A stretch of 64,000 nt of DNA. Source: Vicinamibacteria bacterium (GTDB lineage: Bacteria > Acidobacteriota > Vicinamibacteria > Marinacidobacterales > Marinacidobacteraceae). Below, piece after piece: positions 1-64,000 of this stretch (positions within the stretch are counted from its first letter, which is position 1; each line of letters begins with the position of its first letter). The notes beneath the pieces were generated by a model that saw only the letters and a list, made by a program, of their open reading frames with translations, did no database searches and was not told the origin of the DNA. The stretch is taken from positions 672,001-736,000 of the forward strand of contig CAXXLQ010000004.1 in NCBI GenBank assembly GCA_963668695.2, in the 5' to 3' direction. The translations under genes were made by a program, and so were the position numbers.

Positions 1-764
1 GCGTAGTCGTCGATGGAGGTGTTGCAATACAGATCGTAAGCCTTCTGGTCGTCACTGATCACGACATCGTCCGTCGCTTCACCCTCGCCGCCTACGAAAA
101 TCCCCAACATTTCCCGCAGTAGGCGGGCCGCGGTGGCTACCGCTTCCTGGGGCCTGATCGACCCGTTGGTGTGGACGTCGATGACGAGCTTGTCCAGGTC
201 GGTGTCCTGACCAACCCGCGCCGGCTCAATCTTGTAGTTGACCTTTCGGACCGGGGAATGCGTCGAATCGAGCGGGATGTAACCGATTTCCAGATCGGAA
301 TCCCGGTTCCGCTCGGCCTGGACATAGCCGCGGCCGTTCTTGACCCGCATTTCGACATCCAGTTCCGCCTGCTGCGTGATGGTGGCGATGTGTACATCGG
401 AATCCAGAATCTCGACGTTCGCATCGGTCTCGATGTCTGCCGAGGTCAGGGAACCCGGCTTTCTTCCCTTGAGCCGGATCGTCCTCGGCTCCGCTCCATG
501 GAGGCGCAGAGGGATCCGCTTGAGATTCAGAATGATGTCCAGGGTGTCTTCCTTGACCCCCGGAATCGTGGACATCTCGTGCTGCACACCGTCAAATTTC
601 ACCGCGGTGACAGCCGCGCCCTGGATGGAGGAGATCAGCAGCCGCCGAAGCGCGTTGCCGATGGTGACTCCGTAGCCCCGCTCAAAGGGATGAGCGGAGA
701 ACCGACCGAAATCGTCGCCGCTGGTTTCTATGTTCAGGCCGCTTGGCCGCCGGAGTTCAGACAT
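1..764 (-). CDS. rpoA: RNA polymerase alpha subunit (3' end outside window)
   Basis: Manual translation from ATG at 764: MSELRRPSGLNIETSGDDFGRFSAHPFERGYGVTIGNALRRLLISSIQGAAVTAVKFDGVQHEMSTIPGVKED; follows rpsD. Confidence 0.96.
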   Translation of the reverse strand, partial: MSELRRPSGLNIETSGDDFGRFSAHPFERGYGVTIGNALRRLLISSIQGAAVTAVKFDGVQHEMSTIPGVKEDTLDIILNLKRIPLRLHGAEPRTIRLKGRKPGSLTSADIETDANVEILDSDVHIATITQQAELDVEMRVKNGRGYVQAERNRDSDLEIGYIPLDSTHSPVRKVNYKIEPARVGQDTDLDKLVIDVHTNGSIRPQEAVATAARLLREMLGIFVGGEGEATDDVVISDDQKAYDLYCNTSIDDY

Positions 765-797
765 TTGCGCTCTCTTTTCCTTTTCTTGTCGTACCCG

Positions 798-1430
798 TCA
801 ACGTGAATAGAGCTCGACGATGAGCTGGTCGCGGATCTTGAGTTGCGGGTCTTCGCCGGAGGGAAGCGTGACAACTCGTCCCGACGTCATGTCATCTGCT
901 TCGCGCTGCAGCCAATCCGGAACCCTCCGGCCTTCCGCGCTCTCCATGATCTGTTTGAAGAAATCCTTCTTGCGCGTCTTGTCGCACACGCGGATCACGT
1001 CTCCCTGATCGATGATGTTGGACGGGATGTCCACACGCTTTGCGTTCACCTGGACGTGCCCGTGCCGCACGAAGAGTCGGGCGGCAGCGCGCGACGGAGC
1101 CAGACCGAGGCGATAGACGACGTTGTCCAGCCGTCGCTCGAGAAGCTGCAGCAGGAAGGTGCCGGTCACGGCCCGTTCCCGTTCTGCGCGATCGAAATAC
1201 AGACGGAACTGACGCTCAAGCAAGCCATAGGTGCGCTTCGCCTTCTGCTTCTCGCGAAGCTGAAGCCCGTAGCCCTGAACGCGGCTACGGCGGGTCTTGC
1301 CATGGGCTCCGGGTGCGAAGTTGCGCTTGTCGATGGCGCACTTCGGGCTGAGGCAGCGATCGCCCTTCAAAAAGAGCTTGGCCCCCTCCCGGCGGCAGAG
1401 CCGGCAGACGGGACCGCGATATCTCGCCAA
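798..1430 (-). CDS. rpsD: 30S ribosomal protein S4 (Cys-containing type)
   Basis: MARYRGPVCRLCRREG, LERRLDNVVYRLG, IVELYSR. Confidence 0.98.
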   Translation of the reverse strand: MARYRGPVCRLCRREGAKLFLKGDRCLSPKCAIDKRNFAPGAHGKTRRSRVQGYGLQLREKQKAKRTYGLLERQFRLYFDRAERERAVTGTFLLQLLERRLDNVVYRLGLAPSRAAARLFVRHGHVQVNAKRVDIPSNIIDQGDVIRVCDKTRKKDFFKQIMESAEGRRVPDWLQREADDMTSGRVVTLPSGEDPQLKIRDQLIVELYSR

Positions 1431-1439
1431 GATCTCCTC

Positions 1440-1841
1440 CTAGTTCCGGCGTTTCTTGGGTGGCCGGCACCCGTTATGCGGAATCGGGGTGACGTCCCTG
1501 ATGGACTTGACCTCGATACCGGCGGCCGATACGGCCCGGATCGCTGCTTCGCGTCCGGCACCGGGGCCCTTCACCTTGACTTCTACATGAGTGCAACCAC
1601 GCGAGCGGGCCTCGCGCGAGGCCGCACCGGCGGCCTGCTGCGCTGCAAACGGCGTCTGCTTCCGTGAACCCTTGAAACCCTGCGATCCGGCGCTGGCCCA
1701 ACAGACCACGTTTCCAGCCGGATCCGCGAAGGTGATGATCGTATTGTGGTACGTCGCCTGGACCGATACGACACCGGCGGTCAGCATGCGCTTCTCGCGC
1801 TTCTTCCCGGTACGGCGACGAGTTGTCTTCTTCTTTGCCAT
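1440..1841 (-). CDS. rpsK: 30S ribosomal protein S11
   Basis: [28 protein letters not shown]. Confidence 0.98.
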
Positions 1842-1875
1842 GTGGTGTTCCTAGTTCCTGCGGGTAAGGATTCCC

Positions 1876-2241
1876 TTAGCGCCGGCGCATGCCGACCCGG
1901 CGGGGACCCCGGCGGGTCCGGGCGTTGGTCTTCGTGCGCTGCCCCCGCGCCGGAAGGCCGCGACGGTGCCGAAGTCCGCGATAGCAACCGATGTCCATCA
2001 GGCGCTTCAGGTCCATGGAGATCCGCTTCCTCAGGTCTCCTTCGACCCCGCCCTCGTCATCCATGACGCGGCTGATACGACTGACTTCCTCTTCGGTCAG
2101 ATCGCTGACTCGCCGGTGACGTTCGATCCCGGCTTTGTCCAGCATGGTCACCGAGCGGTGAAACCCCACACCGTAGATATACGTCAGCCCGATGTCGATG
2201 CGCTTGGCACGCGGCAGGTCAACGCCGGCAATTCTGGCCAT
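1876..2241 (-). CDS. rpsM: 30S ribosomal protein S13
   Basis: [22 protein letters not shown]. Confidence 0.98.
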
Positions 2242-2328
2242 CGGTCAGTTCCTCACTTTTTCCACCGGCCGGCCCAACCGGCAGGCGATTCGGCAGGGAA
2301 TTCTGCTTAGAGAGCTAGTCACGACACA

Positions 2329-2442
2329 TCACCCCTGCCGCTGTTTGTGCTTCGGGTTTTCGCAGATCACCCGCACGACCCCGCGACGCCGGACAATCTT
2401 GCATTTGGCGCACATGCGCCGCACAGACGCGCGAACCTTCAT
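2329..2442 (-). CDS. rpmJ: 50S ribosomal protein L36
   Basis: Manual translation (too short for the ORF track): [37 protein letters not shown]. Confidence 0.97.
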
Positions 2443-2452
2443 TCTGCCACTC

Positions 2453-2674
2453 CTACTTGCACCGATACACGATCCGGCCGCGGCTCAGATCGTAGGGAGA
2501 AAGCTCCACCAGTACGCGGTCGCCCGGTAGTACCTTGATGAAACTCTTCCGCATCTTGCCCGAGACGTGGGCGAGCACCTTGTGATCGCCGCTGTCGAGC
2601 TTCACCCGGAACATAGCGTTTGGCAGTGGCTCCATGACGATGGCCTCCACAGATATAGCGTCTTCCTTAGACAT
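2453..2674 (-). CDS. infA: Translation initiation factor IF-1
   Basis: [24 protein letters not shown]...HVSGKMR...[16 protein letters not shown]; start trimmed to ATG 2674. Confidence 0.97.
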
Positions 2675-3458
2675 GATCCTCCTCTGAACCCGGGTTTTCG
2701 GGGTTCTGCTTTCTGGGCTCCGCCAGAATCCAGGGACCACCCTCCATGACTGCGATGGACCGCTCAAAGTGCGCGGATGCGCTTCCGTCCGCGGTAACGA
2801 CAGTCCACCGGTCCCGCTTCACTCGCACATCCGGGCTCCCACGATTCACCATGGGTTCGATCGCGATGACTGCACCCGGAATCAAAAGAGTCCGCTTGCG
2901 CGGATCGTAGAAGTTCGGAATCCAGGGCTCCGCGTGCAGACTCGTTCCGATGCCATGCCCGCCGTACTCCCGAACCACGGAATAGCCGTGGCTCTCGGCA
3001 TGGGTCTGCACCGCACGCCCGATGTCCGAAATGCTGTTCCCGGGACGTGCGGCCGCGATTCCCGCGTGAAGAGCCGCTTCAGTGACCTCGAGCAGATGAG
3101 CGATCTCGTCGTCGATTTGACCGACCGCAACCGTCGTGGCGTTGTCGCCGTAGTAGCCGTCCACGATGCAGCCGAAGTCGAGGCTTACGATGTCGCCCTC
3201 GCGCAGTTTCCGCCACCGTGACGGGATCCCGTGGACGACCTCGTCGTTGACGGAAACACACAGGGTAGCCGGGAATCCGTGGTATCCCTTGAAGGCGGGA
3301 GGCACGCCGTGACGCTTGAGGTTGTCGGCCGCAACCCGGTCGAGGTGAGCCGTGGTCACCCCCGGTTCCACCGTCCGGGAAAGCAGCTCCAAAGTCTCCA
3401 CCGTAATCGCGTTTGCCTGGTGGAGCTTGTCGAGCTCTACGTCGGACCTGGAGATCAC
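2667..3458 (-). CDS. map: Type I methionine aminopeptidase
   Basis: [16 protein letters not shown]...H.EP, AIEPMV, SAHFE; position between adk and infA. Confidence 0.96.
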
Positions 3459-4036
3459 TGGGACACCAACTGTGCCGTCGCGAACGTCAGGGCCACGCGG
3501 AGGCGGCCGAACACTTCGTCTCGAGACCCGATCCCGGAAACATGGACGGCCCGGTCCCCGTAGTAGTCGAGTAGCGGATAGGACTCGGACTCGTAGATCT
3601 GGAGCCGACGGCGGAACGCTTCCTCGCTGTCATCCTGCCGTCCGTCCGTACTGCGCCGGTCTCGTACGCGCGCCGCGAGTTCCTCCCGCGGAACGGCAAT
3701 ATTCGCGATCCACTCGGTAGCGCCAAGCCTCGACAGGACCTCATCAAGGGCCCGAGCCTGGGCCTCGTTCCGGGGGTAACCGTCAAGGATGAAGCCCCGG
3801 CTGCAGTCGGAAGCGGCGATCCTCTCCTCGACGATTCCCAGCACGATACGGTCGCTCACCAACCCACCGGCCGCCATGATCTCGCGCGCCTCCATCCCGA
3901 GTTCGGTGCCGTCCTCGACCGCCTGCCGGAGAATGGCTCCGGTCGAGATGTGGGGCAGTCCCAAGGATTCGGCGAGCCGCACCGCTTGCGTGCCCTTCCC
4001 GGACCCGGGTGCGCCGAGAAGAATGATGGCGTTCAT
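3455..4036 (-). CDS. adk: Adenylate kinase (short-LID type)
   Basis: LLGAPGSGKGTQA, HISTG, GFILDGYPR, GRQDD; start trimmed to ATG 4036. Confidence 0.96.
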   Translation of the reverse strand: MNAIILLGAPGSGKGTQAVRLAESLGLPHISTGAILRQAVEDGTELGMEAREIMAAGGLVSDRIVLGIVEERIAASDCSRGFILDGYPRNEAQARALDEVLSRLGATEWIANIAVPREELAARVRDRRSTDGRQDDSEEAFRRRLQIYESESYPLLDYYGDRAVHVSGIGSRDEVFGRLRVALTFATAQLVSQ

Positions 4037-4052
4037 GTCAGACCGCACCACG

Positions 4053-5434
<1,382 letters not shown>

Positions 5435-5438
<4 letters not shown>

Positions 5439-5959
5439 TTGCGGGTTTCGGTGTGTTCGGCGTTGCCACCAATGAGGTCTACGGTCCCGCCGGCTGCTTC
5501 GATTTTCCGCCGGGCGGCAGCGCTGAAGGCGTGGGCGCGCACGGTGAGACGCCGCTCCAACTCGCCCCCGCCGAGAATCTTGATGCGATATGGACGAGGC
5601 CGGACCAGCAACGCGGGTCCGTCCGGCTCTGTCCGGTAGATGCGGGCGCCGTGAACGAGGCGGGTAGCCACCAGTTCGAGTTCGCCAACCGTCGCGCCGT
5701 CTTCGAAGCGATTGAGATCGCTGAGATTGACGATCTCCTGACGGGTTCTGAAGATGTTCGTAAACCCGCGCTTCGGCACCCGGCGAACGAGGGGCATCTG
5801 GCCACCCTCAAAGCCCTTACGAAGGGAGTATCCGGACCGGGAACGGGCCCCTTTGTGGCCACGCCCGGCAGTCTTTCCGGTTCCCGATCCGGGGCCGCGT
5901 CCCACTCGCTTGCGTTGCCGGACAGCGCCCTCGGGCGGTGCCAATTCATGAAGGCTCAC
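5435..5959 (-). CDS. rplO: 50S ribosomal protein L15
   Basis: [36 protein letters not shown]. Confidence 0.97.
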
Positions 5960-5971
5960 TTGTTCTGGTCC

Positions 5972-6211
5972 TCATTCACCATCGGCCGGTTCAGCCGACT
6001 CTTCGACAATGCGGACAAGGTGCGGAACGCGTCGCACCATGCCGCGGATCATCGGGTTGTCCGGCCGGGAAGCGGTCGCTCCCAGCCGGCGAAGCCCCAG
6101 CCCCTTCACGACTTCGCGCTGGTAGCGGGTCGTACCGGCCAATCCCCGCACGAGCTGTACGACAATCGTCGCCTTCTCTCGGGTAGCGGCAGTTTCTTCT
6201 GACTCTGTCAT
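5972..6211 (-). CDS. rpmD: 50S ribosomal protein L30
   Basis: GLGLRR...DNPMIRGMVRRVPHLV; position between rpsE and rplO. Confidence 0.93.
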   Translation of the reverse strand: MTESEETAATREKATIVVQLVRGLAGTTRYQREVVKGLGLRRLGATASRPDNPMIRGMVRRVPHLVRIVEESAEPADGE

Positions 6212-6218
6212 GGCTTCT

Positions 6219-6422
6219 TAGGTACTCATGGACAAGGTGGCGCGAGCGCCGAGAGTGGCCAGTCTCCCGGTGGGGGCGAGGCGCCCGGCGGACAAGGCGC
6301 GCGAGGGAGGAATACCTGATGTATTTCGACCGAAGCGCAACGATGAGCGGAGCGGAGCGGAGTGGTTCAGCCGGGATGGATCGCCGGTCGAACGCCGTGT
6401 CACTTTGTTCATGAGTTGCTTA
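6219..6422 (+). mobile_element. ~200-bp palindromic dispersed element, copy A (rpsE-rpmD spacer)
   Basis: Paired ends ACTCATGGACAAGGTGGC / GTCACTTTGTTCATGAGT; core CAAGGCGCGCGAGGGAGGAATAC..GTATTTCGACCGAAGCGCAACG shared with the other copies. Confidence 0.85.
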
Positions 6423-6986
6423 TGCAGAGATCTCCGCCTCGATGTGACTCACGTCCTTGCCTCGAAGCTCCGCCACGGCGGACTTGGAGCGAAGGGAGAG
6501 CAGCGCGACCATCGTCGCCTCCACCACATTCTTCGGGTTTGAGGTGCCGAGCGATTTCGTCAGGATGTCCTTGATTCCAGCAAGCTCGATGACAGCACGC
6601 ACCGGCCCACCAGCGATGACGCCCGTCCCCTCCGATGCAGGCTTGAGGAGAACCCGACCGGCGCCGAACACGCCAACGACCCCGTGAGCAATGGTGGTCC
6701 CCTCGCGGGGAATCTCGGTCAGGTTCTTCTTGGCGATCTCAATACCCTTCTTGATCGCCGCCGGCACCTCTCGGGCCTTGCCGAGACCGAAACCCACGCG
6801 TCCATCCTCATTTCCAACCACTACCAAGGCGGAAAAGGACAGGTTCTTGCCGCCCTTCACCACTTTCGTTACCCGGTTGATGGAGACGACCTTGTCCTTG
6901 AGATCAGGATCGCCGGTGCGCTCCACCTGTGTGTTGCGGGAACCGCTGCGGGGCCTCGACCGGCCGCCGAAATCCATGTTCAGCAC
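6420..6986 (-). CDS. rpsE: 30S ribosomal protein S5
   Basis: [34 protein letters not shown]; start could be ATG 6977. Confidence 0.97.
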
Positions 6987-7333
6987 TTGACGCCTCCATT
7001 CCTTACGGCGTCGGCGAGCGCCTTGATCCTGCCGTGGTAGTGAGCCCCGCCCCTGTCGAAGACAACGGTCTCAATGCCCGCAGCCCGCGCCCGTTCGGCC
7101 AGCTTCTCGCCAACTACGGTAGCGCCCTGGGCATTCCCGCCACCCTCGATCCCAGCTTCGCGACTTCCAGCAGCAACCAGAGTTCGGCCGGCGGAGTCGT
7201 CAATGACCTGCGCGTAGATGTGCTTCAACGACCGGTAGACCGCAAGCCGAGGTCGCTCGGACGTACCGACGATCTTTCGGCGAATGCGGGCATGGATGCG
7301 CTGCCTTCGCTGGCGGCGGGTGGTGATTCGCAT
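6980..7333 (-). CDS. rplR: 50S ribosomal protein L18
   Basis: [36 protein letters not shown]. Confidence 0.97.
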
Positions 7334-7366
7334 GGCTCCCTCTGTCCTCGGGATCTAATCTCGGGA

Positions 7367-7900
7367 TCAGGCCCCGGTCTTCCCGGCCTTCTTGATGAGA
7401 CGTTCGCCGGTGTAGCGAACCCCTTTCTGCTTGTACGGATCCGGCTTCCTGAGGGCGCGCATGCGCGCGGCCACCTCTCCGACGGCCTGTTTGTCAGCGC
7501 CGGACACGACGACATGGGTGTTCTTCTCGATCTGGACGTCAACTCCATCGGGGAGCGGCAACTCGATAGGGTGGGAATAACCCAGGGAAAAGGAGACTTT
7601 CCGGCCCTTTACCCGCGCGCGATAGCCGACACCGACGATGTCCAGTTCCTTCCGGAAACCTTCCGTAACTCCCGTCACGGCGTTCGCGAGGAGAGCCCTG
7701 GTGAGCCCCCAATAGGCCCGGTTCCCGGCCCCTTCCGACAGAGACACCTGAGCCACGCTGTTCTCGAGCTGCACTTCTATGCCCGGAAGAAGCGGACTCG
7801 TGAGGACGCCTTTCGGCCCCTTCACACGGACCTGCGAACTCTCGATCGTGACCGAGACTCCGGACGGGACGGGAATCGGTTTGGCGCCTATGCGGGACAT
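7367..7900 (-). CDS. rplF: 50S ribosomal protein L6
   Basis: MSRIGAKPI, LGYSHP, RKPDPYKQKGVRY. Confidence 0.98.
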   Translation of the reverse strand: MSRIGAKPIPVPSGVSVTIESSQVRVKGPKGVLTSPLLPGIEVQLENSVAQVSLSEGAGNRAYWGLTRALLANAVTGVTEGFRKELDIVGVGYRARVKGRKVSFSLGYSHPIELPLPDGVDVQIEKNTHVVVSGADKQAVGEVAARMRALRKPDPYKQKGVRYTGERLIKKAGKTGA

Positions 7901-7915
7901 GACATCAACCTCGGC

Positions 7916-8311
7916 CTACCACACCTGGCAGAGCACTTCTCCACCCACGCCGAGATGACGGGCCTGGCCCCCGGTCATCACTCCTCGGGACGTGGAAAGC
8001 AGGGTGACACCGAGCCCTCCTTGCGCCTTGGGAATCTTCTGGTACGAAACGTAGACGCGCGTTCCCGGCCGGGAAACCCTTTTCAGCCCCGTCAATGCGT
8101 CGCGGTTGCCGGGGAGCCGCCGCAACTTGATGCGGATCGCGTCCTGGGGCGGAGAGGAGCGTCGCTCCCAACCGTCCACATATCCCTCCTCGTGAAGGAT
8201 CCGCGCAATCTCCTCTTTGAGCTTCGAAGCGGGCATCTCGACAAAATCGTGCCGCGCCTGAATCGCGTTCCGGAGACGGGTGAGCATGTCAGCCACTGGG
8301 TCAGACCACAT
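7916..8311 (-). CDS. rpsH: 30S ribosomal protein S8
   Basis: DPVADMLTRLRNA, RVSRPG.RVY, STSRGVMT, GGEVLCQVW. Confidence 0.98.
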   Translation of the reverse strand: MWSDPVADMLTRLRNAIQARHDFVEMPASKLKEEIARILHEEGYVDGWERRSSPPQDAIRIKLRRLPGNRDALTGLKRVSRPGTRVYVSYQKIPKAQGGLGVTLLSTSRGVMTGGQARHLGVGGEVLCQVW

Positions 8312-8323
8312 CAGAACGCCTCC

Positions 8324-8509
8324 TTACCAACTCGCCTTGATGATGCCGGGAATTTCCCCGGCGAGCGCCAGCTTGCGGAAACACAGACGGCAGAGGCCGA
8401 ACTTCCGATAGTAGGCCCGTGGACGGCCGCAACTCAGGCACCGGTTATAGCGCCGCACCTCGAACCTCGGCCGCTTCTTTGCCTTGGCAATTAGCGATTT
8501 TTTCGCCAA
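8324..8509 (-). CDS. rpsN: 30S ribosomal protein S14, zinc-binding type Z
   Basis: 61 aa, RCLSCGRPR...LCRLCFR...KASW. Confidence 0.97.
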
Positions 8510-8542
8510 AACCCTTTCCTCTACTTCTTCAGCTCTTCAAAA

Positions 8543-9091
8543 CTACGCTTCGCGGCGGGCGAACGGCATCCCAAAGGCGCGAAGCAGTTCTCTCGCTTCC
8601 TCGTCGCTCGTCGCGGTTGTGCAGATGGTTACGTTCATGCCACGCGTCTTCTCGATCTTCGAATAGTCGATCTCGGGGAACACGGATTGGTCCGTCAGGC
8701 CCAGCGTGTAGTTCCCCCGCCCATCGAAAGCCCGTTCCGAAACGCCGCGAAAATCGTGCACCCGCGGCAACGCGATATTGATCAGCCGGTCCATGAACTC
8801 GTACATCCGCGTTCCACGCATGGTGACCCGCGCGCCGACCGGCATTCCGTCCCGGATCTTGAAGTTGGCGATGGACTTCCGGGCACGGGTGACTACGGGT
8901 TGCTGCCCGGTGATCGCAGTGAGATCGGCGACCGCGGCATCGATGAACTTATGTTCCCGCGCCCCTTCTCCTACGCCCATGTTGACGACCACCTTGGTCA
9001 CTCGAGGGACCGCGTGGACGCTCGCAATCTGCAGTCTGGCCCGCAGTTCGGGAGCGATTGTCTCCCGATACCGGACACGAAGGCGACTCAC
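8543..9091 (-). CDS. rplE: 50S ribosomal protein L5
   Basis: [31 protein letters not shown]. Confidence 0.98.
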
Positions 9092-9447
9092 TTGTCAATC
9101 ACTCCCTGGGAACGGACGCTCACCCGAACCTTGCGTCCATCGGTCAGACGGGTCCTCCCGATCCGGGTCGGGAGATTGGTCTCCGGATCCACGAGCATGA
9201 CGTTGCTGATCGCTATCGAGGCCTCTCGTTCGACGACACCACCCTTGATGTTCTGCCGCGGGTTTGCCTTCGTATGCCGCTTGATCATGTTGATGCCCTC
9301 AACGAGGACACGCCCTTTCTCCCGCAATACCCGGAGGATCCGGCCCCGCTTGCCCATGTCGCTCCCCGCCACGATCTGGACCAGATCCTTCTTGCGAACG
9401 TGCAAACGCCGCGGCGCGGGCACAGTGTTCTTGCGGGCCATCGTCAC
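9088..9447 (-). CDS. rplX: 50S ribosomal protein L24
   Basis: KOW motif [24 protein letters not shown]. Confidence 0.96.
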
Positions 9448-9812
9448 AAGACCTCCGGCGCCAGCGAAACAATCTTCATGAACTGGCGCTCGCGCAGTTC
9501 GCGGGCAACCGGGCCGAACACACGGGTTCCGGTGGGCTCGCGCTGCTCATTGATCAGTACCGCGGCGTTGTCTCCGAAGCGGATGTAAGAGCCATCGGCC
9601 CTGCGGTGCTCCTTGCGCGTCCTCACGATGACGGCCCTGACGACCGTGCCCTTCTTGACGGCACTGCCTGGAGCGGCTTCACGGACCGAGGCGGTGATGA
9701 CATCCCCGAGCCGGGCGATGCGACCCACCCCGCCGCCCAGGGGAAGAATGCAGGTCACCCGGCGAGCCCCCGAGTTGTCGGCGACCTGCAGCACCGACTG
9801 CATCTGAATCAT
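9444..9812 (-). CDS. rplN: 50S ribosomal protein L14
   Basis: [16 protein letters not shown]...[13 protein letters not shown]...SLAPEVL; 122 aa from ATG 9812. Confidence 0.98.
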
Positions 9813-10054
9813 GAGGCCCGCTCCAGAATCTTGAGCAACCGGAAGCGCTTCGTCCGAGACTGGGGGCGGCATTCCTCGATCTGAACGCGGTCTCCAATAC
9901 GGCCCTCGTTCTTCTCGTCGTGAACCGCAAAGCGGGTGGATTTCCGATACCGGCGCTTGTACAGACGGTGTTCCACCAGCCGCTCCACAAGCACCGTAAT
10001 GGTCTTTTCGGCGCCGCTCTTAACCACGGTTCCGGCCTTGATCAGTCTTGGCAT
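9809..10054 (-). CDS. rpsQ: 30S ribosomal protein S17
   Basis: [28 protein letters not shown]. Confidence 0.96.
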
Positions 10055-10087
10055 AACGTTCTTTCCGTTCGCATTCTTCTGCGGCCC

Positions 10088-10318
10088 TCAGGAACCAGCA
10101 ACGCTGCTTCCCGGGGCATCGCCCCCGATTTGGAGTTCACGCTCCCTCATGATGGTTTGTAGGCGGGCGACCTCCCGCCGCAGCGTCTGCACCTTGTGCG
10201 TGTGCCCAAGCTGACCGGTGGCGGCTTCGAGTCGGGCATCGAAGAGTTGCCGAGTCACTTCTTGCTGCTTCCTCAGGAGTTCTTCGTGAGTCAACTCCCG
10301 AATCCGGGCGGGCTTCAC
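10088..10318 (-). CDS. rpmC: 50S ribosomal protein L29
   Basis: MKPARIREL...ATGQL...RREVARLQT; synteny. Confidence 0.94.
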
Positions 10319-10737
10319 GATGCCTCCTCCTCAAAGCGACCGACGAACTGCGTTCGCACCGGAAGCTTGTGACTCGCCCGGCGCATCGCCTGAACGGCCT
10401 GCTCGCGGCTGACGCCTTCCATTTCGAAGAGAACCCGCCCCGGGCGCACCACGGCAACCCATCCTTCGGGGCCACCCTTTCCCTTCCCCATGCGGGTCTC
10501 CTGGGGCTTCTTCGTCACAGGCTTGTCCGGAAAGATCCGAATCCAGACTCGACCGGTCCGGCGGACGAACCGGGTGATGGCCACCCGCGCTGACTCGATT
10601 TGGCGATTCGTGATCCATCCCGGTTCCAGCGTCTTGAGACCGAAATCACCGAATGCCACGGTCTGGCCGGTCCAGGACTTGCCCCGCATGCGACCGCGCT
10701 GTTGTTTGCGGTACCGGGTCTTCTTCGGCATCAGCAT
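10315..10737 (-). CDS. rplP: 50S ribosomal protein L16
   Basis: [40 protein letters not shown]. Confidence 0.98.
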
Positions 10738-10761
10738 GACGTCTGTCCTCCCGGATCCTCT

Positions 10762-11466
10762 CTAGGCCCCGCGCGGCGCTGGCTCGTTAGAGCCAGAGGC
10801 TGCCGACTTCGCCGCAATCTCCGGACGCCCCGGCCGACTGACGACGTCGCTGACACCGCGATAAACCCAGCACTTCACGCCGATCTGGCCGTAGGTCGTA
10901 AAGGCCTCGGCGAACCCGTATTCAATGTCCGCCCGCAGCGTATGCAGCGGGAGTTGTCCTTCCAGATACCACTCCGCCCGGGCGATGTCGGCGCCGTTGA
11001 GCCGGCCGGCGCACCGAATCCGGACTCCCTTGGCTCCATTGCGCATGGTGTTCTCGATCGCTTTACGCATCGCCCGCCGAAAAGCGATCCGCTTCTCCAG
11101 CTGGAGGGCAATGGACTCGGCGACCAGTTGCGGGTCGAGCTCCGGCTTGATGACCTCCAGAGGACGAATGTGGACTTCCTTTCCGGTGCGCTTGCGCAGA
11201 TCCCGGGTGAGCTTTTCCACTTCGGTGCCCTTGCGGCCAATGATGATTCCGGGCCGGGAGGTGTGGATATAGATGTTGAGCTTGTTGCCCGGCCGCTCGA
11301 TCTCAACGCGTGAGATGCCCGCGTGGTAGAGGCGCTTCTTCAGAAAGCGACGCAGTTGCAGGTCTTCGTGCAGCGAGTCCCGGTAGGAACTATCCGCATA
11401 CCACCGAGAACGCCAGGTCTTGCTGTATCCAAGCCTGAAGCCGTGCGGGTGTACTTTTTGACCCAT
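10762..11466 (-). CDS. rpsC: 30S ribosomal protein S3
   Basis: [32 protein letters not shown]. Confidence 0.98.
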
Positions 11467-11468
11467 TC

Positions 11469-11828
11469 CTATTCCTCTTCCACGGCAGTTACGCGGATCG
11501 TGTAGTGCGTGGTGCGCCGGCGAATGCGCCGGATACGGGCCCTCCGGCCGCCACGGGCGATCGACCGAGCCGGTCCCTGGTCGGCAAACGCTTCGGAGAC
11601 GATGAGCTGGTCCTCATCGATCCGCTTTGCTTCCCCAAGGGCCTTGGTCTGGGCATTCGCGATCGCGGATCGCAACACCTTCTCGATGATGGGAGCCGGC
11701 GCGCGATTCGTGTTCTGCAGCAGAGAAATGGCGTCCGCGGCAGGCTTGTCGCGAATGAGGTCCAGAACCAACCGCGCCTTCTGAGCAGATCCAGGGACCG
11801 CCGTCGCACGAGCAACTGCTTCGATCAC
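11469..11828 (-). CDS. rplV: 50S ribosomal protein L22
   Basis: [23 protein letters not shown]; between rpsS and rpsC; tunnel loop divergent. Confidence 0.95.
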
Positions 11829-11871
11829 GGTGTCACCCCCGGCCCTGGAAAGCGCACCCGCGTCCGCGGCC

Positions 11872-12156
11872 TCATCGGCGGCCTCTCGACTTCTCGGTCT
11901 TCACCTTGTGACCCTTGAAGGTCCTCGTCGGGGAAAACTCACCGAGCTTGTGCCCCACCATGGTGTCCGTCACATAGACCGGAATGAACTTGCGGCCATT
12001 GTGAACGGCAAAGGTCAAACCGACCATTTGCGGAACGATCGTGGAGCGCCGTGACCAGGTCTTGATAATCGTCTGCCGACGCGCGACGTGCGCATCTTCG
12101 ACCTTACGGATAAGGCTCTCTTCAATGTAGGGGCCCTTCTGAATTGAACGCGGCAT
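11872..12156 (-). CDS. rpsS: 30S ribosomal protein S19
   Basis: [31 protein letters not shown]. Confidence 0.98.
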
Positions 12157-12177
12157 GTGCTTCTACCCTTTCCGCTT

Positions 12178-13011
12178 CTACCTTCTCCGCTGGCGGCGGG
12201 AACGGACAATCATCGAGTCCGTTCGCTTGTTGTTGCGGGTCTTGTGCCCCTTGGTGGGAACACCCCAAGGACTCACGGGATGACGTCCCCCGGAACTCTT
12301 GCCCTCACCGCCTCCGTGAGGATGATCCACCGGGTTCATCGAGACTCCCCGGTTGTGTGGTCGCCGGCCAAGCCAGCGCTTCCGGCCGGCCTTCCCCAGC
12401 TTCACATTCTCGTGATCCACGTTGGACACCTGACCGATCGTGGCGTGACACTCACGCAGGACCCGGCGGACCTCGCCGGAAGGAAGGCGCACTTGTGCGT
12501 AAAGGCCCTCTTTGGCGACCAACTGCACGAACGCGCCGGCGCTACGGGCCATCTTGCCCCCACCGCCCGGTCGGAGTTCAACGTTGTGGATCGTGGCACC
12601 CAAGGGAATCCGCTCGATACGCAGCATGTTGCCCGGCATGATTTCGGCGCTGTCGCTTGCGACTACCAGATCGCCCAACTGCATTCCCACAGCGTGGAGG
12701 ATGTAACGCTTGTCTCCGTCCAGATAGTGGAGAAGCGCGATTCGGGCCGAGCGATTCGGGTCGTACTCGATGGATGCCACTCGCCCGGGAACTTCGGGCT
12801 TCGCGCGGCGAAAATCGATTTCGCGGTGGCGACGCTTGTGACCGCCTCCGCGGAATCGCATCGTAATCCGCCCGGCGCTGTTCCGGCCTCCACTCTGACT
12901 CTTGCCGCGGGTCAGCCGCTTCTCCGGTGTCGTGGTGGTGAGTTCTTCGAAAGTCTGGACGGTGTGGAACCGCCGCCCGGGAGAGGTCGGTCGGGACTTC
13001 TTGATGGCCAT
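12178..13011 (-). CDS. rplB: 50S ribosomal protein L2
   Basis: [26 protein letters not shown]; start ATG 13011. Confidence 0.98.
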
Positions 13012-13015
13012 CGCG

Positions 13016-13306
13016 CTAGACGCCCTTGAAGATCTCGATGGAATGACCCTGTTCAAGGGTCACGAACGCCTTTTTCCAATTCGGGCGCCGACCGACGAAA
13101 CGGCCCCATCGCTTGTTCTTGCCGATGAAGTTGGCAGTGCGCACATCCTTCACTTCCACCTCGAAGAGAAGCTGGACAGCGTGACGGATCTGAGCCTTGT
13201 TGGCCCTCCGGTCCACCCGAAAACAGACGACGTTCTGGGTCTCACGAAGACGCTCCGCCTTTTCGGTGGTCAGCGGTTCGAGGATCACGCGGTCGGCTTC
13301 CATCAT
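13016..13306 (-). CDS. rplW: 50S ribosomal protein L23
   Basis: [28 protein letters not shown]; ATGA overlap with the rplD stop. Confidence 0.96.
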
Positions 13307-14010
13307 CGGCTCCCTGTTTCGGACAGCTTCGCGGAAAGCGCGGCAAGCGCTGAACCCCTGATGAGCACGGTCTTCGCCTTGAGCACCTCGTAACAGTGGA
13401 GGGCGTTCACGGAAACAACCTCGACTGACTGCAGGTTCCTCGTCGACAGGTACAGGTCGTCCGAAGGCGCCGTCTCCACGATGAGCACGCGCGCTTTCTT
13501 CGAATTCCACCCCGAATCCCACTCGCCCAGGTGCCGAAGCACCGCTCGCGTAGAGGGACCCGCGAGGCCGAAGTCCTCGAAGATGTGCACCCGGCCTTCA
13601 CTGGCGCAAAGCGACAGAGCCGACCGAAGCGCGCCACGCTGCATGCGCCCCGGAAGGCGATAGCTGTAGTCCCGCGGCTGCGGTCCGAAGACGATCCCGC
13701 CGCCACGCCACAGCGGATTACGAGTGCTTCCAACCCGTGCGTTCCCGGTGCCCTTTTGTCGCCACGGTTTGCGGCCCCCGCCGGCGACGAGCCCGCGGGT
13801 CCGCGTTGCGTGGGTTCCGGCGCGCCGCCCGGCCATGTATTGACGCACGGCGTCGTAGTGGAGCCCTTGCTTCACCGGCGCGGCGAAAACGGCGGAGTCC
13901 AGCTCCACCTCGCTGCCTTCGGAACCACGGACAACCACGGGCGCGACACGCTGGCCCGAACCTTCGGACTCAGGTGCGCCCTCCGTCGGAAACGCCTTTT
14001 CCTCTGCCAC
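13303..14010 (-). CDS. rplD: 50S ribosomal protein L4
   Basis: [36 protein letters not shown]; start uncertain (GTG 14010 or 14016). Confidence 0.95.
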
Positions 14011-14042
14011 GGTCACTTTCGTTATTCCTGTTGCGTCCCTGG

Positions 14043-14675
14043 TCAGAACTTGCGAATTTCGACGGTCCCGCCGCGGGGACCCGGAACGGCGCCTCGAACT
14101 GCGACCAGGTTTTCTCGGGCATCGACCCGAACGATCCGAAGGTTGCGAACTGTCACCCGGTCCCGACCAAGCTGACCGGGAAGCCGGGTGCCCGGAAGTA
14201 CCCGGGAGGGGGTTGCACACATCCCGATGGCCCCCGGCGCCCGGTGGAACTTGGAACCGTGGGATTTCGGTCCACCATGGAAACCGTGGCGTTTCATGAC
14301 TCCGGCAAAGCCTTTGCCCTTGCTGACACCCGTGATCCGGACCAGATCGTTCGGCGAGAACACCTCGGCGCCGAGCCGGGAGCCGACCTGCAGATCCTCA
14401 CCCGAATCCGCCTGAAACTCTCGTAGTACCGACGCGGACGGCGCTCCGGCCGCTTCCAGCCGGGCCGCGAGAGCGCGGTTTCGACTCGGGCGGCTCCCCG
14501 GGCCCCTCAACCGCTCCAGCCCGACCTGCACCGCCTCGTACCCGTCCGCCGTAGCGGTCTTTTTCTGTACGACAACGCATGGTCCTATCCGAATCAGGGT
14601 GACGGGAATCACACGGCCGTCTTCTCCAAAATGCTGGGTCATCCCCAGCTTCGTCCCCAGTAGCCCCTTCATCAT
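14043..14675 (-). CDS. rplC: 50S ribosomal protein L3
   Basis: KLGMTQ.F, DGYEAVQVG, SKGKGFAGVMKRHGF. Confidence 0.98.
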   Translation of the reverse strand: MMKGLLGTKLGMTQHFGEDGRVIPVTLIRIGPCVVVQKKTATADGYEAVQVGLERLRGPGSRPSRNRALAARLEAAGAPSASVLREFQADSGEDLQVGSRLGAEVFSPNDLVRITGVSKGKGFAGVMKRHGFHGGPKSHGSKFHRAPGAIGMCATPSRVLPGTRLPGQLGRDRVTVRNLRIVRVDARENLVAVRGAVPGPRGGTVEIRKF

Positions 14676-14714
14676 TCTTTCCTCTACGTATCCCCGACTT
14701 TTGTTTCCCGTTCC

Positions 14715-15047
14715 CTACTTGGCCTGCGGCTCGTCCGCAATCATCGCCTTGATCTCGACATGCACGCCCGCTGGAAGATCGAGACGGGACAACGCATCCA
14801 CCGTGGTCGGCGTGGATCCCAGAATGTCCAGAAGCCGCTTGTGCGTGCGGAGTTCAAACTGCTCCCGGGACTTCTTGTCCACGTGCGGGGAGCGGAGCAC
14901 CGTGTAGCGGTTCTTCACCGTCGGCAACGGAATCGGACCGGCCACCGTGGCGCCGGTCCTCTTCGCGGTCTCCACGATCTCACTCGTGGATTGATCCAGC
15001 AGACGGTGATCGAACGCCTTCAGTCGGATACGGATTTTTTCGTTCAT
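14715..15047 (-). CDS. rpsJ: 30S ribosomal protein S10
   Basis: [35 protein letters not shown]. Confidence 0.98.
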
Positions 15048-15090
15048 CGGTTGAAACCCTTGTCCTCGTCAGGCGTCCTCATGCGGTTTG

Positions 15091-17163
15091 TCAGGCGCTC
15101 GCCATGACTTCCGCCATGACGCTCTCCGGGGCTTCCTCATAGGATCCGAAGTGCATCGTGTACGTTGCGCGCCCCTGTGTAGCCGAACGAATGTCCGTCG
15201 CGTAACCGAACATCCCGGCAAGCGGCACCCTAGCCTCGACCACCTGAGCGTTCCCCCGCATCGAGAGACCGCTGATGCGGGCACGCCGCGAATTCAGGTC
15301 ACCCATCACCTCTCCGGTGAAGGCGTCCGGAGTCACGACCTCCACCTTCATCACCGGTTCGAGGATCACGGGGGAGCAGCGGCGCAGCGCCTCCTTGACG
15401 GCCATGGATCCGGCGATTCGGAAGGCAATCTCGGAGCTGTCCACGGTGTGGAAGGTGCCGTCATACAAGCGCACCGTCACGCCGGTCACCGGATAGCCGG
15501 CAAGCGGCCCTGCCGCCAAGGCGTCGCGCGCTCCCTCTTCCACCGCCGGAATGTACTCCCGCGGTATCGAACCGCGGGCGATGTCATTGATGAACTCGAA
15601 CGACTCGACGGGATTCGGAAACACCTCGATCTTCACGTGACCGTACTGACCCCGGCCGCCTGTCTGCCGGACATACCGCCCTTCGGACTTCCTCGTGGTC
15701 CGGATGGTTTCTCGATACGCCACCCGGGGTTGACCCACGACCGCACCCACCTGAAACTCGCGAAGCAACCGATCCACGATGACCTCCAGGTGCAGTTCCC
15801 CCATGCCGCTGATGAGGGTCTGCGCCGTTTCGGCGTCCGTCGTCACCCGGAAGGTGGGGTCTTCGTGCGTCAGTTTCCCGAGAGCGCCGGCGAGCTTTTC
15901 CTGATCGGCCTTCGTTGCCGGCTCGATGACCCGGGAAATGACCGGCTCAGGGAACTCCATCGCTTCGAGAACGACGGGGGCCTTGGGAGCGCAAATCGTG
16001 TCCCCGGTTCTCGCGTTTCTGAGACCGACCACGGCCGCGATATCCCCCGCATAGACCTCGCGAATTTCCTCGCGCTTGTTGGCGTGGATCTTGAGGAGCC
16101 GGCCTACGCGCGACCGGACCGAACGGGTGGAGTTGAGCATCATGTCACCCGTCCTGAGCACCCCCGAATAGACCCGGAAGAACGAGAGCTGGCCGACGAA
16201 CGGGTCCGCCATGACCTTGAAGACGAGCGCGGCAAACGGCGCGTCGTCTCTCGCGTCCCGAACGGTTGGGGTGGGGTCCGTGACGGAGGCGATGCCGGTG
16301 ATCGACGGGACATCGGTAGGGGCGGGAAGATAGGAGATGACGGCATCCAGCAGAGGCTGCACGCCCTTGTTGCGGAAGGCCGACCCGCACAGGACCGGAA
16401 CGAGTTGAAGGGTGACGGTCGAACGGCGAAGCGCGGCTTCGCACTCCTCAGCAGTCAGGTCGCCGTTCTGATCCCAGGCCTCAAGCGCCTCCAGATCGCA
16501 TTCACAGATCTTTTCGATCAGCGCTTCCCGAGCCAAACGCGCTTCCTCCTCGCGCTCCGGAGCGATTTCGGTTTCCTCGTACCGGGCACCGAGAACATCC
16601 CCGTGATAGCGAAACTCCCTCATCCGAACGAGGTCCATCACTCCTCCGAAGGTGTCTTCCGCTCCGATCGGGAGCTGAATCGCTCCGGCCCGGGCCCCGA
16701 GGCGGTCCTCGATCATGGCCACGACCCGCTTGAAGTCGGCTCCCGCCCGATCCATCTTGTTCACGAAGGCGATGCGAGGCACGCCGTACTTGTCGGCCTG
16801 CCGCCAGACCGCCTCCGACTGCGGCTCTACCCCGGCGACTGCGCAAAACACCGCCACCGCGCCATCGAGGACGCGGAGGGATCGCTCCACCTCGGCAGTG
16901 AAGTCCACGTGTCCCGGCGTATCGATGATGTTGACTCGATGGCCCTTCCAAAAACAGGTCGTGGCGGCCGACGTGATCGTGATGCCGCGCTCCTGCTCCT
17001 GCTCCATCCAATCCATCGTCGCGGTTCCTTCATGCACCTCACCGAGCTTGTAGGTAACGCCCGTGTAGTAGAGGATCCGTTCGGTAGTAGTCGTCTTCCC
17101 CGCGTCAATGTGCGCCATGATCCCGATGTTGCGGGTATCGGCGAGAGCGACTTTGCGGGGCAT
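15091..17163 (-). CDS. fusA: Elongation factor G
   Basis: [34 protein letters not shown]. Confidence 0.98.
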
Positions 17164-17225
17164 GAGAACTAAAGGGCGGAGTGTGGAATACGTCGGTTGA
17201 CAGTGTGATTACCAGCGGTGGGTGA

Positions 17226-17696
17226 CTACCAGCGGTGGTGTGCGAATGCCTTGTTGGCTTCCGCCATCTTGTGGGTGTCTTCGCGCTTCTTGATGGCGCC
17301 ACCCCGATTCTGGGAAGCATCGAGCAACTCACCGGCGAGTTTTTCCGCCATCGTTTTCTCGGGACGCCTCCGCGCATATCCGACGATCCAGCGCAGGGAC
17401 AACGTAGTCCGCCGCTCGGGACGGACTTCGTAGGGAACCTGGACATTGGCGCCTCCCTTGCGGCGACTCTTCACCTCAAGGGTCGGCTTGACGTTCTGGA
17501 CAGCCTCGCGGAAGGTGGTCAGCGGCTCACCGTTCGTCTTGTCGCGGATCCGGTCGAAAGCGCCGTACACGATCGATTCCGCAGTGGACTTCTTCCCGTC
17601 CAGCATCACCTTGTTGATGAAGGATGAGACGAGAACGCTCTGGTAGCGGGCATCCGGCGCGGGTTGCCGCTTCGGCACATCACGGCGTCTGGACAT
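17226..17696 (-). CDS. rpsG: 30S ribosomal protein S7
   Basis: [32 protein letters not shown]. Confidence 0.98.
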
Positions 17697-17744
17697 CGTC
17701 TCTTGCTCCGAATTCGTCTCTGTTGTAGAGCCTGGCTCCGTACG

Positions 17745-18119
17745 TCAGCTCTTTGGCTTCTTGGTTCCGTACTTGGACCGGCCGTTCTTTCGCCCGTCCA
17801 CCCCACCGGCATCGAGGGCCCCCCGGATTACGTGGTACCGCACACCCGGGAGGTCCTTGACCCGGCCACCGCGTAGAAGCACGATGGAGTGCTCCTGCAG
17901 GGAGTGACCAACGCCAGGGATGTAGGTCGTGACCTCGATCCCGTTGGTAAGCCGCACTCGAGCGACCTTTCTCAGGGCCGAGTTCGGCTTCTTGGGATTG
18001 ATGGTGAAGACCCGAACACACACTCCCCGCCGCTGCGGACACCGCTGAAGCGCGGGGGAATCGGTGGACGGAGCCATCCGTTTCCGTCCGTGGCGGACAA
18101 GCTGATGAATCGTGGGCAT
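17745..18119 (-). CDS. rpsL: 30S ribosomal protein S12
   Basis: [31 protein letters not shown]; start ATG 18119. Confidence 0.98.
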
Positions 18120-18295
18120 GGGGAATTGGATCCGGATTTCAAGAATGCTGGCCCCCCGCAGGGGAAGGGAACTAGGACGTGCACCGCCCACCCGTCAGGG
18201 CTCGAAAATGAACGATCGGCGGCTGTCTCCCGAGGGGAAACGCTGACGTCCGCGACGCTCGAAGGAATGCGTTTTGGGCGCGGAGCGGACGGAGG

Positions 18296-18325
18296 ATTTT
18301 ACGCGCTGGAACGGACTCCTGTCAA
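18296..18325 (-). promoter_or_regulatory. Sigma70-type promoter for rpsL and downstream ribosomal protein genes
   Basis: Minus strand TTGACA-18 nt-TAAAAT about 175 bp upstream of rpsL. Confidence 0.75.
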
Positions 18326-18479
18326 ATCATGGAAACGCGCAGTAGCCGCCGCTATGGGTGCCCGAACAGCCCGCCGGGAACGGATCGGAAGACGGGCTCC
18401 GGGCCGAATGCGCCACCCGCCGGAATTGCCGCCGAGGCCGGTCCCCAGTGGGTTTTCCTGGCGGCGGCCGGAACCCGGA

Positions 18480-18705
18480 TAGCAGCCTGTGGACAAAGTG
18501 GCGTGAGCGCCGAGAGCGGCCAGTTCTCCCGGTGGGGGCGAGGCGCCCGGCTGACAAGGCGCGCGACGGAGGAATACCCAGTGTATTTCGACCGAAGCGC
18601 CAAGCACCGCGGAGACCCCGGAGCGAGAGGGATGGGGGACGGGAACACCCGGCCCCGGTCCCTCTTGAGCCGGGAGTGCCGCGGGACTTTGTCCACCGGC
18701 TGCTA
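18480..18705 (+). mobile_element. Palindromic dispersed element, copy B (abuts the rpoC stop)
   Basis: Ends TAGCAGCCTGTGGACAAAGT / ACTTTGTCCACCGGCTGCTA; shared core; divergent 3' arm. Confidence 0.85.
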
Positions 18706-21700
18706 ATGCACTTCTTCGGCCAGTTCGGCCGCCTGGTTGGCGTCTCGCTGAAGCATGGCCTGGCGATGCGCGTCGATCTCCTCCGGCAGTACGAAACGCC
18801 GATGCTCCGCGAGCCCGGTGCCCGCAGGAATCAGCCGACCCATGATCACGTTTTCCTTGAGCCCGCGGAGGTAGTCCACCTTGCCCATGAGCGACGCCTC
18901 CGTGAGGACCTTGGTGGTCTCCTGGAACGATGCGGCGGAGATGAAGCTGTCGGTCGCGAGCGACGCCTTGGTGAGGCCGAGCAGCGTCGGTTCTCCCTGA
19001 GCCGGCTGCCCCTCTTCCGCCAGAGCTTTCCGGTTCGCCTGGGCGAACTCATACCGATCCACCGTCGAATCAACGATCAGATCCGTGTCTCCGACGTCAG
19101 TAACCCGTACCCAGCGCATCATCCGGCTGATGATCACCTCGATGTGCTTGTCGTCGATCACGACACCCTGCAACCGGTAGACCTCCTGGATCTCGTGGAC
19201 CAGATAGCGTTGAAGCTCCCCTTCACCCAGAACCCGAAGAATGTCGTGCGGATTCCGCGGCCCGTCCATGAGCGGATCGCCGGCCCGCACTTCCTCATTC
19301 TCCCGAACGCTGATGTGGACTCCTCGTGGCACCTCGTATTCCCGAACATCGTCGGTAACCTGCGAGGTCACGGTGATCACCCGCTTCCCCTTGCGAACAT
19401 CGCCGTAATGCAACCGGCCATCGATCTCGCTGATGAGAGCGGGCGCCTTGGGCGCCCGAGCTTCGAAAAGCTCCACGACGCGCGGCAGGCCTCCGGTGAT
19501 GTCCTTTGTCTTGGTGGTCTCCCTCGGGATCTTGGCGAGAACGTCGCCCGGGCGAACGGCGTCGCCCTCCTTGACCTCAAGGTGGGCACGCGAAGGCATG
19601 AGGTAGGTCCGGGGATCTTCCCCCGCAGCACCATGGACCTCGATGCGCGGCTCGAGGCGGTCGTCCTGTGACTCGATGATCACCGGCTGCGACCGGAAGG
19701 TGACGTTGTCCACCTCCTGAATCATCGTCACGTCCGCGACGATGTCGCGGAAATGAACTGCCCCCTCTTGCTCGGCGAGAATCGAGAAGCTGTACGGATC
19801 CCATTCGACGATCACCTGGCCGGAGCTGACGGAGCTGCCGGGCGCCACCTTGATGCGGGCACCGTAGACCACCGGGTGGCTTTCGAGAACACGGCCGTCG
19901 CCGTCTCCCACTTCCACGGTACCGGCGCGGTTGATGACCACCCGATTGCCGTGCCGATCCGATACGGTCCGCAGATTCTCCGAGAACTGCAGGACGCCGT
20001 CGTGGTGCGCCTCAAGGGCGGAATTCTCGAAGACGCTCGCCGTCCCGCCGATGTGGAACGTCCGCATGGTCAGTTGCGTTCCGGGTTCTCCGATGGATTG
20101 CGCGGCGATGATGCCTACCGCCTGCCCAAGATCGACCAGCCGGCCGGTCGCGAGGTTGCGCCCATAGCACATGGCGCAGACGCCTCGCCGTGCATCACAG
20201 GTGAGGACCGACCGAATCTTGACGCGGGCCACGCCCGAGCCTTCGATCGCGGTTGCGATGTCCTCCGAGATCTCCTCACCAGCGTCCACGATGCGGTCCC
20301 CACGGAAATCTTTCACCGCTTCAAGGCTGACCCGCCCCACGATCCGGTCCCGGAGCGGCTCGATGACCTCTCCCGCCTCGATGATCGGCTCGGCGTAGAT
20401 ACCCCGGAGCGTCCCACAATCGCGCAGGGTGACGATGACGTCCTGAGCCACGTCGGCAAGCCTGCGTGTGAGGTAACCGGCGTCCGCGGTCCGGAGCGCC
20501 GTATCCGCGAGTCCTTTCCGTGCTCCGTTGGTCGAGATGAAGTACTGGATGACGCTGAGCCCCTCACGGAAGTTGCTGGTGATCGGCGTCTCGATGATTT
20601 CTCCCGACGTCTTGGCCATCAGTCCGCGCATCCCGGCGAGCTGCCGGATCTGCTTTTCGCTGCCGCGGGCGCCGGAGTCCACCATCATGAACACCGGACT
20701 GAACTGTCCGGTCTCCCGCTCCCGGGCCTGCATGGTCTTCATCATGTCCTCGGCCACCTTGTTTGTGGCATTCGACCAGACATCGATGACCTTGTTGTAT
20801 CGCTCTCCCTGCGTGATCGCGCCCTGCTGGTACTGCTCGTCGACCCGGCCCACCTCCTCCTTGGCCTCCTCGACCAGGCGCGCCTTGTTCGGCGGAACCA
20901 CGAGATCACCGAGTCCTATGGACGTTCCGCTCCGCGTCGCGTACTCGAAGCCAACATCCTTCAGGGCATCGAGGACGTCCGCAGTGCCTTCGAGGCCGTA
21001 CTGCTTGTAGACGAGACGAACCAGGCTCTGAACGCCCTTCTTCTTCAGCACCCCGTTCACAAACGGCAGATCTGCGGGAAGGCGGTCGTTCAGGATCACC
21101 CTTCCTACGGTCGTTTCGATCCGCTTCCCGTCAACGCTGGCAACCTTCACCCGGCGCAAGTCCTGACTGTCATGCGTTTCGAGGATTTCTCCAGTGAACC
21201 GCAGCTGGATCGGCGTCAGCGTAGAAACCTGGTCAAACTCGTGAGCGATCAGCACTTCCTCGGCCGAGGCGAAGCTCTGCTTCACCTCCGGCGGAACGAC
21301 CTGCGGCTTCGTCAGGTAGTAGATGCCGAGAACCATGTCCTGAGTGGGAACAGCCAGCGGCCCGCCATGTGCCGGCGAAAGAATGTTCCGGGAGGATCGC
21401 ATCAGCAACGCCGCTTCCACCTGCGCCTCCGGACTCAGAGGAACGTGGACTGCCATCTGGTCGCCATCGAAATCGGCGTTGAAGGCACTGCAGACCAACG
21501 GATGAATGCGGAGCGCCTTCCCCTCGACCAGGACCGGCTCAAAGGCCTGGATCCCAAGCCGGTGGAGAGTCGGAGCACGATTCAGCAGCACGGAATGCTC
21601 GCTGATGACCTCTTCGAGATAGTCCCAGACCTCGGGGCGCTGCTCCTCCACAAGCTCGCGTGCCTGCTTGATCGTCGCCGCGAGGCCCTCATGCTCCAAC

Positions 21701-23043
21701 CTGTTGAAGAGGAAGGGCTTGAACAGCTCCAGCGCCATTTTCTTGGGAAGGCCGCACTGATGGAGCTTCAGCTCCGGCCCGACCACGATGACCGATCGAC
21801 CCGAGTAGTCCACCCGCTTCCCGAGGAGGTTCTGGCGGAACCGGCCCTGCTTTCCTTTGAGGGTGTCGGATAGCGATTTCAGCGGCCGATTGTTCGTTCC
21901 CTTGAGGACTCGTCCCCGGCGACCGTTGTCGAACAGCGCGTCCACAGCCTCCTGCAACATGCGCTGCTCGTTCCTCACGATCACGTCGGGCGCGCGGAGC
22001 TCGAGAAGCCGGCGAAGGCGATTGTTGCGGTTGATGACCTTCCGGTAGAGCTCGTTGAGATCACTCGTCGCGAAGCGTCCACCATCCAGAGGAACAAGCG
22101 GACGGAGATCCGGCGGAATCACCGGGATGACGTCCATGACCATCCATTCCGGCAGGTTGCCTGACTTGCGGAAGGCGTCCACCACCTTCAGCCTTTTCGC
22201 AGCCTTGGTTCGCTTCTGGATGGAACGCTCGTGCCGCATAGCGTGGCGCAACTCGACGGCCAGACTCTCGAGATCCGCTTCATGAAGCAGGCGCTTCGCC
22301 GCGCCCGCGCCCATTCCGGCGCTGTAGGTGCGCCCCGGGCGCTTCAGTTTCTCGCGGAACTCATTGTCGGTGCGACCAAAGAGCCGCTTCAGCAGGCGAT
22401 CCTGATCTTCCGTGACCACCTGGCCCTTGCGCAGGGTCCCGAGTCTGATATTTCCGACGGTGCAACCATCGTCTCCCTCGTCGAATGAGAATGCGAAGAG
22501 CTGCTGCAGGAGCTGGACCTCATCCAGCGTCAGGGACATCGCCTTCTCCTTGAGGAGCGAGATGTCAACGTCTCCGGGATCCAGGACTATGTACGACTCG
22601 TAATAGAGAACCCTCTCGAGCTCCCGAGGCGTCAGGTCCAGGACCTGTCCGATGCGGCTCGGCGGAACCTTGAAGAACCAGACATGGGACACGGGGCAAG
22701 CCAGTCCGATGTGTCCGAGGCGACTTCGACGAACCGACGCCTGCGTAACTTCCACTCCGCACTTGTCGCAGACGACTCCCCGGTGCTTCATGCGCTTGTA
22801 CTTGCCGCACAGGCATTCCCAATCGCTGATGGGACCGAAGATCTGAGCGCAGAACAGTCCGCCCCGTTCCGGTTTCAGAGTGCGGTAGTTGATGGTCTCC
22901 GCTTTCGTGACCTCACCATGTGACCAGGCTCTGATCTTCTCTGGAGACGCGATCGAGATCTTGATGGCGTCGAAATCAGAGCTGAAGGTTTCCCTCTCTT
23001 CAAGGTCCGGGAAGACTCCGGCGGTTTCCCTGGTTGTCTGCAT
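18703..23043 (-). CDS. rpoC: RNA polymerase beta' subunit
   Basis: CLCGKYK...CDKC zinc finger, [25 protein letters not shown]. Confidence 0.99.
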
Positions 23044-23072
23044 TTCGTCCCTCTCGATTGTTAGCTGGCCGA

Positions 23073-26000
23073 TCAGTTCTTGGCGCGGATCAGCTCGATG
23101 TCGAGCCCAAGGCTCTGGATTTCCGCCATCAGCACCTTGAACGATGCGGGCACTTCAGGCGAATAGCTCGTGTCGCCCTTCACGATGGACTCGTAGACCT
23201 TGGCCCGGCCCCGAACGTCATCGGACTTGACCGTCAGGATCTCCTGGAGAGTGTGCGCTGCCCCGTACGCTTCGATGGCCCACACCTCCATTTCTCCGAA
23301 CCTCTGCCCGCCGAACTGCGCCTTTCCGCCAAGCGGCTGCTGCGTGATCAGGCTGTACGGCCCGATGCTTCGTGCGTGCATCTTGTCATCCACGAGGTGC
23401 CCGAGCTTGAGCATGTAGATGTAACCGCAGGTCACGGGCTGCTCGAACGGTCTGCCGGTCCGGCCGTCGTAGAGAACGGTCTTGCCATCCTCGAGAACAT
23501 TGGCTCGCAGCCCATCCACGGCTCTGGCCATATCGTTGGCCTCGTCGAGGAGGGCGCGAATGTCACTCTCACGAGCACCGTCGAAGACCGGCGTTGCGAA
23601 GTGTCGGTCGAGCACACGAGCCGCCCAACCAAGGTGCGTCTCAAGGACCTGACCGATGTTCATGCGCGAAGGGACGCCAAGTGGATTCAGGATGATGTCC
23701 GCTGGCGTGCCATCCGGAAGGAACGGCATGTCTTCGACCGGCACGATCTTGGCGATGACGCCTTTGTTGCCGTGTCGACCCGCCATCTTGTCGCCCACGC
23801 TGAGTTTGCGCTTCATGGCCACGTATACCTTGACCATCTTGATGACGCCCGGAGGAAGGTCGTCGCCCTGGCTCACCACTGCCTGCTGCTCGTCGCGGCG
23901 GACGGAAAGCAGATCCAGTTGCTCTTCCGTCTTTTCCTGGATCTCTTGGATCTCATCCCTGACGTCGTCCGCAAGATCGGTCTCGAGCAACGGGACGAAG
24001 TCCATCCGATTTGAGAGCAGCCGCTGCGTGAGTCGCGTGCCCTTGGGAAGCTCGATTTCCCCGGTGGCAGGGTTCATGCAGTCTTCCACCAAGCGGGCGC
24101 CAACCATGCGCTGAACGATGCGCTTGTCACACTCCTCACGGAGGATGCGCTCTTCATCGCGGTAGTCGCGATCGATGGCCTCGATGTCGTCCGCCTGGAT
24201 CGTCAATGCGCGGTCGTCCCGATCCGCGTCCTTCCGGTGGAAGACTCGAACGTCGACAACGACGCCTTCAACGCCGGACGGGCACTTGAGCGACGAGTTC
24301 TTTACATCTCCCGCCTTGTCCCCGAATATGGCCCTAAGGAGCTTCTCCTCCGGAGTCAACTGTGCTTCGGCTTTGGGTGTGACTCGTCCTACCAGGATGT
24401 CGCCGGGACTCACCCGCGCCCCAATGCTGACAATGCCCGATTCGTCGAGATTCCTGAGGAAACTCTCGGCGACACCCGGCACCTCGCGGGTTATGGACTC
24501 CGGACCCAGCTTGGTGTCCCGCGCCTGCACAGTGTGTTCTTCGATGTGGATCGAGGTGTAGCTGTCATCCTGGATGAGCCGCTCCGAAACGATGATCGCG
24601 TCCTCGAAGTTGTAGCCGCGCCAAGGCATGAAGGCGACCAGCACATTGCGGCCAAGCGCCAGTTCACCGCCGTCGGTGCAAGGACCGTCCGCGATGATCT
24701 GACCCTTCACAACCGGTTCGCCAACTCCCACGAGAGGCTTCTGGTTGATTGACGTGTTCTGGTTGGAGCGGCGGAATTTCTTCAAGCGGTAGATGCTTGC
24801 TCCAATCTCCGTCTCTTCTGCAGTATCGCCTTCCTTTCGAACAATGATGCGGCGCCCGTCCACACGGTCTACCACGCCGTTCTCCCGGCAGACGATGACC
24901 GAACCGGAATCCCGCGCGGTCACGAATTCCATACCGGTACCCACAAGGGGCGCTTCCGCGGAAATCAATGGCACGGCCTGACGCTGCATGTTGGAACCCA
25001 TCAGAGCCCGGTTGGCATCGTCGTTCTCCAGGAACGGCACGAGCGATGCCGCCACCGACACGATCTGCTTGGGGGAGACATCAATGAAATCGACGTTTTC
25101 TCTGGCAGCGGGAACGAAGTCGCCTTCGTGGCGGCAGTTGACCCGGGAGTCGAGAAGTTCGCCGTCGTCGCTTACCCTGGCGTTCGCCTGAGCGATCGTG
25201 TGGCGCTCTTCCTCGAGTGCCGAGAGGTAAAACGCGTGAGGGATCAACGTAGCGGGACGCCGGCGGCGCCCGAGCTTCTCGTTTGCAGCGTCGGCTTCTC
25301 CCTTCGGCACGATGGCGTCGAGTTCGAGCTTCGTGTCGCCAGGGTCCTCAACCCGGACGTAGTCCACGACCCGCCCGTTCGCGACTTTCCGGTAAGGGCT
25401 CTGGATGAAGCCGTAGTTGTCGATCTTCGCGTAACACGCCAGGGAACTGATCAGACCGATGTTGGGGCCTTCAGGCGTCTCGATCGGGCAGATGCGCCCA
25501 TAGTGCGTCGCGTGAACGTCCCGCACGTCGAACTTCGCTCGATCACGGGATAGTCCTCCCGGCCCGAGCGCCGACAGGCGACGCTTGTGCGTCACCTCCG
25601 AGAGCGGATTCGTCTGCTCCATGAACTGCGAGAGCTGCGAAGCACCGAAGAACTCACGAACTGCGGCGGTTACGGGCTTTGCGTTGATCAGGTCCCGCGG
25701 CATCGCGGTCGTCATTTCCTGATACACGTTCATCTTTTCCCGAATCGCTCGCTCCATCCGCACCAGGCCCAGCCGGAACTGATTCTCCAGCAGCTCACCC
25801 ACGGACCGGACCCGGCGGTTCCCGAGGTGATCGATGTCGTCCGCCCGATAGCCGCCCGCACCGCCCGTCAGGCGAAGCAGATAGTCCAGGACGAGGACGA
25901 AATCCTCTTCGGCGAGGATGGTTCGATTGGGGTCCATCTCGCGTTCGAGCTTGGTCGCCAGCTTCCGCCGCCCAACCCGCGAGAAGTCGTACTTCTGCTC

Positions 26001-27296
26001 ATTGAAGAACAGGTTGTGGAGAAGGTTTCGGGAACTCTCCACGGTCGGCTGATCACCGGGACGCTGCCGCCGGTACAGCTCCACCAGCGCCCCATCCACG
26101 CTCTCGGCGTTGGGTGCATCCGTGCCGCGCTGTCTGGTGAGCGGATCCTTTTCCAACGTGTCCGCCAGAACGGTGCCAACCGGGTCCGCTCCGGGCAGAA
26201 TGACCCGAATCGGTCCGACGTCTCCAAGTTCCTCGACCAGCTCCGGTGTCAGCCGGGTGTTGGCCGGCACTTCCTCACCCGTGTCCGGGATGGTCACGGG
26301 AGCGGCGAGCCGGAAACCGCCGAAGGCTTCCAACTGGAACTCAAGCGCCTCGCGGCTCTGCCGCGCCAAGCGCCTGATGTCACCCCGACTGATGCGCTTC
26401 CCTCCCTCGATGACGACCTCTCCGTCCGATTCGATGCTCTGCTCGGTGCGCTCGTCGAGGAGCATCTCCTTCAGCTCGTCGGTCAACGGGAGGCGGACCC
26501 GGCTCGCGGAAAGAACCGCTTCATGCACGCGATAGAAGCGCGCCACGATCGACTCCGTCTTCCCGAACCCGAGCGCCCTCAGGAAAACCGTCGCCGGAAA
26601 GCGCTTCTTCCGGTCGATGCGAACCTGCAGAAGGCCCCTGGCATCGGTTTCGAATTCGAGCCAGGAACCCCGATAGGGCACCACCTGAGCCAGAAAACAT
26701 CCGCGCTCCGCCTCATGGAAGAAAACGCCGGGTGAGCGATGCAACTGGGATACGACGACCCGTTCGGTACCGTTGATGATGAACGTCCCGTTCTCGGTCA
26801 TTAGCGGGATATCGCCGAAGAAAACCTCTTCTTCCTTGATGTCGTGGATGGACCGCTGATTGGTTTCCGGATCCCGGTCCCACACCGTGAGCCTGATCTT
26901 TACCTTCAGCGGCACGGCATACGTCTTGCCGCGCTGCTGGCACTGCTCTACGTCGTGCTCGACCTTGAGGTGCACCCGATCTCCGCAGTAATTGCAGACC
27001 GAACCGTTCCGGGTCTGCTCTATGCCCTCGAGTTCGCCGCAACTGCAGGCCCACCGCCCTACCGAATACTCGAGGAAGTCGAGTTCGCAGTTGTCACGGA
27101 AATCCTTGATGGGGAAGATCGAGCGGAATACCGCCTGGAGACCGATCTCCTCGCGATCCTGCGGCTGTAGATCCTTCTGGAGGAATCGATCGTACGACCG
27201 GTGCTGGACCTCGATGAGTTTCGGCAGCGGGATCGACGCACGAATGCGCGAGAAGTCGTGCCGCGTCTTCTTTGGAGTGATTTCAGCAGTCAGCAT
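23073..27296 (-). CDS. rpoB: RNA polymerase beta subunit
   Basis: [29 protein letters not shown]; start likely ATG 27296. Confidence 0.99.
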
Positions 27297-27485
27297 GAGG
27301 ACGGCCTGTTCGCGTAGATACACGACACCCGACACATCCCGAGGTCGTCCGGAGACGCCTCGATGAGCCGGGAGATGGTCCGGAAGGTCGCCTCCACGCA
27401 CGCCGATGGTGGTCCTCCACCATCAGCGAAACGCGGTACGCGGCGAAACCGGGAGAAAAGAACTGGCAAAGGGGGCGCACCCGAT

Positions 27486-27875
27486 CTACTTAATTTCGAT
27501 CGTTGCGCCGACTTCCTTGAATCGCTCCTGGATCTGCTTGGCCTCCTCCATGGGGATGGCTTCCTTGACCGCCTTCGGAGCCTCTTCGACAAGCGTCTTC
27601 GCCTCGCGAAGGCCGAGACTCGTCAGCTCCCGAACGGCCTTGATGACCTGAACCCGATTTGGACCTGTCTCGGTGAGTACGGCATCAAACTCCGTCTGTT
27701 CCTCGACTGGTTCCGCGTCGCCGCCACCGGCAGCGACTGCCATCGGCATGGCGGCCGCCGCGGAAACTCCGAGCCCGTCTTCGAGCGCCTTGACGAGTTC
27801 CGAGAGCTCCAACACGGAAAGCTGCTTGACGTGGTTGACAACATCCTGCTGGGTGATTGTCGACATGGTGGACAT
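27486..27875 (-). CDS. rplL: 50S ribosomal protein L7/L12
   Basis: LELSELVKALE..GVSAAA, EEQTEF, VIKAVRELT.LGLREAK. Confidence 0.97.
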   Translation of the reverse strand: MSTMSTITQQDVVNHVKQLSVLELSELVKALEDGLGVSAAAAMPMAVAAGGGDAEPVEEQTEFDAVLTETGPNRVQVIKAVRELTSLGLREAKTLVEEAPKAVKEAIPMEEAKQIQERFKEVGATIEIK

Positions 27876-27977
27876 CTACTCCTTACGCCTCAATCGAAAC
27901 TGGGCGAATACACTGGGAACGAGAGACCGGAACCGACGATGCGCCGAGGTCCGAATCACATGGGCTGCGGAGGGCCA

Positions 27978-28511
27978 CTATTCGGCTCCCCTGCCGTCGG
28001 CAGCCTTTTGTTCGGCTGCCTTGAGCACGAGTACAAGCTTCCGGGGAACTCCCTCGAGGACATTCATGAGATTCCGGATCGGCGCCGCGATGACGGCGAC
28101 GAGCTGGGCACGGAGGACTTCCTGACCCGGAAGTTTCGCCAGCGCTTCGAACTGCTGCGGTCCGACTTTCTGGTCGGACACGACTCCACCCTTGTACTCG
28201 AAGGCCTTGAACTGCGTGGTTCCTTGGTGGAGGGCCTTGGCCAAGGCCACCGGATTTTCTTCACACCAGGCAAGTCCGGTCATTCCGACGAGTTGATCGT
28301 CCAATCCGGCAATGCCGGCCTCCTCAAAGGCCCACTTCGCCGTGCTGTTCTTCACGACGCGGTACTTGCCACCGGCTTCGCGGACCAGGCGACGAAGGTC
28401 CGTGACTTCCCCCACGGAAAGGCCTCGGTAATCGAAAGAAAACACCGCTGCCTGAGATTTCAGTAGCGCGGCGAGCGACGTCGCGGCATCCCGCTTCTCC
28501 ATGCGTTGCAT
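27978..28511 (-). CDS. rplJ: 50S ribosomal protein L10
   Basis: DYRGLSV..TDLR, YRVVKN, LAKLP; synteny. Confidence 0.96.
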   Translation of the reverse strand: MQRMEKRDAATSLAALLKSQAAVFSFDYRGLSVGEVTDLRRLVREAGGKYRVVKNSTAKWAFEEAGIAGLDDQLVGMTGLAWCEENPVALAKALHQGTTQFKAFEYKGGVVSDQKVGPQQFEALAKLPGQEVLRAQLVAVIAAPIRNLMNVLEGVPRKLVLVLKAAEQKAADGRGAE

Positions 28512-28544
28512 CGTTTCGACCTTTCCTCGAATCTCCGGTTGGAT

Positions 28545-29234
28545 CTACTTGGCGTCGACCAGTGACGGACTGATGCGGAGGCCGGGGCTCATCGTCGAGC
28601 TAAGGGCGACACTCTGGATATAACGACCCTTTGCCGCCGCGGGCTTCGATCGAACCACCGCAGAGACAAGGGCAAGCGTGTTTTCCACCAGCCGCTCGTC
28701 GGAGAAGGAGAGTTTTCCTACCGGGGCATGAATGTTGGACGTCTTGTCCACCCGATAGTCCACTTTTCCGGCCTTGATCTCCTGGACCGCCTTCGTTACA
28801 TCGAAGGTAACGGTTCCGGATTTGGGGTTGGGCATCATGCCGCGCGGCCCGAGAATCCGGCCGAGCTTACCGACCGACCGCATCATGTCCGGCGTCGCCA
28901 CTACGGCTTCAAAATCAAGAAATCCGCTCTGGATTCGAGCGACCATGTCGTCTCCGCCAACCTCATCGGCGCCCGCTTCCTCGGCTTCTTTCGCCTTCTC
29001 CCCTGAAGCGATGACCACGACACGACGCGCGATTCCAAGTCCATGAGGAAGAACTACTGAACCGCGGACCATTTGATCGGCGTGGCGCGGGTCCACTCCG
29101 AGCCGCATGGCGATTTCGGCGGTTTCGTCAAAGGACGCAAAGCTCGCGGTCCGGAGGGTCGCAAAGGCCTCTCCGAGTGTTTCCGGAGTCGCATCCGCGA
29201 GAGTGGATTTCGCCGCTGTGTATTTCTTTCCCAT
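28545..29234 (-). CDS. rplA: 50S ribosomal protein L1
   Basis: [30 protein letters not shown]; start ATG 29234 (229 aa). Confidence 0.98.
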
Positions 29235-29304
29235 AATCTGTATCACGATCGTGATTGCCGTTTCTGAACCTCTACGAGCCGGTGGCACGAGTTGCCCATC
29301 GTGA

Positions 29305-29361
29305 CCCTGCGGCGCGGAGCGCCGCAGGGGTGGGGTGTGGGGAGGGGTTTCCCCTCCCCAC
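29305..29361. repeat. Twin GC-rich hairpins in the rplK-rplA spacer
   Basis: CCCTGCGGCGC-GGA-GCGCCGCAGGG and GTGGGGAGGGG-TTT-CCCCTCCCCAC, both perfect 11-bp stems. Confidence 0.75.
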
Positions 29362-29497
29362 GAAAAACGGTGGGGAGAATCGCGTAGCGGCTCGCACCAC
29401 CATCCCGTGGTGAAAGCGCCCCGCAGCGGAAAGAACTCCACCGAGTTCGCGTGTCTTTCATTGTGGGGACCATGCGGGGTGCTTTTTCCACGGGTTG

Positions 29498-29917
29498 CTA
29501 GCCGACCTCGATCCCCATGCTGCGCGCCGTTCCTTCAATGATTCGGCGCGCGGCATCGATGTCACCGGCATTGAGATCCTGCATCTTGATCCGGGCGATT
29601 TCCTCGACCTGACTGACAGACACTTTTCCCACGCGGATCCGGTTCGGCTCGCCAGATCCCTTCGCAATTCCCGCGGCACGTTTCAGGAGGACTGCGGCAG
29701 GCGGAGTCTTGGTAATGAAGCTGAACGATCGGTCCTGATACACCGTGACGACACACGGAATGATCATTCCGGGGTCGTTGGCCGTCTTCGCGTTGAAGGA
29801 CTTGCAAAAGTCCATGATGTTGATCCCATGTTGCCCGAGCGCGGGGCCAACCGGCGGCGCAGGCGTCGCTTTGCCCGCGGGCAACTGGATCTTCGCAACG
29901 GCAAGCACTTTCTTCAT
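29498..29917 (-). CDS. rplK: 50S ribosomal protein L11
   Basis: [32 protein letters not shown]. Confidence 0.98.
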
Positions 29918-29939
29918 CGCAATCTCTCCCGGTGGACGC

Positions 29940-30467
29940 TCAGACCTTCTCCACCTCGAGGAACTCCAGTTCCACGGGGGTAGAACGTCCGAAGATCGTG
30001 ACCATGACCTTCACTTTGTTGCGATCAGGCTGGACTTCATCCACGACACCCTGAAAGCCATTGAAAGGGCCGTGAATGATGCGCACGGATTCGCCCGTCT
30101 GAAACGTGTGCCTCAGTTTTGGCGCCTGGCTCGCATCGTCCATCTGTTCCCGAATACGGAGGACTTCATCGTCGGGCATGGGCTGCGGTTTGTGCGGCGG
30201 TACAAAACCCATGACCTTGTCGGTGTTCTTGACTACTTGCCACGTATCCGCGTTCATCTCCATGTTGACCAGCACATATCCCGGATAGACCTGTTTGGTC
30301 GTGACCACGCGGCGTCCACCGCGCATTTCAACGACCTTCTCGGTCGGAATCAGGATCTCGCCGATCTGATCTCCGAGTCCGTACGCGGTGGCGCGATGGC
30401 GCAGGGCCTCCTTGACGCTCTCCTCGAACTTGGAGTGCGTCGAAACGATGAACCACTCTCTCGCCAT
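29940..30467 (-). CDS. nusG: Transcription factor NusG
   Basis: YPGYVLV.M, KOW motif [20 protein letters not shown]. Confidence 0.97.
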
Positions 30468-30471
30468 GGAA

Positions 30472-30681
30472 CTACCCGATCAGATTCGTGATGAATGCCG
30501 AGATGTACGACATGACGATATCGAGGCCATACAGGTAGAACCCGAAGAAGAAGACGGTTATCAACACGATGATCGTGGTGCCCCGTACCTCATCCCTGGT
30601 CGGCCAGGTGACCTTGTCCAACTCCCCCCGGACTTCCCCGAGAAAAGTGCGGGCCGTTCCGAGCCGGTCGAGCGCGCTCAA
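30472..30681 (-). CDS. secE: Preprotein translocase SecE
   Basis: ELDKVTWPTR plus a TM helix; TTG 30681 preceded by AGGAGG. Confidence 0.93.
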   Translation of the reverse strand: MSALDRLGTARTFLGEVRGELDKVTWPTRDEVRGTTIIVLITVFFFGFYLYGLDIVMSYISAFITNLIG

Positions 30682-30723
30682 TGTCCGTGCCTCCTGTGGC
30701 AACTCCGCCGGGGAACATCGGGA

Positions 30724-30799
30724 TGGCAGGCCAGGAGGGGCTCGAACCCCCAACCCCCGGTTTTGGAGACCGGTGCTCTACCGATTGAGCTACTGGCCT
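30724..30799 (-). tRNA. tRNA-Trp(CCA)
   Basis: 76-nt cloverleaf AGGCCAG...CTCCAAA...GGTTCGAGC...CCA; rpmG-trp-secE context. Confidence 0.97.
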
Positions 30800-30863
30800 T
30801 CGCACCCCTCACATCACCAAGCGGCAATAAACCCGCGACGGAACCCGTAGGACGCATCCGAAT

Positions 30864-30911
30864 CCAACCTGACAGCCAACCTGACAGCCAATCTGACAGC
30901 CAATCTGACAG
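30864..30911. repeat. 4 x 12-bp tandem repeat CCAA(C/T)CTGACAG
   Basis: Read directly in the rpmG-tRNA-Trp spacer. Confidence 0.9.
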
Positions 30912-30964
30912 AGCCATCGCTCCGTACTCCCGATCAGCCAAGTCCATCGGCAGCCTGGGCGAAG

Positions 30965-31129
30965 TCAACGCGTCTCCCGGTGCAATACATGGGTCCTGCA
31001 GAAACGGCAATATTTGCTCAGTTCCATCCGGCCGGGATGAGTTGTCCGGTTCTTCGTCGTCGAATACGTACGCCGCTTGCAGTCCGTGCAGGCGAGCGCG
31101 ACGATCTGACGCTTCTTTTCGCGAGCCAT
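30965..31129 (-). CDS. rpmG: 50S ribosomal protein L33 (zinc type)
   Basis: [16 protein letters not shown]...[16 protein letters not shown]; start ATG 31129. Confidence 0.96.
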
Positions 31130-31229
31130 TCTTTCCCCGTCGGTTGTGCTCCGTTGGAATCTCCCATGCATGGCCCCTTCGCAGACGACTCGCGTCGCCC
31201 GCGGAGAGACATTTTTCCGTTAACGCCGC

Positions 31230-32417
<1,188 letters not shown>

Positions 32418-32500
32418 CTGGTCTTCTCCTTGTTTGCTGCGAGATTTGCTGTGAGACCTGCGGAATCAGATCGTCCCCACAGTAGGGGTGGGGGCGAGAG

Positions 32501-32575
<75 letters not shown>

Positions 32576-32671
32576 GGAGACGAGGGCGGGGGCCGAAAGT
32601 GCTCCGGATCAGCCGGACGCCGAAGCATCGGCCACGGTCCCGGGACAACACGGACTGCGCCGCGCCTTTCA

Positions 32672-32747
32672 TGGAGCGGGAGACGGGATTCGGACCCGCG
32701 ACCCTCAGCTTGGAAGGCTGATGCTCTGCCAACTGAGCTACTCCCGC
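32672..32747 (-). tRNA. tRNA-Gly(TCC), atypical T-loop
   Basis: GCGGGAG..TCAGC-CTTCCAA-GCTGA..GCGGG-TCCGAAT-CCCGT..TCCA. Confidence 0.93.
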
Positions 32748-32927
32748 ATTATGGAATGAAAGAACCGCCGACAGTGGACGAACCGGGGGGCGAACCGGCG
32801 AACTCCGATCCGCGGACGCCAGTACGGCATGTCCCCGGTGGGAGCGCGTCGGATCGACCCGGAGCGAGCCGTTGTCGGTAGTCAAAGTGGGCAAATGGCT
32901 TCGGTTGGAGGAAACTTCGGAAGGAGG

Positions 32928-33013
32928 TGGTGGAGCGGGGAGGATTCGAACCTCCGAAGGCATAAGCCGGCAGGTTTACAGCCTGCTGCGTTTGGCCGCT
33001 TCGCTACCACTCC
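32928..33013 (-). tRNA. tRNA-Tyr(GTA)
   Basis: 86 nt with long variable arm; GCAGG-CTGTAAA-CCTGC; CCA encoded. Confidence 0.96.
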
Positions 33014-33198
33014 GCCCGAAGAAAACTCCGCCGCTCACGAGACTGGAAAGCAACCTCCCTGATAACCAACCGGTCGATCCGGACCAATCATCCGGACCAA
33101 TCATCCGGATCAACCCCTCCAGACCCAGCACCGTCCGGTCCGATCCGTTAGGGTCGGACCCGAAAAGGTCCGGCCCGATGCGATCTGGCCCGATCCGG

Positions 33199-33271
33199 AG
33201 CTGGCGAAGGGACTTGAACCCTTGACCGGCTGATTACAAATCAGCTGCTCTGCCTCCTGAGCTACGCCAGC
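33199..33271 (-). tRNA. tRNA-Thr(TGT), CCA not encoded
   Basis: CTGA-TTTGTAA-TCAG anticodon arm, GGTTCAAGT; followed by CCG. Confidence 0.95.
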
Positions 33272-33290
33272 GTGCACCGGCGAACGGCCC

Positions 33291-33320
33291 ATTATAGAAG
33301 CGCGCTCATCGCAGTGTCAA
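33291..33320 (-). promoter_or_regulatory. Consensus sigma70 promoter of the tRNA-tuf operon
   Basis: Minus strand TTGACA-18 nt-TATAAT followed by GC-rich GGGCC, 20 bp upstream of tRNA-Thr(TGT). Confidence 0.88.
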
Positions 33321-33368
33321 CTGCGAATCGGTGGCGGTGTCCCGCCCCGCGGTGGAGGTCTGGGGCGC

Positions 33369-33591
33369 CAGCGGTCGGTGGGCAAAGTGGCGTGAGCGCC
33401 AAGGCCAGCCAGTTCTCCCGGTGGGGGCGAGGCGCCCGGTTGACAAGGCGCGCGAGGGAGGAATACCGAGTGTATTTCGACCGAAGCGCAACGATTGAGC
33501 GCCTCGCAGAGGCGCGATTCAGCCGGGATGTATCGCCAGCCGAGCCCCCACCGGGAGAACTGGGCCGCGTCACTTTGTCCACCGGCCGCTA
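33369..33591 (+). mobile_element. Palindromic dispersed element, copy C (abuts the rlmB stop)
   Basis: 25-bp terminal pairing with 4 G.T wobbles; shared core; two opposed 19-bp modules. Confidence 0.88.
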
Positions 33592-34389
33592 GTCCAGTCC
33601 TCGCTGCCGCACGGTTTCATACAGCACGATGCCGGTGGCGACGGAAACGTTCAGGGAGCGAACCGAGCCCAGCTGCGGCAGGGAAACAAGGACTTCGCAC
33701 TCCTTCGAGACACCCGCCGCGAGGCCTCGTCCTTCAGACCCCACCGCCAAAACGGTGGGCTGTGTCCAGTCGAACTCGTGCCAGCGAGCGGTCGCCCGCG
33801 GGGTCAGCCCGACGGTCCAGTACCCATGAGCCTTGAGCGCCCGGAGGGCACTCGCGGCGCCCGGAATCCGAACGAGGCGGGCGCGCGCAATAGCCCCCGC
33901 CGACGCTGCGATCGCTACCGCTGAGGGCGGGGCGGCACCCCGGCGAGGCACCAAAACGGCGTCAACCCCCGCGCCGTCGGCGGCGCGGACCAGCGCCCCG
34001 AAATTCCGGGGATCTTCGATGCGGTCAAGCAGCAGAAGCAGGCTCGGCTTCGGTTCGAGGGACAAAACATCCCCGAGAGACAACCACCGTATCGGTGAGA
34101 CCTCGCACGCGGCCCCCTGATGACGTGCTCCCTCGGAAATCCTGTCCAGGTGCTGATTGGGAACCCGCTGCAGCGGAACCCCACGGGCCCGGGCGATCTT
34201 CAGCAGGGCCTCATGGCGGTACTGAAGCGGTCCCGTGCGAACCAGCACCCGCCGGACCTGATTCGGGATGCCCTGCAGTGTCTCCTCCACCCTGGCCGGG
34301 CCGAAGACCCAGGTCGCCCCTCGGTCCTCGTTACTCCTTTCGGCGGATTCGGCGTCCCTCTCCGGGCGACGCTTTTCGTGCTGCGTCAT
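33589..34389 (-). CDS. rlmB: 23S rRNA Gm2251 2'-O-methyltransferase (SPOUT family)
   Basis: HQG, DPRNFGALVR, GSEGRGL, SLNVSVA. Confidence 0.9.
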   Translation of the reverse strand: MTQHEKRRPERDAESAERSNEDRGATWVFGPARVEETLQGIPNQVRRVLVRTGPLQYRHEALLKIARARGVPLQRVPNQHLDRISEGARHQGAACEVSPIRWLSLGDVLSLEPKPSLLLLLDRIEDPRNFGALVRAADGAGVDAVLVPRRGAAPPSAVAIAASAGAIARARLVRIPGAASALRALKAHGYWTVGLTPRATARWHEFDWTQPTVLAVGSEGRGLAAGVSKECEVLVSLPQLGSVRSLNVSVATGIVLYETVRQRGLD

Positions 34390-35615
34390 CCGGGGGGCGC
34401 CGCCGTCTCAAGGGTCGGCCCCCGGGGGTCCAGGCGCACCAGAGCCTTCGCGGCCAACCCCTCGCCCCTCCCGGTGAAGCCCATTCCGTCGGTGGTTGTC
34501 GCCTTGAGGCCTACGGCGCTTGGGGGGATGCCGAGCAGGAGGCCCAGGCGGCGACGCATCTCGTCGATTCGCGGGGCGAGCCGCGGTTGCTCGGCGACAA
34601 TGGTGAGATCAACCTGACCGGGCGCATAGCCGGCGCTAGCCGCAAACTCGAGAGCCCGCTTCACGAACACTTCGCTCGCTGCCCCGCGAAGCGCGGGGTC
34701 GGAAGACGGAAACAGCGCTCCGATGTCAGGCGCAGCAACGGCGCCGAGGATGGCGTCGGCCAGGGCGTGGAGGACTGCGTCCCCGTCGGAATGTCCTTCC
34801 AGCGCGACAACCCCCGGGAAAAGGATGCCTCCCAACCGGAGCGTCCCGCTGGTTCCAAACCGGTGAGCATCGAAACCAAAACCGATCCTCGGCATTCCAA
34901 TGCCCCCGCCCAGCAGGGTGCGGGCGACCTCAAGATCGATCGGACGGGTCACTTTCAGGTTCCGCGGACTCCCCGCAACGACCCGAACCGGATGGCCGGA
35001 GGAGCGCACCGCCGACGCCTCGTCCGTTCCGGATTCGCCCTCTGCCGCCGCCCGGAGGAGCGCGTCCCTGAGCAGGCTCCGCCGGAAACACTGTGGCGTC
35101 TGGACAGCGACAGTGTGCTCCCGATCCACGAGGCTATCCGCAGTTCCGCCGGCGCCCACGCGCCACAGAGTGTCCGACGGACGGCATCCGGGGATCGCGG
35201 CGCCATGGCGGTGCGCGGCCTTGATGACCTCTTCGACCAGAGACGGCGGTGGCGTCGGCCTCGCCCCGTCGTGGACGGCCACCAGATCCGCAAACCGACC
35301 CTCTTCCCGTTGGAACCGTTCGTCGAGCGCGTCGAGTCCGCGCGATGTCGATTCCTGGCGGGTGCCACCCCCGGGACAGAAGGAGACCCGGTTGCCCTCT
35401 TGATCGAAGAACGGACGCAATTCCGCTTGCCAGGAATCGAAACCCAGCGCCGGGAGGACGAGCACCAGACGTGTCACGGATTCCGAAGCGAGGACCGCGC
35501 GGACTGAATGGACGACCAGGGGAAGGCCAAGGACCGGCTGGAACTGTTTCGGGATCTCCCCCGAGCCGAACCGCGTCCCGGAACCGGCTGCTACGACGAC
35601 CGCGCCAACCCGCAT
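34386..35615 (-). CDS. ispDF: Bifunctional IspD/IspF (MEP pathway)
   Basis: AAGSGTRF..PKQF, VHDGARP, QTPQ, then RIGFGFDAH, GHSDGD..LHALADA, KATTTD; start ATG 35615. Confidence 0.95.
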   Translation of the reverse strand: MRVGAVVVAAGSGTRFGSGEIPKQFQPVLGLPLVVHSVRAVLASESVTRLVLVLPALGFDSWQAELRPFFDQEGNRVSFCPGGGTRQESTSRGLDALDERFQREEGRFADLVAVHDGARPTPPPSLVEEVIKAAHRHGAAIPGCRPSDTLWRVGAGGTADSLVDREHTVAVQTPQCFRRSLLRDALLRAAAEGESGTDEASAVRSSGHPVRVVAGSPRNLKVTRPIDLEVARTLLGGGIGMPRIGFGFDAHRFGTSGTLRLGGILFPGVVALEGHSDGDAVLHALADAILGAVAAPDIGALFPSSDPALRGAASEVFVKRALEFAASAGYAPGQVDLTIVAEQPRLAPRIDEMRRRLGLLLGIPPSAVGLKATTTDGMGFTGRGEGLAAKALVRLDPRGPTLETAAPPG

Positions 35616-35631
35616 GGTGGGGGACCTCCCG

Positions 35632-37011
35632 CTAGGCAATCGCGGCGAGCGCCTCGTCCAGGGCCTCGACCGCAACGAGCTGCATTTCCGCCGGCCGTTC
35701 GGCAGTACGAAGACCTCTCGGATTCATCACCGCACGGCAGTATCCGAGCCGCGCCGCCTCCCGCAACCGGATCCCCGCCTGGTGGACGGGTCGCACCTCT
35801 CCGGAAAGGCCGACTTCACCCAGAAAAACGATTCCCCGAGGGAGGGGGGTTCCCCGCCGCCGGGAAACCAACGCCGCGAGGAGACCCAGATCGGCGGCCG
35901 GCTCGCTCACCGTGAGACCACCGGTAACCGACACATAGACATCACTGCGGAGAAGTCCCCCCCCGCCACTCCTCTCCAAAACGGCCAGTAGCACGGCAAG
36001 ACGCCCTCCGTCGAACCCAACCGGAACCCGTCGGGGATAAGCAAGGGGGCTCTCGGCGAGCAACACCTGGATCTCGGCGAGGAGAGGCCTCGTTCCCTCC
36101 AGCGTGCACACCACCGCCGACCCCGGCTTGGGAGCGCCTCCCGTCAGGAACAGCTCCGAGGGATTCTTGACCGGCACCAGGCCCTGCCCCGTCATGTCGA
36201 ACACACCGAGCTCGCCGGCCGCGCCGAAACGGTTCTTCACCGCGCGCAGCAGCCGGTGGGGCTGCCTCCGGTCCCCTTCGAAGTGCAGCACGGTATCCAC
36301 CATGTGTTCGAGAGTGCGGGGCCCCGCGATAGCCCCATCCTTGTTGACATGACCGATGATGAACACGGGAACCCGCGTGGCCTTGGCGTACAGCACGAGC
36401 GACGCAGCCGACTCCCGGACCTGGGTGACCGTCCCCGGGGCGCCGCTGATCTCGGGCGAGTGGACGCACTGCACCGAATCGAGCACCAGCAGCCGCGGTT
36501 GGACGGACTGCGCCGCTTCGAGGATCCGCGGCATGCTCGTCTCCGAAAAGAGAAGGAGCGATTCCGGCCGGATGCCCAGGCGCTCGCCGCGCAGCTTGAG
36601 TTGGTGCTCGGATTCCTCTCCACTCACGTACAGCACGGGTTCTCCGGAAGCGGCGGCGGCAGCGGCCAACTGCAGCAAGAGGGTGCTCTTTCCGGCGCCT
36701 GGCTCTCCAGCGACCAGCACCGCGGAGCCGGGCACCACCCCGCCACCCAGAACGCGGTCGAGTTCCGGGATACCGAGCGGACGCCGGGGCGCCGCCGCGG
36801 TGTCTACATCGTTCCAGGCGACCGGCTTCGAGGCGCCCCCGCCGGCCGCCGCGACAAACCCGCGCCAGCGTCCCGCCGCCGCATCCGCCTGCGGCACCTC
36901 GTGTTCGACGAGCGGAGTCTGCGCGGAACAGGACGGGCAGTACCCCATCCAACGGGAGTAGTCCTGCCCGCACTCCACACAGGCGAAGCGAACGCCGGAC
37001 CGCTTTGCCAC
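35632..37011 (-). CDS. radA: DNA repair protein RadA/Sms
   Basis: CVECG..W.G.CPSC, GEPGAGKSTLL, KNRFG, GEVGLSGEVR; start GTG 37011. Confidence 0.97.
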   Translation of the reverse strand: MAKRSGVRFACVECGQDYSRWMGYCPSCSAQTPLVEHEVPQADAAAGRWRGFVAAAGGGASKPVAWNDVDTAAAPRRPLGIPELDRVLGGGVVPGSAVLVAGEPGAGKSTLLLQLAAAAAASGEPVLYVSGEESEHQLKLRGERLGIRPESLLLFSETSMPRILEAAQSVQPRLLVLDSVQCVHSPEISGAPGTVTQVRESAASLVLYAKATRVPVFIIGHVNKDGAIAGPRTLEHMVDTVLHFEGDRRQPHRLLRAVKNRFGAAGELGVFDMTGQGLVPVKNPSELFLTGGAPKPGSAVVCTLEGTRPLLAEIQVLLAESPLAYPRRVPVGFDGGRLAVLLAVLERSGGGGLLRSDVYVSVTGGLTVSEPAADLGLLAALVSRRRGTPLPRGIVFLGEVGLSGEVRPVHQAGIRLREAARLGYCRAVMNPRGLRTAERPAEMQLVAVEALDEALAAIA

Positions 37012-37015
37012 CAGC

Positions 37016-38416
37016 TCAGAAACCCAGATCCTCACCCGGGTTGGGGTAGTCGATGTCCCGGCCCGCCTCTTCATCGGCCAGATTCTCGAACCTCGTGTAG
37101 CGATCAAGCCAGGCGAGCTTGATGTTCCCGACCGGACCGTTGCGGTTCTTCGCGACGATGACCCGGCGTACCGGAGGAGAGGGCGCGTCGACATCGTCCA
37201 CCCCTTCCTTTTTCTTCTGCCACTCCCGGTGGATGAAGATCACGATGTCCGCGTCCTGCTCGAGAGCGCCCGATTCACGCAAGTCGGAAAGCCGCGGCAC
37301 GGTGGAAGCCCCGGTGCGTTGCTCCGGCGCTCGACTGAGCTGAGAGAGCGCCAGAACCGGAACATCGAGTTCCTTGGCCAGTAGTTTGAAAGACCGGCTG
37401 ATCTCGGCGATCTCCAGATTGCGGTTCTCGAAGCGCCGCGTTCCGGGCTCCGACCCACGCATGAGTTGCAGATAGTCGATCACGATCAGATCGAGCCCAT
37501 GCTCGCGACTGAGCTGACGCGCCTTCGAACGAAGTTCGACAGGCGTAACGTTCGAATCGTCCACGTAGATCGGCATGCGGGCGACAACGGGAAGCGTGGT
37601 CTGGATGAGTCTGCGATCCCTTTCACTGAGCATTCCGGGGCGTGACAACTGCCGAGCGTCCACCCGTGCCTGGGAAAAGAGAAGCCGCGCGGCAATCTGC
37701 CGGAGGGGCATCTCGAGACTGAAAATCAGAACCCGCTTGCCGGCGTGACCGGCAGCCAGGGCGATGTTCAGAGCAAGACTGGTCTTGCCCTCACCGGGTC
37801 GGGCTCCGACCAGGATCAGGTCCGACTTCCGCAGGCCGCCCATGAGGTCATCGAGGTCCTGAAACCCGGTGCGGATGCCTGAGAACCCTTCGCGTTTCCT
37901 GGAGGACTCTTCGGCGAGGCGGCCCAGATCCTCGGTGAGCCGCACCGGACCGGATGCGAAGGATCCCTCCGCGATCGCAAAGAGATCCTGCTCGGCAGCG
38001 GCGAGAATTTCCTGTGGGCGGTTCCGAACGGCCTCGCTCGCGATGCGGCTGCCGAACTGATGAAGTTCGCGGCTGAGCGAGTGCTCGCGCACCAGCCTGG
38101 CGTAATCCGCAGCGTTCGAGGAGCGCGCCACCCCATCGACCAGTTCGCTGAGGTACCCGCCGCCGCCGGCCACCTCCAGCCTCCCAGTCCGCTCGAGTTC
38201 CGCGCGCACGGTGAGCAGATCGATCTTCCGGACCTCGGGGGCGTCGTCGAGCAGACAGAAAACCTCGAAGATCCGCTGGTGGCGGCCATCGTGGAAGTCC
38301 TTGGATTTCAGGATCTCGCGAACGGCGTCGAGCTGGCGTCGATCCACCAGCACCGCGGCGAGGACAGCCCGTTCGGCCGCCGCATCCTGGGGGAGGCGCA
38401 CGGCTTCGTCCGGCAC
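37016..38416 (-). CDS. dnaB: Replicative DNA helicase DnaB (no intein)
   Basis: ARPGEGKT, FSLEM, IDYLQL, LSQLSR, SDLRESGALEQDAD, AKNRNGP. Confidence 0.97.
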   Translation of the reverse strand: MPDEAVRLPQDAAAERAVLAAVLVDRRQLDAVREILKSKDFHDGRHQRIFEVFCLLDDAPEVRKIDLLTVRAELERTGRLEVAGGGGYLSELVDGVARSSNAADYARLVREHSLSRELHQFGSRIASEAVRNRPQEILAAAEQDLFAIAEGSFASGPVRLTEDLGRLAEESSRKREGFSGIRTGFQDLDDLMGGLRKSDLILVGARPGEGKTSLALNIALAAGHAGKRVLIFSLEMPLRQIAARLLFSQARVDARQLSRPGMLSERDRRLIQTTLPVVARMPIYVDDSNVTPVELRSKARQLSREHGLDLIVIDYLQLMRGSEPGTRRFENRNLEIAEISRSFKLLAKELDVPVLALSQLSRAPEQRTGASTVPRLSDLRESGALEQDADIVIFIHREWQKKKEGVDDVDAPSPPVRRVIVAKNRNGPVGNIKLAWLDRYTRFENLADEEAGRDIDYPNPGEDLGF

Positions 38417-38479
38417 GGCCAGACGCCTCGCTACAACTTTTCCCCGAAGGGAGCGGGGTTCACAGGCTGCTCGGCGCGG

Positions 38480-39064
38480 TCAGTCCTCCGAGTCGTCCGC
38501 TTCCTCGGAGGACACCCCGGAGACAGCCTCATCCTCGCCGGATTCGGCAGCGTCAACGCGACTGGCTGATACCTCTGTCGGGATTTCCGGCAGCGGTTCC
38601 ACCCCGAGGGACCCGGCGGCGACCGGAAAAACCTCGATCGGAAGGTCCACCTCGACTTCGCTGTGAAGCCGGATGACGGCCGCGCTCGGGCCTGCGACCT
38701 TGATCTGGCCGCCGAGTATGATGCGGTTGCGGGCGATCTGGAACCCGTTCTCCGCAAGCTGTCGGGCTATGTCCTGAACCGAAACCGAGCCGTAGAGCTC
38801 ATTCGAATCCGTTTTCACCCGACGTTCGAATCGGAGGGTCTGGCCCTCGAGAGTGCGGGCGAGGGCCTCGGCCGCGTCTCGCTCCTTGACCCTCTCCACG
38901 GTCCACACCTTTCGGGCTTCGACCACCTCTTGGCGGTTTTCTTCGGTGATCGGAATCGCGATCCGCCGGGGAAGCAGATAGTTGCGAGCATAGCCCGGGC
39001 GGACGTTTACTTCGTCGCCCGGTTCACCCAGGGAATCTACGGGCTGTCTCAACAGGAGGCGCAT
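38480..39064 (-). CDS. rplI: 50S ribosomal protein L9 with acidic C-terminal tail
   Basis: LG..GD.V.V.PGYARNYLLP, LYGSVS..DI. Confidence 0.96.
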   Translation of the reverse strand: MRLLLRQPVDSLGEPGDEVNVRPGYARNYLLPRRIAIPITEENRQEVVEARKVWTVERVKERDAAEALARTLEGQTLRFERRVKTDSNELYGSVSVQDIARQLAENGFQIARNRIILGGQIKVAGPSAAVIRLHSEVEVDLPIEVFPVAAGSLGVEPLPEIPTEVSASRVDAAESGEDEAVSGVSSEEADDSED

Positions 39065-39087
39065 GGGACTCTTCCCCGTCGGTGGCG

Positions 39088-39333
39088 CTATGCGTAGGGC
39101 AGGAGCGCCATCTGCCGGGCCCGCTTGATGGCGACCCGGATCTGACGCTGTGCTCGGGCGCTCGCCCGCGATACGCGGCGAGGCGCAATCTTGGCGCGAT
39201 CACCGAGGAACTCGCGAAGAAAATCCACGTCCTTCCAGTCCACCCGGTCTACGCCATTCAACACTGGGTTGACCCTCACCCGCCGTACGGTCGGCCGACC
39301 TCGGCGGTTAGGGGTCGCAAGTCTGTCGCTCAT
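39088..39333 (-). CDS. rpsR: 30S ribosomal protein S18 (Cys-free type)
   Basis: VDWKDV..L..FL..RAKI.PRR...QR....AIKRAR.MALLPY. Confidence 0.95.
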
Positions 39334-40288
39334 GAAGTCTTCTCCTTGTCATTTCGAGTGGACCCGTCCCAAGTGGACCGGTCAGAGGACCGATCAGAGG
39401 GCCGGTCAGAGGACCGATCAGAGGGCCGGTCAGAGGACCGATCAGAGGACCGGTCAGAGGACCGGTCAGAGGGCCGGTCAGAGGACCGATCAGAGGACCG
39501 GTCAGAGGACCGATCAGAGGACCGATCAGAGGACCGGTCAGAGGACCGGTCAGAGGACCGGTCAGAGGACCGATCAGAGGACCGGTCAGAGGACCGGTCA
39601 GAGGACCGGTCAGAGGACCGGTCAGAGGACCGATCAGAGGACCGATCAGAGGACCGGTCAGAGGACCGATCAGAGGACCGATCAGAGGACCGATCAGAGG
39701 ACCGATCAGAGGACCGATCAGAGGACCGATCAGAGGACCGATCAGAGGACCGATCAGAGGACCGGTCAGAGACCGGTCCTCTGACCTCGCGCGTCGGGCT
39801 CGCTCGGGATCTTTTTCGCCGGCCTCCCCAGCCGCTTCCCTACTGGCCCTGGCGGCGGCCTCGGCTGCGGCCTCGACGGCGCGGGCGGCCCGTTCCTCGC
39901 GTCGGCGAAGGTCCGCCGCCTGGTCACGCTCGCGGCTCTCCTTGTCCGTCCGCAGCACGATAAACCGCAAGACGCCTTCAGCAAGGCGAACGCGACTCTC
40001 GATACCCCTGATGGAAGCTGGAGGCGCATCGAAATAGCAAAGGATGTAGAGGCCTTCGTGGTGCCCGGCGATGGGATACGCAAGCCGTCGCCGCTCCCAC
40101 GGCTTCAGGCTCGCGATCTCGCCGCCTTGCCCCTTGACGATTCCCTCCACGCGCTCGACCACCGCCAGGGAGGCTGCGTCATCGAGGGTCGGATCCAGAA
40201 TGAACATGAATTCGTATCCGTTCATTAGGGAATCCGCTGGTGGGGGGCCCGCCGGGGCCGTCGTTTGGGGACTCGGCTGTACGCTCAT
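39308..40288 (-). CDS. rpsF: 30S ribosomal protein S6, read in frame through a tandem array
   Basis: [28 protein letters not shown]; no stop until 39308-39310; start 40288 or 40225. Confidence 0.9.
39375..39770. repeat. 33 x 12-bp tandem array GG(A/G)CCG(A/G)TCAGA
   Basis: Read directly; encodes (T/I)GPL repeats on the minus strand. Confidence 0.97.
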
Positions 40289-40361
40289 TCGAGGCTGTCT
40301 CCAGCGTCACCTGTGACGCCATCCGCAAGGAACTGTGCGGGAATCTGCGGACGGTTGCGCA

Positions 40362-40934
40362 TCATGCAGTCGTCCGGTTGAACCGGTTCATGGCAATCTC
40401 GATCCCCTGCCCGACCGCGGTTTCGATGGCCTGCACCGCACGCTCCAACAGATCTTCCACCGGAGCGGTCTCTTGGGAGGTAAAGCGCGAAAGCACAAAG
40501 TCAGCCGGATCCTCTCCGGCCGGGGGATTTCCGATGCCGAGGCGCATCCTCGGGATCTCGTCCGTTCCGAGAGCGGCGAGAATGGACGCCAGGCCGTTAT
40601 GACCACCGTGGCTCCCACGGCGGCGGGTCCGAATCGCTCCCAACGGGAGCGCGTAGTCATCACACACGATGAGGGTCGTCTCCGGCGACAGGCCTTCGCT
40701 CTGCAACAGGCGCCGCACCGGACCGCCGCTCCGGTTCATGTAGCCCATGGGCCGCAGCAGGCCGATGTCCCGGCCAGCAATCTCGGTCTGGACGAGAAGG
40801 CCGCCGTCCAAGTGGCGAGGCTGCACGGATCGGTCTTGCAGCAGGGCGGCAACGGCGTCGAAGCCGATGTTGTGCCGGGTTCCTTCATAGCGGGCATCCG
40901 GATTGCCGAGTCCCACAATGAGCCGGACCGGCAC
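40362..40934 (-). CDS. pth: Peptidyl-tRNA hydrolase
   Basis: LIVGLGNP..Y..TRHNIGF, YMNRSG, GGHNGL.S; start uncertain. Confidence 0.95.
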   Translation of the reverse strand: MPVRLIVGLGNPDARYEGTRHNIGFDAVAALLQDRSVQPRHLDGGLLVQTEIAGRDIGLLRPMGYMNRSGGPVRRLLQSEGLSPETTLIVCDDYALPLGAIRTRRRGSHGGHNGLASILAALGTDEIPRMRLGIGNPPAGEDPADFVLSRFTSQETAPVEDLLERAVQAIETAVGQGIEIAMNRFNRTTA

Positions 40935-41080
40935 TGCAACGCGAGTCGGAAGTTCGTCCGGTATCCCTTCCCCGGTTTCGCCGGCAACGCTCGAACAAGG
41001 ATCGCTCACAGCAAAAGCCGACCAAGACGCCGGCTGGGAACGGAGACTGGGCAACACGCTGGATCAGAAGGTTCCGCGGA

Positions 41081-41698
41081 TCACTCTTCCGGCGCTTCAG
41101 TCGCGTCTTCGTCTTCCTGCTCGGCCTCGTCGTCAGTTCCCTTCGGCGGGGAGACATGCACGATGACCACGTCCCGTTCCGTCGCGAGGCTGAGTCGTTC
41201 CGGCAAGTCGATGTCCGCAGCCCGCACGGTGTCACCGTAGTCGAACTCGGTGACAGCGAGCGGAAGGAACTCCGGGATGTCGTGCGGCAGGCAACTGACG
41301 ATGAGAAACCTCGTGATGAAGTCAATTTGCCCACCGCGTTTGACACCCTTGGACTCTCCTTCAAGGTGAACGGGGACATGCCAATCCGACGCCTTGTCCA
41401 GATCCACCCGCATCAGGTCCGCATGAAGGACTGAGTGGTCGAGCGGGTGCAGCTGATAGTCGTGAATCATCACCTGCTCCACGTTCTCCTCGCCGTCGAT
41501 CTCCAGCGAGAAGATGGTGTTCACGCCGTGCGGTGAACGAACGATTTCGGTGACGTGACGCGGTGAAACCGCTAGCGCGCGGGCGCTTCCAGCGCCTCCG
41601 TACACGACGGCCGGAATCATCCCGGTCGCCCGAAGGCGGCGATTCGGCCCCTTGCCGACTGCGGTGCGGGAACTCGCGGGAATCGAGAGTTGAGCCAT
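41081..41698 (-). CDS. rplY: 50S ribosomal protein L25 (Ctc-type long form)
   Basis: GKG..RRLR..G.IPAVVYG, Q.HP....LH.DL, GVKRGG; start ATG 41698. Confidence 0.96.
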   Translation of the reverse strand: MAQLSIPASSRTAVGKGPNRRLRATGMIPAVVYGGAGSARALAVSPRHVTEIVRSPHGVNTIFSLEIDGEENVEQVMIHDYQLHPLDHSVLHADLMRVDLDKASDWHVPVHLEGESKGVKRGGQIDFITRFLIVSCLPHDIPEFLPLAVTEFDYGDTVRAADIDLPERLSLATERDVVIVHVSPPKGTDDEAEQEDEDATEAPEE

Positions 41699-41910
41699 GG
41701 AAGTGTGGGTGGGTGTGTGCGTTATGGGCAGCGTTGTGGACTGGGGTGGCCGGCGATCCGGTAACGGGGAGAGGGACGCAGGAAGCGCCGTCCTCAAAAC
41801 CCTTTTCGAAAACCCTTCTCGGTGGGCCGCGGGAGAGTGCGCCTGAGAAGTCTGGTGGATGCCGCCGCGGCGCCATCCACTGCTCACCGGCAATACAGGG
41901 CCGCGAAGTC

Positions 41911-42438
41911 TAGCAGTCCATGGACGAAGTCGCGCGGCGTTCAACCGGCGCTGCATCCCGGCTGAGACGTGCCGCTCTCAGTCGTGGCGCGCAGCGACGC
42001 GGTGAACAGCCGGTGGTGGAACCCGCGTGAGCGCCGAGGCCGGCCAGTTCTCCCGGTGGGGGTCCGGCTGACAAGGCGCGTGAGGGAGGAATACCGGGTG
42101 TATTTCGACCGAAACGCAACGATGAGCGGCGCGAAGCGACGCGGTGAACAGCCGGTGGTGGAACCCGCGTGAGCGCCGAGGCCGGCCAGTTCTCCCGGTG
42201 GGGGCGAGGCCCAGTTCTCCCGGTGGGGGTCCGGCTGACAAGGCGCGTGAGGGAGGAATACCGGGTGTATTTCGACCGAAACGCAACGATGAGCGGCGCG
42301 CAGCGACGCGGTTCAGCCGGGATGGATCGCCGGCCGAGCCCCCACCGGGAGAACTGGGCCGCGTGGGTTTCATCACCGGTTGTTTGGCCGGGATGGATCG
42401 CCGGTCGAACGCCGTGTGGGTTTTGCCACAGGCTGTTG
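41911..42438. mobile_element. Nested cluster of the palindromic element (copies D1-D3) between prs and rplY
   Basis: Inverted 3' arm at 41911-41980; two cores; copy starts at 42004 and 42146; two successive 3' ends at ~42385 and ~42438. Confidence 0.88.
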
Positions 42439-42443
42439 GACCG

Positions 42444-43436
42444 TTAGACGAAGAGCGAGCTGACCGACGCCTCCCCGTGCACGCTCTCGATAGCGCGCGC
42501 GAAGAGCGAAGCAACGGACAGAACTTCGATCTTGGTACTCCTCGCAAGGACCTCCCGGGAGTGCGGAATCGTGTCTCCCACGATGAGCCGCTCGAGTGGG
42601 CCGTCTTCCACCCGCTGAACCGCGGGACCGGAAAGGACGGCGTGCGTGCAGGCCGCGAGCACCCGGATGGCCCCGTCCTCCCGGAGCGCCTCGGCGGCCC
42701 GCACCAGAGTGCCGGCGGAGTCCACGATGTCATCAACCAGCACGGCGGAACGGCCGCGGACATCGCCGACCACGTGGATGGTCTCCACTTCGTTGTCGCT
42801 GCCCCGCCGCTTGTCCATGACGGCAATACCGACTCCGAGCTTTTTGCCGTATGCGCGAGCCCGTTCGACGCCCCCGGCGTCCGGCGAGACCACGATCGGC
42901 CGTTCCAGATCGAGGCTTGGCAGATGTTCCAGCATGACCGGCGTGGCGTACAGGTGATCCACGGGAATGTCGAAGTAACCCTGAATCTGACCGGCATGGA
43001 GATCCATGCAGATCACGCGGTGCACTCCGGCCACGGTGAGCAGGTCGGCCACCAGCTTGGCCGAAATGGGCACCCTCGGACGGTCCTTCCGGTCCTGTCG
43101 CGCGTACCCGTAGTAGGGGATCACCGCATTGATGCGGGCGGCGGATGCCCGCTTCAGCGCGTCCACCATGATGAGCAGTTCCATCAGGTTTTCGTTGACG
43201 GGCGGAGAGGTGGACTGGATCACGAAGACATCCGCGCCACGAACGTTGTCCTTGATCTGGAAGCGGACCTCTCCGTCCCGGAAGCGGCCGAGCGAGACCT
43301 CGCAGAGCGGAACGGCAAGGTGCCGTGCGATCTCGGCAGCCAAACGCGGATTGGACGAGCCCCCGATGACCTTGAGTTCACCGGCGAACCCGTGGGTCCG
43401 GGACTCGTACCGGCGCTCGGTAGTTGACTCGGTCAC
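42444..43436 (-). CDS. prs: Ribose-phosphate pyrophosphokinase
   Basis: F.DGE, PYYGYARQDRK, DLHAGQIQGYF, VSPDAGGV.RA, VDDIVDSAGTL. Confidence 0.97.
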   Translation of the reverse strand: MTESTTERRYESRTHGFAGELKVIGGSSNPRLAAEIARHLAVPLCEVSLGRFRDGEVRFQIKDNVRGADVFVIQSTSPPVNENLMELLIMVDALKRASAARINAVIPYYGYARQDRKDRPRVPISAKLVADLLTVAGVHRVICMDLHAGQIQGYFDIPVDHLYATPVMLEHLPSLDLERPIVVSPDAGGVERARAYGKKLGVGIAVMDKRRGSDNEVETIHVVGDVRGRSAVLVDDIVDSAGTLVRAAEALREDGAIRVLAACTHAVLSGPAVQRVEDGPLERLIVGDTIPHSREVLARSTKIEVLSVASLFARAIESVHGEASVSSLFV

Positions 43437-43531
43437 TTCGCTGGAACGGCGGGCGACCGGCGACCGCCAACACGGAAACGCAAGTGTTGGAAGATCACGG
43501 ACGGATTAACGGCGCACACTGGATCTGAAGG

Positions 43532-43603
43532 CTGGGGCGGAAGGATTCGAACCCTCGTAGACCGGAACCAAAATCCGGCGCCTATCCCCTCGGCCACGCC
43601 CCA
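43532..43603 (-). tRNA. tRNA-Gln(TTG), CCA not encoded
   Basis: TGGGGCG..CCGGA-TTTTGGT-TCCGG..GGTTCGAAT..CGCCCCAG; ispE-tRNA-Gln-prs context. Confidence 0.93.
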
Positions 43604-44565
43604 TCCGGCCGGCTCCCGAAGAGGGCCGCCCGGTGTTCACTTCGGGAAATCGTGCGGGTGGCGATCGCCCGAAGGTTGCCCCGCGAAAGTCGGGAGGCCG
43701 CCAGTGTCGCGCGCTGCCGGTCAGGGAATACGCCGAACACTGCTGACCCGCTTCCCGACATGGCTGTTTCCACCGCTCCGGCTGCACGCAGGGCGCTCCG
43801 CATCCGCGAGATCGCATCGGGAGGCCGGGTCGTTTGCAGCACGGTAGACCGTTCAAGGTCGTTCGGAAAGCACCCTACGAAGAGCTTGCCACTAAGTTGG
43901 GGCCCCGAGGGACCCGACTCGAGAAACCGTAACAGAGTATCGGTCCGGACGTACCCACCGTCTCGGGAGATCGACGCCGGCGGCTTCGGGAGACCACGAT
44001 AGGCGTCCGGAGTCGGAATCATGAAGTCCGGAATCAGCAGCACGAGCGGTAGCTCCGCTGTCGCGGATACCGGAAACACCTGTTCTCCGCGGCCGGTAGC
44101 GACGGCGAGGCCTCCGTACAGAAAGAACGGAACGTCCATCCCGACCGCGGCCAGCAGGCGGTGCAGCGCGTGCCGGCGAAGTCCGAGTCCGAACAGCCGA
44201 TTCAGGCCCACGAGCGCCGCGGCGGCGTCAGAGCTTCCCCCGCCGAGTCCGCGGCCAGCGGGGATGTTCTTCTGGAGGCGAATGCGCACTCCGGGAAGAC
44301 TCCGTCCGACGAATTCCTGAAGCAGCAGGGCCGAGCGAACGACCAGGTTCGTTTCGTCCGTCGGGATGGAGGGGGTGTCGCATTCCAGCGCCAGACAGTC
44401 GCCGCCCGGTTCGAAGGTGAGGGTGTCCCAGAGATCCACCGAGGCCAGCACGGTACGGATTTCGTGGTAACCGTCGGGACGTCGGGAAAGAACCCGAAGT
44501 CCCAGATTGATCTTGGCCGGGGTTCTGATGACCAGGGAGCGACCGGACGAGTCCCCGCCGATCAT
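43582..44565 (-). CDS. ispE: 4-diphosphocytidyl-2-C-methyl-D-erythritol kinase
   Basis: PAKINLGL, DGYHE, KNIP...GLGGGSSDAA, NDLE, MSGSGS; ATG 44565 preceded by GGGAGG. Confidence 0.96.
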   Translation of the reverse strand: MIGGDSSGRSLVIRTPAKINLGLRVLSRRPDGYHEIRTVLASVDLWDTLTFEPGGDCLALECDTPSIPTDETNLVVRSALLLQEFVGRSLPGVRIRLQKNIPAGRGLGGGSSDAAAALVGLNRLFGLGLRRHALHRLLAAVGMDVPFFLYGGLAVATGRGEQVFPVSATAELPLVLLIPDFMIPTPDAYRGLPKPPASISRDGGYVRTDTLLRFLESGPSGPQLSGKLFVGCFPNDLERSTVLQTTRPPDAISRMRSALRAAGAVETAMSGSGSAVFGVFPDRQRATLAASRLSRGNLRAIATRTISRSEHRAALFGSRPDGAWPRG

Positions 44566-44582
44566 CGCCAACCCCTCCCGGC

Positions 44583-44936
44583 TAACGGCCTGTGAACAAA
44601 GTCGCGCGGCCCAGTTGCGGTGAAGATGCACTCGCGCCGGGACGCCGACAACCCGGATGGCGCGCAGGCAAGGGAACGCCGGTCTTCAGACCGGCACCGC
44701 AGCCCGCAGGGCCGCGAAACCGCGTACCGCCGATCGCGAACAAGCGCGGGGACGCGGCGCCGGGCCAACGTGAGTGCAGCTCGCTCTCCCAACCCCGGAT
44801 GGCGCCACCGCCCATCGCTCCCCCTACCCGGGGCCGCGCCTTTTTCATGTTGGCGGGGCATGCAGGCGGACCCGATCATGGGGGTTTCTCCCGGTGGGGG
44901 CCTCGGCGCTCCCGCCACTGTATCCACAGGCTGTTA
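44583..44936 (-). mobile_element. Long variant of the palindromic element (copy E): family ends, unrelated interior
   Basis: Ends TAACGGCCTGTGAACAAAGT / ACTGTATCCACAGGCTGTTA; conserved core absent. Confidence 0.75.
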
Positions 44937-45137
44937 ACAGCCTGTGGTGGAACCCGGGTGAGCGCCGAGAGCGGGGAGGCGCCCGGCTGACAAGGCGCGT
45001 GAGGGAGGAATACCTGGTGTATTTCGACCGAAACACAACGCCGAGCGCCGCAAAGCGCCAGTTCTCCCGGTGGGGGGGCGGTTCAGGCGGGATGGATCGC
45101 CGCTCGAACGCCGCGTGGGTTTCACCACAGGCTGTTA
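44935..45137 (+). mobile_element. Palindromic element, copy F (shares a TA with copy E; abuts the lipoprotein stop)
   Basis: Ends TAACAGCCTGTGGTGGAACCC / GGGTTTCACCACAGGCTGTTA; shared core. Confidence 0.88.
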
Positions 45138-45989
45138 ACGCTCCGGGAGCCTGGAGGTCCGACTCAGTTCCCGGATCTCAGCCCTTTGGTAACCCGCGGG
45201 GATCCGGACCCGGAAGGAATCGGCATGCAGGGTGGCGTTCACCTCGAGTTCCTCGATGGTGAGGGTGGCCTGGACGCGCTGCGAAGCGACCTCGACCCGG
45301 CGCGGCACCTGTCGCCCCTGCCGGCGGTAGTTGCCGGGATAGCGTGCCTCGTAGCCGGGGGCCACCACCCGCCGCACCTGCGCCTCGGGCCCCGGACCAT
45401 CCCACCAGATTTCAGCGCCACTCTCGAGGACGACTGACCCGCCGGCCGGGAGCGAGCGGATGTTCGCCGGACCCCCGACGGGCGCGCCACTCCCGACGAG
45501 GAGGGCCGCAACCTGCTTGAGCCCAACGGAAACTCCTAGCAGCGGGCCGGTGAATTCGCTGAGTTCCACTCCTTCGGCGAAAGCTCGCTCCCCGGGGACT
45601 ACCAGGCGGACATCACCCGGTGCGGCAACGACGGTCCAGCGGGAGCCCCCGACCGGAGCGAAGAGTTCGAGTCTCATGGCCTCGACCGCTTCCGGGTCCG
45701 CTCCCTCGGCCGGGCGGGTGAACACGACGAGCAGACGTCCCGAAAACCGCCCCCGCTGACCTTCTCCGCGCAGGCCCACCACGGCCTGATAGCGCCGAAC
45801 GCTGGCCGCCAGGGTGGCGGTCTCGTCCAGTAGTCGAAATGCGTCGGTTTCGTTCAGGGGTACCGGCGGCATCCGGGGGTTCCGGGTAGCGCATCCGAAT
45901 GATGCCCCGATGAACCAGAGCACCAGGACCCGGAGCGCTGCGTCGCGGCGCCGGCGTCGGCCGATTCGCGGCGGCTCCGGCGGAACCAG
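45135..45989 (-). CDS. Putative lipoprotein in the lolB position between the TPR gene and ispE; start codon unresolved
   Basis: RRRRR, hydrophobic stretch, lipobox-like SFG-C; beta-rich body; LolA/LolB-like fold is inferred from synteny only. Confidence 0.65.
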   Translation of the reverse strand: MVPPEPPRIGRRRRRDAALRVLVLWFIGASFGCATRNPRMPPVPLNETDAFRLLDETATLAASVRRYQAVVGLRGEGQRGRFSGRLLVVFTRPAEGADPEAVEAMRLELFAPVGGSRWTVVAAPGDVRLVVPGERAFAEGVELSEFTGPLLGVSVGLKQVAALLVGSGAPVGGPANIRSLPAGGSVVLESGAEIWWDGPGPEAQVRRVVAPGYEARYPGNYRRQGRQVPRRVEVASQRVQATLTIEELEVNATLHADSFRVRIPAGYQRAEIRELSRTSRLPER

Positions 45990-46006
45990 GCTCGCTCGCC
46001 CGCTAC

Positions 46007-46226
46007 CAGCAGCCTGTGGACAAAGTCTCGCGGCCCAGTTCTCCCGGTGGGGGCTCGAGCGGCGATCCATCCCGGCTGAGCACTCCGCTTCGCGTCGTTC
46101 AACGTTGCGCTTCGGTCGAAATACACCCGGGCCAGTTCTCCCGGTGGGGGCTCCTCCCTCGCGCGCCTTGTCAGCCGGGCGCCTCATCGGTCTCGGCGCT
46201 CACGCCACTTTATCCACAGGCTGCTA
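46007..46226 (-). mobile_element. Palindromic element, copy G (abuts the TPR-gene stop)
   Basis: Ends CAGCAGCCTGTGGACAAAGT / ACTTTATCCACAGGCTGCTA; core on the minus strand; two 19-bp modules. Confidence 0.88.
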
Positions 46227-48239
46227 ACGGTCGTTACCAGCTTCCTCGATTTTTCGGGCGATTGCCTCTCGTTCGAGTTCCTGGTCGCCGTCGTGCTGCA
46301 GGGCCATCCGCCAGAAGCGGACCGCTTCCTCGGTGTTCCCTTTCGCCCGGTAGAGATCGCCGAGATGGTCCAAAACCACACCGTTTTCCGGCATGCACTG
46401 CTGCGCGCGAAGCAGATTCGATTCCGCCAGACTCAGGTCACCCTTCCGGAATTGCACCCAGCCGAGGCTGTCGAGGTAGGAGCCGCTATAGGGATCCTCC
46501 CTGAGCGCCCGCTGGATCAATTCCTCAGACTCATCAAGGCGATCGTTCCGGTCGGCAAGCATGAAGCCGAGGTAGTTGAGAGCCAGGTCGTGGTCAGGCT
46601 CTAGCGCAATGACGCGGCGGAACTCTTCCTCCGCTTCCTGGAGTCTTCCCTGACGCTCGAGCAGCGCAGCAAGCTGGAATCGGAATGCCTGGTCATCCGC
46701 CTTTTCTGCAAGCCACTGGCGGGCAATCCTCTCCGCGGCGGGGAGGTCTCCGGCTTCGACGTGGTGGCGGAGCAGCGCGTGCACCACTCCCCCGGTGTCG
46801 GGGTACTCGGCAACCAGGCCCCGGAGAATCCCGAGTGCCGCGTCGTGGCGGCCTGCCGCGTTCAGCACCCGAGCCTGGAGCGCTAGCAATCCGGGTTCCC
46901 CTGGCCGGTCGTCGATCAATTCCTCAACGAGTTCTGCTGCCTCATCCGGCTGGCCGGCGGCCAACCGGTTCTGCACGAGCGCAACCCGATAGCGGAACGC
47001 CTCGGGGGACTCCCCGGCGAGCTGGACGGCCTCGGCGAGTACGTCATACGCCTGGTTGTAGTCGCCGGCCTGCTCCAGGGTCTGCGCAAGGCGGCCCAGA
47101 GCTTCCCGGCGGCGGCCAAGACCGTACGCGTTCTGCGGAAGCGACACCAGGGTCTGGAATTCCTCGGCCGCCCGCCCGAACTGGCAGCGAGCGGCAAAGA
47201 CACCACCGAGCGCCAGCCTTGCCGGAACACTTCGGTCGTTCTCTTGCAGCAGCCGGACGAGCGCTGCTTCCGCGTCTTCGAGCCGCCGTTGCTGTCGCCG
47301 CACCATCGCGAGACCCATGAGCGCAATCTCGCTCCGCGGCTCGGCTGCGAGCAGGCGTTCGAATGCCTGCGCGGCCTCATCCAGCCTGCCGAGTCGGGCC
47401 AAACCGTCCGCAAGCGATAGGCGGAGCGCCTGATCGTCCGGGTATTCGATCGACCCCGCCTCGTACAGTGCTACCACTTCTGCGAGCGCCTCTTCCGGAG
47501 ACCGGCCGGGGATCTCACCGTTTCGGAGGAGATCGTCGGCCATCTCACGTGCGTCCGGCTGGCGTGGTTCGATGCGGAGGGATTGGAGGAGATAGTCGAA
47601 TGCCTGCTCCCGATCGCCCGCCGTGAGCCGAAGCTGTGCCAGGAGCAACAGTTCCCCAAAGGCATCGGGGGCCCGGCGGACAAGTTCACGAAGGTGGGTT
47701 GCCGCCTCCTCTCCCCGCTGCGAAGCAGCGAGCAGGCGGGCAAGCTCCGACCGGCTGCGGAGGTCCTCGGGGTCGAGGCGCACTGCCTCGCTCAGCGAAG
47801 AAATCGCCTGCGCGGCGGCCTCCGAGTCGTCTCCAGACCGCAGGCGCCGGAAATACACGGCGCCGAGGACCCGGTGGGCGGCGGCGGCCTCTGGATCCCG
47901 CGCTACGGCCTCGGCCGCGGCTGCCTCTGCAGCGTCGAGATCGAAAGCCGCCAGATTGAGATTGGCGATGGCGATGAGCGGTTCGGCCGCTTGCAGGTCG
48001 AGTTCCGCCGCCCTCCGGTAGGCAGCGACGGCTTCTTCCCGCCCTCCGGACATCTCGGCGAGCCACCCTTCGCCGTACACCCGATAGGCCTCGGCGACCG
48101 CATCGATAGCGACCGGTTCTTCAGCGTCGCCGGTTTGCTCGGGCTCCGTACCGGTGGAACCGGGTTCCTGAGCTCCCAACGCCGTGCCAGGCGCCGCCCC
48201 GAGGAGCGCCAGCAGAACCCAGAGGACCGTCCGCGACAT
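46224..48239 (-). CDS. Exported tetratricopeptide-repeat protein
   Basis: Signal peptide MSRTVLWVLLALLGAAPGTALG; TPR motifs ALNYLGFMLAD, YLDSLGWV, DHLGDLY. Confidence 0.9.
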   Translation of the reverse strand: MSRTVLWVLLALLGAAPGTALGAQEPGSTGTEPEQTGDAEEPVAIDAVAEAYRVYGEGWLAEMSGGREEAVAAYRRAAELDLQAAEPLIAIANLNLAAFDLDAAEAAAAEAVARDPEAAAAHRVLGAVYFRRLRSGDDSEAAAQAISSLSEAVRLDPEDLRSRSELARLLAASQRGEEAATHLRELVRRAPDAFGELLLLAQLRLTAGDREQAFDYLLQSLRIEPRQPDAREMADDLLRNGEIPGRSPEEALAEVVALYEAGSIEYPDDQALRLSLADGLARLGRLDEAAQAFERLLAAEPRSEIALMGLAMVRRQQRRLEDAEAALVRLLQENDRSVPARLALGGVFAARCQFGRAAEEFQTLVSLPQNAYGLGRRREALGRLAQTLEQAGDYNQAYDVLAEAVQLAGESPEAFRYRVALVQNRLAAGQPDEAAELVEELIDDRPGEPGLLALQARVLNAAGRHDAALGILRGLVAEYPDTGGVVHALLRHHVEAGDLPAAERIARQWLAEKADDQAFRFQLAALLERQGRLQEAEEEFRRVIALEPDHDLALNYLGFMLADRNDRLDESEELIQRALREDPYSGSYLDSLGWVQFRKGDLSLAESNLLRAQQCMPENGVVLDHLGDLYRAKGNTEEAVRFWRMALQHDGDQELEREAIARKIEEAGNDR

Positions 48240-48497
48240 AGAACGGGAATTTACCGCTGCCGGCAAGTGAGCGCCGCTCGCGCGCCGCCGTGAGCTCGGT
48301 TCCGCCGGTGGATGGAACGCTGGGCAGGTCTCCCGACGCAGCCGTTCACACCGGCAGAACTGGCCGGCGCCCCGTGGTAATGGGGCGCATCCGCCTCGGC
48401 ACCTGGCGTCTCGGGCGCCATTCGGTCCGGCGCCTCCGACAAGAGAACCGCCTGGCACTCGCTGATCAGAGGTGCGCTTCCCGAACGAGGGGAAAGG

Positions 48498-49250
48498 CTG
48501 ACGGCAGCGAACATTGTTCGCTGCCCGCCTGATCGGGGGGAATGTGTGAAAGGGGCACTCCCCCCTTCACGATCAACAACGACCCATCGGAACTCGCCAC
48601 CGCGCGCCAGCTGAACAGCGATGTGAGATCCAGGCCCGCGGAATCGCGCGTCTCGCCCGCCTGCGACGGGCGATGCCGACCGGAGGTCGGCACTCCCTTC
48701 CCACCGCGCCGTCGGGATGAACGGCAGGGCGCATTTCCCGGGACGGCGCGGACCCCGAGCAGGTAGAGACTGACGGCAGCGAACTCTGTTCGCTGCCCGC
48801 GTGACCGGGGGGAAAGTGTGAAAGGGGGCACTCCCCCTTTCATTTTCCGGAGCGCGGTAAAAGCCGCGCGCAGACGCCGGAGCGGGAGCGCCTGGGTTCG
48901 GGGTCACCCGAACCCCAGGCGCTCCTGACTCGGCAATCAACAACGACCCATCGGAACTCGCCACCGCGCGCCAGCTGAACAGCGATGTGAGATCCAGGCC
49001 CGCGGAATCGCGCGTTTCGCCCGCCTGCGACGGGCGATGCCGACTGAAGGTCGGCGCTCCCTTCCCACCGCGCCGTCGGGATGAACGGCAGGGCGCATTT
49101 CCCGGGACGGCGCGGACCCCGAGCAGGTAGAGACTGATGGCAGCGAACTCTGTTCGCTGCCCGCGTGACCGGGGGGAACGTGTGAAAGGGGGGCTCGCCC
49201 CCCTTTCACAAACCAACAACAACCCATCGGAACTCGCCGCCGCGCGCCGC
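48498..49250. repeat. Tandem array of ~272-bp multi-hairpin units (BIME-like) downstream of purH
   Basis: Unit starts at 48498, 48770 and 49134; near-identical sequence; several internal palindromes. Confidence 0.92.
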
Positions 49251-49378
49251 TGGCGCGCAAGGGAGTTTCGATGGCCGGCGCGGAGCGCCGGGCGGTTCCC
49301 GGACGGGGCCCGAACACAAACAAACACCATGGCACCCACTCGACAGCAACCCGTCGCCCCGTCCGGGGACCGCTCGAC

Positions 49379-50965
49379 CTAATGCCGAAAGTGGCGGGCG
49401 CCGGTAAGGACCATCGCCAAACCCCGCTCGTTGGCAGCGTCGATGACCTCCTGGTCCCGCACGGAACCACCGGGCTGGATCACAGCGGAAATTCCCGCAT
49501 CAGCGAGCACTTCCAGCCCGTCGGCAAACGGGAAGAACGCATCCGATGCCGCCACCGCACCATCGAGCGAGGACTGAGCCTTCTCGACCGCCAGCCGGCA
49601 GGAGTCGAGCCGGCTCATCTGACCGGCACCCACCCCGAGAAGCGCGCTGCCGCGGCCAACGACGATGGCGTTGGACTTGACGTGTTTCGCCGCCTGCCAC
49701 ACGAAGCGGAGACCCTCCCATTCGGACTCGGACGGCTCGCGCCGGGTGGCCACCCGATAGGCGGACTCGTCATCGCCGCGGTCCCAATCCTGGACCAGCA
49801 GGCCGCCCGCAACCCGCGCGAAGGTACGCCCGCTCGGAGCGAAAGCGCGGAGATCGGTCATTTCGATCAGGCGGAGGTTCTTCTTGCGGCGGAGCCGAGC
49901 GAAGGCATCCGGATGGAACGCGGGCGCGGCAATGGCCTCCAGAAACGTCGAGGCCATCTCCTTCGCGGTGTCGAGGTCTACCTCCCGGCTAAGCGCGACG
50001 ATGCCACCGAACGCTGAGACGGGATCGGTGGCTCGGGCGGCCCGATAGGCGTCCAGCAGAGTTTCGGCAACGGCGGCGCCGGCCGGGTTCGAGTGCTTGA
50101 TGATCGCCGCGGCGGCTTCATCCTGCCCGCGGGCGTTCGCGAGATCGGCGACCAGCCGAACCGCTGCATCGAGATCCAGAATGTTGTTGTAGGAGAGTGC
50201 CTTGCCGTGGAGTTGCCGGGCGCCCGGAATGCCGGCGCGCCCGGGTCCCGCGTCGCGGTACAGGGCAGCGGCCTGGTGAGGATTCTCCCCGTAGCGGAGT
50301 TCGGCCACTCTTTCGAACTCGACGGAGACCCGTTCGGGGAAGGCAGCGTCGTCGGCTCCTGGCGCGGCGAAGGAAGCCGCCACGGCGCGGTCGTAGGCAG
50401 CGGTGGCCTGGAAGGCAGTGGCGGCGAGCCGGCGGCGGAGCGCCAACCCGGCGTCGGGCTCGGGATCGTCCAGGGCGGCAAGCACCGCCGCATAGTCGGC
50501 GGAGTCCACGACCACTGCGACGTCCGGCCAGTTCTTGGCCGCGGCGCGGACCAGGCAGGGCCCTCCAATGTCGATGTTCTCTCGAACTTCGTCCTCTTCG
50601 GCCCCTCGGGCCACCGTCTCTTCGAAGGGGTAGAAATTCACCACGACCACATCGATGGGCTCGATGCCGAGTTCGCGAAGGGAGGCGAGGTCATCGGGAC
50701 GCGAACGCCGAGCGAGGATCCCCCCATGGATTCGCGGATGGAGGGTCTTGACGCGGCCATCGAGGATTTCGGGATGTCCGGTCACCTCGGAAACCCCCCG
50801 TACCGCGATGCCGCAATCCTCAAGAAATCGCGCCGTGCCACCACTGGCCACGATCTCGAACCCGCGCTCCACCAGACCGCGGGCGAAGGCGTCGAGACCT
50901 TCCTTGCGGCTGACGCTGAGCAACGCACGTCGCGGAGTGGGGGCGTTGTCGGTCGGGTCATTCAT
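49379..50965 (-). CDS. purH: Bifunctional AICAR transformylase/IMP cyclohydrolase
   Basis: [51 protein letters not shown]; start ATG 50965. Confidence 0.98.
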
Positions 50966-50986
50966 GGGGCGAAGGGCGGCGGATGC

Positions 50987-51189
50987 TAGCAGCCCACGAA
51001 CAAAGTCACGCGGCGTTCGAGCGGCGATCCATCCCGCCTGAAACACTCCGCTGCGCGTCCTTCATCGTTGCGCGTCGGTCGAAATACACCCGGGCCAGTT
51101 CTCCCGGTGGGGGCTCCTCCCTCGCGCGTCTTGTCAGCCGGGCGCCTCGCCGCTCCCGGCGCTCGCGCCACTTTATCCGCGGACTGCTA
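50987..51189 (-). mobile_element. Palindromic element, copy H (between divergent purH and selA)
   Basis: Minus-strand ends TAGCAGTCCGCGGATAAAGT / ACTTTGTTCGTGGGCTGCTA pair with 4 G.T wobbles; shared core. Confidence 0.88.
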
Positions 51190-51250
51190 ACAGCCCCGTG
51201 GGTATTCTTGGAGGTCGTCGGAGACCTTCTTCCGCTTGCGCAGCAATCCC

Positions 51251-52666
51251 GTGTCCGAAAGCCAGACCAGTGCCCTCGCACAACTCCCCGCGGTGGGACG
51301 GCTTCTCGAAACGCCGCGCTTCCGGACCCTCTCCGCCACCTTCGGGCGGCCGCTGGTTACCGCCGCGCTGCGGGCGGAGATTTCCGAACTTCGCCGGGCA
51401 GTGCGCGCGGCGGCCGTTCCGGGGAGCTTCTCCCGCGATCCTGAAGTCTGGCTCGCCTCCGCGGTGCAGTCACGGCTCGAGCGAGCCGCCGGGCCCGACC
51501 TCCGGCGGGTAATCAACGCCACCGGAGTCGTCGTCCACACCAACCTCGGAAGGGCGCCGCTTTCCGAGCGCGCCGCCCAGGCCGTGTTCCGCGTCGCGAT
51601 CGGCTATTCCGACCTCGAATTCGATCTCGCTACCGGTGCCCGGGGAAGTCGCCAACAGCACCTCGCCGGGCTGTTCGAGGCCATGTTTCCGGGGAGGGCG
51701 TCGGTGGTCACCGGAAACGCCGCCGGCGGCGTGCTGCTGGCGCTTGACACCCTCGCCGCCGGGAAAGACGTAGTCGTGTCGCGCGGGGAATTGGTCGAGA
51801 TCGGGGATTCCTTCCGCATCCCGGACATCCTCAAGAAGAGCGGGGCGCGGCTCGCCGAAGTGGGAACGACGAACCGCACCCGCGCTGACGACTACCGGCG
51901 AGCCATAACCGAAAGTGACGGCGAGGTAGGGGCGCTGCTCAAGGTCCACCAATCCAACTTCCGGATCGTCGGCTTCACCGAGGCAACTCCCACTGCCGAC
52001 CTGGTGGCGCTGGGAGCGGAGTTCGGAATTCCGGTCATCGAGGACTTCGGAAGCGGCAACCTGCAACCGCTGGCGGAGTTCGGAGTGGAGGGTGCGGAGG
52101 ACGAGCCCACCCTCGCCGACCGCGTGGCGTCGGGGGCGGATCTCGTGATCTTCTCCGGAGACAAGCTGTTCGGAGGCCCCCAGGCCGGCATTCTACTGGG
52201 TACCCCGGAGGCGATCCGGGCCTGCCGCCAGAACCCGCTCGCCCGGGCTCTCCGCCCCGACAAGATGGCGATCGCCGGCCTGCAGGCAACGCTTTGGAGC
52301 CATCTCACCGGGCGCGCCTCCCGCGAGATTCCCGTCATCCGGGCCATCGCGCGGCCCCTCGAAGCGATCGAAGCCGCGGCCCGGCGCATTGGATCGGCAT
52401 TGAACCCGAGCGCCGGGTGGCAGGTGGAGATCGTCCCGGAGACCTCGCGGATCGGCGGAGGAGCCGCCCCCGGAGCCGGACTCCCGACGCACTGTCTTGC
52501 CCTCGACTGCACCGGCCGCCCGGCGGAAGAAATCCGCCAGCGCCTTCTCGGGTGCGAGCCGCCGGTCGTCTCCCGGATCGTGAAGGACCGGGTGCTCCTC
52601 GACCTTCGCACCGTCGCCGAGGACGAGACCGACGAACTGCTGGCGGCGCTGAACAGCCTGTGGTGA
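51251..52666 (+). CDS. selA: L-seryl-tRNA(Sec) selenium transferase
   Basis: RVINATGVVVHTNLGRAPL, SRGELVEIG.SFRIPD, EVGTTNRT, FSGDKL.GGPQAG; start GTG 51251 or TTG 51236. Confidence 0.96.
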   Translation: MSESQTSALAQLPAVGRLLETPRFRTLSATFGRPLVTAALRAEISELRRAVRAAAVPGSFSRDPEVWLASAVQSRLERAAGPDLRRVINATGVVVHTNLGRAPLSERAAQAVFRVAIGYSDLEFDLATGARGSRQQHLAGLFEAMFPGRASVVTGNAAGGVLLALDTLAAGKDVVVSRGELVEIGDSFRIPDILKKSGARLAEVGTTNRTRADDYRRAITESDGEVGALLKVHQSNFRIVGFTEATPTADLVALGAEFGIPVIEDFGSGNLQPLAEFGVEGAEDEPTLADRVASGADLVIFSGDKLFGGPQAGILLGTPEAIRACRQNPLARALRPDKMAIAGLQATLWSHLTGRASREIPVIRAIARPLEAIEAAARRIGSALNPSAGWQVEIVPETSRIGGGAAPGAGLPTHCLALDCTGRPAEEIRQRLLGCEPPVVSRIVKDRVLLDLRTVAEDETDELLAALNSLW

Positions 52667-52750
52667 AACCGCCCCTGAAGGCGAATGAGCGGACCAATGA
52701 CAAGGCTGGATCCGGCCGGCCGACAAAGTACCCTTCCCGGACCAATCTTC

Positions 52751-53002
52751 ATGGTTCCTGCCTCCGAACACTCCGGCCGGGTTGATTCCCGCGGCTTGGC
52801 CGGCGAGCTGTTCATCAATGGGAAAGAGCGCCCGGTGCCGCATCCCGCTTCGGTGCGGGGCGCCCTCGAGGCGCTCGGACTCGCGACCCGCCCGGTGGCC
52901 GTCGAGTTGAACGGAACCCTGGTGCGGCGAGCCGATCAGGAGACCACCGTCCTGAAGCCAGGGGACCGGGTGGAAATCGTGAGTTTCGTGGGGGGTGGCT
53001 GA
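52751..53002 (+). CDS. thiS: Sulfur carrier protein ThiS
   Basis: [25 protein letters not shown]-terminus; overlaps thiG; start uncertain. Confidence 0.92.
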
Positions 53003-53786
53003 GTTGCCTTCAGTCGGAGATGCCCCGCTCTCGCTCGGCGGCCACACCTTCAAATCCCGCCTGATCCTCGGGACCGGCAAGTACTCCTCGCTCCCGTTGA
53101 TGCGGGACTGTCACGCCGCATCGGGGTGCGAGATGGTGACGGTGGCCGTCCGCCGGGTGGACCTCGACGCCGAGGAGACCCTGCTCGACTACATCCCCCG
53201 GGACCGCTACACGCTGCTTCCCAACACCGCCGACTGCTTCACTGCCGCGGAAGCAATCCGCACCGCACACCTCGCCCGCGAGGCGGGGCTTTCGAACTGG
53301 ATCAAGCTCGAAGTCATCGGCGACCGGAAAACGCTGTACCCCGACACCGAGGAACTCCTCATCGCGACCCGCGAGCTCGTCGCCGACGGTTTCGTGGTGC
53401 TCCCGTACACGAGCGACGACGTGGTGGTTGCCCGGAAACTCGAGCAGGCCGGCGCCGCCGCGGTAATGCCGCTGGGGGCTCCCATCGGATCCGGCCTCGG
53501 GATCCAGAATCGCAACAACATCGCCCTCATCCGGGAAGCCGTCTCCGTGCCGGTCATCGTGGACGCTGGCGTTGGAACGGCCTCCGATGCGGCGGTGGCC
53601 ATGGAACTGGGCGCCGACGGGGTCCTCCTGAACACCGCGGTGGCGGCCGCCCGGGATCCCCTGAAAATGGCCCAGGCCATGCGCCTCGCGATCGAAAGCG
53701 GACGACTTTCGTGGCTCGCGGGACGCATGCCGCGCCGTCGCTACGCGACCGCGTCGTCGCCTCCGGCGGACTCTCCGCTGATCTGA
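52995..53786 (+). CDS. thiG: Thiazole synthase
   Basis: [40 protein letters not shown]. Confidence 0.97.
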
Positions 53787-53797
53787 AGACAGGCCCC

Positions 53798-54553
53798 GTG
53801 CCGCAGGCCTCCCGAAGAAAGGCCGCGACCGGCGAGAACGGAAATACCGAAGAGAGTCGGGCGGCGGAAAACGCCCTGCGGCGGCGGACCCAGAGGATTG
53901 CTCGGGTGCTCGCCAACGAGTACTCGGCGGCCGAGTGCGCTCTCACTCACGAGTCGGTCCTTCAACTCCTGATCGCCACCATCCTCTCCGCGCAGTGCAC
54001 CGACCGGCGGGTAAACATGGTGACCCCCGCGCTCTTCGCCCGCTACCCGACGGTTTCGGATTTCGCCGACGCGGACCCTGACGAACTGGAGGAACTGATC
54101 CATTCCACCGGGTTCTTCCGGAACAAGACGCGTTCCATCATGGGCGCCTGCCAGCGAATCCGCGACGAGTACGGGGGCGAAGTGCCGGACACCATGGAGA
54201 CCCTGCTCACCCTGCCCGGGGTGGCCCGCAAGACCGCCAACGTCGTGCTCGGCACGTGGTTCGGAAAGAACGAGGGGGTAGTCGTGGATACGCATGTCTT
54301 CCGCATCGCCCACCGCCTGGGTCTGGCTCCCAAGAAGAACACCTCCCATACGGAGCAGCGGCTGATGGCGCTCGTCCCCCGCCGGGAATGGACGAACTTC
54401 AGTCACCGGGTCATCCTCCACGGTCGCGCAATATGTTCGGCCCGCAGCCCGGATTGCCGTTCCTGCGCGCTCGAGACGATGTGCCCGAAGAACGGGGTCG
54501 AGTCCGCCGCGGGGCCGCGCGAGACCGCCGGGCGCGCCAGACGAATCACCTGA
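53798..54553 (+). CDS. nth: Endonuclease III
   Basis: LIATILSAQCTD.RVN, HhH motif LPGVARKTANVV, VDTHV.R, 4Fe-4S C-x6-C-x2-C-x5-C; start GTG 53798 inferred. Confidence 0.96.
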   Translation: MPQASRRKAATGENGNTEESRAAENALRRRTQRIARVLANEYSAAECALTHESVLQLLIATILSAQCTDRRVNMVTPALFARYPTVSDFADADPDELEELIHSTGFFRNKTRSIMGACQRIRDEYGGEVPDTMETLLTLPGVARKTANVVLGTWFGKNEGVVVDTHVFRIAHRLGLAPKKNTSHTEQRLMALVPRREWTNFSHRVILHGRAICSARSPDCRSCALETMCPKNGVESAAGPRETAGRARRIT

Positions 54554-54560
54554 GCGGAAC

Positions 54561-55043
54561 ATGACCGCGAAAAAGACCCTGTACCTGGCGAACCCGTATG
54601 GCTTTTCATTGCAGCAGCGCGAGGGACCACTCGCCGCGCTGGTGAAGGCGCTCGAAGCCCTGGGCGCCGAGGTCTGGGAACCGTTCGCCCGCAACAACCA
54701 ACTGGATCGAGCGTCCCCCGGCTGGGCTTACCGGATCGGACAGGCCGATCTCCGCGATGTCCGGGACGCCGACGGGCTCTTCGCGGTGGTGAACGGCTGC
54801 CCCCCGGACGAGGGGGTGATGGTGGAACTCGGGATGGCGATCGCCTGGAAGAAGCCGGTGTTCCTGTTCCGGGACGATTTCCGCCGCTGCACCGACAGCG
54901 AGGCCTACCCGCTCAACCTGATGGTGTTCGCCGGCCTCCCCGAGACTGGCTGGGAAACATTCTGGTACCGCTCCGTCGCAGAGATCGACGACCCGGAGAA
55001 GGCGCTCGCCCGCTGGCTCCAAGCGGAACCAGCGCGCGATTAG
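54561..55043 (+). CDS. Nucleoside 2-deoxyribosyltransferase / N-glycosidase family protein
   Basis: YLANPYGFS, D...V..AD, PPDEGVMVELGMA.A..KP, NLMV. Confidence 0.85.
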   Translation: MTAKKTLYLANPYGFSLQQREGPLAALVKALEALGAEVWEPFARNNQLDRASPGWAYRIGQADLRDVRDADGLFAVVNGCPPDEGVMVELGMAIAWKKPVFLFRDDFRRCTDSEAYPLNLMVFAGLPETGWETFWYRSVAEIDDPEKALARWLQAEPARD

Positions 55044-55095
55044 CCTTCAGATCCGCTTCGAGCGGCGGGTTGCGGCCTGCCCTTACCATGGCGCG

Positions 55096-56136
55096 ATGCG
55101 GCTGGGGCTCAAGCTCGGTTACCTGACGACCGGGTCGCCCGACCCGGTCGTGCTCGCGGTACGCGCGGAGGCGGCGGGATTCGATTCCGTCTGGGTGTCC
55201 GAAGCGTGGGGCGCCGACGGGGTCAGCGTGCTGGCCTACGTGGGAGCCGGTACGGAGCGCGTGACCCTGGGGACCGCGATCCTTCCCATCGGCTCGCGCA
55301 GCCCGGCGCTGCTGGCGCAGACCGCGGCGACGCTGGACATCCTCAGTGGGGGACGCCTGGTCCTGGGTCTTGGCGTATCCGGCCCGCAGGTGATGGAGGG
55401 CTGGCACGGTGCGCCGTTCTCCCGGCCCGTGACCCGCACCCGCGAGACCGTGGAGATTGTCCGGCAGATTCTGCGGCGGGAAGAGAAGCTGGCGTACGAG
55501 GGCCAAACGGTACGTCTGCCGCTTTCCGGCGGGACCGGGCTCGGCAAACCGCTGAAGCTCATGCTGCGGCCGCGCCGGTCGGAGATTCCGATCTACGTTG
55601 CCTCGATCGGCCCGCAGAACACTGCGCTCACCGCCGAGATAGCGGACGGATGGCTACCCATTCTCTACTCGCCGGAAAAAGCGGCGGACGCGTTCGGTCC
55701 GGCGCTGGCCGCGGGCACGGCGAAACGGGATCGGCCGGCCCCGCTCGATGTCGCCCCCATGCTCGACACCGCGGTCGGCGAGGATCTGCCCCGCCTCCGC
55801 GACCAGTTGCGGCCGGGAATCGCCCTCTACGTCGGAGGCATGGGGGCGCGCAGCAAGAACTTCTACAACGATCTCGCCCGGAGTTACGGATACGAGGCCC
55901 AAGCGAGGGCGATCCAGGATCTGTTTCTCGACGGCAGAAAGGAAGAAGCAGCCGCGGCGGTTCCCGACGCATTCGTGGATGAAGTGTGCCTGGTCGGCAC
56001 GGAATCGAGGATCGCGGAACGGATCGCCGCCTACCGGGAATCCGGGGTCACGACCCTGATCGTCGCGCCGCCGGTGAACGAAGAGGGCCAGCCCGCGCCC
56101 GGCGGGCTGGACATCCTGCGACGCGCCGGCGCCTGA
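55096..56136 (+). CDS. LLM-class (probably F420-dependent) oxidoreductase
   Basis: AEAAGFDSVWVSEAWG.D, LGLGVSGPQVMEGWHG, EIADGW, YVGGMGA...NFY. Confidence 0.9.
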   Translation: MRLGLKLGYLTTGSPDPVVLAVRAEAAGFDSVWVSEAWGADGVSVLAYVGAGTERVTLGTAILPIGSRSPALLAQTAATLDILSGGRLVLGLGVSGPQVMEGWHGAPFSRPVTRTRETVEIVRQILRREEKLAYEGQTVRLPLSGGTGLGKPLKLMLRPRRSEIPIYVASIGPQNTALTAEIADGWLPILYSPEKAADAFGPALAAGTAKRDRPAPLDVAPMLDTAVGEDLPRLRDQLRPGIALYVGGMGARSKNFYNDLARSYGYEAQARAIQDLFLDGRKEEAAAAVPDAFVDEVCLVGTESRIAERIAAYRESGVTTLIVAPPVNEEGQPAPGGLDILRRAGA

Positions 56137-56139
56137 GCG

Positions 56140-56733
56140 GTGACAGACGGGATGGTCCTCCTTGTCCTGCTCACCACCTTTTGCGGGCTGACCGCGATGC
56201 GGGCGGTGCTCGTCTACCGGAGAACCGGAATCAATCCGGTGAAGCTGCGAGCGGACGACTCCATCAGCGGCGTCATGGACCGGATTCTGAAAGTGTCCCT
56301 CGCGATCTGGGTGCTCATCAGCCTGGTGTACGCGTTCGCGCCCGCCGTGAAACCGTGGTTCGCGCCCATCGCCTACCTGGAGACCGGAGCCACCCACGCG
56401 GCTGGCGCGGCGCTCGCCGCGGCGGCAACCCTTTGGATCGGAATCGCTCAGGTTCACATGTCGGGATCATTTCGGATGGGGGTCGATCCTTCGGAGAAGA
56501 CGAGACTCGTCCGCCACGGACTGTTTTCGCGGTCGAGGAACCCCATCTACCTCGGCATCCTGGCGGCGGTCTGCGGGTTCTTTCTGATGGCGCCGAACGC
56601 GCTCAGCTTCGGCGCGACCGTCGCTGCCTTCGTCGGGATTCCAGTCCAGGTCCGGCTGGAGGAGGAATACCTCCTCTCCAAGCACGGGGAGGCCTATTCC
56701 GAGTACCGGTCCTCGGTGCGCCGCTGGATCTGA
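56140..56733 (+). CDS. Isoprenylcysteine carboxyl methyltransferase / PEMT-family membrane protein
   Basis: TM helices; LV..GLF..SRNPIYLG; EEEYL...GEAY..Y...VRRW. Confidence 0.85.
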   Translation: MTDGMVLLVLLTTFCGLTAMRAVLVYRRTGINPVKLRADDSISGVMDRILKVSLAIWVLISLVYAFAPAVKPWFAPIAYLETGATHAAGAALAAAATLWIGIAQVHMSGSFRMGVDPSEKTRLVRHGLFSRSRNPIYLGILAAVCGFFLMAPNALSFGATVAAFVGIPVQVRLEEEYLLSKHGEAYSEYRSSVRRWI

Positions 56734-56870
56734 CCCGGGAACTTGCAGCGTCATCCAGCCCAATGGCAGCGTGCGTTTCGCCCGCCTCCGGCGGGCGATG
56801 CCGGTGTGAACACCGGCGTTCCCTCACCGGCCGAACCGTCCGGATGAGGAGCGTTGTCCCGTCGCAGTAA

Positions 56871-57728
56871 CTACCGCAGGGGAAGGGCGCCCTCGTAAAC
56901 CCGGGTCACGGGGCCTTCCATCAGCGGCGCGTCGCCCGTGAGGTCGATGTGGATGAGGTCCCCGCTCTCCACCCGGACCGGGACGACCGGGGGCCAGCCA
57001 CGGAAACGATGGGCGACGGTGACGGCCGCGCTGGCGCCGGTACCGCAGGCGAGGCACTCGGCCTCCACCCCGCGCTCGAAGGTCCGGAGCCGGATCTCCC
57101 CGGCGCGTTCGTCGAGCGCGATGCAGTTCGCGTTCGCCCCGGCGGGGAATGCGGGGTCATGTCGAATCGCGCTGCCCCGGCGCAGCACGTCCACGGCGCC
57201 GACATCGGAAACCACCTCGAGGACGTGGGGAACGCCCACCTCCAGCGCAAACAGTTCCGCCTCCCCGCCGGGAAGATCGGGAATACGGACTCGGCGAATG
57301 GGGCTGGGCTTCGCCATCACCACCCGAACCGTGGCGATCTCGTCAGGCCCGCGAGGAAGGATCTCGGCCGCGAGAACATCCGCCGGCGTCGCGATCGCCT
57401 GCCGGGAGCCCGCGGCGCCGATCTCCCGGGCGAACACCGCGGCGCACCGGGTTCCGTTGCCGCAAAGCTCCCCCTCGCTGCCGTCGGCGTTGAAGTAGCG
57501 CATCACGTAGTCGGCGCCGCCGGCATCCCTCGCACCTCCCGCGGAGGACTCGATCAGGATCAGACCGTCGGCGCCGACGCCCAGCTTCCGCCGGCACACC
57601 CGGCGGACCAGCGCCGGCTTCTCCGCTTCCATGAACCTCGCTTCCCGGTTGTCCACCAGCACGAAGTCGTTGCCGGCGCCGGACATCTTGACGAAGCGGA
57701 GGATGCCGGTCGGCACGGTCGAACTCAC
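56871..57728 (-). CDS. dapF: Diaminopimelate epimerase
   Basis: FVKMSGAGNDF, GVGADG, NADGS..LCGNG.RC, RTFERGVE..LACGTGA; GTGA overlap with the selD stop. Confidence 0.93.
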   Translation of the reverse strand: MSSTVPTGILRFVKMSGAGNDFVLVDNREARFMEAEKPALVRRVCRRKLGVGADGLILIESSAGGARDAGGADYVMRYFNADGSEGELCGNGTRCAAVFAREIGAAGSRQAIATPADVLAAEILPRGPDEIATVRVVMAKPSPIRRVRIPDLPGGEAELFALEVGVPHVLEVVSDVGAVDVLRRGSAIRHDPAFPAGANANCIALDERAGEIRLRTFERGVEAECLACGTGASAAVTVAHRFRGWPPVVPVRVESGDLIHIDLTGDAPLMEGPVTRVYEGALPLR

Positions 57729-60061
57729 AACGGCCCGCCACGGATCGTAGCGACCGCGCCATCGTCCGAACGCGGGACTACGGTCCCTACCCGGACCACC
57801 CCGACATCCGCCTCCTGCAGGCGGCCGAGGAACTCCTCGGACCTCGCTTCCGGAATCCCGGCAAGGAAACCGCCGGCGGTCTGGGGATCGAAGAGCAGCT
57901 CGAACCGCGGGTGTTGTGACGCGCCGGGTTCGACCCGAACCGCTTTCACGATGTTCCGGTTCTGTTCGTGGGCAGTGCTCCGGAGACCCTGCCGCAGAAG
58001 CTCCTCCGCACCCGGCAACGCCGGGAGGGAGGAGACGTCCAACTCGGCGGACACCCCGCTCGCCCGCAGCATCTCGGAGAGGTGGCTCAGGAAGCCGAAG
58101 CCGGTGACGTCGGTGGCCGCCCGGATTCCCGCGGCGACCGCGGCTCGGGCCGCCGCCTCGTTTGGATCGACCATCTGGGCCGCCGCGGCCTGCAGCCACT
58201 CTCCCCGTCCCTGCCCGAGCATGACCCCCCGGAGCACCACTCCGCTGCCCAGCCGCTTGGTCAGGTAGAGACCGTCCCCGACCTCGAGCCCGTCAATGGT
58301 CAGGAGCCGCTCACCGATGGGGTGCCCCTCCACCGAGAACCCGACGGTCAGTTCCGGCCCCACGGTGGTGTGGCCGCCAAGCAACGACACACCCCGGGCG
58401 TCGAGGAGGGAGCGCGCTCCGGCGAGCACCTGGTAGAGGGTCTCCGCGCGCTGCTCGTCGGTTTCGCTCTCGGGAAGGTTCACGAGCGCCATCGCGTAGC
58501 GCGGCGCCGCCCCGGTGGCGAAGAGATCCGAAAGCGCGTTCGCCGCCGCCACCTTGCCGTTGAACCAGAGGTCTCCGCTGAACGCCTTGAACCAGTCCAC
58601 GCTCGAAACCACGATGTCGCCGCGCGGGGTGGCGAAGGCGGCGGCGTCGTCCGACTGCTCGAGACCGAGGCGAACCCGGCCGTTCCCGTCCCCGGGTCCC
58701 GTGCCCATGTCGTCCCGCAGCCGGCCGAGCGCCCGCTCGAGGGTTGTCTGGCCGGCCTTCGCGGCGCAGCCGCCGCAAACCATGGCCTCCATCGCGGTCC
58801 GGTCCATCCGGGAAAACTCGTCGGTGGTTGTGTGGTCGTCGTCGAGAACCTGGAACTTCCGCATGAACTTCCGGTCGATCCGGTCCTTGAGGCGCATCAC
58901 CCAGCGACCCTCGAAGGATCGTCCCCACTTGGCGCCGAGCGCGCTGCCGTCCCCCAGATTCAGCAGGGTCAGGAAATCCGGCTGTGGCCGGTAGCGGCGG
59001 AGCGGCCTTCCCCCGACGATCCGGCGCAGGTTCTCGGCGAGAAAGGGACCCTGCCGCACCGCGTAGACGCCGGCCTTGGGTGTCCCGGGCCAATCCTCGA
59101 GCGTGGCGCAATCGCCGACCGCGAAGATTCGCCCGTCGCCGACCGTCTGGAGCGTCGGCCGGGTGAGGACGAAGCCCCGATCATCGAGCGGCAACCCCGC
59201 ATCGCGAAAGACATCAAGGCTTCCGGCGCCTACGGCCCAGATCAGGGAGTCGGCGTGCAGGGACTCGCCGTCTTCCAGCCGAACCCGACCCGCTTCAGCC
59301 GCCGCGACCATCGCTCCGGTACGGATCAAGATCCCGCGGGCGGCGGCGTTCCGCCGGGCTCTCGCCGCGAGCGAGGCCGGAAACCCGGTGAGGATCTCCG
59401 GAAGCGCCTGGAGCAGGGTTATCCGGAGCGGTGTCTCACGCCCCGCCCGCCGGGCGGCCGAAAGCAGCCGCTCCCGCACCGTGAACGCGAGCTCGACGCC
59501 GCCGGCGCCGCCGCCCGCCACCACGACCTCGAAAGGGCGGTCGGCGGCGTGGGCGAGGAACGCTTCGGAAAGGCTCCCGATCTCCCGAACCAGGCGGGCG
59601 ATCGGGCGGGTGGCCCGAGCCCACTCGCGGACGCCGGGAAGGTCGAGGCCGGCGACGGTGCTCCCGATGTCGAAGGAGACGAAGTCGTAGGCCACCGGCG
59701 GTCGCCCTTCGAGCCGGACCCGGCGAGATTCCGGATCTACCCCCACGGCCGGAGTGAGCACGATCTCGGCGCCGGCCAGTCTCGCCAGCGGAACCACGTC
59801 CATTTCCAGTTCCGAGGCCCGGTACTGACCCGCCACGAATCCCGGAACCATTCCGGAATAGACCGCGACCGGGATGTCGAGGATCACGGTCACCCGGGCC
59901 TCAGGCCAGGGTCGCATCATCATCCGGCGGAGAATCTGGACGTGGGAATGACCGCCTCCGACGAGCACGACGTGGGGCCGATTGCCTGGGGTTTCGCGGA
60001 TCATGGGCAGGGGTGGAACCGCCAGAGTATCCACAGGCAGACGCTCTCGGGAGTCGGCCAT
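57725..60061 (-). CDS. selD: Selenide,water dikinase with N-terminal FAD/NAD(P)-dependent oxidoreductase domain
   Basis: N-part VVLVGGGHSH, YSGMVPG, GGGAGGVE, FAVGDCA, PKAGVYAVRQG; C-part CGGCAAK, DDAA, AANALSDLFA.G, GGHT, TDVTGFG, DPQTAGG; start 60061 or 60004. Confidence 0.93.
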   Translation of the reverse strand: MADSRERLPVDTLAVPPLPMIRETPGNRPHVVLVGGGHSHVQILRRMMMRPWPEARVTVILDIPVAVYSGMVPGFVAGQYRASELEMDVVPLARLAGAEIVLTPAVGVDPESRRVRLEGRPPVAYDFVSFDIGSTVAGLDLPGVREWARATRPIARLVREIGSLSEAFLAHAADRPFEVVVAGGGAGGVELAFTVRERLLSAARRAGRETPLRITLLQALPEILTGFPASLAARARRNAAARGILIRTGAMVAAAEAGRVRLEDGESLHADSLIWAVGAGSLDVFRDAGLPLDDRGFVLTRPTLQTVGDGRIFAVGDCATLEDWPGTPKAGVYAVRQGPFLAENLRRIVGGRPLRRYRPQPDFLTLLNLGDGSALGAKWGRSFEGRWVMRLKDRIDRKFMRKFQVLDDDHTTTDEFSRMDRTAMEAMVCGGCAAKAGQTTLERALGRLRDDMGTGPGDGNGRVRLGLEQSDDAAAFATPRGDIVVSSVDWFKAFSGDLWFNGKVAAANALSDLFATGAAPRYAMALVNLPESETDEQRAETLYQVLAGARSLLDARGVSLLGGHTTVGPELTVGFSVEGHPIGERLLTIDGLEVGDGLYLTKRLGSGVVLRGVMLGQGRGEWLQAAAAQMVDPNEAAARAAVAAGIRAATDVTGFGFLSHLSEMLRASGVSAELDVSSLPALPGAEELLRQGLRSTAHEQNRNIVKAVRVEPGASQHPRFELLFDPQTAGGFLAGIPEARSEEFLGRLQEADVGVVRVGTVVPRSDDGAVATIRGGPL

Positions 60062-60133
60062 ACAATGGCGGGTCCGGCGCTTCGCGAAACCGGGACATTT
60101 CACAGTCCCGTTTCGCAGCCGAGAGGAGACGAT

Positions 60134-61750
60134 ATGAATCACCAACCGACGAACCGGCGGGAACGGATGCAGAAGAATCCGATGCTTCCGCTCGCAACTG
60201 CCCTCCTGCTCGCGCTCGCCGTGGGCTGCGGTGGCGGCGGCGACGACGCGTTTATGGAGCAGCCCTGTTCCGAAGACATGAGCCTCAACGAGTGCCTCAC
60301 CTTCCGCTCGGCTCAGTACGAACTGGACACCGAGCGAATCCCGCCGCCGGGCGGCATGGATCCGAACGGGTTCATCGAGCACGAGGCTTCGGGGTTCGCC
60401 AAGGTCCTGTGCTCGGCGGTTTTCCTCACCGGGCTCGATTTCGAGGCTGCCCAGCATCAGATCGGCGGCTTCACCGCCCGCTACCAGTACCGCGACCGGC
60501 TTCCGGGACGGGAAATCGACATGGAGAACCAGCGGGTTCACATCACCACCGACACCGGGGTGACCCGCACCGCGGTCCTCCACGGGGACCAGGGCTGCGT
60601 CACCCTGCCGAAGGGCGAGGACGCTCCGTTCTACGAGACGGTGCCGGTGACCTCCATGGTGAATCAGGATGACCCCTGGCCGATGGGCGATGTCCTGTCG
60701 GATGACCCGCTCCCCGAGGACGTGGACGCCGACCAGCTCGCGATGGCGGTGGACGCCGCCTTTGAGCCAGACGCGATGACCCTCGCCTTCGTGGTGCTCC
60801 ACCGCGGGCGGCTGATCGCCGAGCGCTACCGCGAGGAAGACGGAATCACCAAGGACACCCCGCTCGAGAGCTGGTCCATGAACAAGAGCCTCTCCGCCAC
60901 CCTGTTGGGCGTGCTCGTCCAGCAGGGCGTATACACACTCGACCAGTTGGCGCCGATTGATTCCTGGCACGCGGATCCGGACGACGTGCGCGGCACCATC
61001 CGCATCCGCGACATCCTGAACATGTCCAGCGGGCTTCGCTGCGCCAACGCCGGCGACCCCGAGTACGACGAAGCCACCATGGGCTACCCGGACCACCTCT
61101 ATCTCTACACCGGCACGGTGAACTCGCACATCTGGGCCACCGAGCGGCCGCCACAGTGGCCCCCGGGCACCATCGGCCGCTACCGCAACTGCGATCCGGT
61201 GCTCACCAACCACATCGTGCGGTTGGGCGTCGAGGGGCGTGACGAGAACTACCACCAGTTCCCCCAGAAGCACCTGTTCGACAAGATCGGCGCGGCCCGG
61301 TTCGTGGCCGAAGGCGACCCGTACGGAAACTTCCTGCTGAACGGCTACGGCTTCGGCGCCGGACGCACCTGGGCCCGGCTCGGCCAGCTCTACCTCGACA
61401 GCGGAGTCGCGCCGAACGGCGAGCGGGTGCTCTCGGAGGAATTCGTCGAGTTCGCGACCTCGGTGGCGCCCCCCTGGGAGGCCGACGGGCGGCCCATCTA
61501 CGGCGGGCTTATCTGGATCAACAACCCGCCGCAGGGCGGCGAGAAGCGATTCCCCGCGCTTCCCAACAGCACCTTCAGTTTCGCCGGCGCCGGCGGCCAG
61601 AGCACGATCATCGTGCCCGAGCACGAAATGGTGATCGCGCGGCTCGGGCTCTACGAGGGCTCGCTGGACGGAAGCGCGAACCGGGCGCTCCAGAGCGCGC
61701 TGGCCCTGCTCGTCGAAGCGGTTCCGAAGAAGATGGAAGCGGCTAACTGA
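60134..61750 (+). CDS. Serine hydrolase, beta-lactamase/AmpC-like fold, lipoprotein
   Basis: RBS GAGGAG; lipobox LAVG-C; SxxK (SMNK); LNMSSGL; YxN (YRN). Confidence 0.88.
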   Translation: MNHQPTNRRERMQKNPMLPLATALLLALAVGCGGGGDDAFMEQPCSEDMSLNECLTFRSAQYELDTERIPPPGGMDPNGFIEHEASGFAKVLCSAVFLTGLDFEAAQHQIGGFTARYQYRDRLPGREIDMENQRVHITTDTGVTRTAVLHGDQGCVTLPKGEDAPFYETVPVTSMVNQDDPWPMGDVLSDDPLPEDVDADQLAMAVDAAFEPDAMTLAFVVLHRGRLIAERYREEDGITKDTPLESWSMNKSLSATLLGVLVQQGVYTLDQLAPIDSWHADPDDVRGTIRIRDILNMSSGLRCANAGDPEYDEATMGYPDHLYLYTGTVNSHIWATERPPQWPPGTIGRYRNCDPVLTNHIVRLGVEGRDENYHQFPQKHLFDKIGAARFVAEGDPYGNFLLNGYGFGAGRTWARLGQLYLDSGVAPNGERVLSEEFVEFATSVAPPWEADGRPIYGGLIWINNPPQGGEKRFPALPNSTFSFAGAGGQSTIIVPEHEMVIARLGLYEGSLDGSANRALQSALALLVEAVPKKMEAAN

Positions 61751-61755
61751 GCCAC

Positions 61756-62928
61756 ATGCGCCGACATCCCGTCTGGCTCGCGGCGGCGGGCCTCCTGATT
61801 GCCTTCACCGGCCCCGGTTGCACCGGGGCCGGCCCCGAATCCTCGGGTGATCGGGTCGCTCAGGCCCAGGGCGGGCCGCAGGCGCTCCCCCTGGAGCGAT
61901 TGTCGCTCCCTCCGGGGTTCGAGATCGGCGTCTGGGGACGGGTGCCCGGCGCCCGCTCGCTGGCCCGCGGCGAGAACGGGACGGTCTTCGTGGGCAGCCG
62001 CGAGGCGTCGGGCGGGGTGTACGCGCTCCGCGACAATGACGGCGACGGCGAGGCGGACGAACTCCACACCGTCGCCGAGGGCCTGTTCATGCCGAACGGG
62101 GTGGCGATGCGCGACGGCGACCTCTACGTCGCCGAGGTGAACCGCATTCTCCGTTTCGACGACGTCGAGTCGCGGCTCGACAACCCGGGGAAGCCGGCGG
62201 TGGTGACCGACGACCTGCCCAACATGCGTCATCACGGCTGGAAGTTCATTGATTTCGGTCCGGACGGCATGTTGTACGTGCCTGTCGGCGCACCCTGCAA
62301 TCGGTGCGATTCGGCGAACCCGCTCTTCGCCTCGATCGCCCGGATGCAGCCGGACGGGACCGGGATCGAAGTCGCCGCCCGCGGGGTCCGGATGTCGGTC
62401 GGCTTCGATTGGCACCCGGAAACGGGACACCTGTGGTTCACCGACAACAATCCCGACTGGCTCGGGGACGACAACCCGCCCGGCGAGATGAACATCCTCA
62501 CCGAGATCGGGCAGCACTTCGGATATCCCTACTGCCACGCCGGCGACCGGCCCGACCCGTGGTTCGCGCGGGATCGTTCCTGCGACGAGTTCGAGCCACC
62601 GACGCAGCAGCTCGGTCCGCACGTCGCCGCGATCGGGATGACGTTCTACCGGGGCGACCAGTTTCCCGAGGAGTACCGCGGCCAGGCGCTCGTCGCCGAG
62701 CACGGCTCGTGGAACCGGACCGAGCGCATCGGCTACCGGCTGACCCTGGTGCGGAACGAGAACGGCGTCGCCACCGCCTACGAGGACTTCGTCACCGGAT
62801 GGATCGGCGAGCCGGACGAGCGGCCCTGGGGCCGCCCGGTGGACATCCTCGAACTGCCCGGCGGAGACATCCTCGTCTCGGACGACCGCGCCGGCGCGAT
62901 CTACCGGATTTGGTACTCCGGCGGCTGA
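61756..62928 (+). CDS. Sorbosone/PQQ-dependent sugar dehydrogenase family beta-propeller protein
   Basis: HHGWK...GPDG.LYVPVGAPCN, LWFTDN..DWLGD, EHGSWNR, WGRPVD, LVSDD.AG.IYRI. Confidence 0.88.
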   Translation: MRRHPVWLAAAGLLIAFTGPGCTGAGPESSGDRVAQAQGGPQALPLERLSLPPGFEIGVWGRVPGARSLARGENGTVFVGSREASGGVYALRDNDGDGEADELHTVAEGLFMPNGVAMRDGDLYVAEVNRILRFDDVESRLDNPGKPAVVTDDLPNMRHHGWKFIDFGPDGMLYVPVGAPCNRCDSANPLFASIARMQPDGTGIEVAARGVRMSVGFDWHPETGHLWFTDNNPDWLGDDNPPGEMNILTEIGQHFGYPYCHAGDRPDPWFARDRSCDEFEPPTQQLGPHVAAIGMTFYRGDQFPEEYRGQALVAEHGSWNRTERIGYRLTLVRNENGVATAYEDFVTGWIGEPDERPWGRPVDILELPGGDILVSDDRAGAIYRIWYSGG

Positions 62929-64000
62929 TCGGTCTCGCGGCGCTGGTGGGGTTCACCGCCGCCGCCGCGGTCGGACAGGAACGGGAACCCGGGGAATGGC
63001 CGCACTACGCGGCGGACCTGTCCTCGACCCGCTACTCGCCACTCGACCAGATCCACGCCGGCAACGTGGACCAACTGGAGATCGTCTGGCGCTGGACTTC
63101 GCGCAACTTCGGGCCGCGGCCCGATCTCAACCTGCGCGCCACCCCGCTGATGCTGGACGGAGTGGTCTATGTCACCGCCGGGGCGCGGCGGGCGGCGGTG
63201 GCGATTGACGCCGCCACCGGGGAAACGCTCTGGACCTATCGTCTCGACGAGGGGAAGCGGGGAGAGTCGGCGCCCCGCGCCACTTCGGGACGCGGGGTGG
63301 CGTTTTGGAGCGACGGGGAGACGGCTCGGGTGTTCCTGGTCACTCCCGCCTACCGGCTGGTTTCGCTCGACGCGGAGACCGGCAGGCTGATTCCGGGTTT
63401 TGGCCTCGACGGCATGGTGGATCTCCGCCGCAACCTGGGAAGGGAGGTGGACCTCGAGACCGCTGCCATCGGTTCCGGATCGCCGCCGACGGTGGTTGGG
63501 GACGTGGTCGTCGTCGGAGCGGCGCTGGTGAGCGGCGGGGCGCCGCCGTCGCCCGAGAACTCTCCTTCGCCGGTGCGGGGGTACGACGCCCGCTCGGGAG
63601 AGCTTCTGTGGACCTTCCACCCGATTCCCCGGGAGGGAGAGTTCGGGAACGACACCTGGGAGGACGACAGTTGGCGATTCACCGGGAACGGCGGCGTCTG
63701 GTCCTGGATGAGCGCCGACCCCGAACTCGGGCTCGTCTATCTGCCCACCGAGGCCGGCACCGGGGACTACTACGGCGGCCACCGCCCCGGCGACAACCTC
63801 TTCACCCAGAGCGTCGTCGCCCTCGACGTGGCCACCGGCGAGCGCCGCTGGCACTACCAGACCGTCCACCACGGGATTTGGGACTACGACCTCCCGACGG
63901 GGCCGGTGCTTCTCGATTTGACGGTGGATGGGCGGGAAATCCCGGCGCTCGCCCAGGTCACCAAGCAGGCGTTCACCTTCGTACTCGACCGCCGCACCGG
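62910..64000 (+). CDS. PQQ-dependent glucose/quinate-type dehydrogenase (3' end outside window)
   Basis: Manual translation from TTG 62910: MVLRRLIGLAALVGFTAAAAVGQ..EWPHYAADLSSTRYSPLDQI..NV..L...W; RPGDNLF; QTVHHGIWDYD. Confidence 0.88.
   Translation, partial: MVLRRLIGLAALVGFTAAAAVGQEREPGEWPHYAADLSSTRYSPLDQIHAGNVDQLEIVWRWTSRNFGPRPDLNLRATPLMLDGVVYVTAGARRAAVAIDAATGETLWTYRLDEGKRGESAPRATSGRGVAFWSDGETARVFLVTPAYRLVSLDAETGRLIPGFGLDGMVDLRRNLGREVDLETAAIGSGSPPTVVGDVVVVGAALVSGGAPPSPENSPSPVRGYDARSGELLWTFHPIPREGEFGNDTWEDDSWRFTGNGGVWSWMSADPELGLVYLPTEAGTGDYYGGHRPGDNLFTQSVVALDVATGERRWHYQTVHHGIWDYDLPTGPVLLDLTVDGREIPALAQVTKQAFTFVLDRRT

Follow-up and report, generated by a model that had tools for sequence, protein, structure and literature searches.

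A dispersed, highly amplified MITE family with one-strand wobble pairing in a sponge-associated acidobacterium

MITEs that descend from DDE insertion sequences (ISs) of the IS1182/IS5 type are short, non-coding and dispersed and carry terminal inverted repeats (TIRs), features shared by the repeat described here, which also has IS1182-family-like tips. IS1182-related MITEs of 160–169 nt are listed for Methanosarcina acetivorans (PMC3852290). Compared with MITEs of this type, the copy number is far higher here (about 650), the interior is more conserved than the TIR, the element as a whole forms a covarying rod whose wobble pairs are on one strand, and none of the ISs found has a TIR that matches the major subfamilies over its full length. 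IS1272, whose structure-dependent transposition is termed "stem-loop replacing", belongs to the same transposase family, IS1182, as the candidate considered below. This IS is described as targeting inverted-repeat or stem-loop structures (PMC5678879), and the same paper refers to Siguier et al. on palindrome-targeting IS1182 members. As reported there, IS1272 insertions lack a target-site duplication (TSD) and replace the target hairpin, whereas here TA is duplicated and the structural signature lies in the element and not in its target. REPINs are dispersed, hairpin-forming elements of about 100 nt with compensatory stem changes (PMC3116915). Like the present family they occur in hundreds of copies in intergenic DNA, but they need a Y1 HUH RAYT gene, of which the host genome has none, and they differ from this family with its TA duplication and DDE-type termini. 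Known single-stranded DNA (ssDNA) transposons show a replication-direction bias. Correia/ERIC-type bacterial MITEs, which fold as RNA, duplicate TA, are intergenic and co-transcribed, and form long hairpins; to our knowledge, the transposase of the Correia elements is still unidentified. These MITEs come from a different phylum and differ in sequence from the present family, and we know of no report in them of strand-specific wobble confined to propagated variants. How MITEs attain very high copy numbers despite cut-and-paste transposases is an old open question. The family described here is an unusually clean data set, with hundreds of young copies and a candidate transposase, to which four nearly closed sister genomes add many insertion polymorphisms.

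Copies in the window and in the genome

In the window, the whole 64-kb stretch of DNA that was analyzed, the exact core pattern occurs six times against zero expected, and nhmmer identified nine core-bearing pieces. The dispersed element that an earlier note on this DNA had described was thereby confirmed, and its copies in the window are real, but the family does not consist of about 10 copies: an nhmmer search of the whole genome resulted in 670 core matches (345 on the plus strand and 325 on the minus strand), and we place the genomic copy number at ~650–670. The repeat is a MITE, that is, a non-autonomous, non-coding DNA transposon too short to encode a transposase. After merging, 733 BLAST loci span 152,648 bp, or 3.7% of a 4.1-Mb metagenome-assembled genome (MAG; completeness 91.7%, contamination 9.3%). 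The MITE occupies this share of a sponge-symbiont genome, its copies lie at stop codons and within operons, and their orientation bias depends on transcription; it is therefore relevant to how these uncultured genomes are annotated, assembled, and interpreted. The host is a sponge-associated acidobacterium of the Vicinamibacteria ("Ca. Marinacidobacterium"-like), and the MITE is massively amplified in this host and its relatives.

The basic form of the MITE is 185 nt long, a length found in 46 of 180 clean elements, and the remaining main classes measure 203–258 nt, the longer forms resulting from addition of an 18–19-nt module or from dimerization. An almost invariant core of ~60 nt, the most conserved part of the element, is set within a long covarying stem. 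In the invariant core hairpin the internal loops are symmetric and purine-rich, and the apical stem carries a compensatory change in one diverged subfamily. Two core types were distinguished: in type II, which accounts for ~45% of the copies, a 19-nt module stands in place of the type I apical loop and the apical hairpin is lost. The termini of the MITE are also borne by a 227-nt cargo of unrelated sequence.

Within the window, copy A (6219..6422, plus strand; nhmmer core 6277-6410) measures 204 nt from TA to TA and has a type I core and one left-arm module. Its right TA falls inside the stop codon of a minus-strand ORF (6420..6986); the site is occupied in the sister genome G027, and the syntenic sites of sister genomes G026 and G025 are without a copy. 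Copy B (18480..18705, plus strand, 226 nt), which adjoins the stop codon of a minus-strand ORF (18703..23043), is canonical at its termini and throughout its left half, other sequence replaces the right half of its core, and nhmmer matched the left half only (18539-18606). Copy C (33369..33591, plus strand, 223 nt; nhmmer core 33428-33578) combines a type I core with degenerate tips and a left-arm module that pairs with its complement on the right arm, and is missing at the syntenic sites of G027 and G025. The sequence at 41911..42002 (minus strand) reads as a reverse-oriented right-end copy fragment followed by a rearranged piece, with an nhmmer core at 41997-41924 (model positions 65-133). 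It is followed by a composite "dimer" (42003..42438, plus strand) with two nhmmer cores, at 42060-42178 and 42227-42369, whose internal junction was found again at other genomic loci. Copy H (44935..45137, plus strand, 203 nt; nhmmer core 44976-45124) has a type I core, a left TA (44935-44936) common to the right tip of the neighboring fragment, and a right TA inside the stop codon of a minus-strand ORF (45135..46187). That neighboring sequence (44583..44934, no strand assigned) reads as a terminal copy fragment fused to a different dispersed repeat, which carries the 19-nt module elsewhere. Of the locus previously proposed at 44583-45137, the part from 44935 onward therefore stands, and the remainder is mostly not the MITE. 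Both copy F (46007..46226, minus strand, 220 nt; nhmmer core 46186-46020) and copy G (50987..51189, minus strand, 203 nt; nhmmer core 51149-50999) have type II cores. Their core strand, on the minus strand, is co-oriented with the operon, contrary to the antisense placement first proposed for copy F. Since the 19-nt module replaces the loop, copies F and G also lack GGAATAC. The outer coordinates first given for copies A, B, H, F, and G agree with the TA-to-TA ends in the sequence.

Fold-back on one strand

The whole element folds back on itself, and does so better on one strand, as had been claimed. For four window copies, minimum free energies on the sense and antisense strands are -102.5/-69.3, -152.6/-131.7, -115.4/-103.7, and -128.3/-98.3 kcal/mol. 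Folding with RNA parameters favors the strand carrying GGAGGAATAC in 153 of 155 copies, the mean difference being 20.1 kcal/mol, and folding with DNA parameters favors it in 154 of the 155; the sense strand is also the more stable one in each of 11 copies taken from other, distant assemblies, whose stems differ. The excess of G.T over A.C on the core strand is likewise real and large, amounting to 487 versus 23 at outer-stem positions 3-26 (summed over the position table) and to 850 versus 321 by an arm alignment without preference for transitions. Because the copies share ancestry, the number of independent propagated changes behind this bias is perhaps 12–20, not hundreds. The proportion of standard pairs among 64 is 98.3% for the sense strand and 86.1% for the antisense strand, a comparison that favors the sense strand because the underlying RNAalifold structure was predicted on it. 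Fifteen of these pairs covary, with both sides changed among 31 copies from other genomes, a number matched by none of 500 shuffles, with 3–5 in slid controls; the ends of different copies thus differ and yet stay complementary, as the earlier note had observed.

The G.T bias is restricted to variants that went on to multiply, and rare private variants are unbiased. Core-stem variants at a frequency of ≤1% comprise 64 that make a wobble and 71 that make A.C, and at ≤3% the counts are 167 and 173. For the outer stem, singletons gave 3 G.T versus 5 A.C, and variants in at most two copies gave 11 versus 13. Outer-stem variants present in at least four copies fall into ~11 wobble position/type combinations, with a sole A.C variant (position 3, seven copies). 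Additional wobbles without any A.C were found in the inner stems and in the L002 variant, a separately diverged subfamily. As propagated variants follow single-strand pairing rules and private ones do not, this split suggests that selection acts when the element transposes.

Termini, target sites, and candidate transposase

The TIRs open, next to the flanking TA, with RCAGYCTGTGG, the complement of which lies at the other end, and outer-stem positions 4-13 are nearly invariant Watson-Crick pairs in 155 copies. Regular expressions for both termini with YTA/TAR flanks matched 251 of 655 copies. Complementary tip bases occur in 156 of the 180 clean elements and identical flanking 4-mers in only 88, statistics that favor a 2-bp over a 4-bp target duplication. 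The duplicated TA lies at YTAR, a 4-bp palindromic target that is frequently the TAA or TAG stop codon of a gene. The copy B site at rpoC is empty in G026, with a single TA (GGC-TA-GTG), and filled in the host genome and in G027, with TA at both ends. Four further polymorphic sites provided eight filled/empty comparisons, six with a single TA and two compatible with a single TA after a substitution. MITE insertions are polymorphic between sister species, with at least 15 presence/absence differences over 64 kb across the host genome and the three sister genomes (G025, G026, and G027), which are also rich in copies.

The MITE is probably moved in trans by an IS1182-family DDE transposase, judging from the termini and the resident transposase gene, and the proposal that the element is non-autonomous, with its enzyme encoded elsewhere, is supported. 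The resident transposase scores 360.4 bits against NF033551 (IS1182; cut-off 270), with one intact copy in the host genome and roughly 9 to 19 near-full-length copies each in G025, G026, and G027. Its TA flank lies within CTAG in each copy inspected, and as the target is always CTAG, TA and CTAG duplications are indistinguishable for this IS. The MITE and the IS have TA flanks and the tip G(C/G)AG(C/T)CTG in common. In the resident element, identity with the MITE covers TA and about 8–10 tip bases and then ends, and between a variant MITE subfamily and an IS1182 element of genome G014, 14–15 of the first 15 bases match. Terminus pairs ≤3.3 kb apart yielded no IS that carries the major MITE terminal repeat (RCAGCCTGTGGTG...) in full. 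A match to the ends of a DDE IS, which the earlier note had set against its own reading, is thus present at the tips of the resident IS and gone beyond ~10 bases. IS630-family elements, which are classic TA duplicators, occur in all four copy-rich genomes and may be the mobilizer instead; the tips of three kinds of IS630-family IS inspected differ from the MITE termini.

Propagation of the family

The best reading of these data, which we hold with moderate confidence, is a DDE-mobilized MITE whose propagation selects for the fold-back of one strand. The one-strand G.T bias would arise at the propagation step, and the chances appear even that it does so and that continued transposition is limited to lineages with a core strand still able to fold on itself. 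In the most economical version, an ssDNA hairpin of the core strand would present the transposase with a re-created pair of double-stranded ends, so that only lineages with a folding core strand would multiply, and resident copies would be free of this constraint. The specific proposal that an IS1182-family DDE transposase amplifies the MITE through such a strand-specific ssDNA fold-back intermediate, tolerating G.T and not A.C, is a tentative one that we regard as doubtful. If true, it would be direct genomic evidence of the way in which a cut-and-paste family can attain hundreds of copies.

An ordinary double-stranded cut-and-paste MITE, with its wobble an accident inherited from a few imperfect master copies, would account for the classical TIR, TSD, and IS-like tips as well as for the unbiased rare variants, and the copies are indeed non-independent, most G.T cells tracing to about a dozen polymorphic positions. 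We nevertheless consider it unlikely. Plain double-stranded cut-and-paste does not predict one-strand wobble, which counts in favor of strand-specific reading; the propagated outer-stem combinations are ~11 to one for wobble over A.C, the L002 variant and the inner stems add wobbles only, and the polarity is kept in distant assemblies with different stems. Selection on a structured core-strand transcript, for example as a substrate of a dsRNA nuclease or through a protein bound to the core, with G.U tolerated, is quite unlikely in our estimate, even though strand-specific wobble and covariation are as in an RNA helix and the invariant core hairpin, with its purine-rich loops and compensatory apical change, fits the same picture. 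Against an RNA stand the loss of the apical hairpin in type II copies, the lack of a purifying bias in resident copies, and a simple scan of two copies that revealed neither a sigma-70-like promoter nor a terminator. Furthermore, the core strand is antisense to neighboring transcription in 70% of co-directional contexts, and read-through would therefore mainly yield the other strand. A described Rfam family, a possibility raised in the earlier note, was not found either: in an Rfam 15 search of the window only tRNAs attained the gathering score, and the best E-values for copy C (0.3–5.5) were to unrelated eukaryotic families.

The mechanism first put forward was that the element moves through an HUH enzyme, either IS200/IS605 TnpA or RAYT, as a single-strand substrate of the attC kind, or else through an RNA intermediate. 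The strand-specific hairpin signature is what such an enzyme or substrate would share, and REPINs too are described as having compensatory hairpin changes (PMC3116915). However, Y1_Tnp (PF01797) had no match in the host genome or G026, both full of MITE copies, and weak partial matches (30–40 bits) in G025 and G027, and no reverse transcriptase candidate (RVT_1, PF00078) was found in the 91.7% complete host genome, for which reasons neither an HUH nor an RNA-intermediate mechanism is supported. The two ends, mutually inverted up to the TA duplicated at palindromic YTAR, pair across the element and do not form separate subterminal hairpins, and with gene direction set aside there is no replication-direction bias (115 versus 100 in convergent and divergent contexts). 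Together with the IS1182-like tips and the 227-nt cargo, these results leave the HUH/attC reading largely refuted and highly improbable.

With gene positions from a crude GC3/codon caller, the core strand is antisense to co-directional neighboring genes in 297 copies and sense in 126 (n = 423). Folding of host mRNA therefore cannot explain the wobble bias, as had been argued before. The antisense share is 62% (73 of 117) in copies without a private difference and 76% (211 of 277) in older copies, from which we infer a slow purging of resident copies whose strongly folding strand is transcribed.

Abundance and anatomy of the element

The core pattern of the dispersed element described in the earlier note occurs six times in the window (C4:672001-736000) against none expected, and the search was extended to the whole source genome (4.10 Mb, 67% G+C, four contigs). 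The family proved real and much larger than the note had seen. A profile search found nine core-bearing pieces in the window and 670 genome-wide, 345 on the + strand and 325 on the - strand, and a BLAST search with five window copies as queries resulted in 733 loci after merging, which together cover 152,648 bp or 3.7% of the genome. The exact 29-nt core pattern is present in at least 11 public assemblies, among 85 stretches listed, and these assemblies are labelled Ca. Marinacidobacterium, Vicinamibacteria, or sponge Acidobacteria. Rfam, one of the resources suggested for comparison, contains no family for the element. Literature searches returned no paper on 'Marinacidobacterium' and, for MITEs in sponge-symbiont Acidobacteria, only arthropod mites or unrelated subjects.

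Clean termini at both sides were found for 180 elements, of which 46 are exactly 185 nt including the TA at each end; further common lengths are 203/204, 221/222, 239/240, and 257/258 nt. The full terminal repeat of the major subfamilies is RCAGCCTGTGGTG. The steps of 18-19 nt are due to a module, CCAGTTCTCCCGGTGGGG(G), which is found in either orientation at six or more different positions of the element without visible duplication (in the window, for example, at 6262-6280, 33410-33430, 42047-42065, and 42188-42230). In type II copies, which make up about 45% of the total and include window copies F (46007-46226) and G (50987-51189), both on the - strand, the module takes the place of the apical loop of the core hairpin. 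Genome-wide the module occurs 1,444 times, with 1,257 occurrences in MITE territory and 187 outside; 180 of the latter are intergenic, some inside another repeat family, and seven are in predicted genes. Composite dimers of 368-438 nt share an identical internal junction at several loci, the window locus 42003-42438 among them. The predicted fold of the consensus 185-mer is a rod that bears a single side hairpin, at -123.4 kcal/mol for the core strand (the strand carrying the invariant core) and -97.1 kcal/mol for the other. The core contains GGAGG-N8-GTG, which was considered as the start of a small peptide, but type II copies destroy this spacing. Another MITE family, 227 nt in length, is represented by five of the 180 clean elements and found outside the window at C4:463549-463775 and C4:1470099-1470325; it has the same TA|RCAGCC..GG termini and an unrelated interior. 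That these termini enclose unrelated DNA shows that they are what the enzyme reads.

The window also holds repeats of other kinds. Two 275-nt direct repeats of 95% identity at 48490-49203 belong to a different repeat family, and a related 78-nt unit occurs there three times and contains a GGCAGCGAAC..GTTCGCTGCC hairpin each time. A 12-nt tandem repeat at 39288-39830 (about 540 nt, 33 register copies) lies inside long open frames of both strands. Another dispersed repeat (...GGCAAGGGAACGCCGG TCTTCAGACCGGCACCGC...) at 44583-44934 adjoins copy H (44935-45137), and elsewhere in the genome this repeat carries the 19-nt module at its GCCGG|TC junction. Six tRNA genes are located on the - strand at 30727-33271 and 43532-43603; the one at 33199-33271 is separated from copy C (33369-33591) by about 100 nt.

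Target site and insertion history

The left flank of an element reads YTA and the right flank TAR. Of the 180 clean elements, 156 begin and end with bases that are complementary to each other, whereas just 88 have the same 4-mer on either side; in 74 of the 88 this 4-mer is a palindrome, TTAA or CTAG. A 4-bp duplication of YTAR was therefore ruled out, and the duplicated target is TA. Comparison of filled and empty sites confirms this. At the site of copy B (18480-18705), downstream of the ORF at 18703..23043, two TAs are present in the filled source genome and in the filled sister genome G027, and one TA is present in the empty site of the sister genome G026. Four more polymorphic sites allowed eight filled/empty comparisons; the empty site has just one TA in six of them, and in the other two it is consistent with one TA altered by a substitution.

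Across the 64-kb syntenic block, many insertion differences in both directions were found among four genomes. Copies A (6219-6422) and B are missing from G026 and from a third sister genome, G025, copy C is missing from G027 and G025, and at least eight insertions found in G026 or G027 are missing from the source genome. Such differences between species, with flank identities of 87-97%, indicate that the family has been active since the species split. Genome-wide, 65 of the 180 clean elements exactly adjoin a predicted stop codon; the target at these stops is the TA of TAA or TAG, and the first base of the element (A or G) restores the stop. The five window copies whose right end is clean all follow this rule: the TA at that end belongs to the stop of the neighbouring - strand ORF (6420-6422, 18703-18705, 33589-33591, 45135-45137, and 46224-46226).

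Candidate mobilising enzymes

The earlier note had inferred mobilisation through a single-stranded DNA or RNA intermediate, by analogy with the strand-specific hairpins of HUH and integron attC substrates. The enzyme class so proposed does not hold: the features are those of a DDE MITE with IS1182-like tips, and a search of the source genome found no Y1 HUH transposase and no RVT_1 reverse transcriptase. A Y1 search likewise gave no match in G026, which is as rich in copies as the source genome, and only weak partial matches in G025 and G027. The element is classed as a DDE-mobilised MITE, with the IS1182 family as its most likely partner. One intact IS1182-family element is present at C4:1825962-1827544 (NF033551, 360.4 bits, cut-off 270) and encodes a 440-aa transposase at C4:1826057-1827376; the genome also has a second, disrupted copy and an isolated left end. 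When the IS1182-family ends of eight genomes were compared (the source genome, its sisters G026, G025, and G027, and the genomes G014, G011, G006, and G002), all of those examined were flanked by TA within CTAG and started with G(G/C)AG(T/C)CTG, the tip of the MITE. In a diverged MITE subfamily (6619-6793 of the retrieved stretch L002), 14-15 of the first 15 bases match the left end of the IS1182-family element of G014. The transposase of this family is present in about 9 to 19 near-full-length copies in each of the three sister genomes, with identical or nearly identical scores. Candidate MITE matches number 537-706 in the source genome and these sisters and 103-208 in the rest of the genus, a comparison confounded by relatedness and assembly quality; the source genome and its three sisters together hold some 2,400 copies. 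IS1182-related MITEs have already been published (PMC3852290).

Alternatively, the IS630 family, which is also present in the source genome, may mobilise the MITE. Both IS1182 and IS630 types insert at the TA of MITE ends, as do all four IS630 copies in one set and others besides; however, the tips of the three kinds of IS630-family element examined differ from the MITE termini, and the family was rejected as their source. An intact IS630-family element about 4 kb upstream of the window (C4:667054-668193; 930-2069 of the retrieved stretch L087) encodes a 362-aa transposase (NF033545, 274.9 bits) and sits in the TA between two MITEs, and its copies in G027 are 98.9% identical and likewise located at MITE-end TA sites. 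Among the seven DDE_Tnp_1 matches in the source genome, similar tips were found in the IS1182 type only. There are also two rve matches and one match to the TnpB zinc ribbon, the latter below the cut-off.

Strand asymmetry, its origin, and gene orientation

The strand signature proposed in the earlier note is borne out. When the left arm was aligned locally to the reverse complement of the right arm over 655 copies, with every mismatch weighted equally, 850 G.T and 321 A.C pairs were counted on the core strand. At outer-stem positions 3-26, the position-by-position table sums to 487 G.T versus 23 A.C cells; of the 171 A.C cells in the table as a whole, 148 are at position 27, where an internal loop opens. 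Among 155 oriented clean copies, the core strand is the more stable in 153 when RNA parameters are used (mean difference 20.1 kcal/mol) and in 154 with DNA parameters, and it is so in all 11 copies from more distant assemblies as well. The covariation proposed as a check was also found: for 31 distinct copies of 183-187 nt taken from other genomes, RNAalifold gave 64 pairs, with 98.3% of cells standard pairs and 15 pairs changed on both sides, and the covariation score of 0.179 (0.094 in shuffles) was reached by none of 500 shuffles. Slid controls of this structure gave 33-40% pairing, and the 64 pairs mirrored onto the other strand were 86.1% standard. Prediction of this structure used the core strand and so favours it; the unbiased counts given before are the stronger evidence. 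Covariation reaches the interior of the element, where columns 36-40 pair with 151-154 in five complementary haplotypes and the core pair 67/100 alternates between UA (25) and CG (6); the diverged subfamily has a compensatory change in the apical stem itself.

Wobble-making transitions (C>T and A>G) and A.C-making transitions (G>A and T>C) are about equally frequent among rare variants. Counts over the 36 core-region pairs are 64 versus 71 at column frequencies of at most 1% and 167 versus 173 at most 3%; for the outer stem, single-copy pair types comprise three G.T and five A.C, and those in at most two copies 11 and 13. About 11 G.T position/type combinations with at least four copies contrast with one A.C variant. 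The G.T bias is thus carried by variants that later multiplied, as would be expected if selection acted on core-strand pairing at the birth of new copies and not on resident ones. Core-strand deamination as a mutational source of the G+T excess is not supported by the counts, as unpaired core columns hold 16,026 G+T and 14,963 A+C and the rare variants have no consistent C>T/A>G excess. A double-stranded cruciform, being symmetric, would not produce this one-strand bias, and neither would a transposase that recognises each end as duplex DNA. An invariant interior, a covarying rod, and a one-strand wobble limited to propagated variants make an unusual combination.

G.U or G.T is tolerated by RNA and single-stranded DNA alike, so the data do not separate the two as the paired form. 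We lean towards single-stranded DNA because the source genome has no reverse transcriptase, because a scan of two copies found no promoter, and because neighbouring transcription would usually not copy the core strand; the scan, which covered sigma-70-type promoter sites and terminators, found neither. MITE sequence is present in contigs of RNA libraries from two studies, some extending into unlike flanks, but these show neither strand nor ends and may include DNA, and library depth summed over about 650 copies is not readable as expression. Older work on fish MITEs reportedly proposed amplification of MITEs in the form of fold-back single strands. In the IS1182 family one member, IS1272, is already reported to act on stem-loop structures (PMC5678879).

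Of 656 MITE anchors, all but four are outside predicted genes. Where both neighbouring genes run in one direction, the core strand is antisense to them 297 times and sense 126 times (z ~8); gene positions are from our own gene caller, whose errors would blur this bias and not create it. Replication strands are split 356 versus 274 overall but 115 versus 100 where gene direction is neutral, so the overall split is read as a by-product of gene orientation and a replication-strand bias was rejected. The antisense share is 62% (73/117) in copies with no private difference and 76% (211/277) in older copies, and part of the bias is therefore present early and grows with age. This rise fits a slow loss of copies that place the tightly folding strand in operon transcripts. 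In the window, six pieces are antisense and three are co-oriented.

Follow-up and report, generated by a model that had tools for sequence, protein, structure and literature searches.

A fixed 19-nt word in a MITE, other hairpin repeats and protein genes of Vicinamibacteria, a candidate for a very small mobile sequence

A 64-kb stretch of a marine Vicinamibacteria genome (the whole of the DNA analyzed here, called the window below) raises the question of why one short word is found at several different positions inside copies of the same hairpin element. This word, CCAGTTCTCCCGGTGGGGG (called M below), is a fixed 19-mer with a period of 18 nt when tandem. Its main host is a TTAA-flanked hairpin MITE of ~180 bp that has 950 loci in the genome.

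Copies of M in the window

The window contained 11 exact copies of M, compared with 0.08 expected by chance, and this number was reached in none of 100 shuffles; allowing up to 3 mismatches added no copy beyond these 11. Thus, the 19-bp motif noticed in the initial annotation is real and occupies five sites of the element, in either orientation. The MITE copy at 6229-6426 (plus strand; nhmmer), which is absent in genomes G004 and G008, carried M with one T missing at site L2 (6259-6276, plus strand), so that alignment bore out the 1-nt deletion first reported; M was absent at the L2 position of the G001 orthologue. Two other plus-strand copies matched the element HMM. The one at 18479-18711 had an exact M at L2, in the 5' arm (18520-18538, plus strand). 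The one at 33370-33596 had M at L2 (33409-33427, plus strand), which pairs with an exact inverted M at R1 in the 3' arm (33545-33563, minus strand). Such L2 and R1 copies form a perfect stem of 20 bp (dG -70.5 kcal/mol, z -7.4), in agreement with the suggestion that opposed copies can pair.

The region at 41906-42443 (element HMM) groups one full copy with three partial ones. Here, M was found at L3 of a truncated element, before CCGGCTGAC (42044-42062, plus strand), at L2 (42186-42204, plus strand, exact), at L3 only 6 nt past the L2 copy (42211-42229, plus strand) and at R1 (42339-42357, minus strand, exact). One partial and one full copy joined at TTAA followed at 44899-45141 (element HMM), with M at site B in the second internal hairpin (45058-45076, plus strand). 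A degenerate M, expected near 44884, was located at 44882-44900 (plus strand) in a truncated element and differs in its first four bases. The minus-strand copy at 46004-46228, orthologous in G001 and G004 with a different content of M, had M at R1 (46035-46053, plus strand) and at AL (46132-46150, plus strand), where it replaced the ATA of the GGAATAC hairpin. Finally, the minus-strand copy at 50983-51192 (element HMM) carried M at AL (51095-51113, plus strand); this M had been described as one G short, but it is a full 19/19 match. The copy was spanned by a contig of sequencing run X13; short-read contigs from sequencing runs broke at MITE copies. A search of the whole window against Rfam identified six tRNAs only and no match at the elements. 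A 32-bp satellite array was also considered and proved unrelated to M.

Abundance, conservation and turnover of M in the MITE

In the 4.1-Mb genome, M occurred 1123 times exactly and 1526 times with up to 1 mismatch, numbers that are slightly inflated because this MAG (G000; 91.7% complete) has 9.3% contamination and ~7% duplicated sequence. The two strands were balanced (765 forward and 761 reverse). Conservation of the word was much higher than that of the element around it. The modal 18-mer had a frequency of 0.89-0.93 at AL, R1 and L3 by a length-based count, which is free of the bias of ascertaining copies with up to 3 mismatches, whereas host 18-mers reached a mean of 0.257 and a maximum of 0.666. 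These values agreed with the initial impression that the arms are less well conserved than M. In the same copies, modal frequencies were 0.98-0.997 for M columns, a range inflated by ascertainment with up to 3 mismatches, versus 0.64-0.90 for host flanks.

Genome-wide, M occupied five main sites of the MITE (L2+, L3+, AL-, B+ and R1-) and three minor ones. The near-palindromic element was matched on both strands by nhmmer, and the best strand per locus was kept for this tally. When copies were aligned to an HMM of the element without M, all common inserts (sites with at least 10 inserts of at least 8 nt) were M or a piece of it. Rare sites opposite the main ones were used in three copies (R2) and five copies (R3). 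M was absent from 118 of the 446 full-length copies, and 30 of the 32 possible combinations of presence and absence existed. A positive association was observed between AL and R1 (OR 5.4, p 1.5e-16).

The state of M also differed between closely related sequences. Duplicated sequence of 99.3% identity (273 kb) contained 124 indels, six of them 18 nt long; five of these six were units of M, three of which had no flanking microhomology. Between G000, G001 and G004, orthologous copies of the MITE differed in M at L2, AL and R3. At locus 46004, the SNPs flanking L2 switched together with the state of M, as patch replacement would give. Moreover, host SNPs separated by more than 10 nt showed all four gametes in ~100% of pairs, with a mean r2 of ~0.07. 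Because host SNPs are as unlinked as M sites, both the site combinations and the differences in place could be explained by exchange between copies, without new insertions. The many combinations inside the MITE probably arose from a few insertions, amplification of the MITE and short-patch exchange between copies. Mirror-image copying across the rod was rejected as the origin of the 3'-arm copies, with R1 lying ~8 nt off the position opposite L2 and the truly opposite sites, R2 and R3, being rare.

M in other repeats, genomes and protein genes

All window copies lay in element HMM matches, and M had accordingly been described as seen only inside the element. This did not hold for the genome, in which 168 of the 1526 copies (up to 1 mismatch) were outside element hits, mostly in unrelated small hairpin repeats. 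As independent contexts of M in this genome, we distinguished 21 flank classes with at least 3 copies and 47 singletons or doubletons. An abundant distribution independent of the element, which the initial annotation had regarded as speaking against its own reading, thus applies to 11% of the copies, and it argues for the autonomy of the module rather than against the finding.

Other genomes had M elsewhere in members of this MITE family (G018 and G019) or in other repeats (G016, G023, G007, G010 and G012). In other genera, the word was identical at 19/19 positions, and the host element matched the HMM built from G000 weakly. Genomes of one genus had between 7 and 1526 copies, and four relatives (G017, G021, G022 and G024) were free of M. 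A contig scan yielded at least 95 stretches with M, and nearly all of the matches listed came from Vicinamibacteria or Acidobacteria MAGs. One Gammaproteobacteria and one Acidimicrobiaceae MAG contig were also among the matches listed, and the taxonomic range given here is a lower bound. No single-copy context common to the low-copy genomes (G007, G010, G012, G016 and G020) was found that would indicate a master template gene.

Three protein genes of three species carried an in-frame M of +18 nt, and their orthologues had none. An RND pump gene, searched in 24 genomes of family f1 and three more, measured 450 nt in G000 and G001 versus 414-432 nt in the 25 other genomes; the insert encodes PHRENW, leaves the reading frame open and lies at the centre of CCCGCGCGGG. 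A coaBC-like gene of G010 was 18 nt longer than that of its nearest relative, G003, and its insert block was missing in all four orthologues (G003, G014, G004 and G000; variable region 342-381 nt). The third gene, from G012, measured 360 nt versus 342 nt in G007, G000 and G004 and 336 nt in G005, and again the insert block was missing in all four orthologues compared. The occurrence of M both in MITEs and in frame in ordinary genes makes it look like an exceptionally small mobile sequence.

Analysis of the junctions revealed a net gain of 18 or 19 nt per insertion, the lower value when 1-3 target bases were replaced. Clean junctions appeared at CGG^C(C/G) in both orientations, with the CCAG end of M adjoining CGG, and also at GG^CC; exact empty alleles were found for L2, for REP-like loops and for CTCCGG^CCGGCA. 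The targets were G+C-rich DNA and included GGCC centres, other short palindromes, and loops and stems of hairpin repeats. M(+) followed CCGG and M(-) preceded CCGG at L2, and the same symmetry of orientation was seen on the two arms of a REP-like hairpin. At AL, R1, B and L3, where insertion was not simple, 20-21 nt took the place of 2-3 nt in the same way in all copies at a site, as a single origin for each site would give. An alternative reading of the clean +19 junctions is a core of 16 nt with GGC as a direct repeat of 3 nt; the +18 junctions had 1-3 bases replaced and no duplication. The ends of M, as read from its sequence, are not inverted repeats like those of a MITE or cut-and-paste transposon.

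Possible origin of M and comparison with known systems

We consider it reasonably probable that M is a very small, non-coding, sequence-defined module that is mobile or inserted by copy and paste. Its five main and three minor MITE sites, together with its presence in other genera, in unrelated repeats and in three genes, support the original proposal of a fixed oligomer that is written repeatedly, and indicate that this happened independently. Part of the evidence would also be accommodated by an immobile M, that is, by a few old accidental insertions or duplications in ancestral MITEs followed by amplification and gene conversion: each site has junctions of one form, linkage is as low among host SNPs as among M sites, flanking SNPs change with M at orthologous loci, and AL and R1 are associated. 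However, we regard this origin as rather unlikely, since it leaves unexplained the unrelated hairpin repeats, the three unique genes with orthologous empty sites, the differing positions and 19/19 identity in other genera, and the two orientations at one site; the restriction of the RND pump insertion to G000 and G001 also stands against it. Selection on a functional motif, either a protein-binding site or an RNA or DNA signal repeatedly recruited into intergenic repeats, would agree with the extreme conservation of M within and between genera and with the lack of strand bias. It appears improbable: the in-frame copies in the three genes look mutational, a range of 7 to 1526 copies in one genus is typical of selfish bursts, and M by itself shows no significant fold (z +0.68; 151 of 200 shuffles folded equally well or better). 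The protein-binding tag suggested initially is, in particular, a poor fit to in-frame gene insertions. An insertion process would be needed even then, because selection creates no 19-nt block at new sites.

Known machinery, such as a RAYT Y1 transposase, the TnpA of IS200/IS605 or a reverse transcriptase acting on an RNA template, might account for entry beside a short target in either orientation without clear duplication, and the tandem 18-nt units may point to a template copied several times over. The preference of M for hairpin DNA is likewise known from IS200/IS605 and REP systems. However, M is neither palindromic nor significantly folded, Y1_Tnp (PF01797) had no match in the M-rich genomes G000 (91.7% complete), G004, G018 and G019, and RVT_1 (PF00078) had none in G000; of the 15 other genomes in its genus, 13 were likewise negative for RVT_1, and G008, G018, G019 and G004 gave 0 matches to it. 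Such an origin is thus very doubtful, and a Y1-family transposase or a reverse transcriptase is unlikely to be the copier of M. Least credible of all is that M represents the excision footprint or att-like scar of a larger element (IS110/IS1111-type, integrative or cut-and-paste) leaving the MITE. IS1111-type elements are known for targeting hairpin repeats such as those that contain M, and this, like the lack of an obvious target duplication, would be in line with a scar. On the other hand, the halves of M were not split: the 5' half was present 1365 times and ran on as M in 1303 of them, the commonest other continuations were single-base variants of M, and the 3' half behaved similarly. M formed tandem arrays of 18-nt period with up to 4-5 units. 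Only 15 inverted M(+)...M(-) pairs lay 400-3000 bp apart, no larger unit was bounded by M, and M had 0 matches in viral contigs.

These observations show that M is now and then copied into new G+C-rich sites, most cleanly at CGG^C(C/G); it would then multiply passively with MITE transposition. The short-patch exchange that shuffles MITE SNPs may also move M and thereby generate nearly every combination of the five sites. Copying would depend on the sequence of M itself, because the word is identical across genera while its hosts diverge. It might be performed by an unrecognised protein or by host replication or repair, in which case hairpin-prone DNA would undergo template switching or a patching that resembles the use of an oligonucleotide. 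We infer this mechanism indirectly, because neither enzyme nor template was found. Templated insertion, already raised in the initial annotation, is possible. More tentatively, a dedicated sequence-specific system, based on a protein or guided by an oligonucleotide, may write the 19-20-nt word beside CGG in hairpin-prone DNA, and would do so outside the known families of transposases, recombinases and reverse transcriptases; it is perhaps one chance among several. If true, M would represent a 'nano' class of mobile DNA that is new and in principle common to the small dispersed repeats (SDRs) of cyanobacteria.

The closest known case to M appears to be SDR4-6 of the Nostocaceae, which Elhai et al. 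reportedly described in 2008 (Genome Res 18:1484). SDRs are 21-27 nt in size, whereas M has 18-19 nt; both fall in a class of ~20 nt and are dispersed in high copy number with no known enzyme. M resembles SDRs in being a discrete, dispersed unit of ~20 nt that is present or absent at orthologous sites, inserts at short palindromes and nests in a MITE and REP-like hairpins. The use of a short palindrome is shared with SDR5, for which HIP1 could be the insertion site according to the available passages (PMC5861425), and SDRs are described, in excerpts of another paper, as sometimes tandem and as repeats that 'might be mobile' (PMC2884548). However, the two come from different phyla and are probably dissimilar in sequence, and M, unlike SDRs, rides mainly in a TA/TTAA MITE and also occurs within the reading frames of genes. 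Outside the Nostocaceae, SDRs are reported to be absent (PMC5861425), and excerpts of a further paper list them as candidates for a REP/REPIN-like origin (PMC3116915). REP/REPIN sequences and M are alike as high-copy short intergenic sequences linked to hairpins, but M has no hairpin of its own and M-rich genomes lack a Y1 (RAYT) gene.

Pneumococcal BOX elements (boxA-boxB(n)-boxC) and E. coli BIMEs are mosaic hairpin repeats with optional short modules in variable number. Like them, M is an optional module inside a larger hairpin-forming repeat; however, BOX and BIME modules are not known to occur outside their own element, whereas genes and several repeats unrelated to each other contain M, which lies there at many positions and in either orientation. 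Rickettsia palindromic elements, selfish palindromes of 100-150 bp located in frame in protein genes, are similar to M in being tolerated within coding sequences, but M adds only 18 nt to genes and is not palindromic. Among the literature matches listed, as represented by titles and the beginnings of abstracts, none described a short module nested in bacterial MITEs, and no paper on 'Marinacidobacterium' was found in the literature search.

Mobile DNA below ~50 nt is almost unknown, and the literature passages available named the Nostocaceae SDRs alone, without an enzyme. M would add a second, unrelated lineage with thousands of copies, complete long-read MAGs and insertions in unique genes, and its range from 7 to 1500 copies in one genus would allow the writing of such words to be approached by comparison. 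In practical terms, M alters the structure of a highly abundant MITE, lengthens proteins by six residues and causes breaks in short-read assemblies.

M in the window and in the genome

In this analysis, we found 11 exact occurrences of M (CCAGTTCTCCCGGTGGGGG) inside the window, against a chance expectation of 0.08, and none of 100 shuffles reached this number. Exact matching confirmed the positions that the initial annotation had assigned to M, and alignment showed a single T to be missing from the copy at 6259, in agreement with the single-nucleotide deletion proposed there. A degenerate copy reported near 44884 was located at 44882-44900, and the copy at 51095, which had been described as one G short, proved to be complete. 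The minus strand of the window also encodes six tRNAs (30727-33271 and 43532-43603), five of them in a cluster, and near 32 kb the G+C content goes from about 0.60-0.63 up to 0.65-0.70.

The whole assembly holding the window (G000; 4.095 Mb in four contigs, the window being C4:672001-736000) contained 1123 exact copies of M and 1526, 1613 and 1655 copies at no more than one, two and three mismatches, respectively, counts that are raised by a few per cent by duplicated regions of this MAG (91.7% complete, 9.3% contamination).

Sites of M in the host MITE and in other repeats

The host MITE is about 180 bp long, with termini CAGCCTGTGG... and ...CCACAGGCTG and TTAA on both flanks; one TTAA can join two abutting copies. 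An HMM trained on 87 full-length copies without M gave 1460 matches, many loci being matched on both strands because the MITE is near-palindromic. With the best strand kept per locus, 950 MITE loci remained, of which 446 were uninterrupted and full length. In the fold of the consensus, HMM positions 9-61 pair with 136-187 as a long stem, and there are two internal hairpins.

Sites were named by their position along the MITE, + and - giving the orientation of M relative to it. Among the 446 full-length copies, the main sites were L2+ (128 copies), L3+ (141, where two tandem 18-nt units are common), AL- (192), B+ (58) and R1- (176), exactly the five positions that had been distinguished in the window; L2- (7), R3- (5) and R2- (3) were minor sites, and 118 copies were free of M. 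At every site with at least 10 inserts of at least 8 nt relative to the HMM, the common sequences were all M or pieces of M. As previously suggested, M was better conserved than the surrounding arms: its column uniformity was 0.98-0.997 versus 0.64-0.90 for host columns in the same copies, and its modal insert frequency, a measure free of ascertainment bias, was 0.89-0.93 versus a host mean of 0.257. M itself showed no fold. The idea that opposed copies can pair also held, since joint occupation of L2 and R1 gives a 20-bp pairing that retains the rod; a copy with AL and R1 alone folds more weakly (-55.9 vs -70.5 kcal/mol).

Mini-elements of some 70 bp, found at C4:668228 (3.8 kb ahead of the window) and at comparable loci, are made up of the two outer MITE arms, connected directly via a single M at the hairpin tip; they fall into three flank classes with 5-6 copies each. 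At C4:1097379-1097451, four to five 18-nt M units lie in tandem at L3 of one MITE copy. Presence of the MITE is polymorphic, too. The MITE copy at window 33370-33596 is present in G000 and the related genome G004 and cleanly absent from the closer relative G001 and from G008; that at 50983-51192 is absent from G004 and G008, and a contig of sequencing run X13 bridges it.

Confinement of M to MITE copies was true of the window and did not extend to the genome, where 1358 of the 1526 copies with at most one mismatch lay within MITE matches and 168 outside, chiefly in other small hairpin repeats. In these, M is located on the stem's loop side and its CCAG end adjoins CCGG, on either arm. The contexts included GGAACGCCGG^M^CCTTCAGACCGGC (20 filled vs 97 empty copies), its mirror GATGC(C/T)GG^M^CCTGAAGACCGGC (24 vs 133), GACCTCCGG^M^CCGGCA, GGTCGGCGG^M^CCCCTCGC and tandem arrays of 18-nt period. 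When the flanks were clustered, 21 context classes had at least three copies, and a further 47 were singletons or doubletons.

Junctions, unique genes and related genomes

At four places, M is a clean +19 insertion for which the exact empty allele also exists: L2+ (GCGG^CGAGG), L2- (GAGG^CCGG), REP-like loops (GCCGG^CCTTCAGA) and CTCCGG^CCGGCA. These junctions can alternatively be read as a 16-nt core plus a GGC repeat. The net gain was 18 nt, and 1-4 target bases were lost in exchange, in three genes and at AL, R1, B and single L3. C followed M in 86% of copies, and G was at -2 in 91%.

The first of the three genes encodes an RND-type efflux pump in G000 (open frame of 1066 aa), in which a minus-strand M is in frame and encodes PHRENW. 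The aligned segment measured 450 nt in G000 and G001, longer than in the remaining 25 genomes searched (414-432 nt), and in the DNA alignment 20 nt take the place of the central CG of the palindrome CCCGCGCGGG. A coaBC-like gene of the related genome G010 is 18 nt longer than in its nearest relative G003, in a length-variable region (345, 345 and 381 nt in the other three orthologues), and the M block occurred in none of the four orthologues. The third gene (in G012) showed a gain of 18 nt over three of the four orthologues compared, that of G005 being 24 nt shorter, and M was again in none of them. As these three sites have no homologous M-bearing donor, M is a true insertion at each of them.

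M (at most one mismatch) was present in 21 of 41 related genomes, which are themselves non-independent. Each of the other 15 members of the genus carried it (7 to about 740 copies), as did four further genera of the family (1 to 255 copies), and it occurred in none of the 16 genomes from the order's two other families. Among the matches listed in a contig scan was the genus Candidatus Marinacidobacterium (Vicinamibacteria), of which there was no mention in the papers searched; viral contigs gave no matches. One genome (G019) has the same MITE family, with M at an L2-like site and an R3-like mirror site. In another (G018), members of the MITE family have M in an L2-like position, following CCGGCTGAC, at two places of the B region and at R3, with a diverged variant at R1. 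Partial duplications CCAGTTCTCCCGG-CCAGTTCTCCCGGTGGGGG at three G018 loci (L006, L011 and L013) are either M nested in M after CCCGG or a tandem duplication of the first 13 nt. In five genomes (G016, G023, G007, G010 and G012), M was found chiefly in repeats other than the MITE. Two other MAGs each have one exact M, a Gammaproteobacteria MAG on a contig of 6 kb (L120) and an Acidimicrobiaceae MAG on one of 253 kb (L145); these matches could reflect mis-binning, chance or transfer.

With regard to the nature of M, the initial annotation had considered its halves as ends of a larger IS or integrative element (an IS110/IS1111 junction). Separate searches for the halves returned nothing beyond point variants and no larger unit bounded by inverted M was found, which speaks against this reading. 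The tests also spoke against M being a MITE, a REP/RAYT element, an IS110-type scar or an RT product; Y1_Tnp was not found in G000, G004, G018 or G019, and RVT_1 was found neither in G000 nor in 13 of 15 further genomes of its genus. We infer a copying mechanism, which would act on intact M only, since M is 19/19 identical in these other genera, whose host elements fit the G000-built HMM much less well. The nearest known case, compared through citing papers, is the small dispersed repeats (SDRs) of Nostocaceae. In the passages on SDRs in these papers, they are described as some 20 bp in length, at times tandem and possibly mobile (PMC2884548); the insertion site of SDR5 could be the HIP1 palindrome, and the text concerned reports none found outside Nostocaceae (PMC5861425).

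Turnover in place and probable exchange between copies

About 273 kb of G000 is present as pairs at about 99.3% identity (C1 / C4:304-421 kb; C3 / C4:3505-3538 kb; C4:13-148 kb / C4:3783-3913 kb), probably representing two strains or unresolved overlaps. These pairs differ by 124 indels, six of them of 18 nt, and five of the six are M units. Three of the latter are presence/absence differences at L3 with no flanking microhomology; for at least one, 150 nt on either side are identical, and in each the base after M covaries (T next to a single unit, C where there are two units or no unit). Orthologous MITEs also differed. At window 6229, L2 is filled in G000 and holds no M in G001; at 33370, AL is filled in G004, with the junction seen elsewhere, and empty in G000. 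At 46004, G000 has no M at L2, where G001 carries M(+) and G004 carries M(-); only G004 has R3 occupied, and SNPs flanking L2 differ along with the M state.

Pairs drawn from 34 common MITE SNPs and separated by over 10 nt had a mean r2 of about 0.07, and 95-100% of such pairs showed all four gametes (at least five copies each); M-SNP pairs behaved like SNP-SNP pairs. L2 and L3, only 7 nt apart, were independent (OR 0.75, p 0.26), and AL and R1 were associated (OR 5.4). The MITE family is thus a fine-grained mosaic, probably through the exchange of short patches among copies. Each M site may have had a single origin, and the 51 architectures, with 30 of 32 presence/absence combinations found, do not require many insertions. 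SNPs on opposite arms, 100-180 nt apart, were more linked (r2 0.157), and the arms covary across the full-length MITE copies of G000, one of which spans window 44932-45141.
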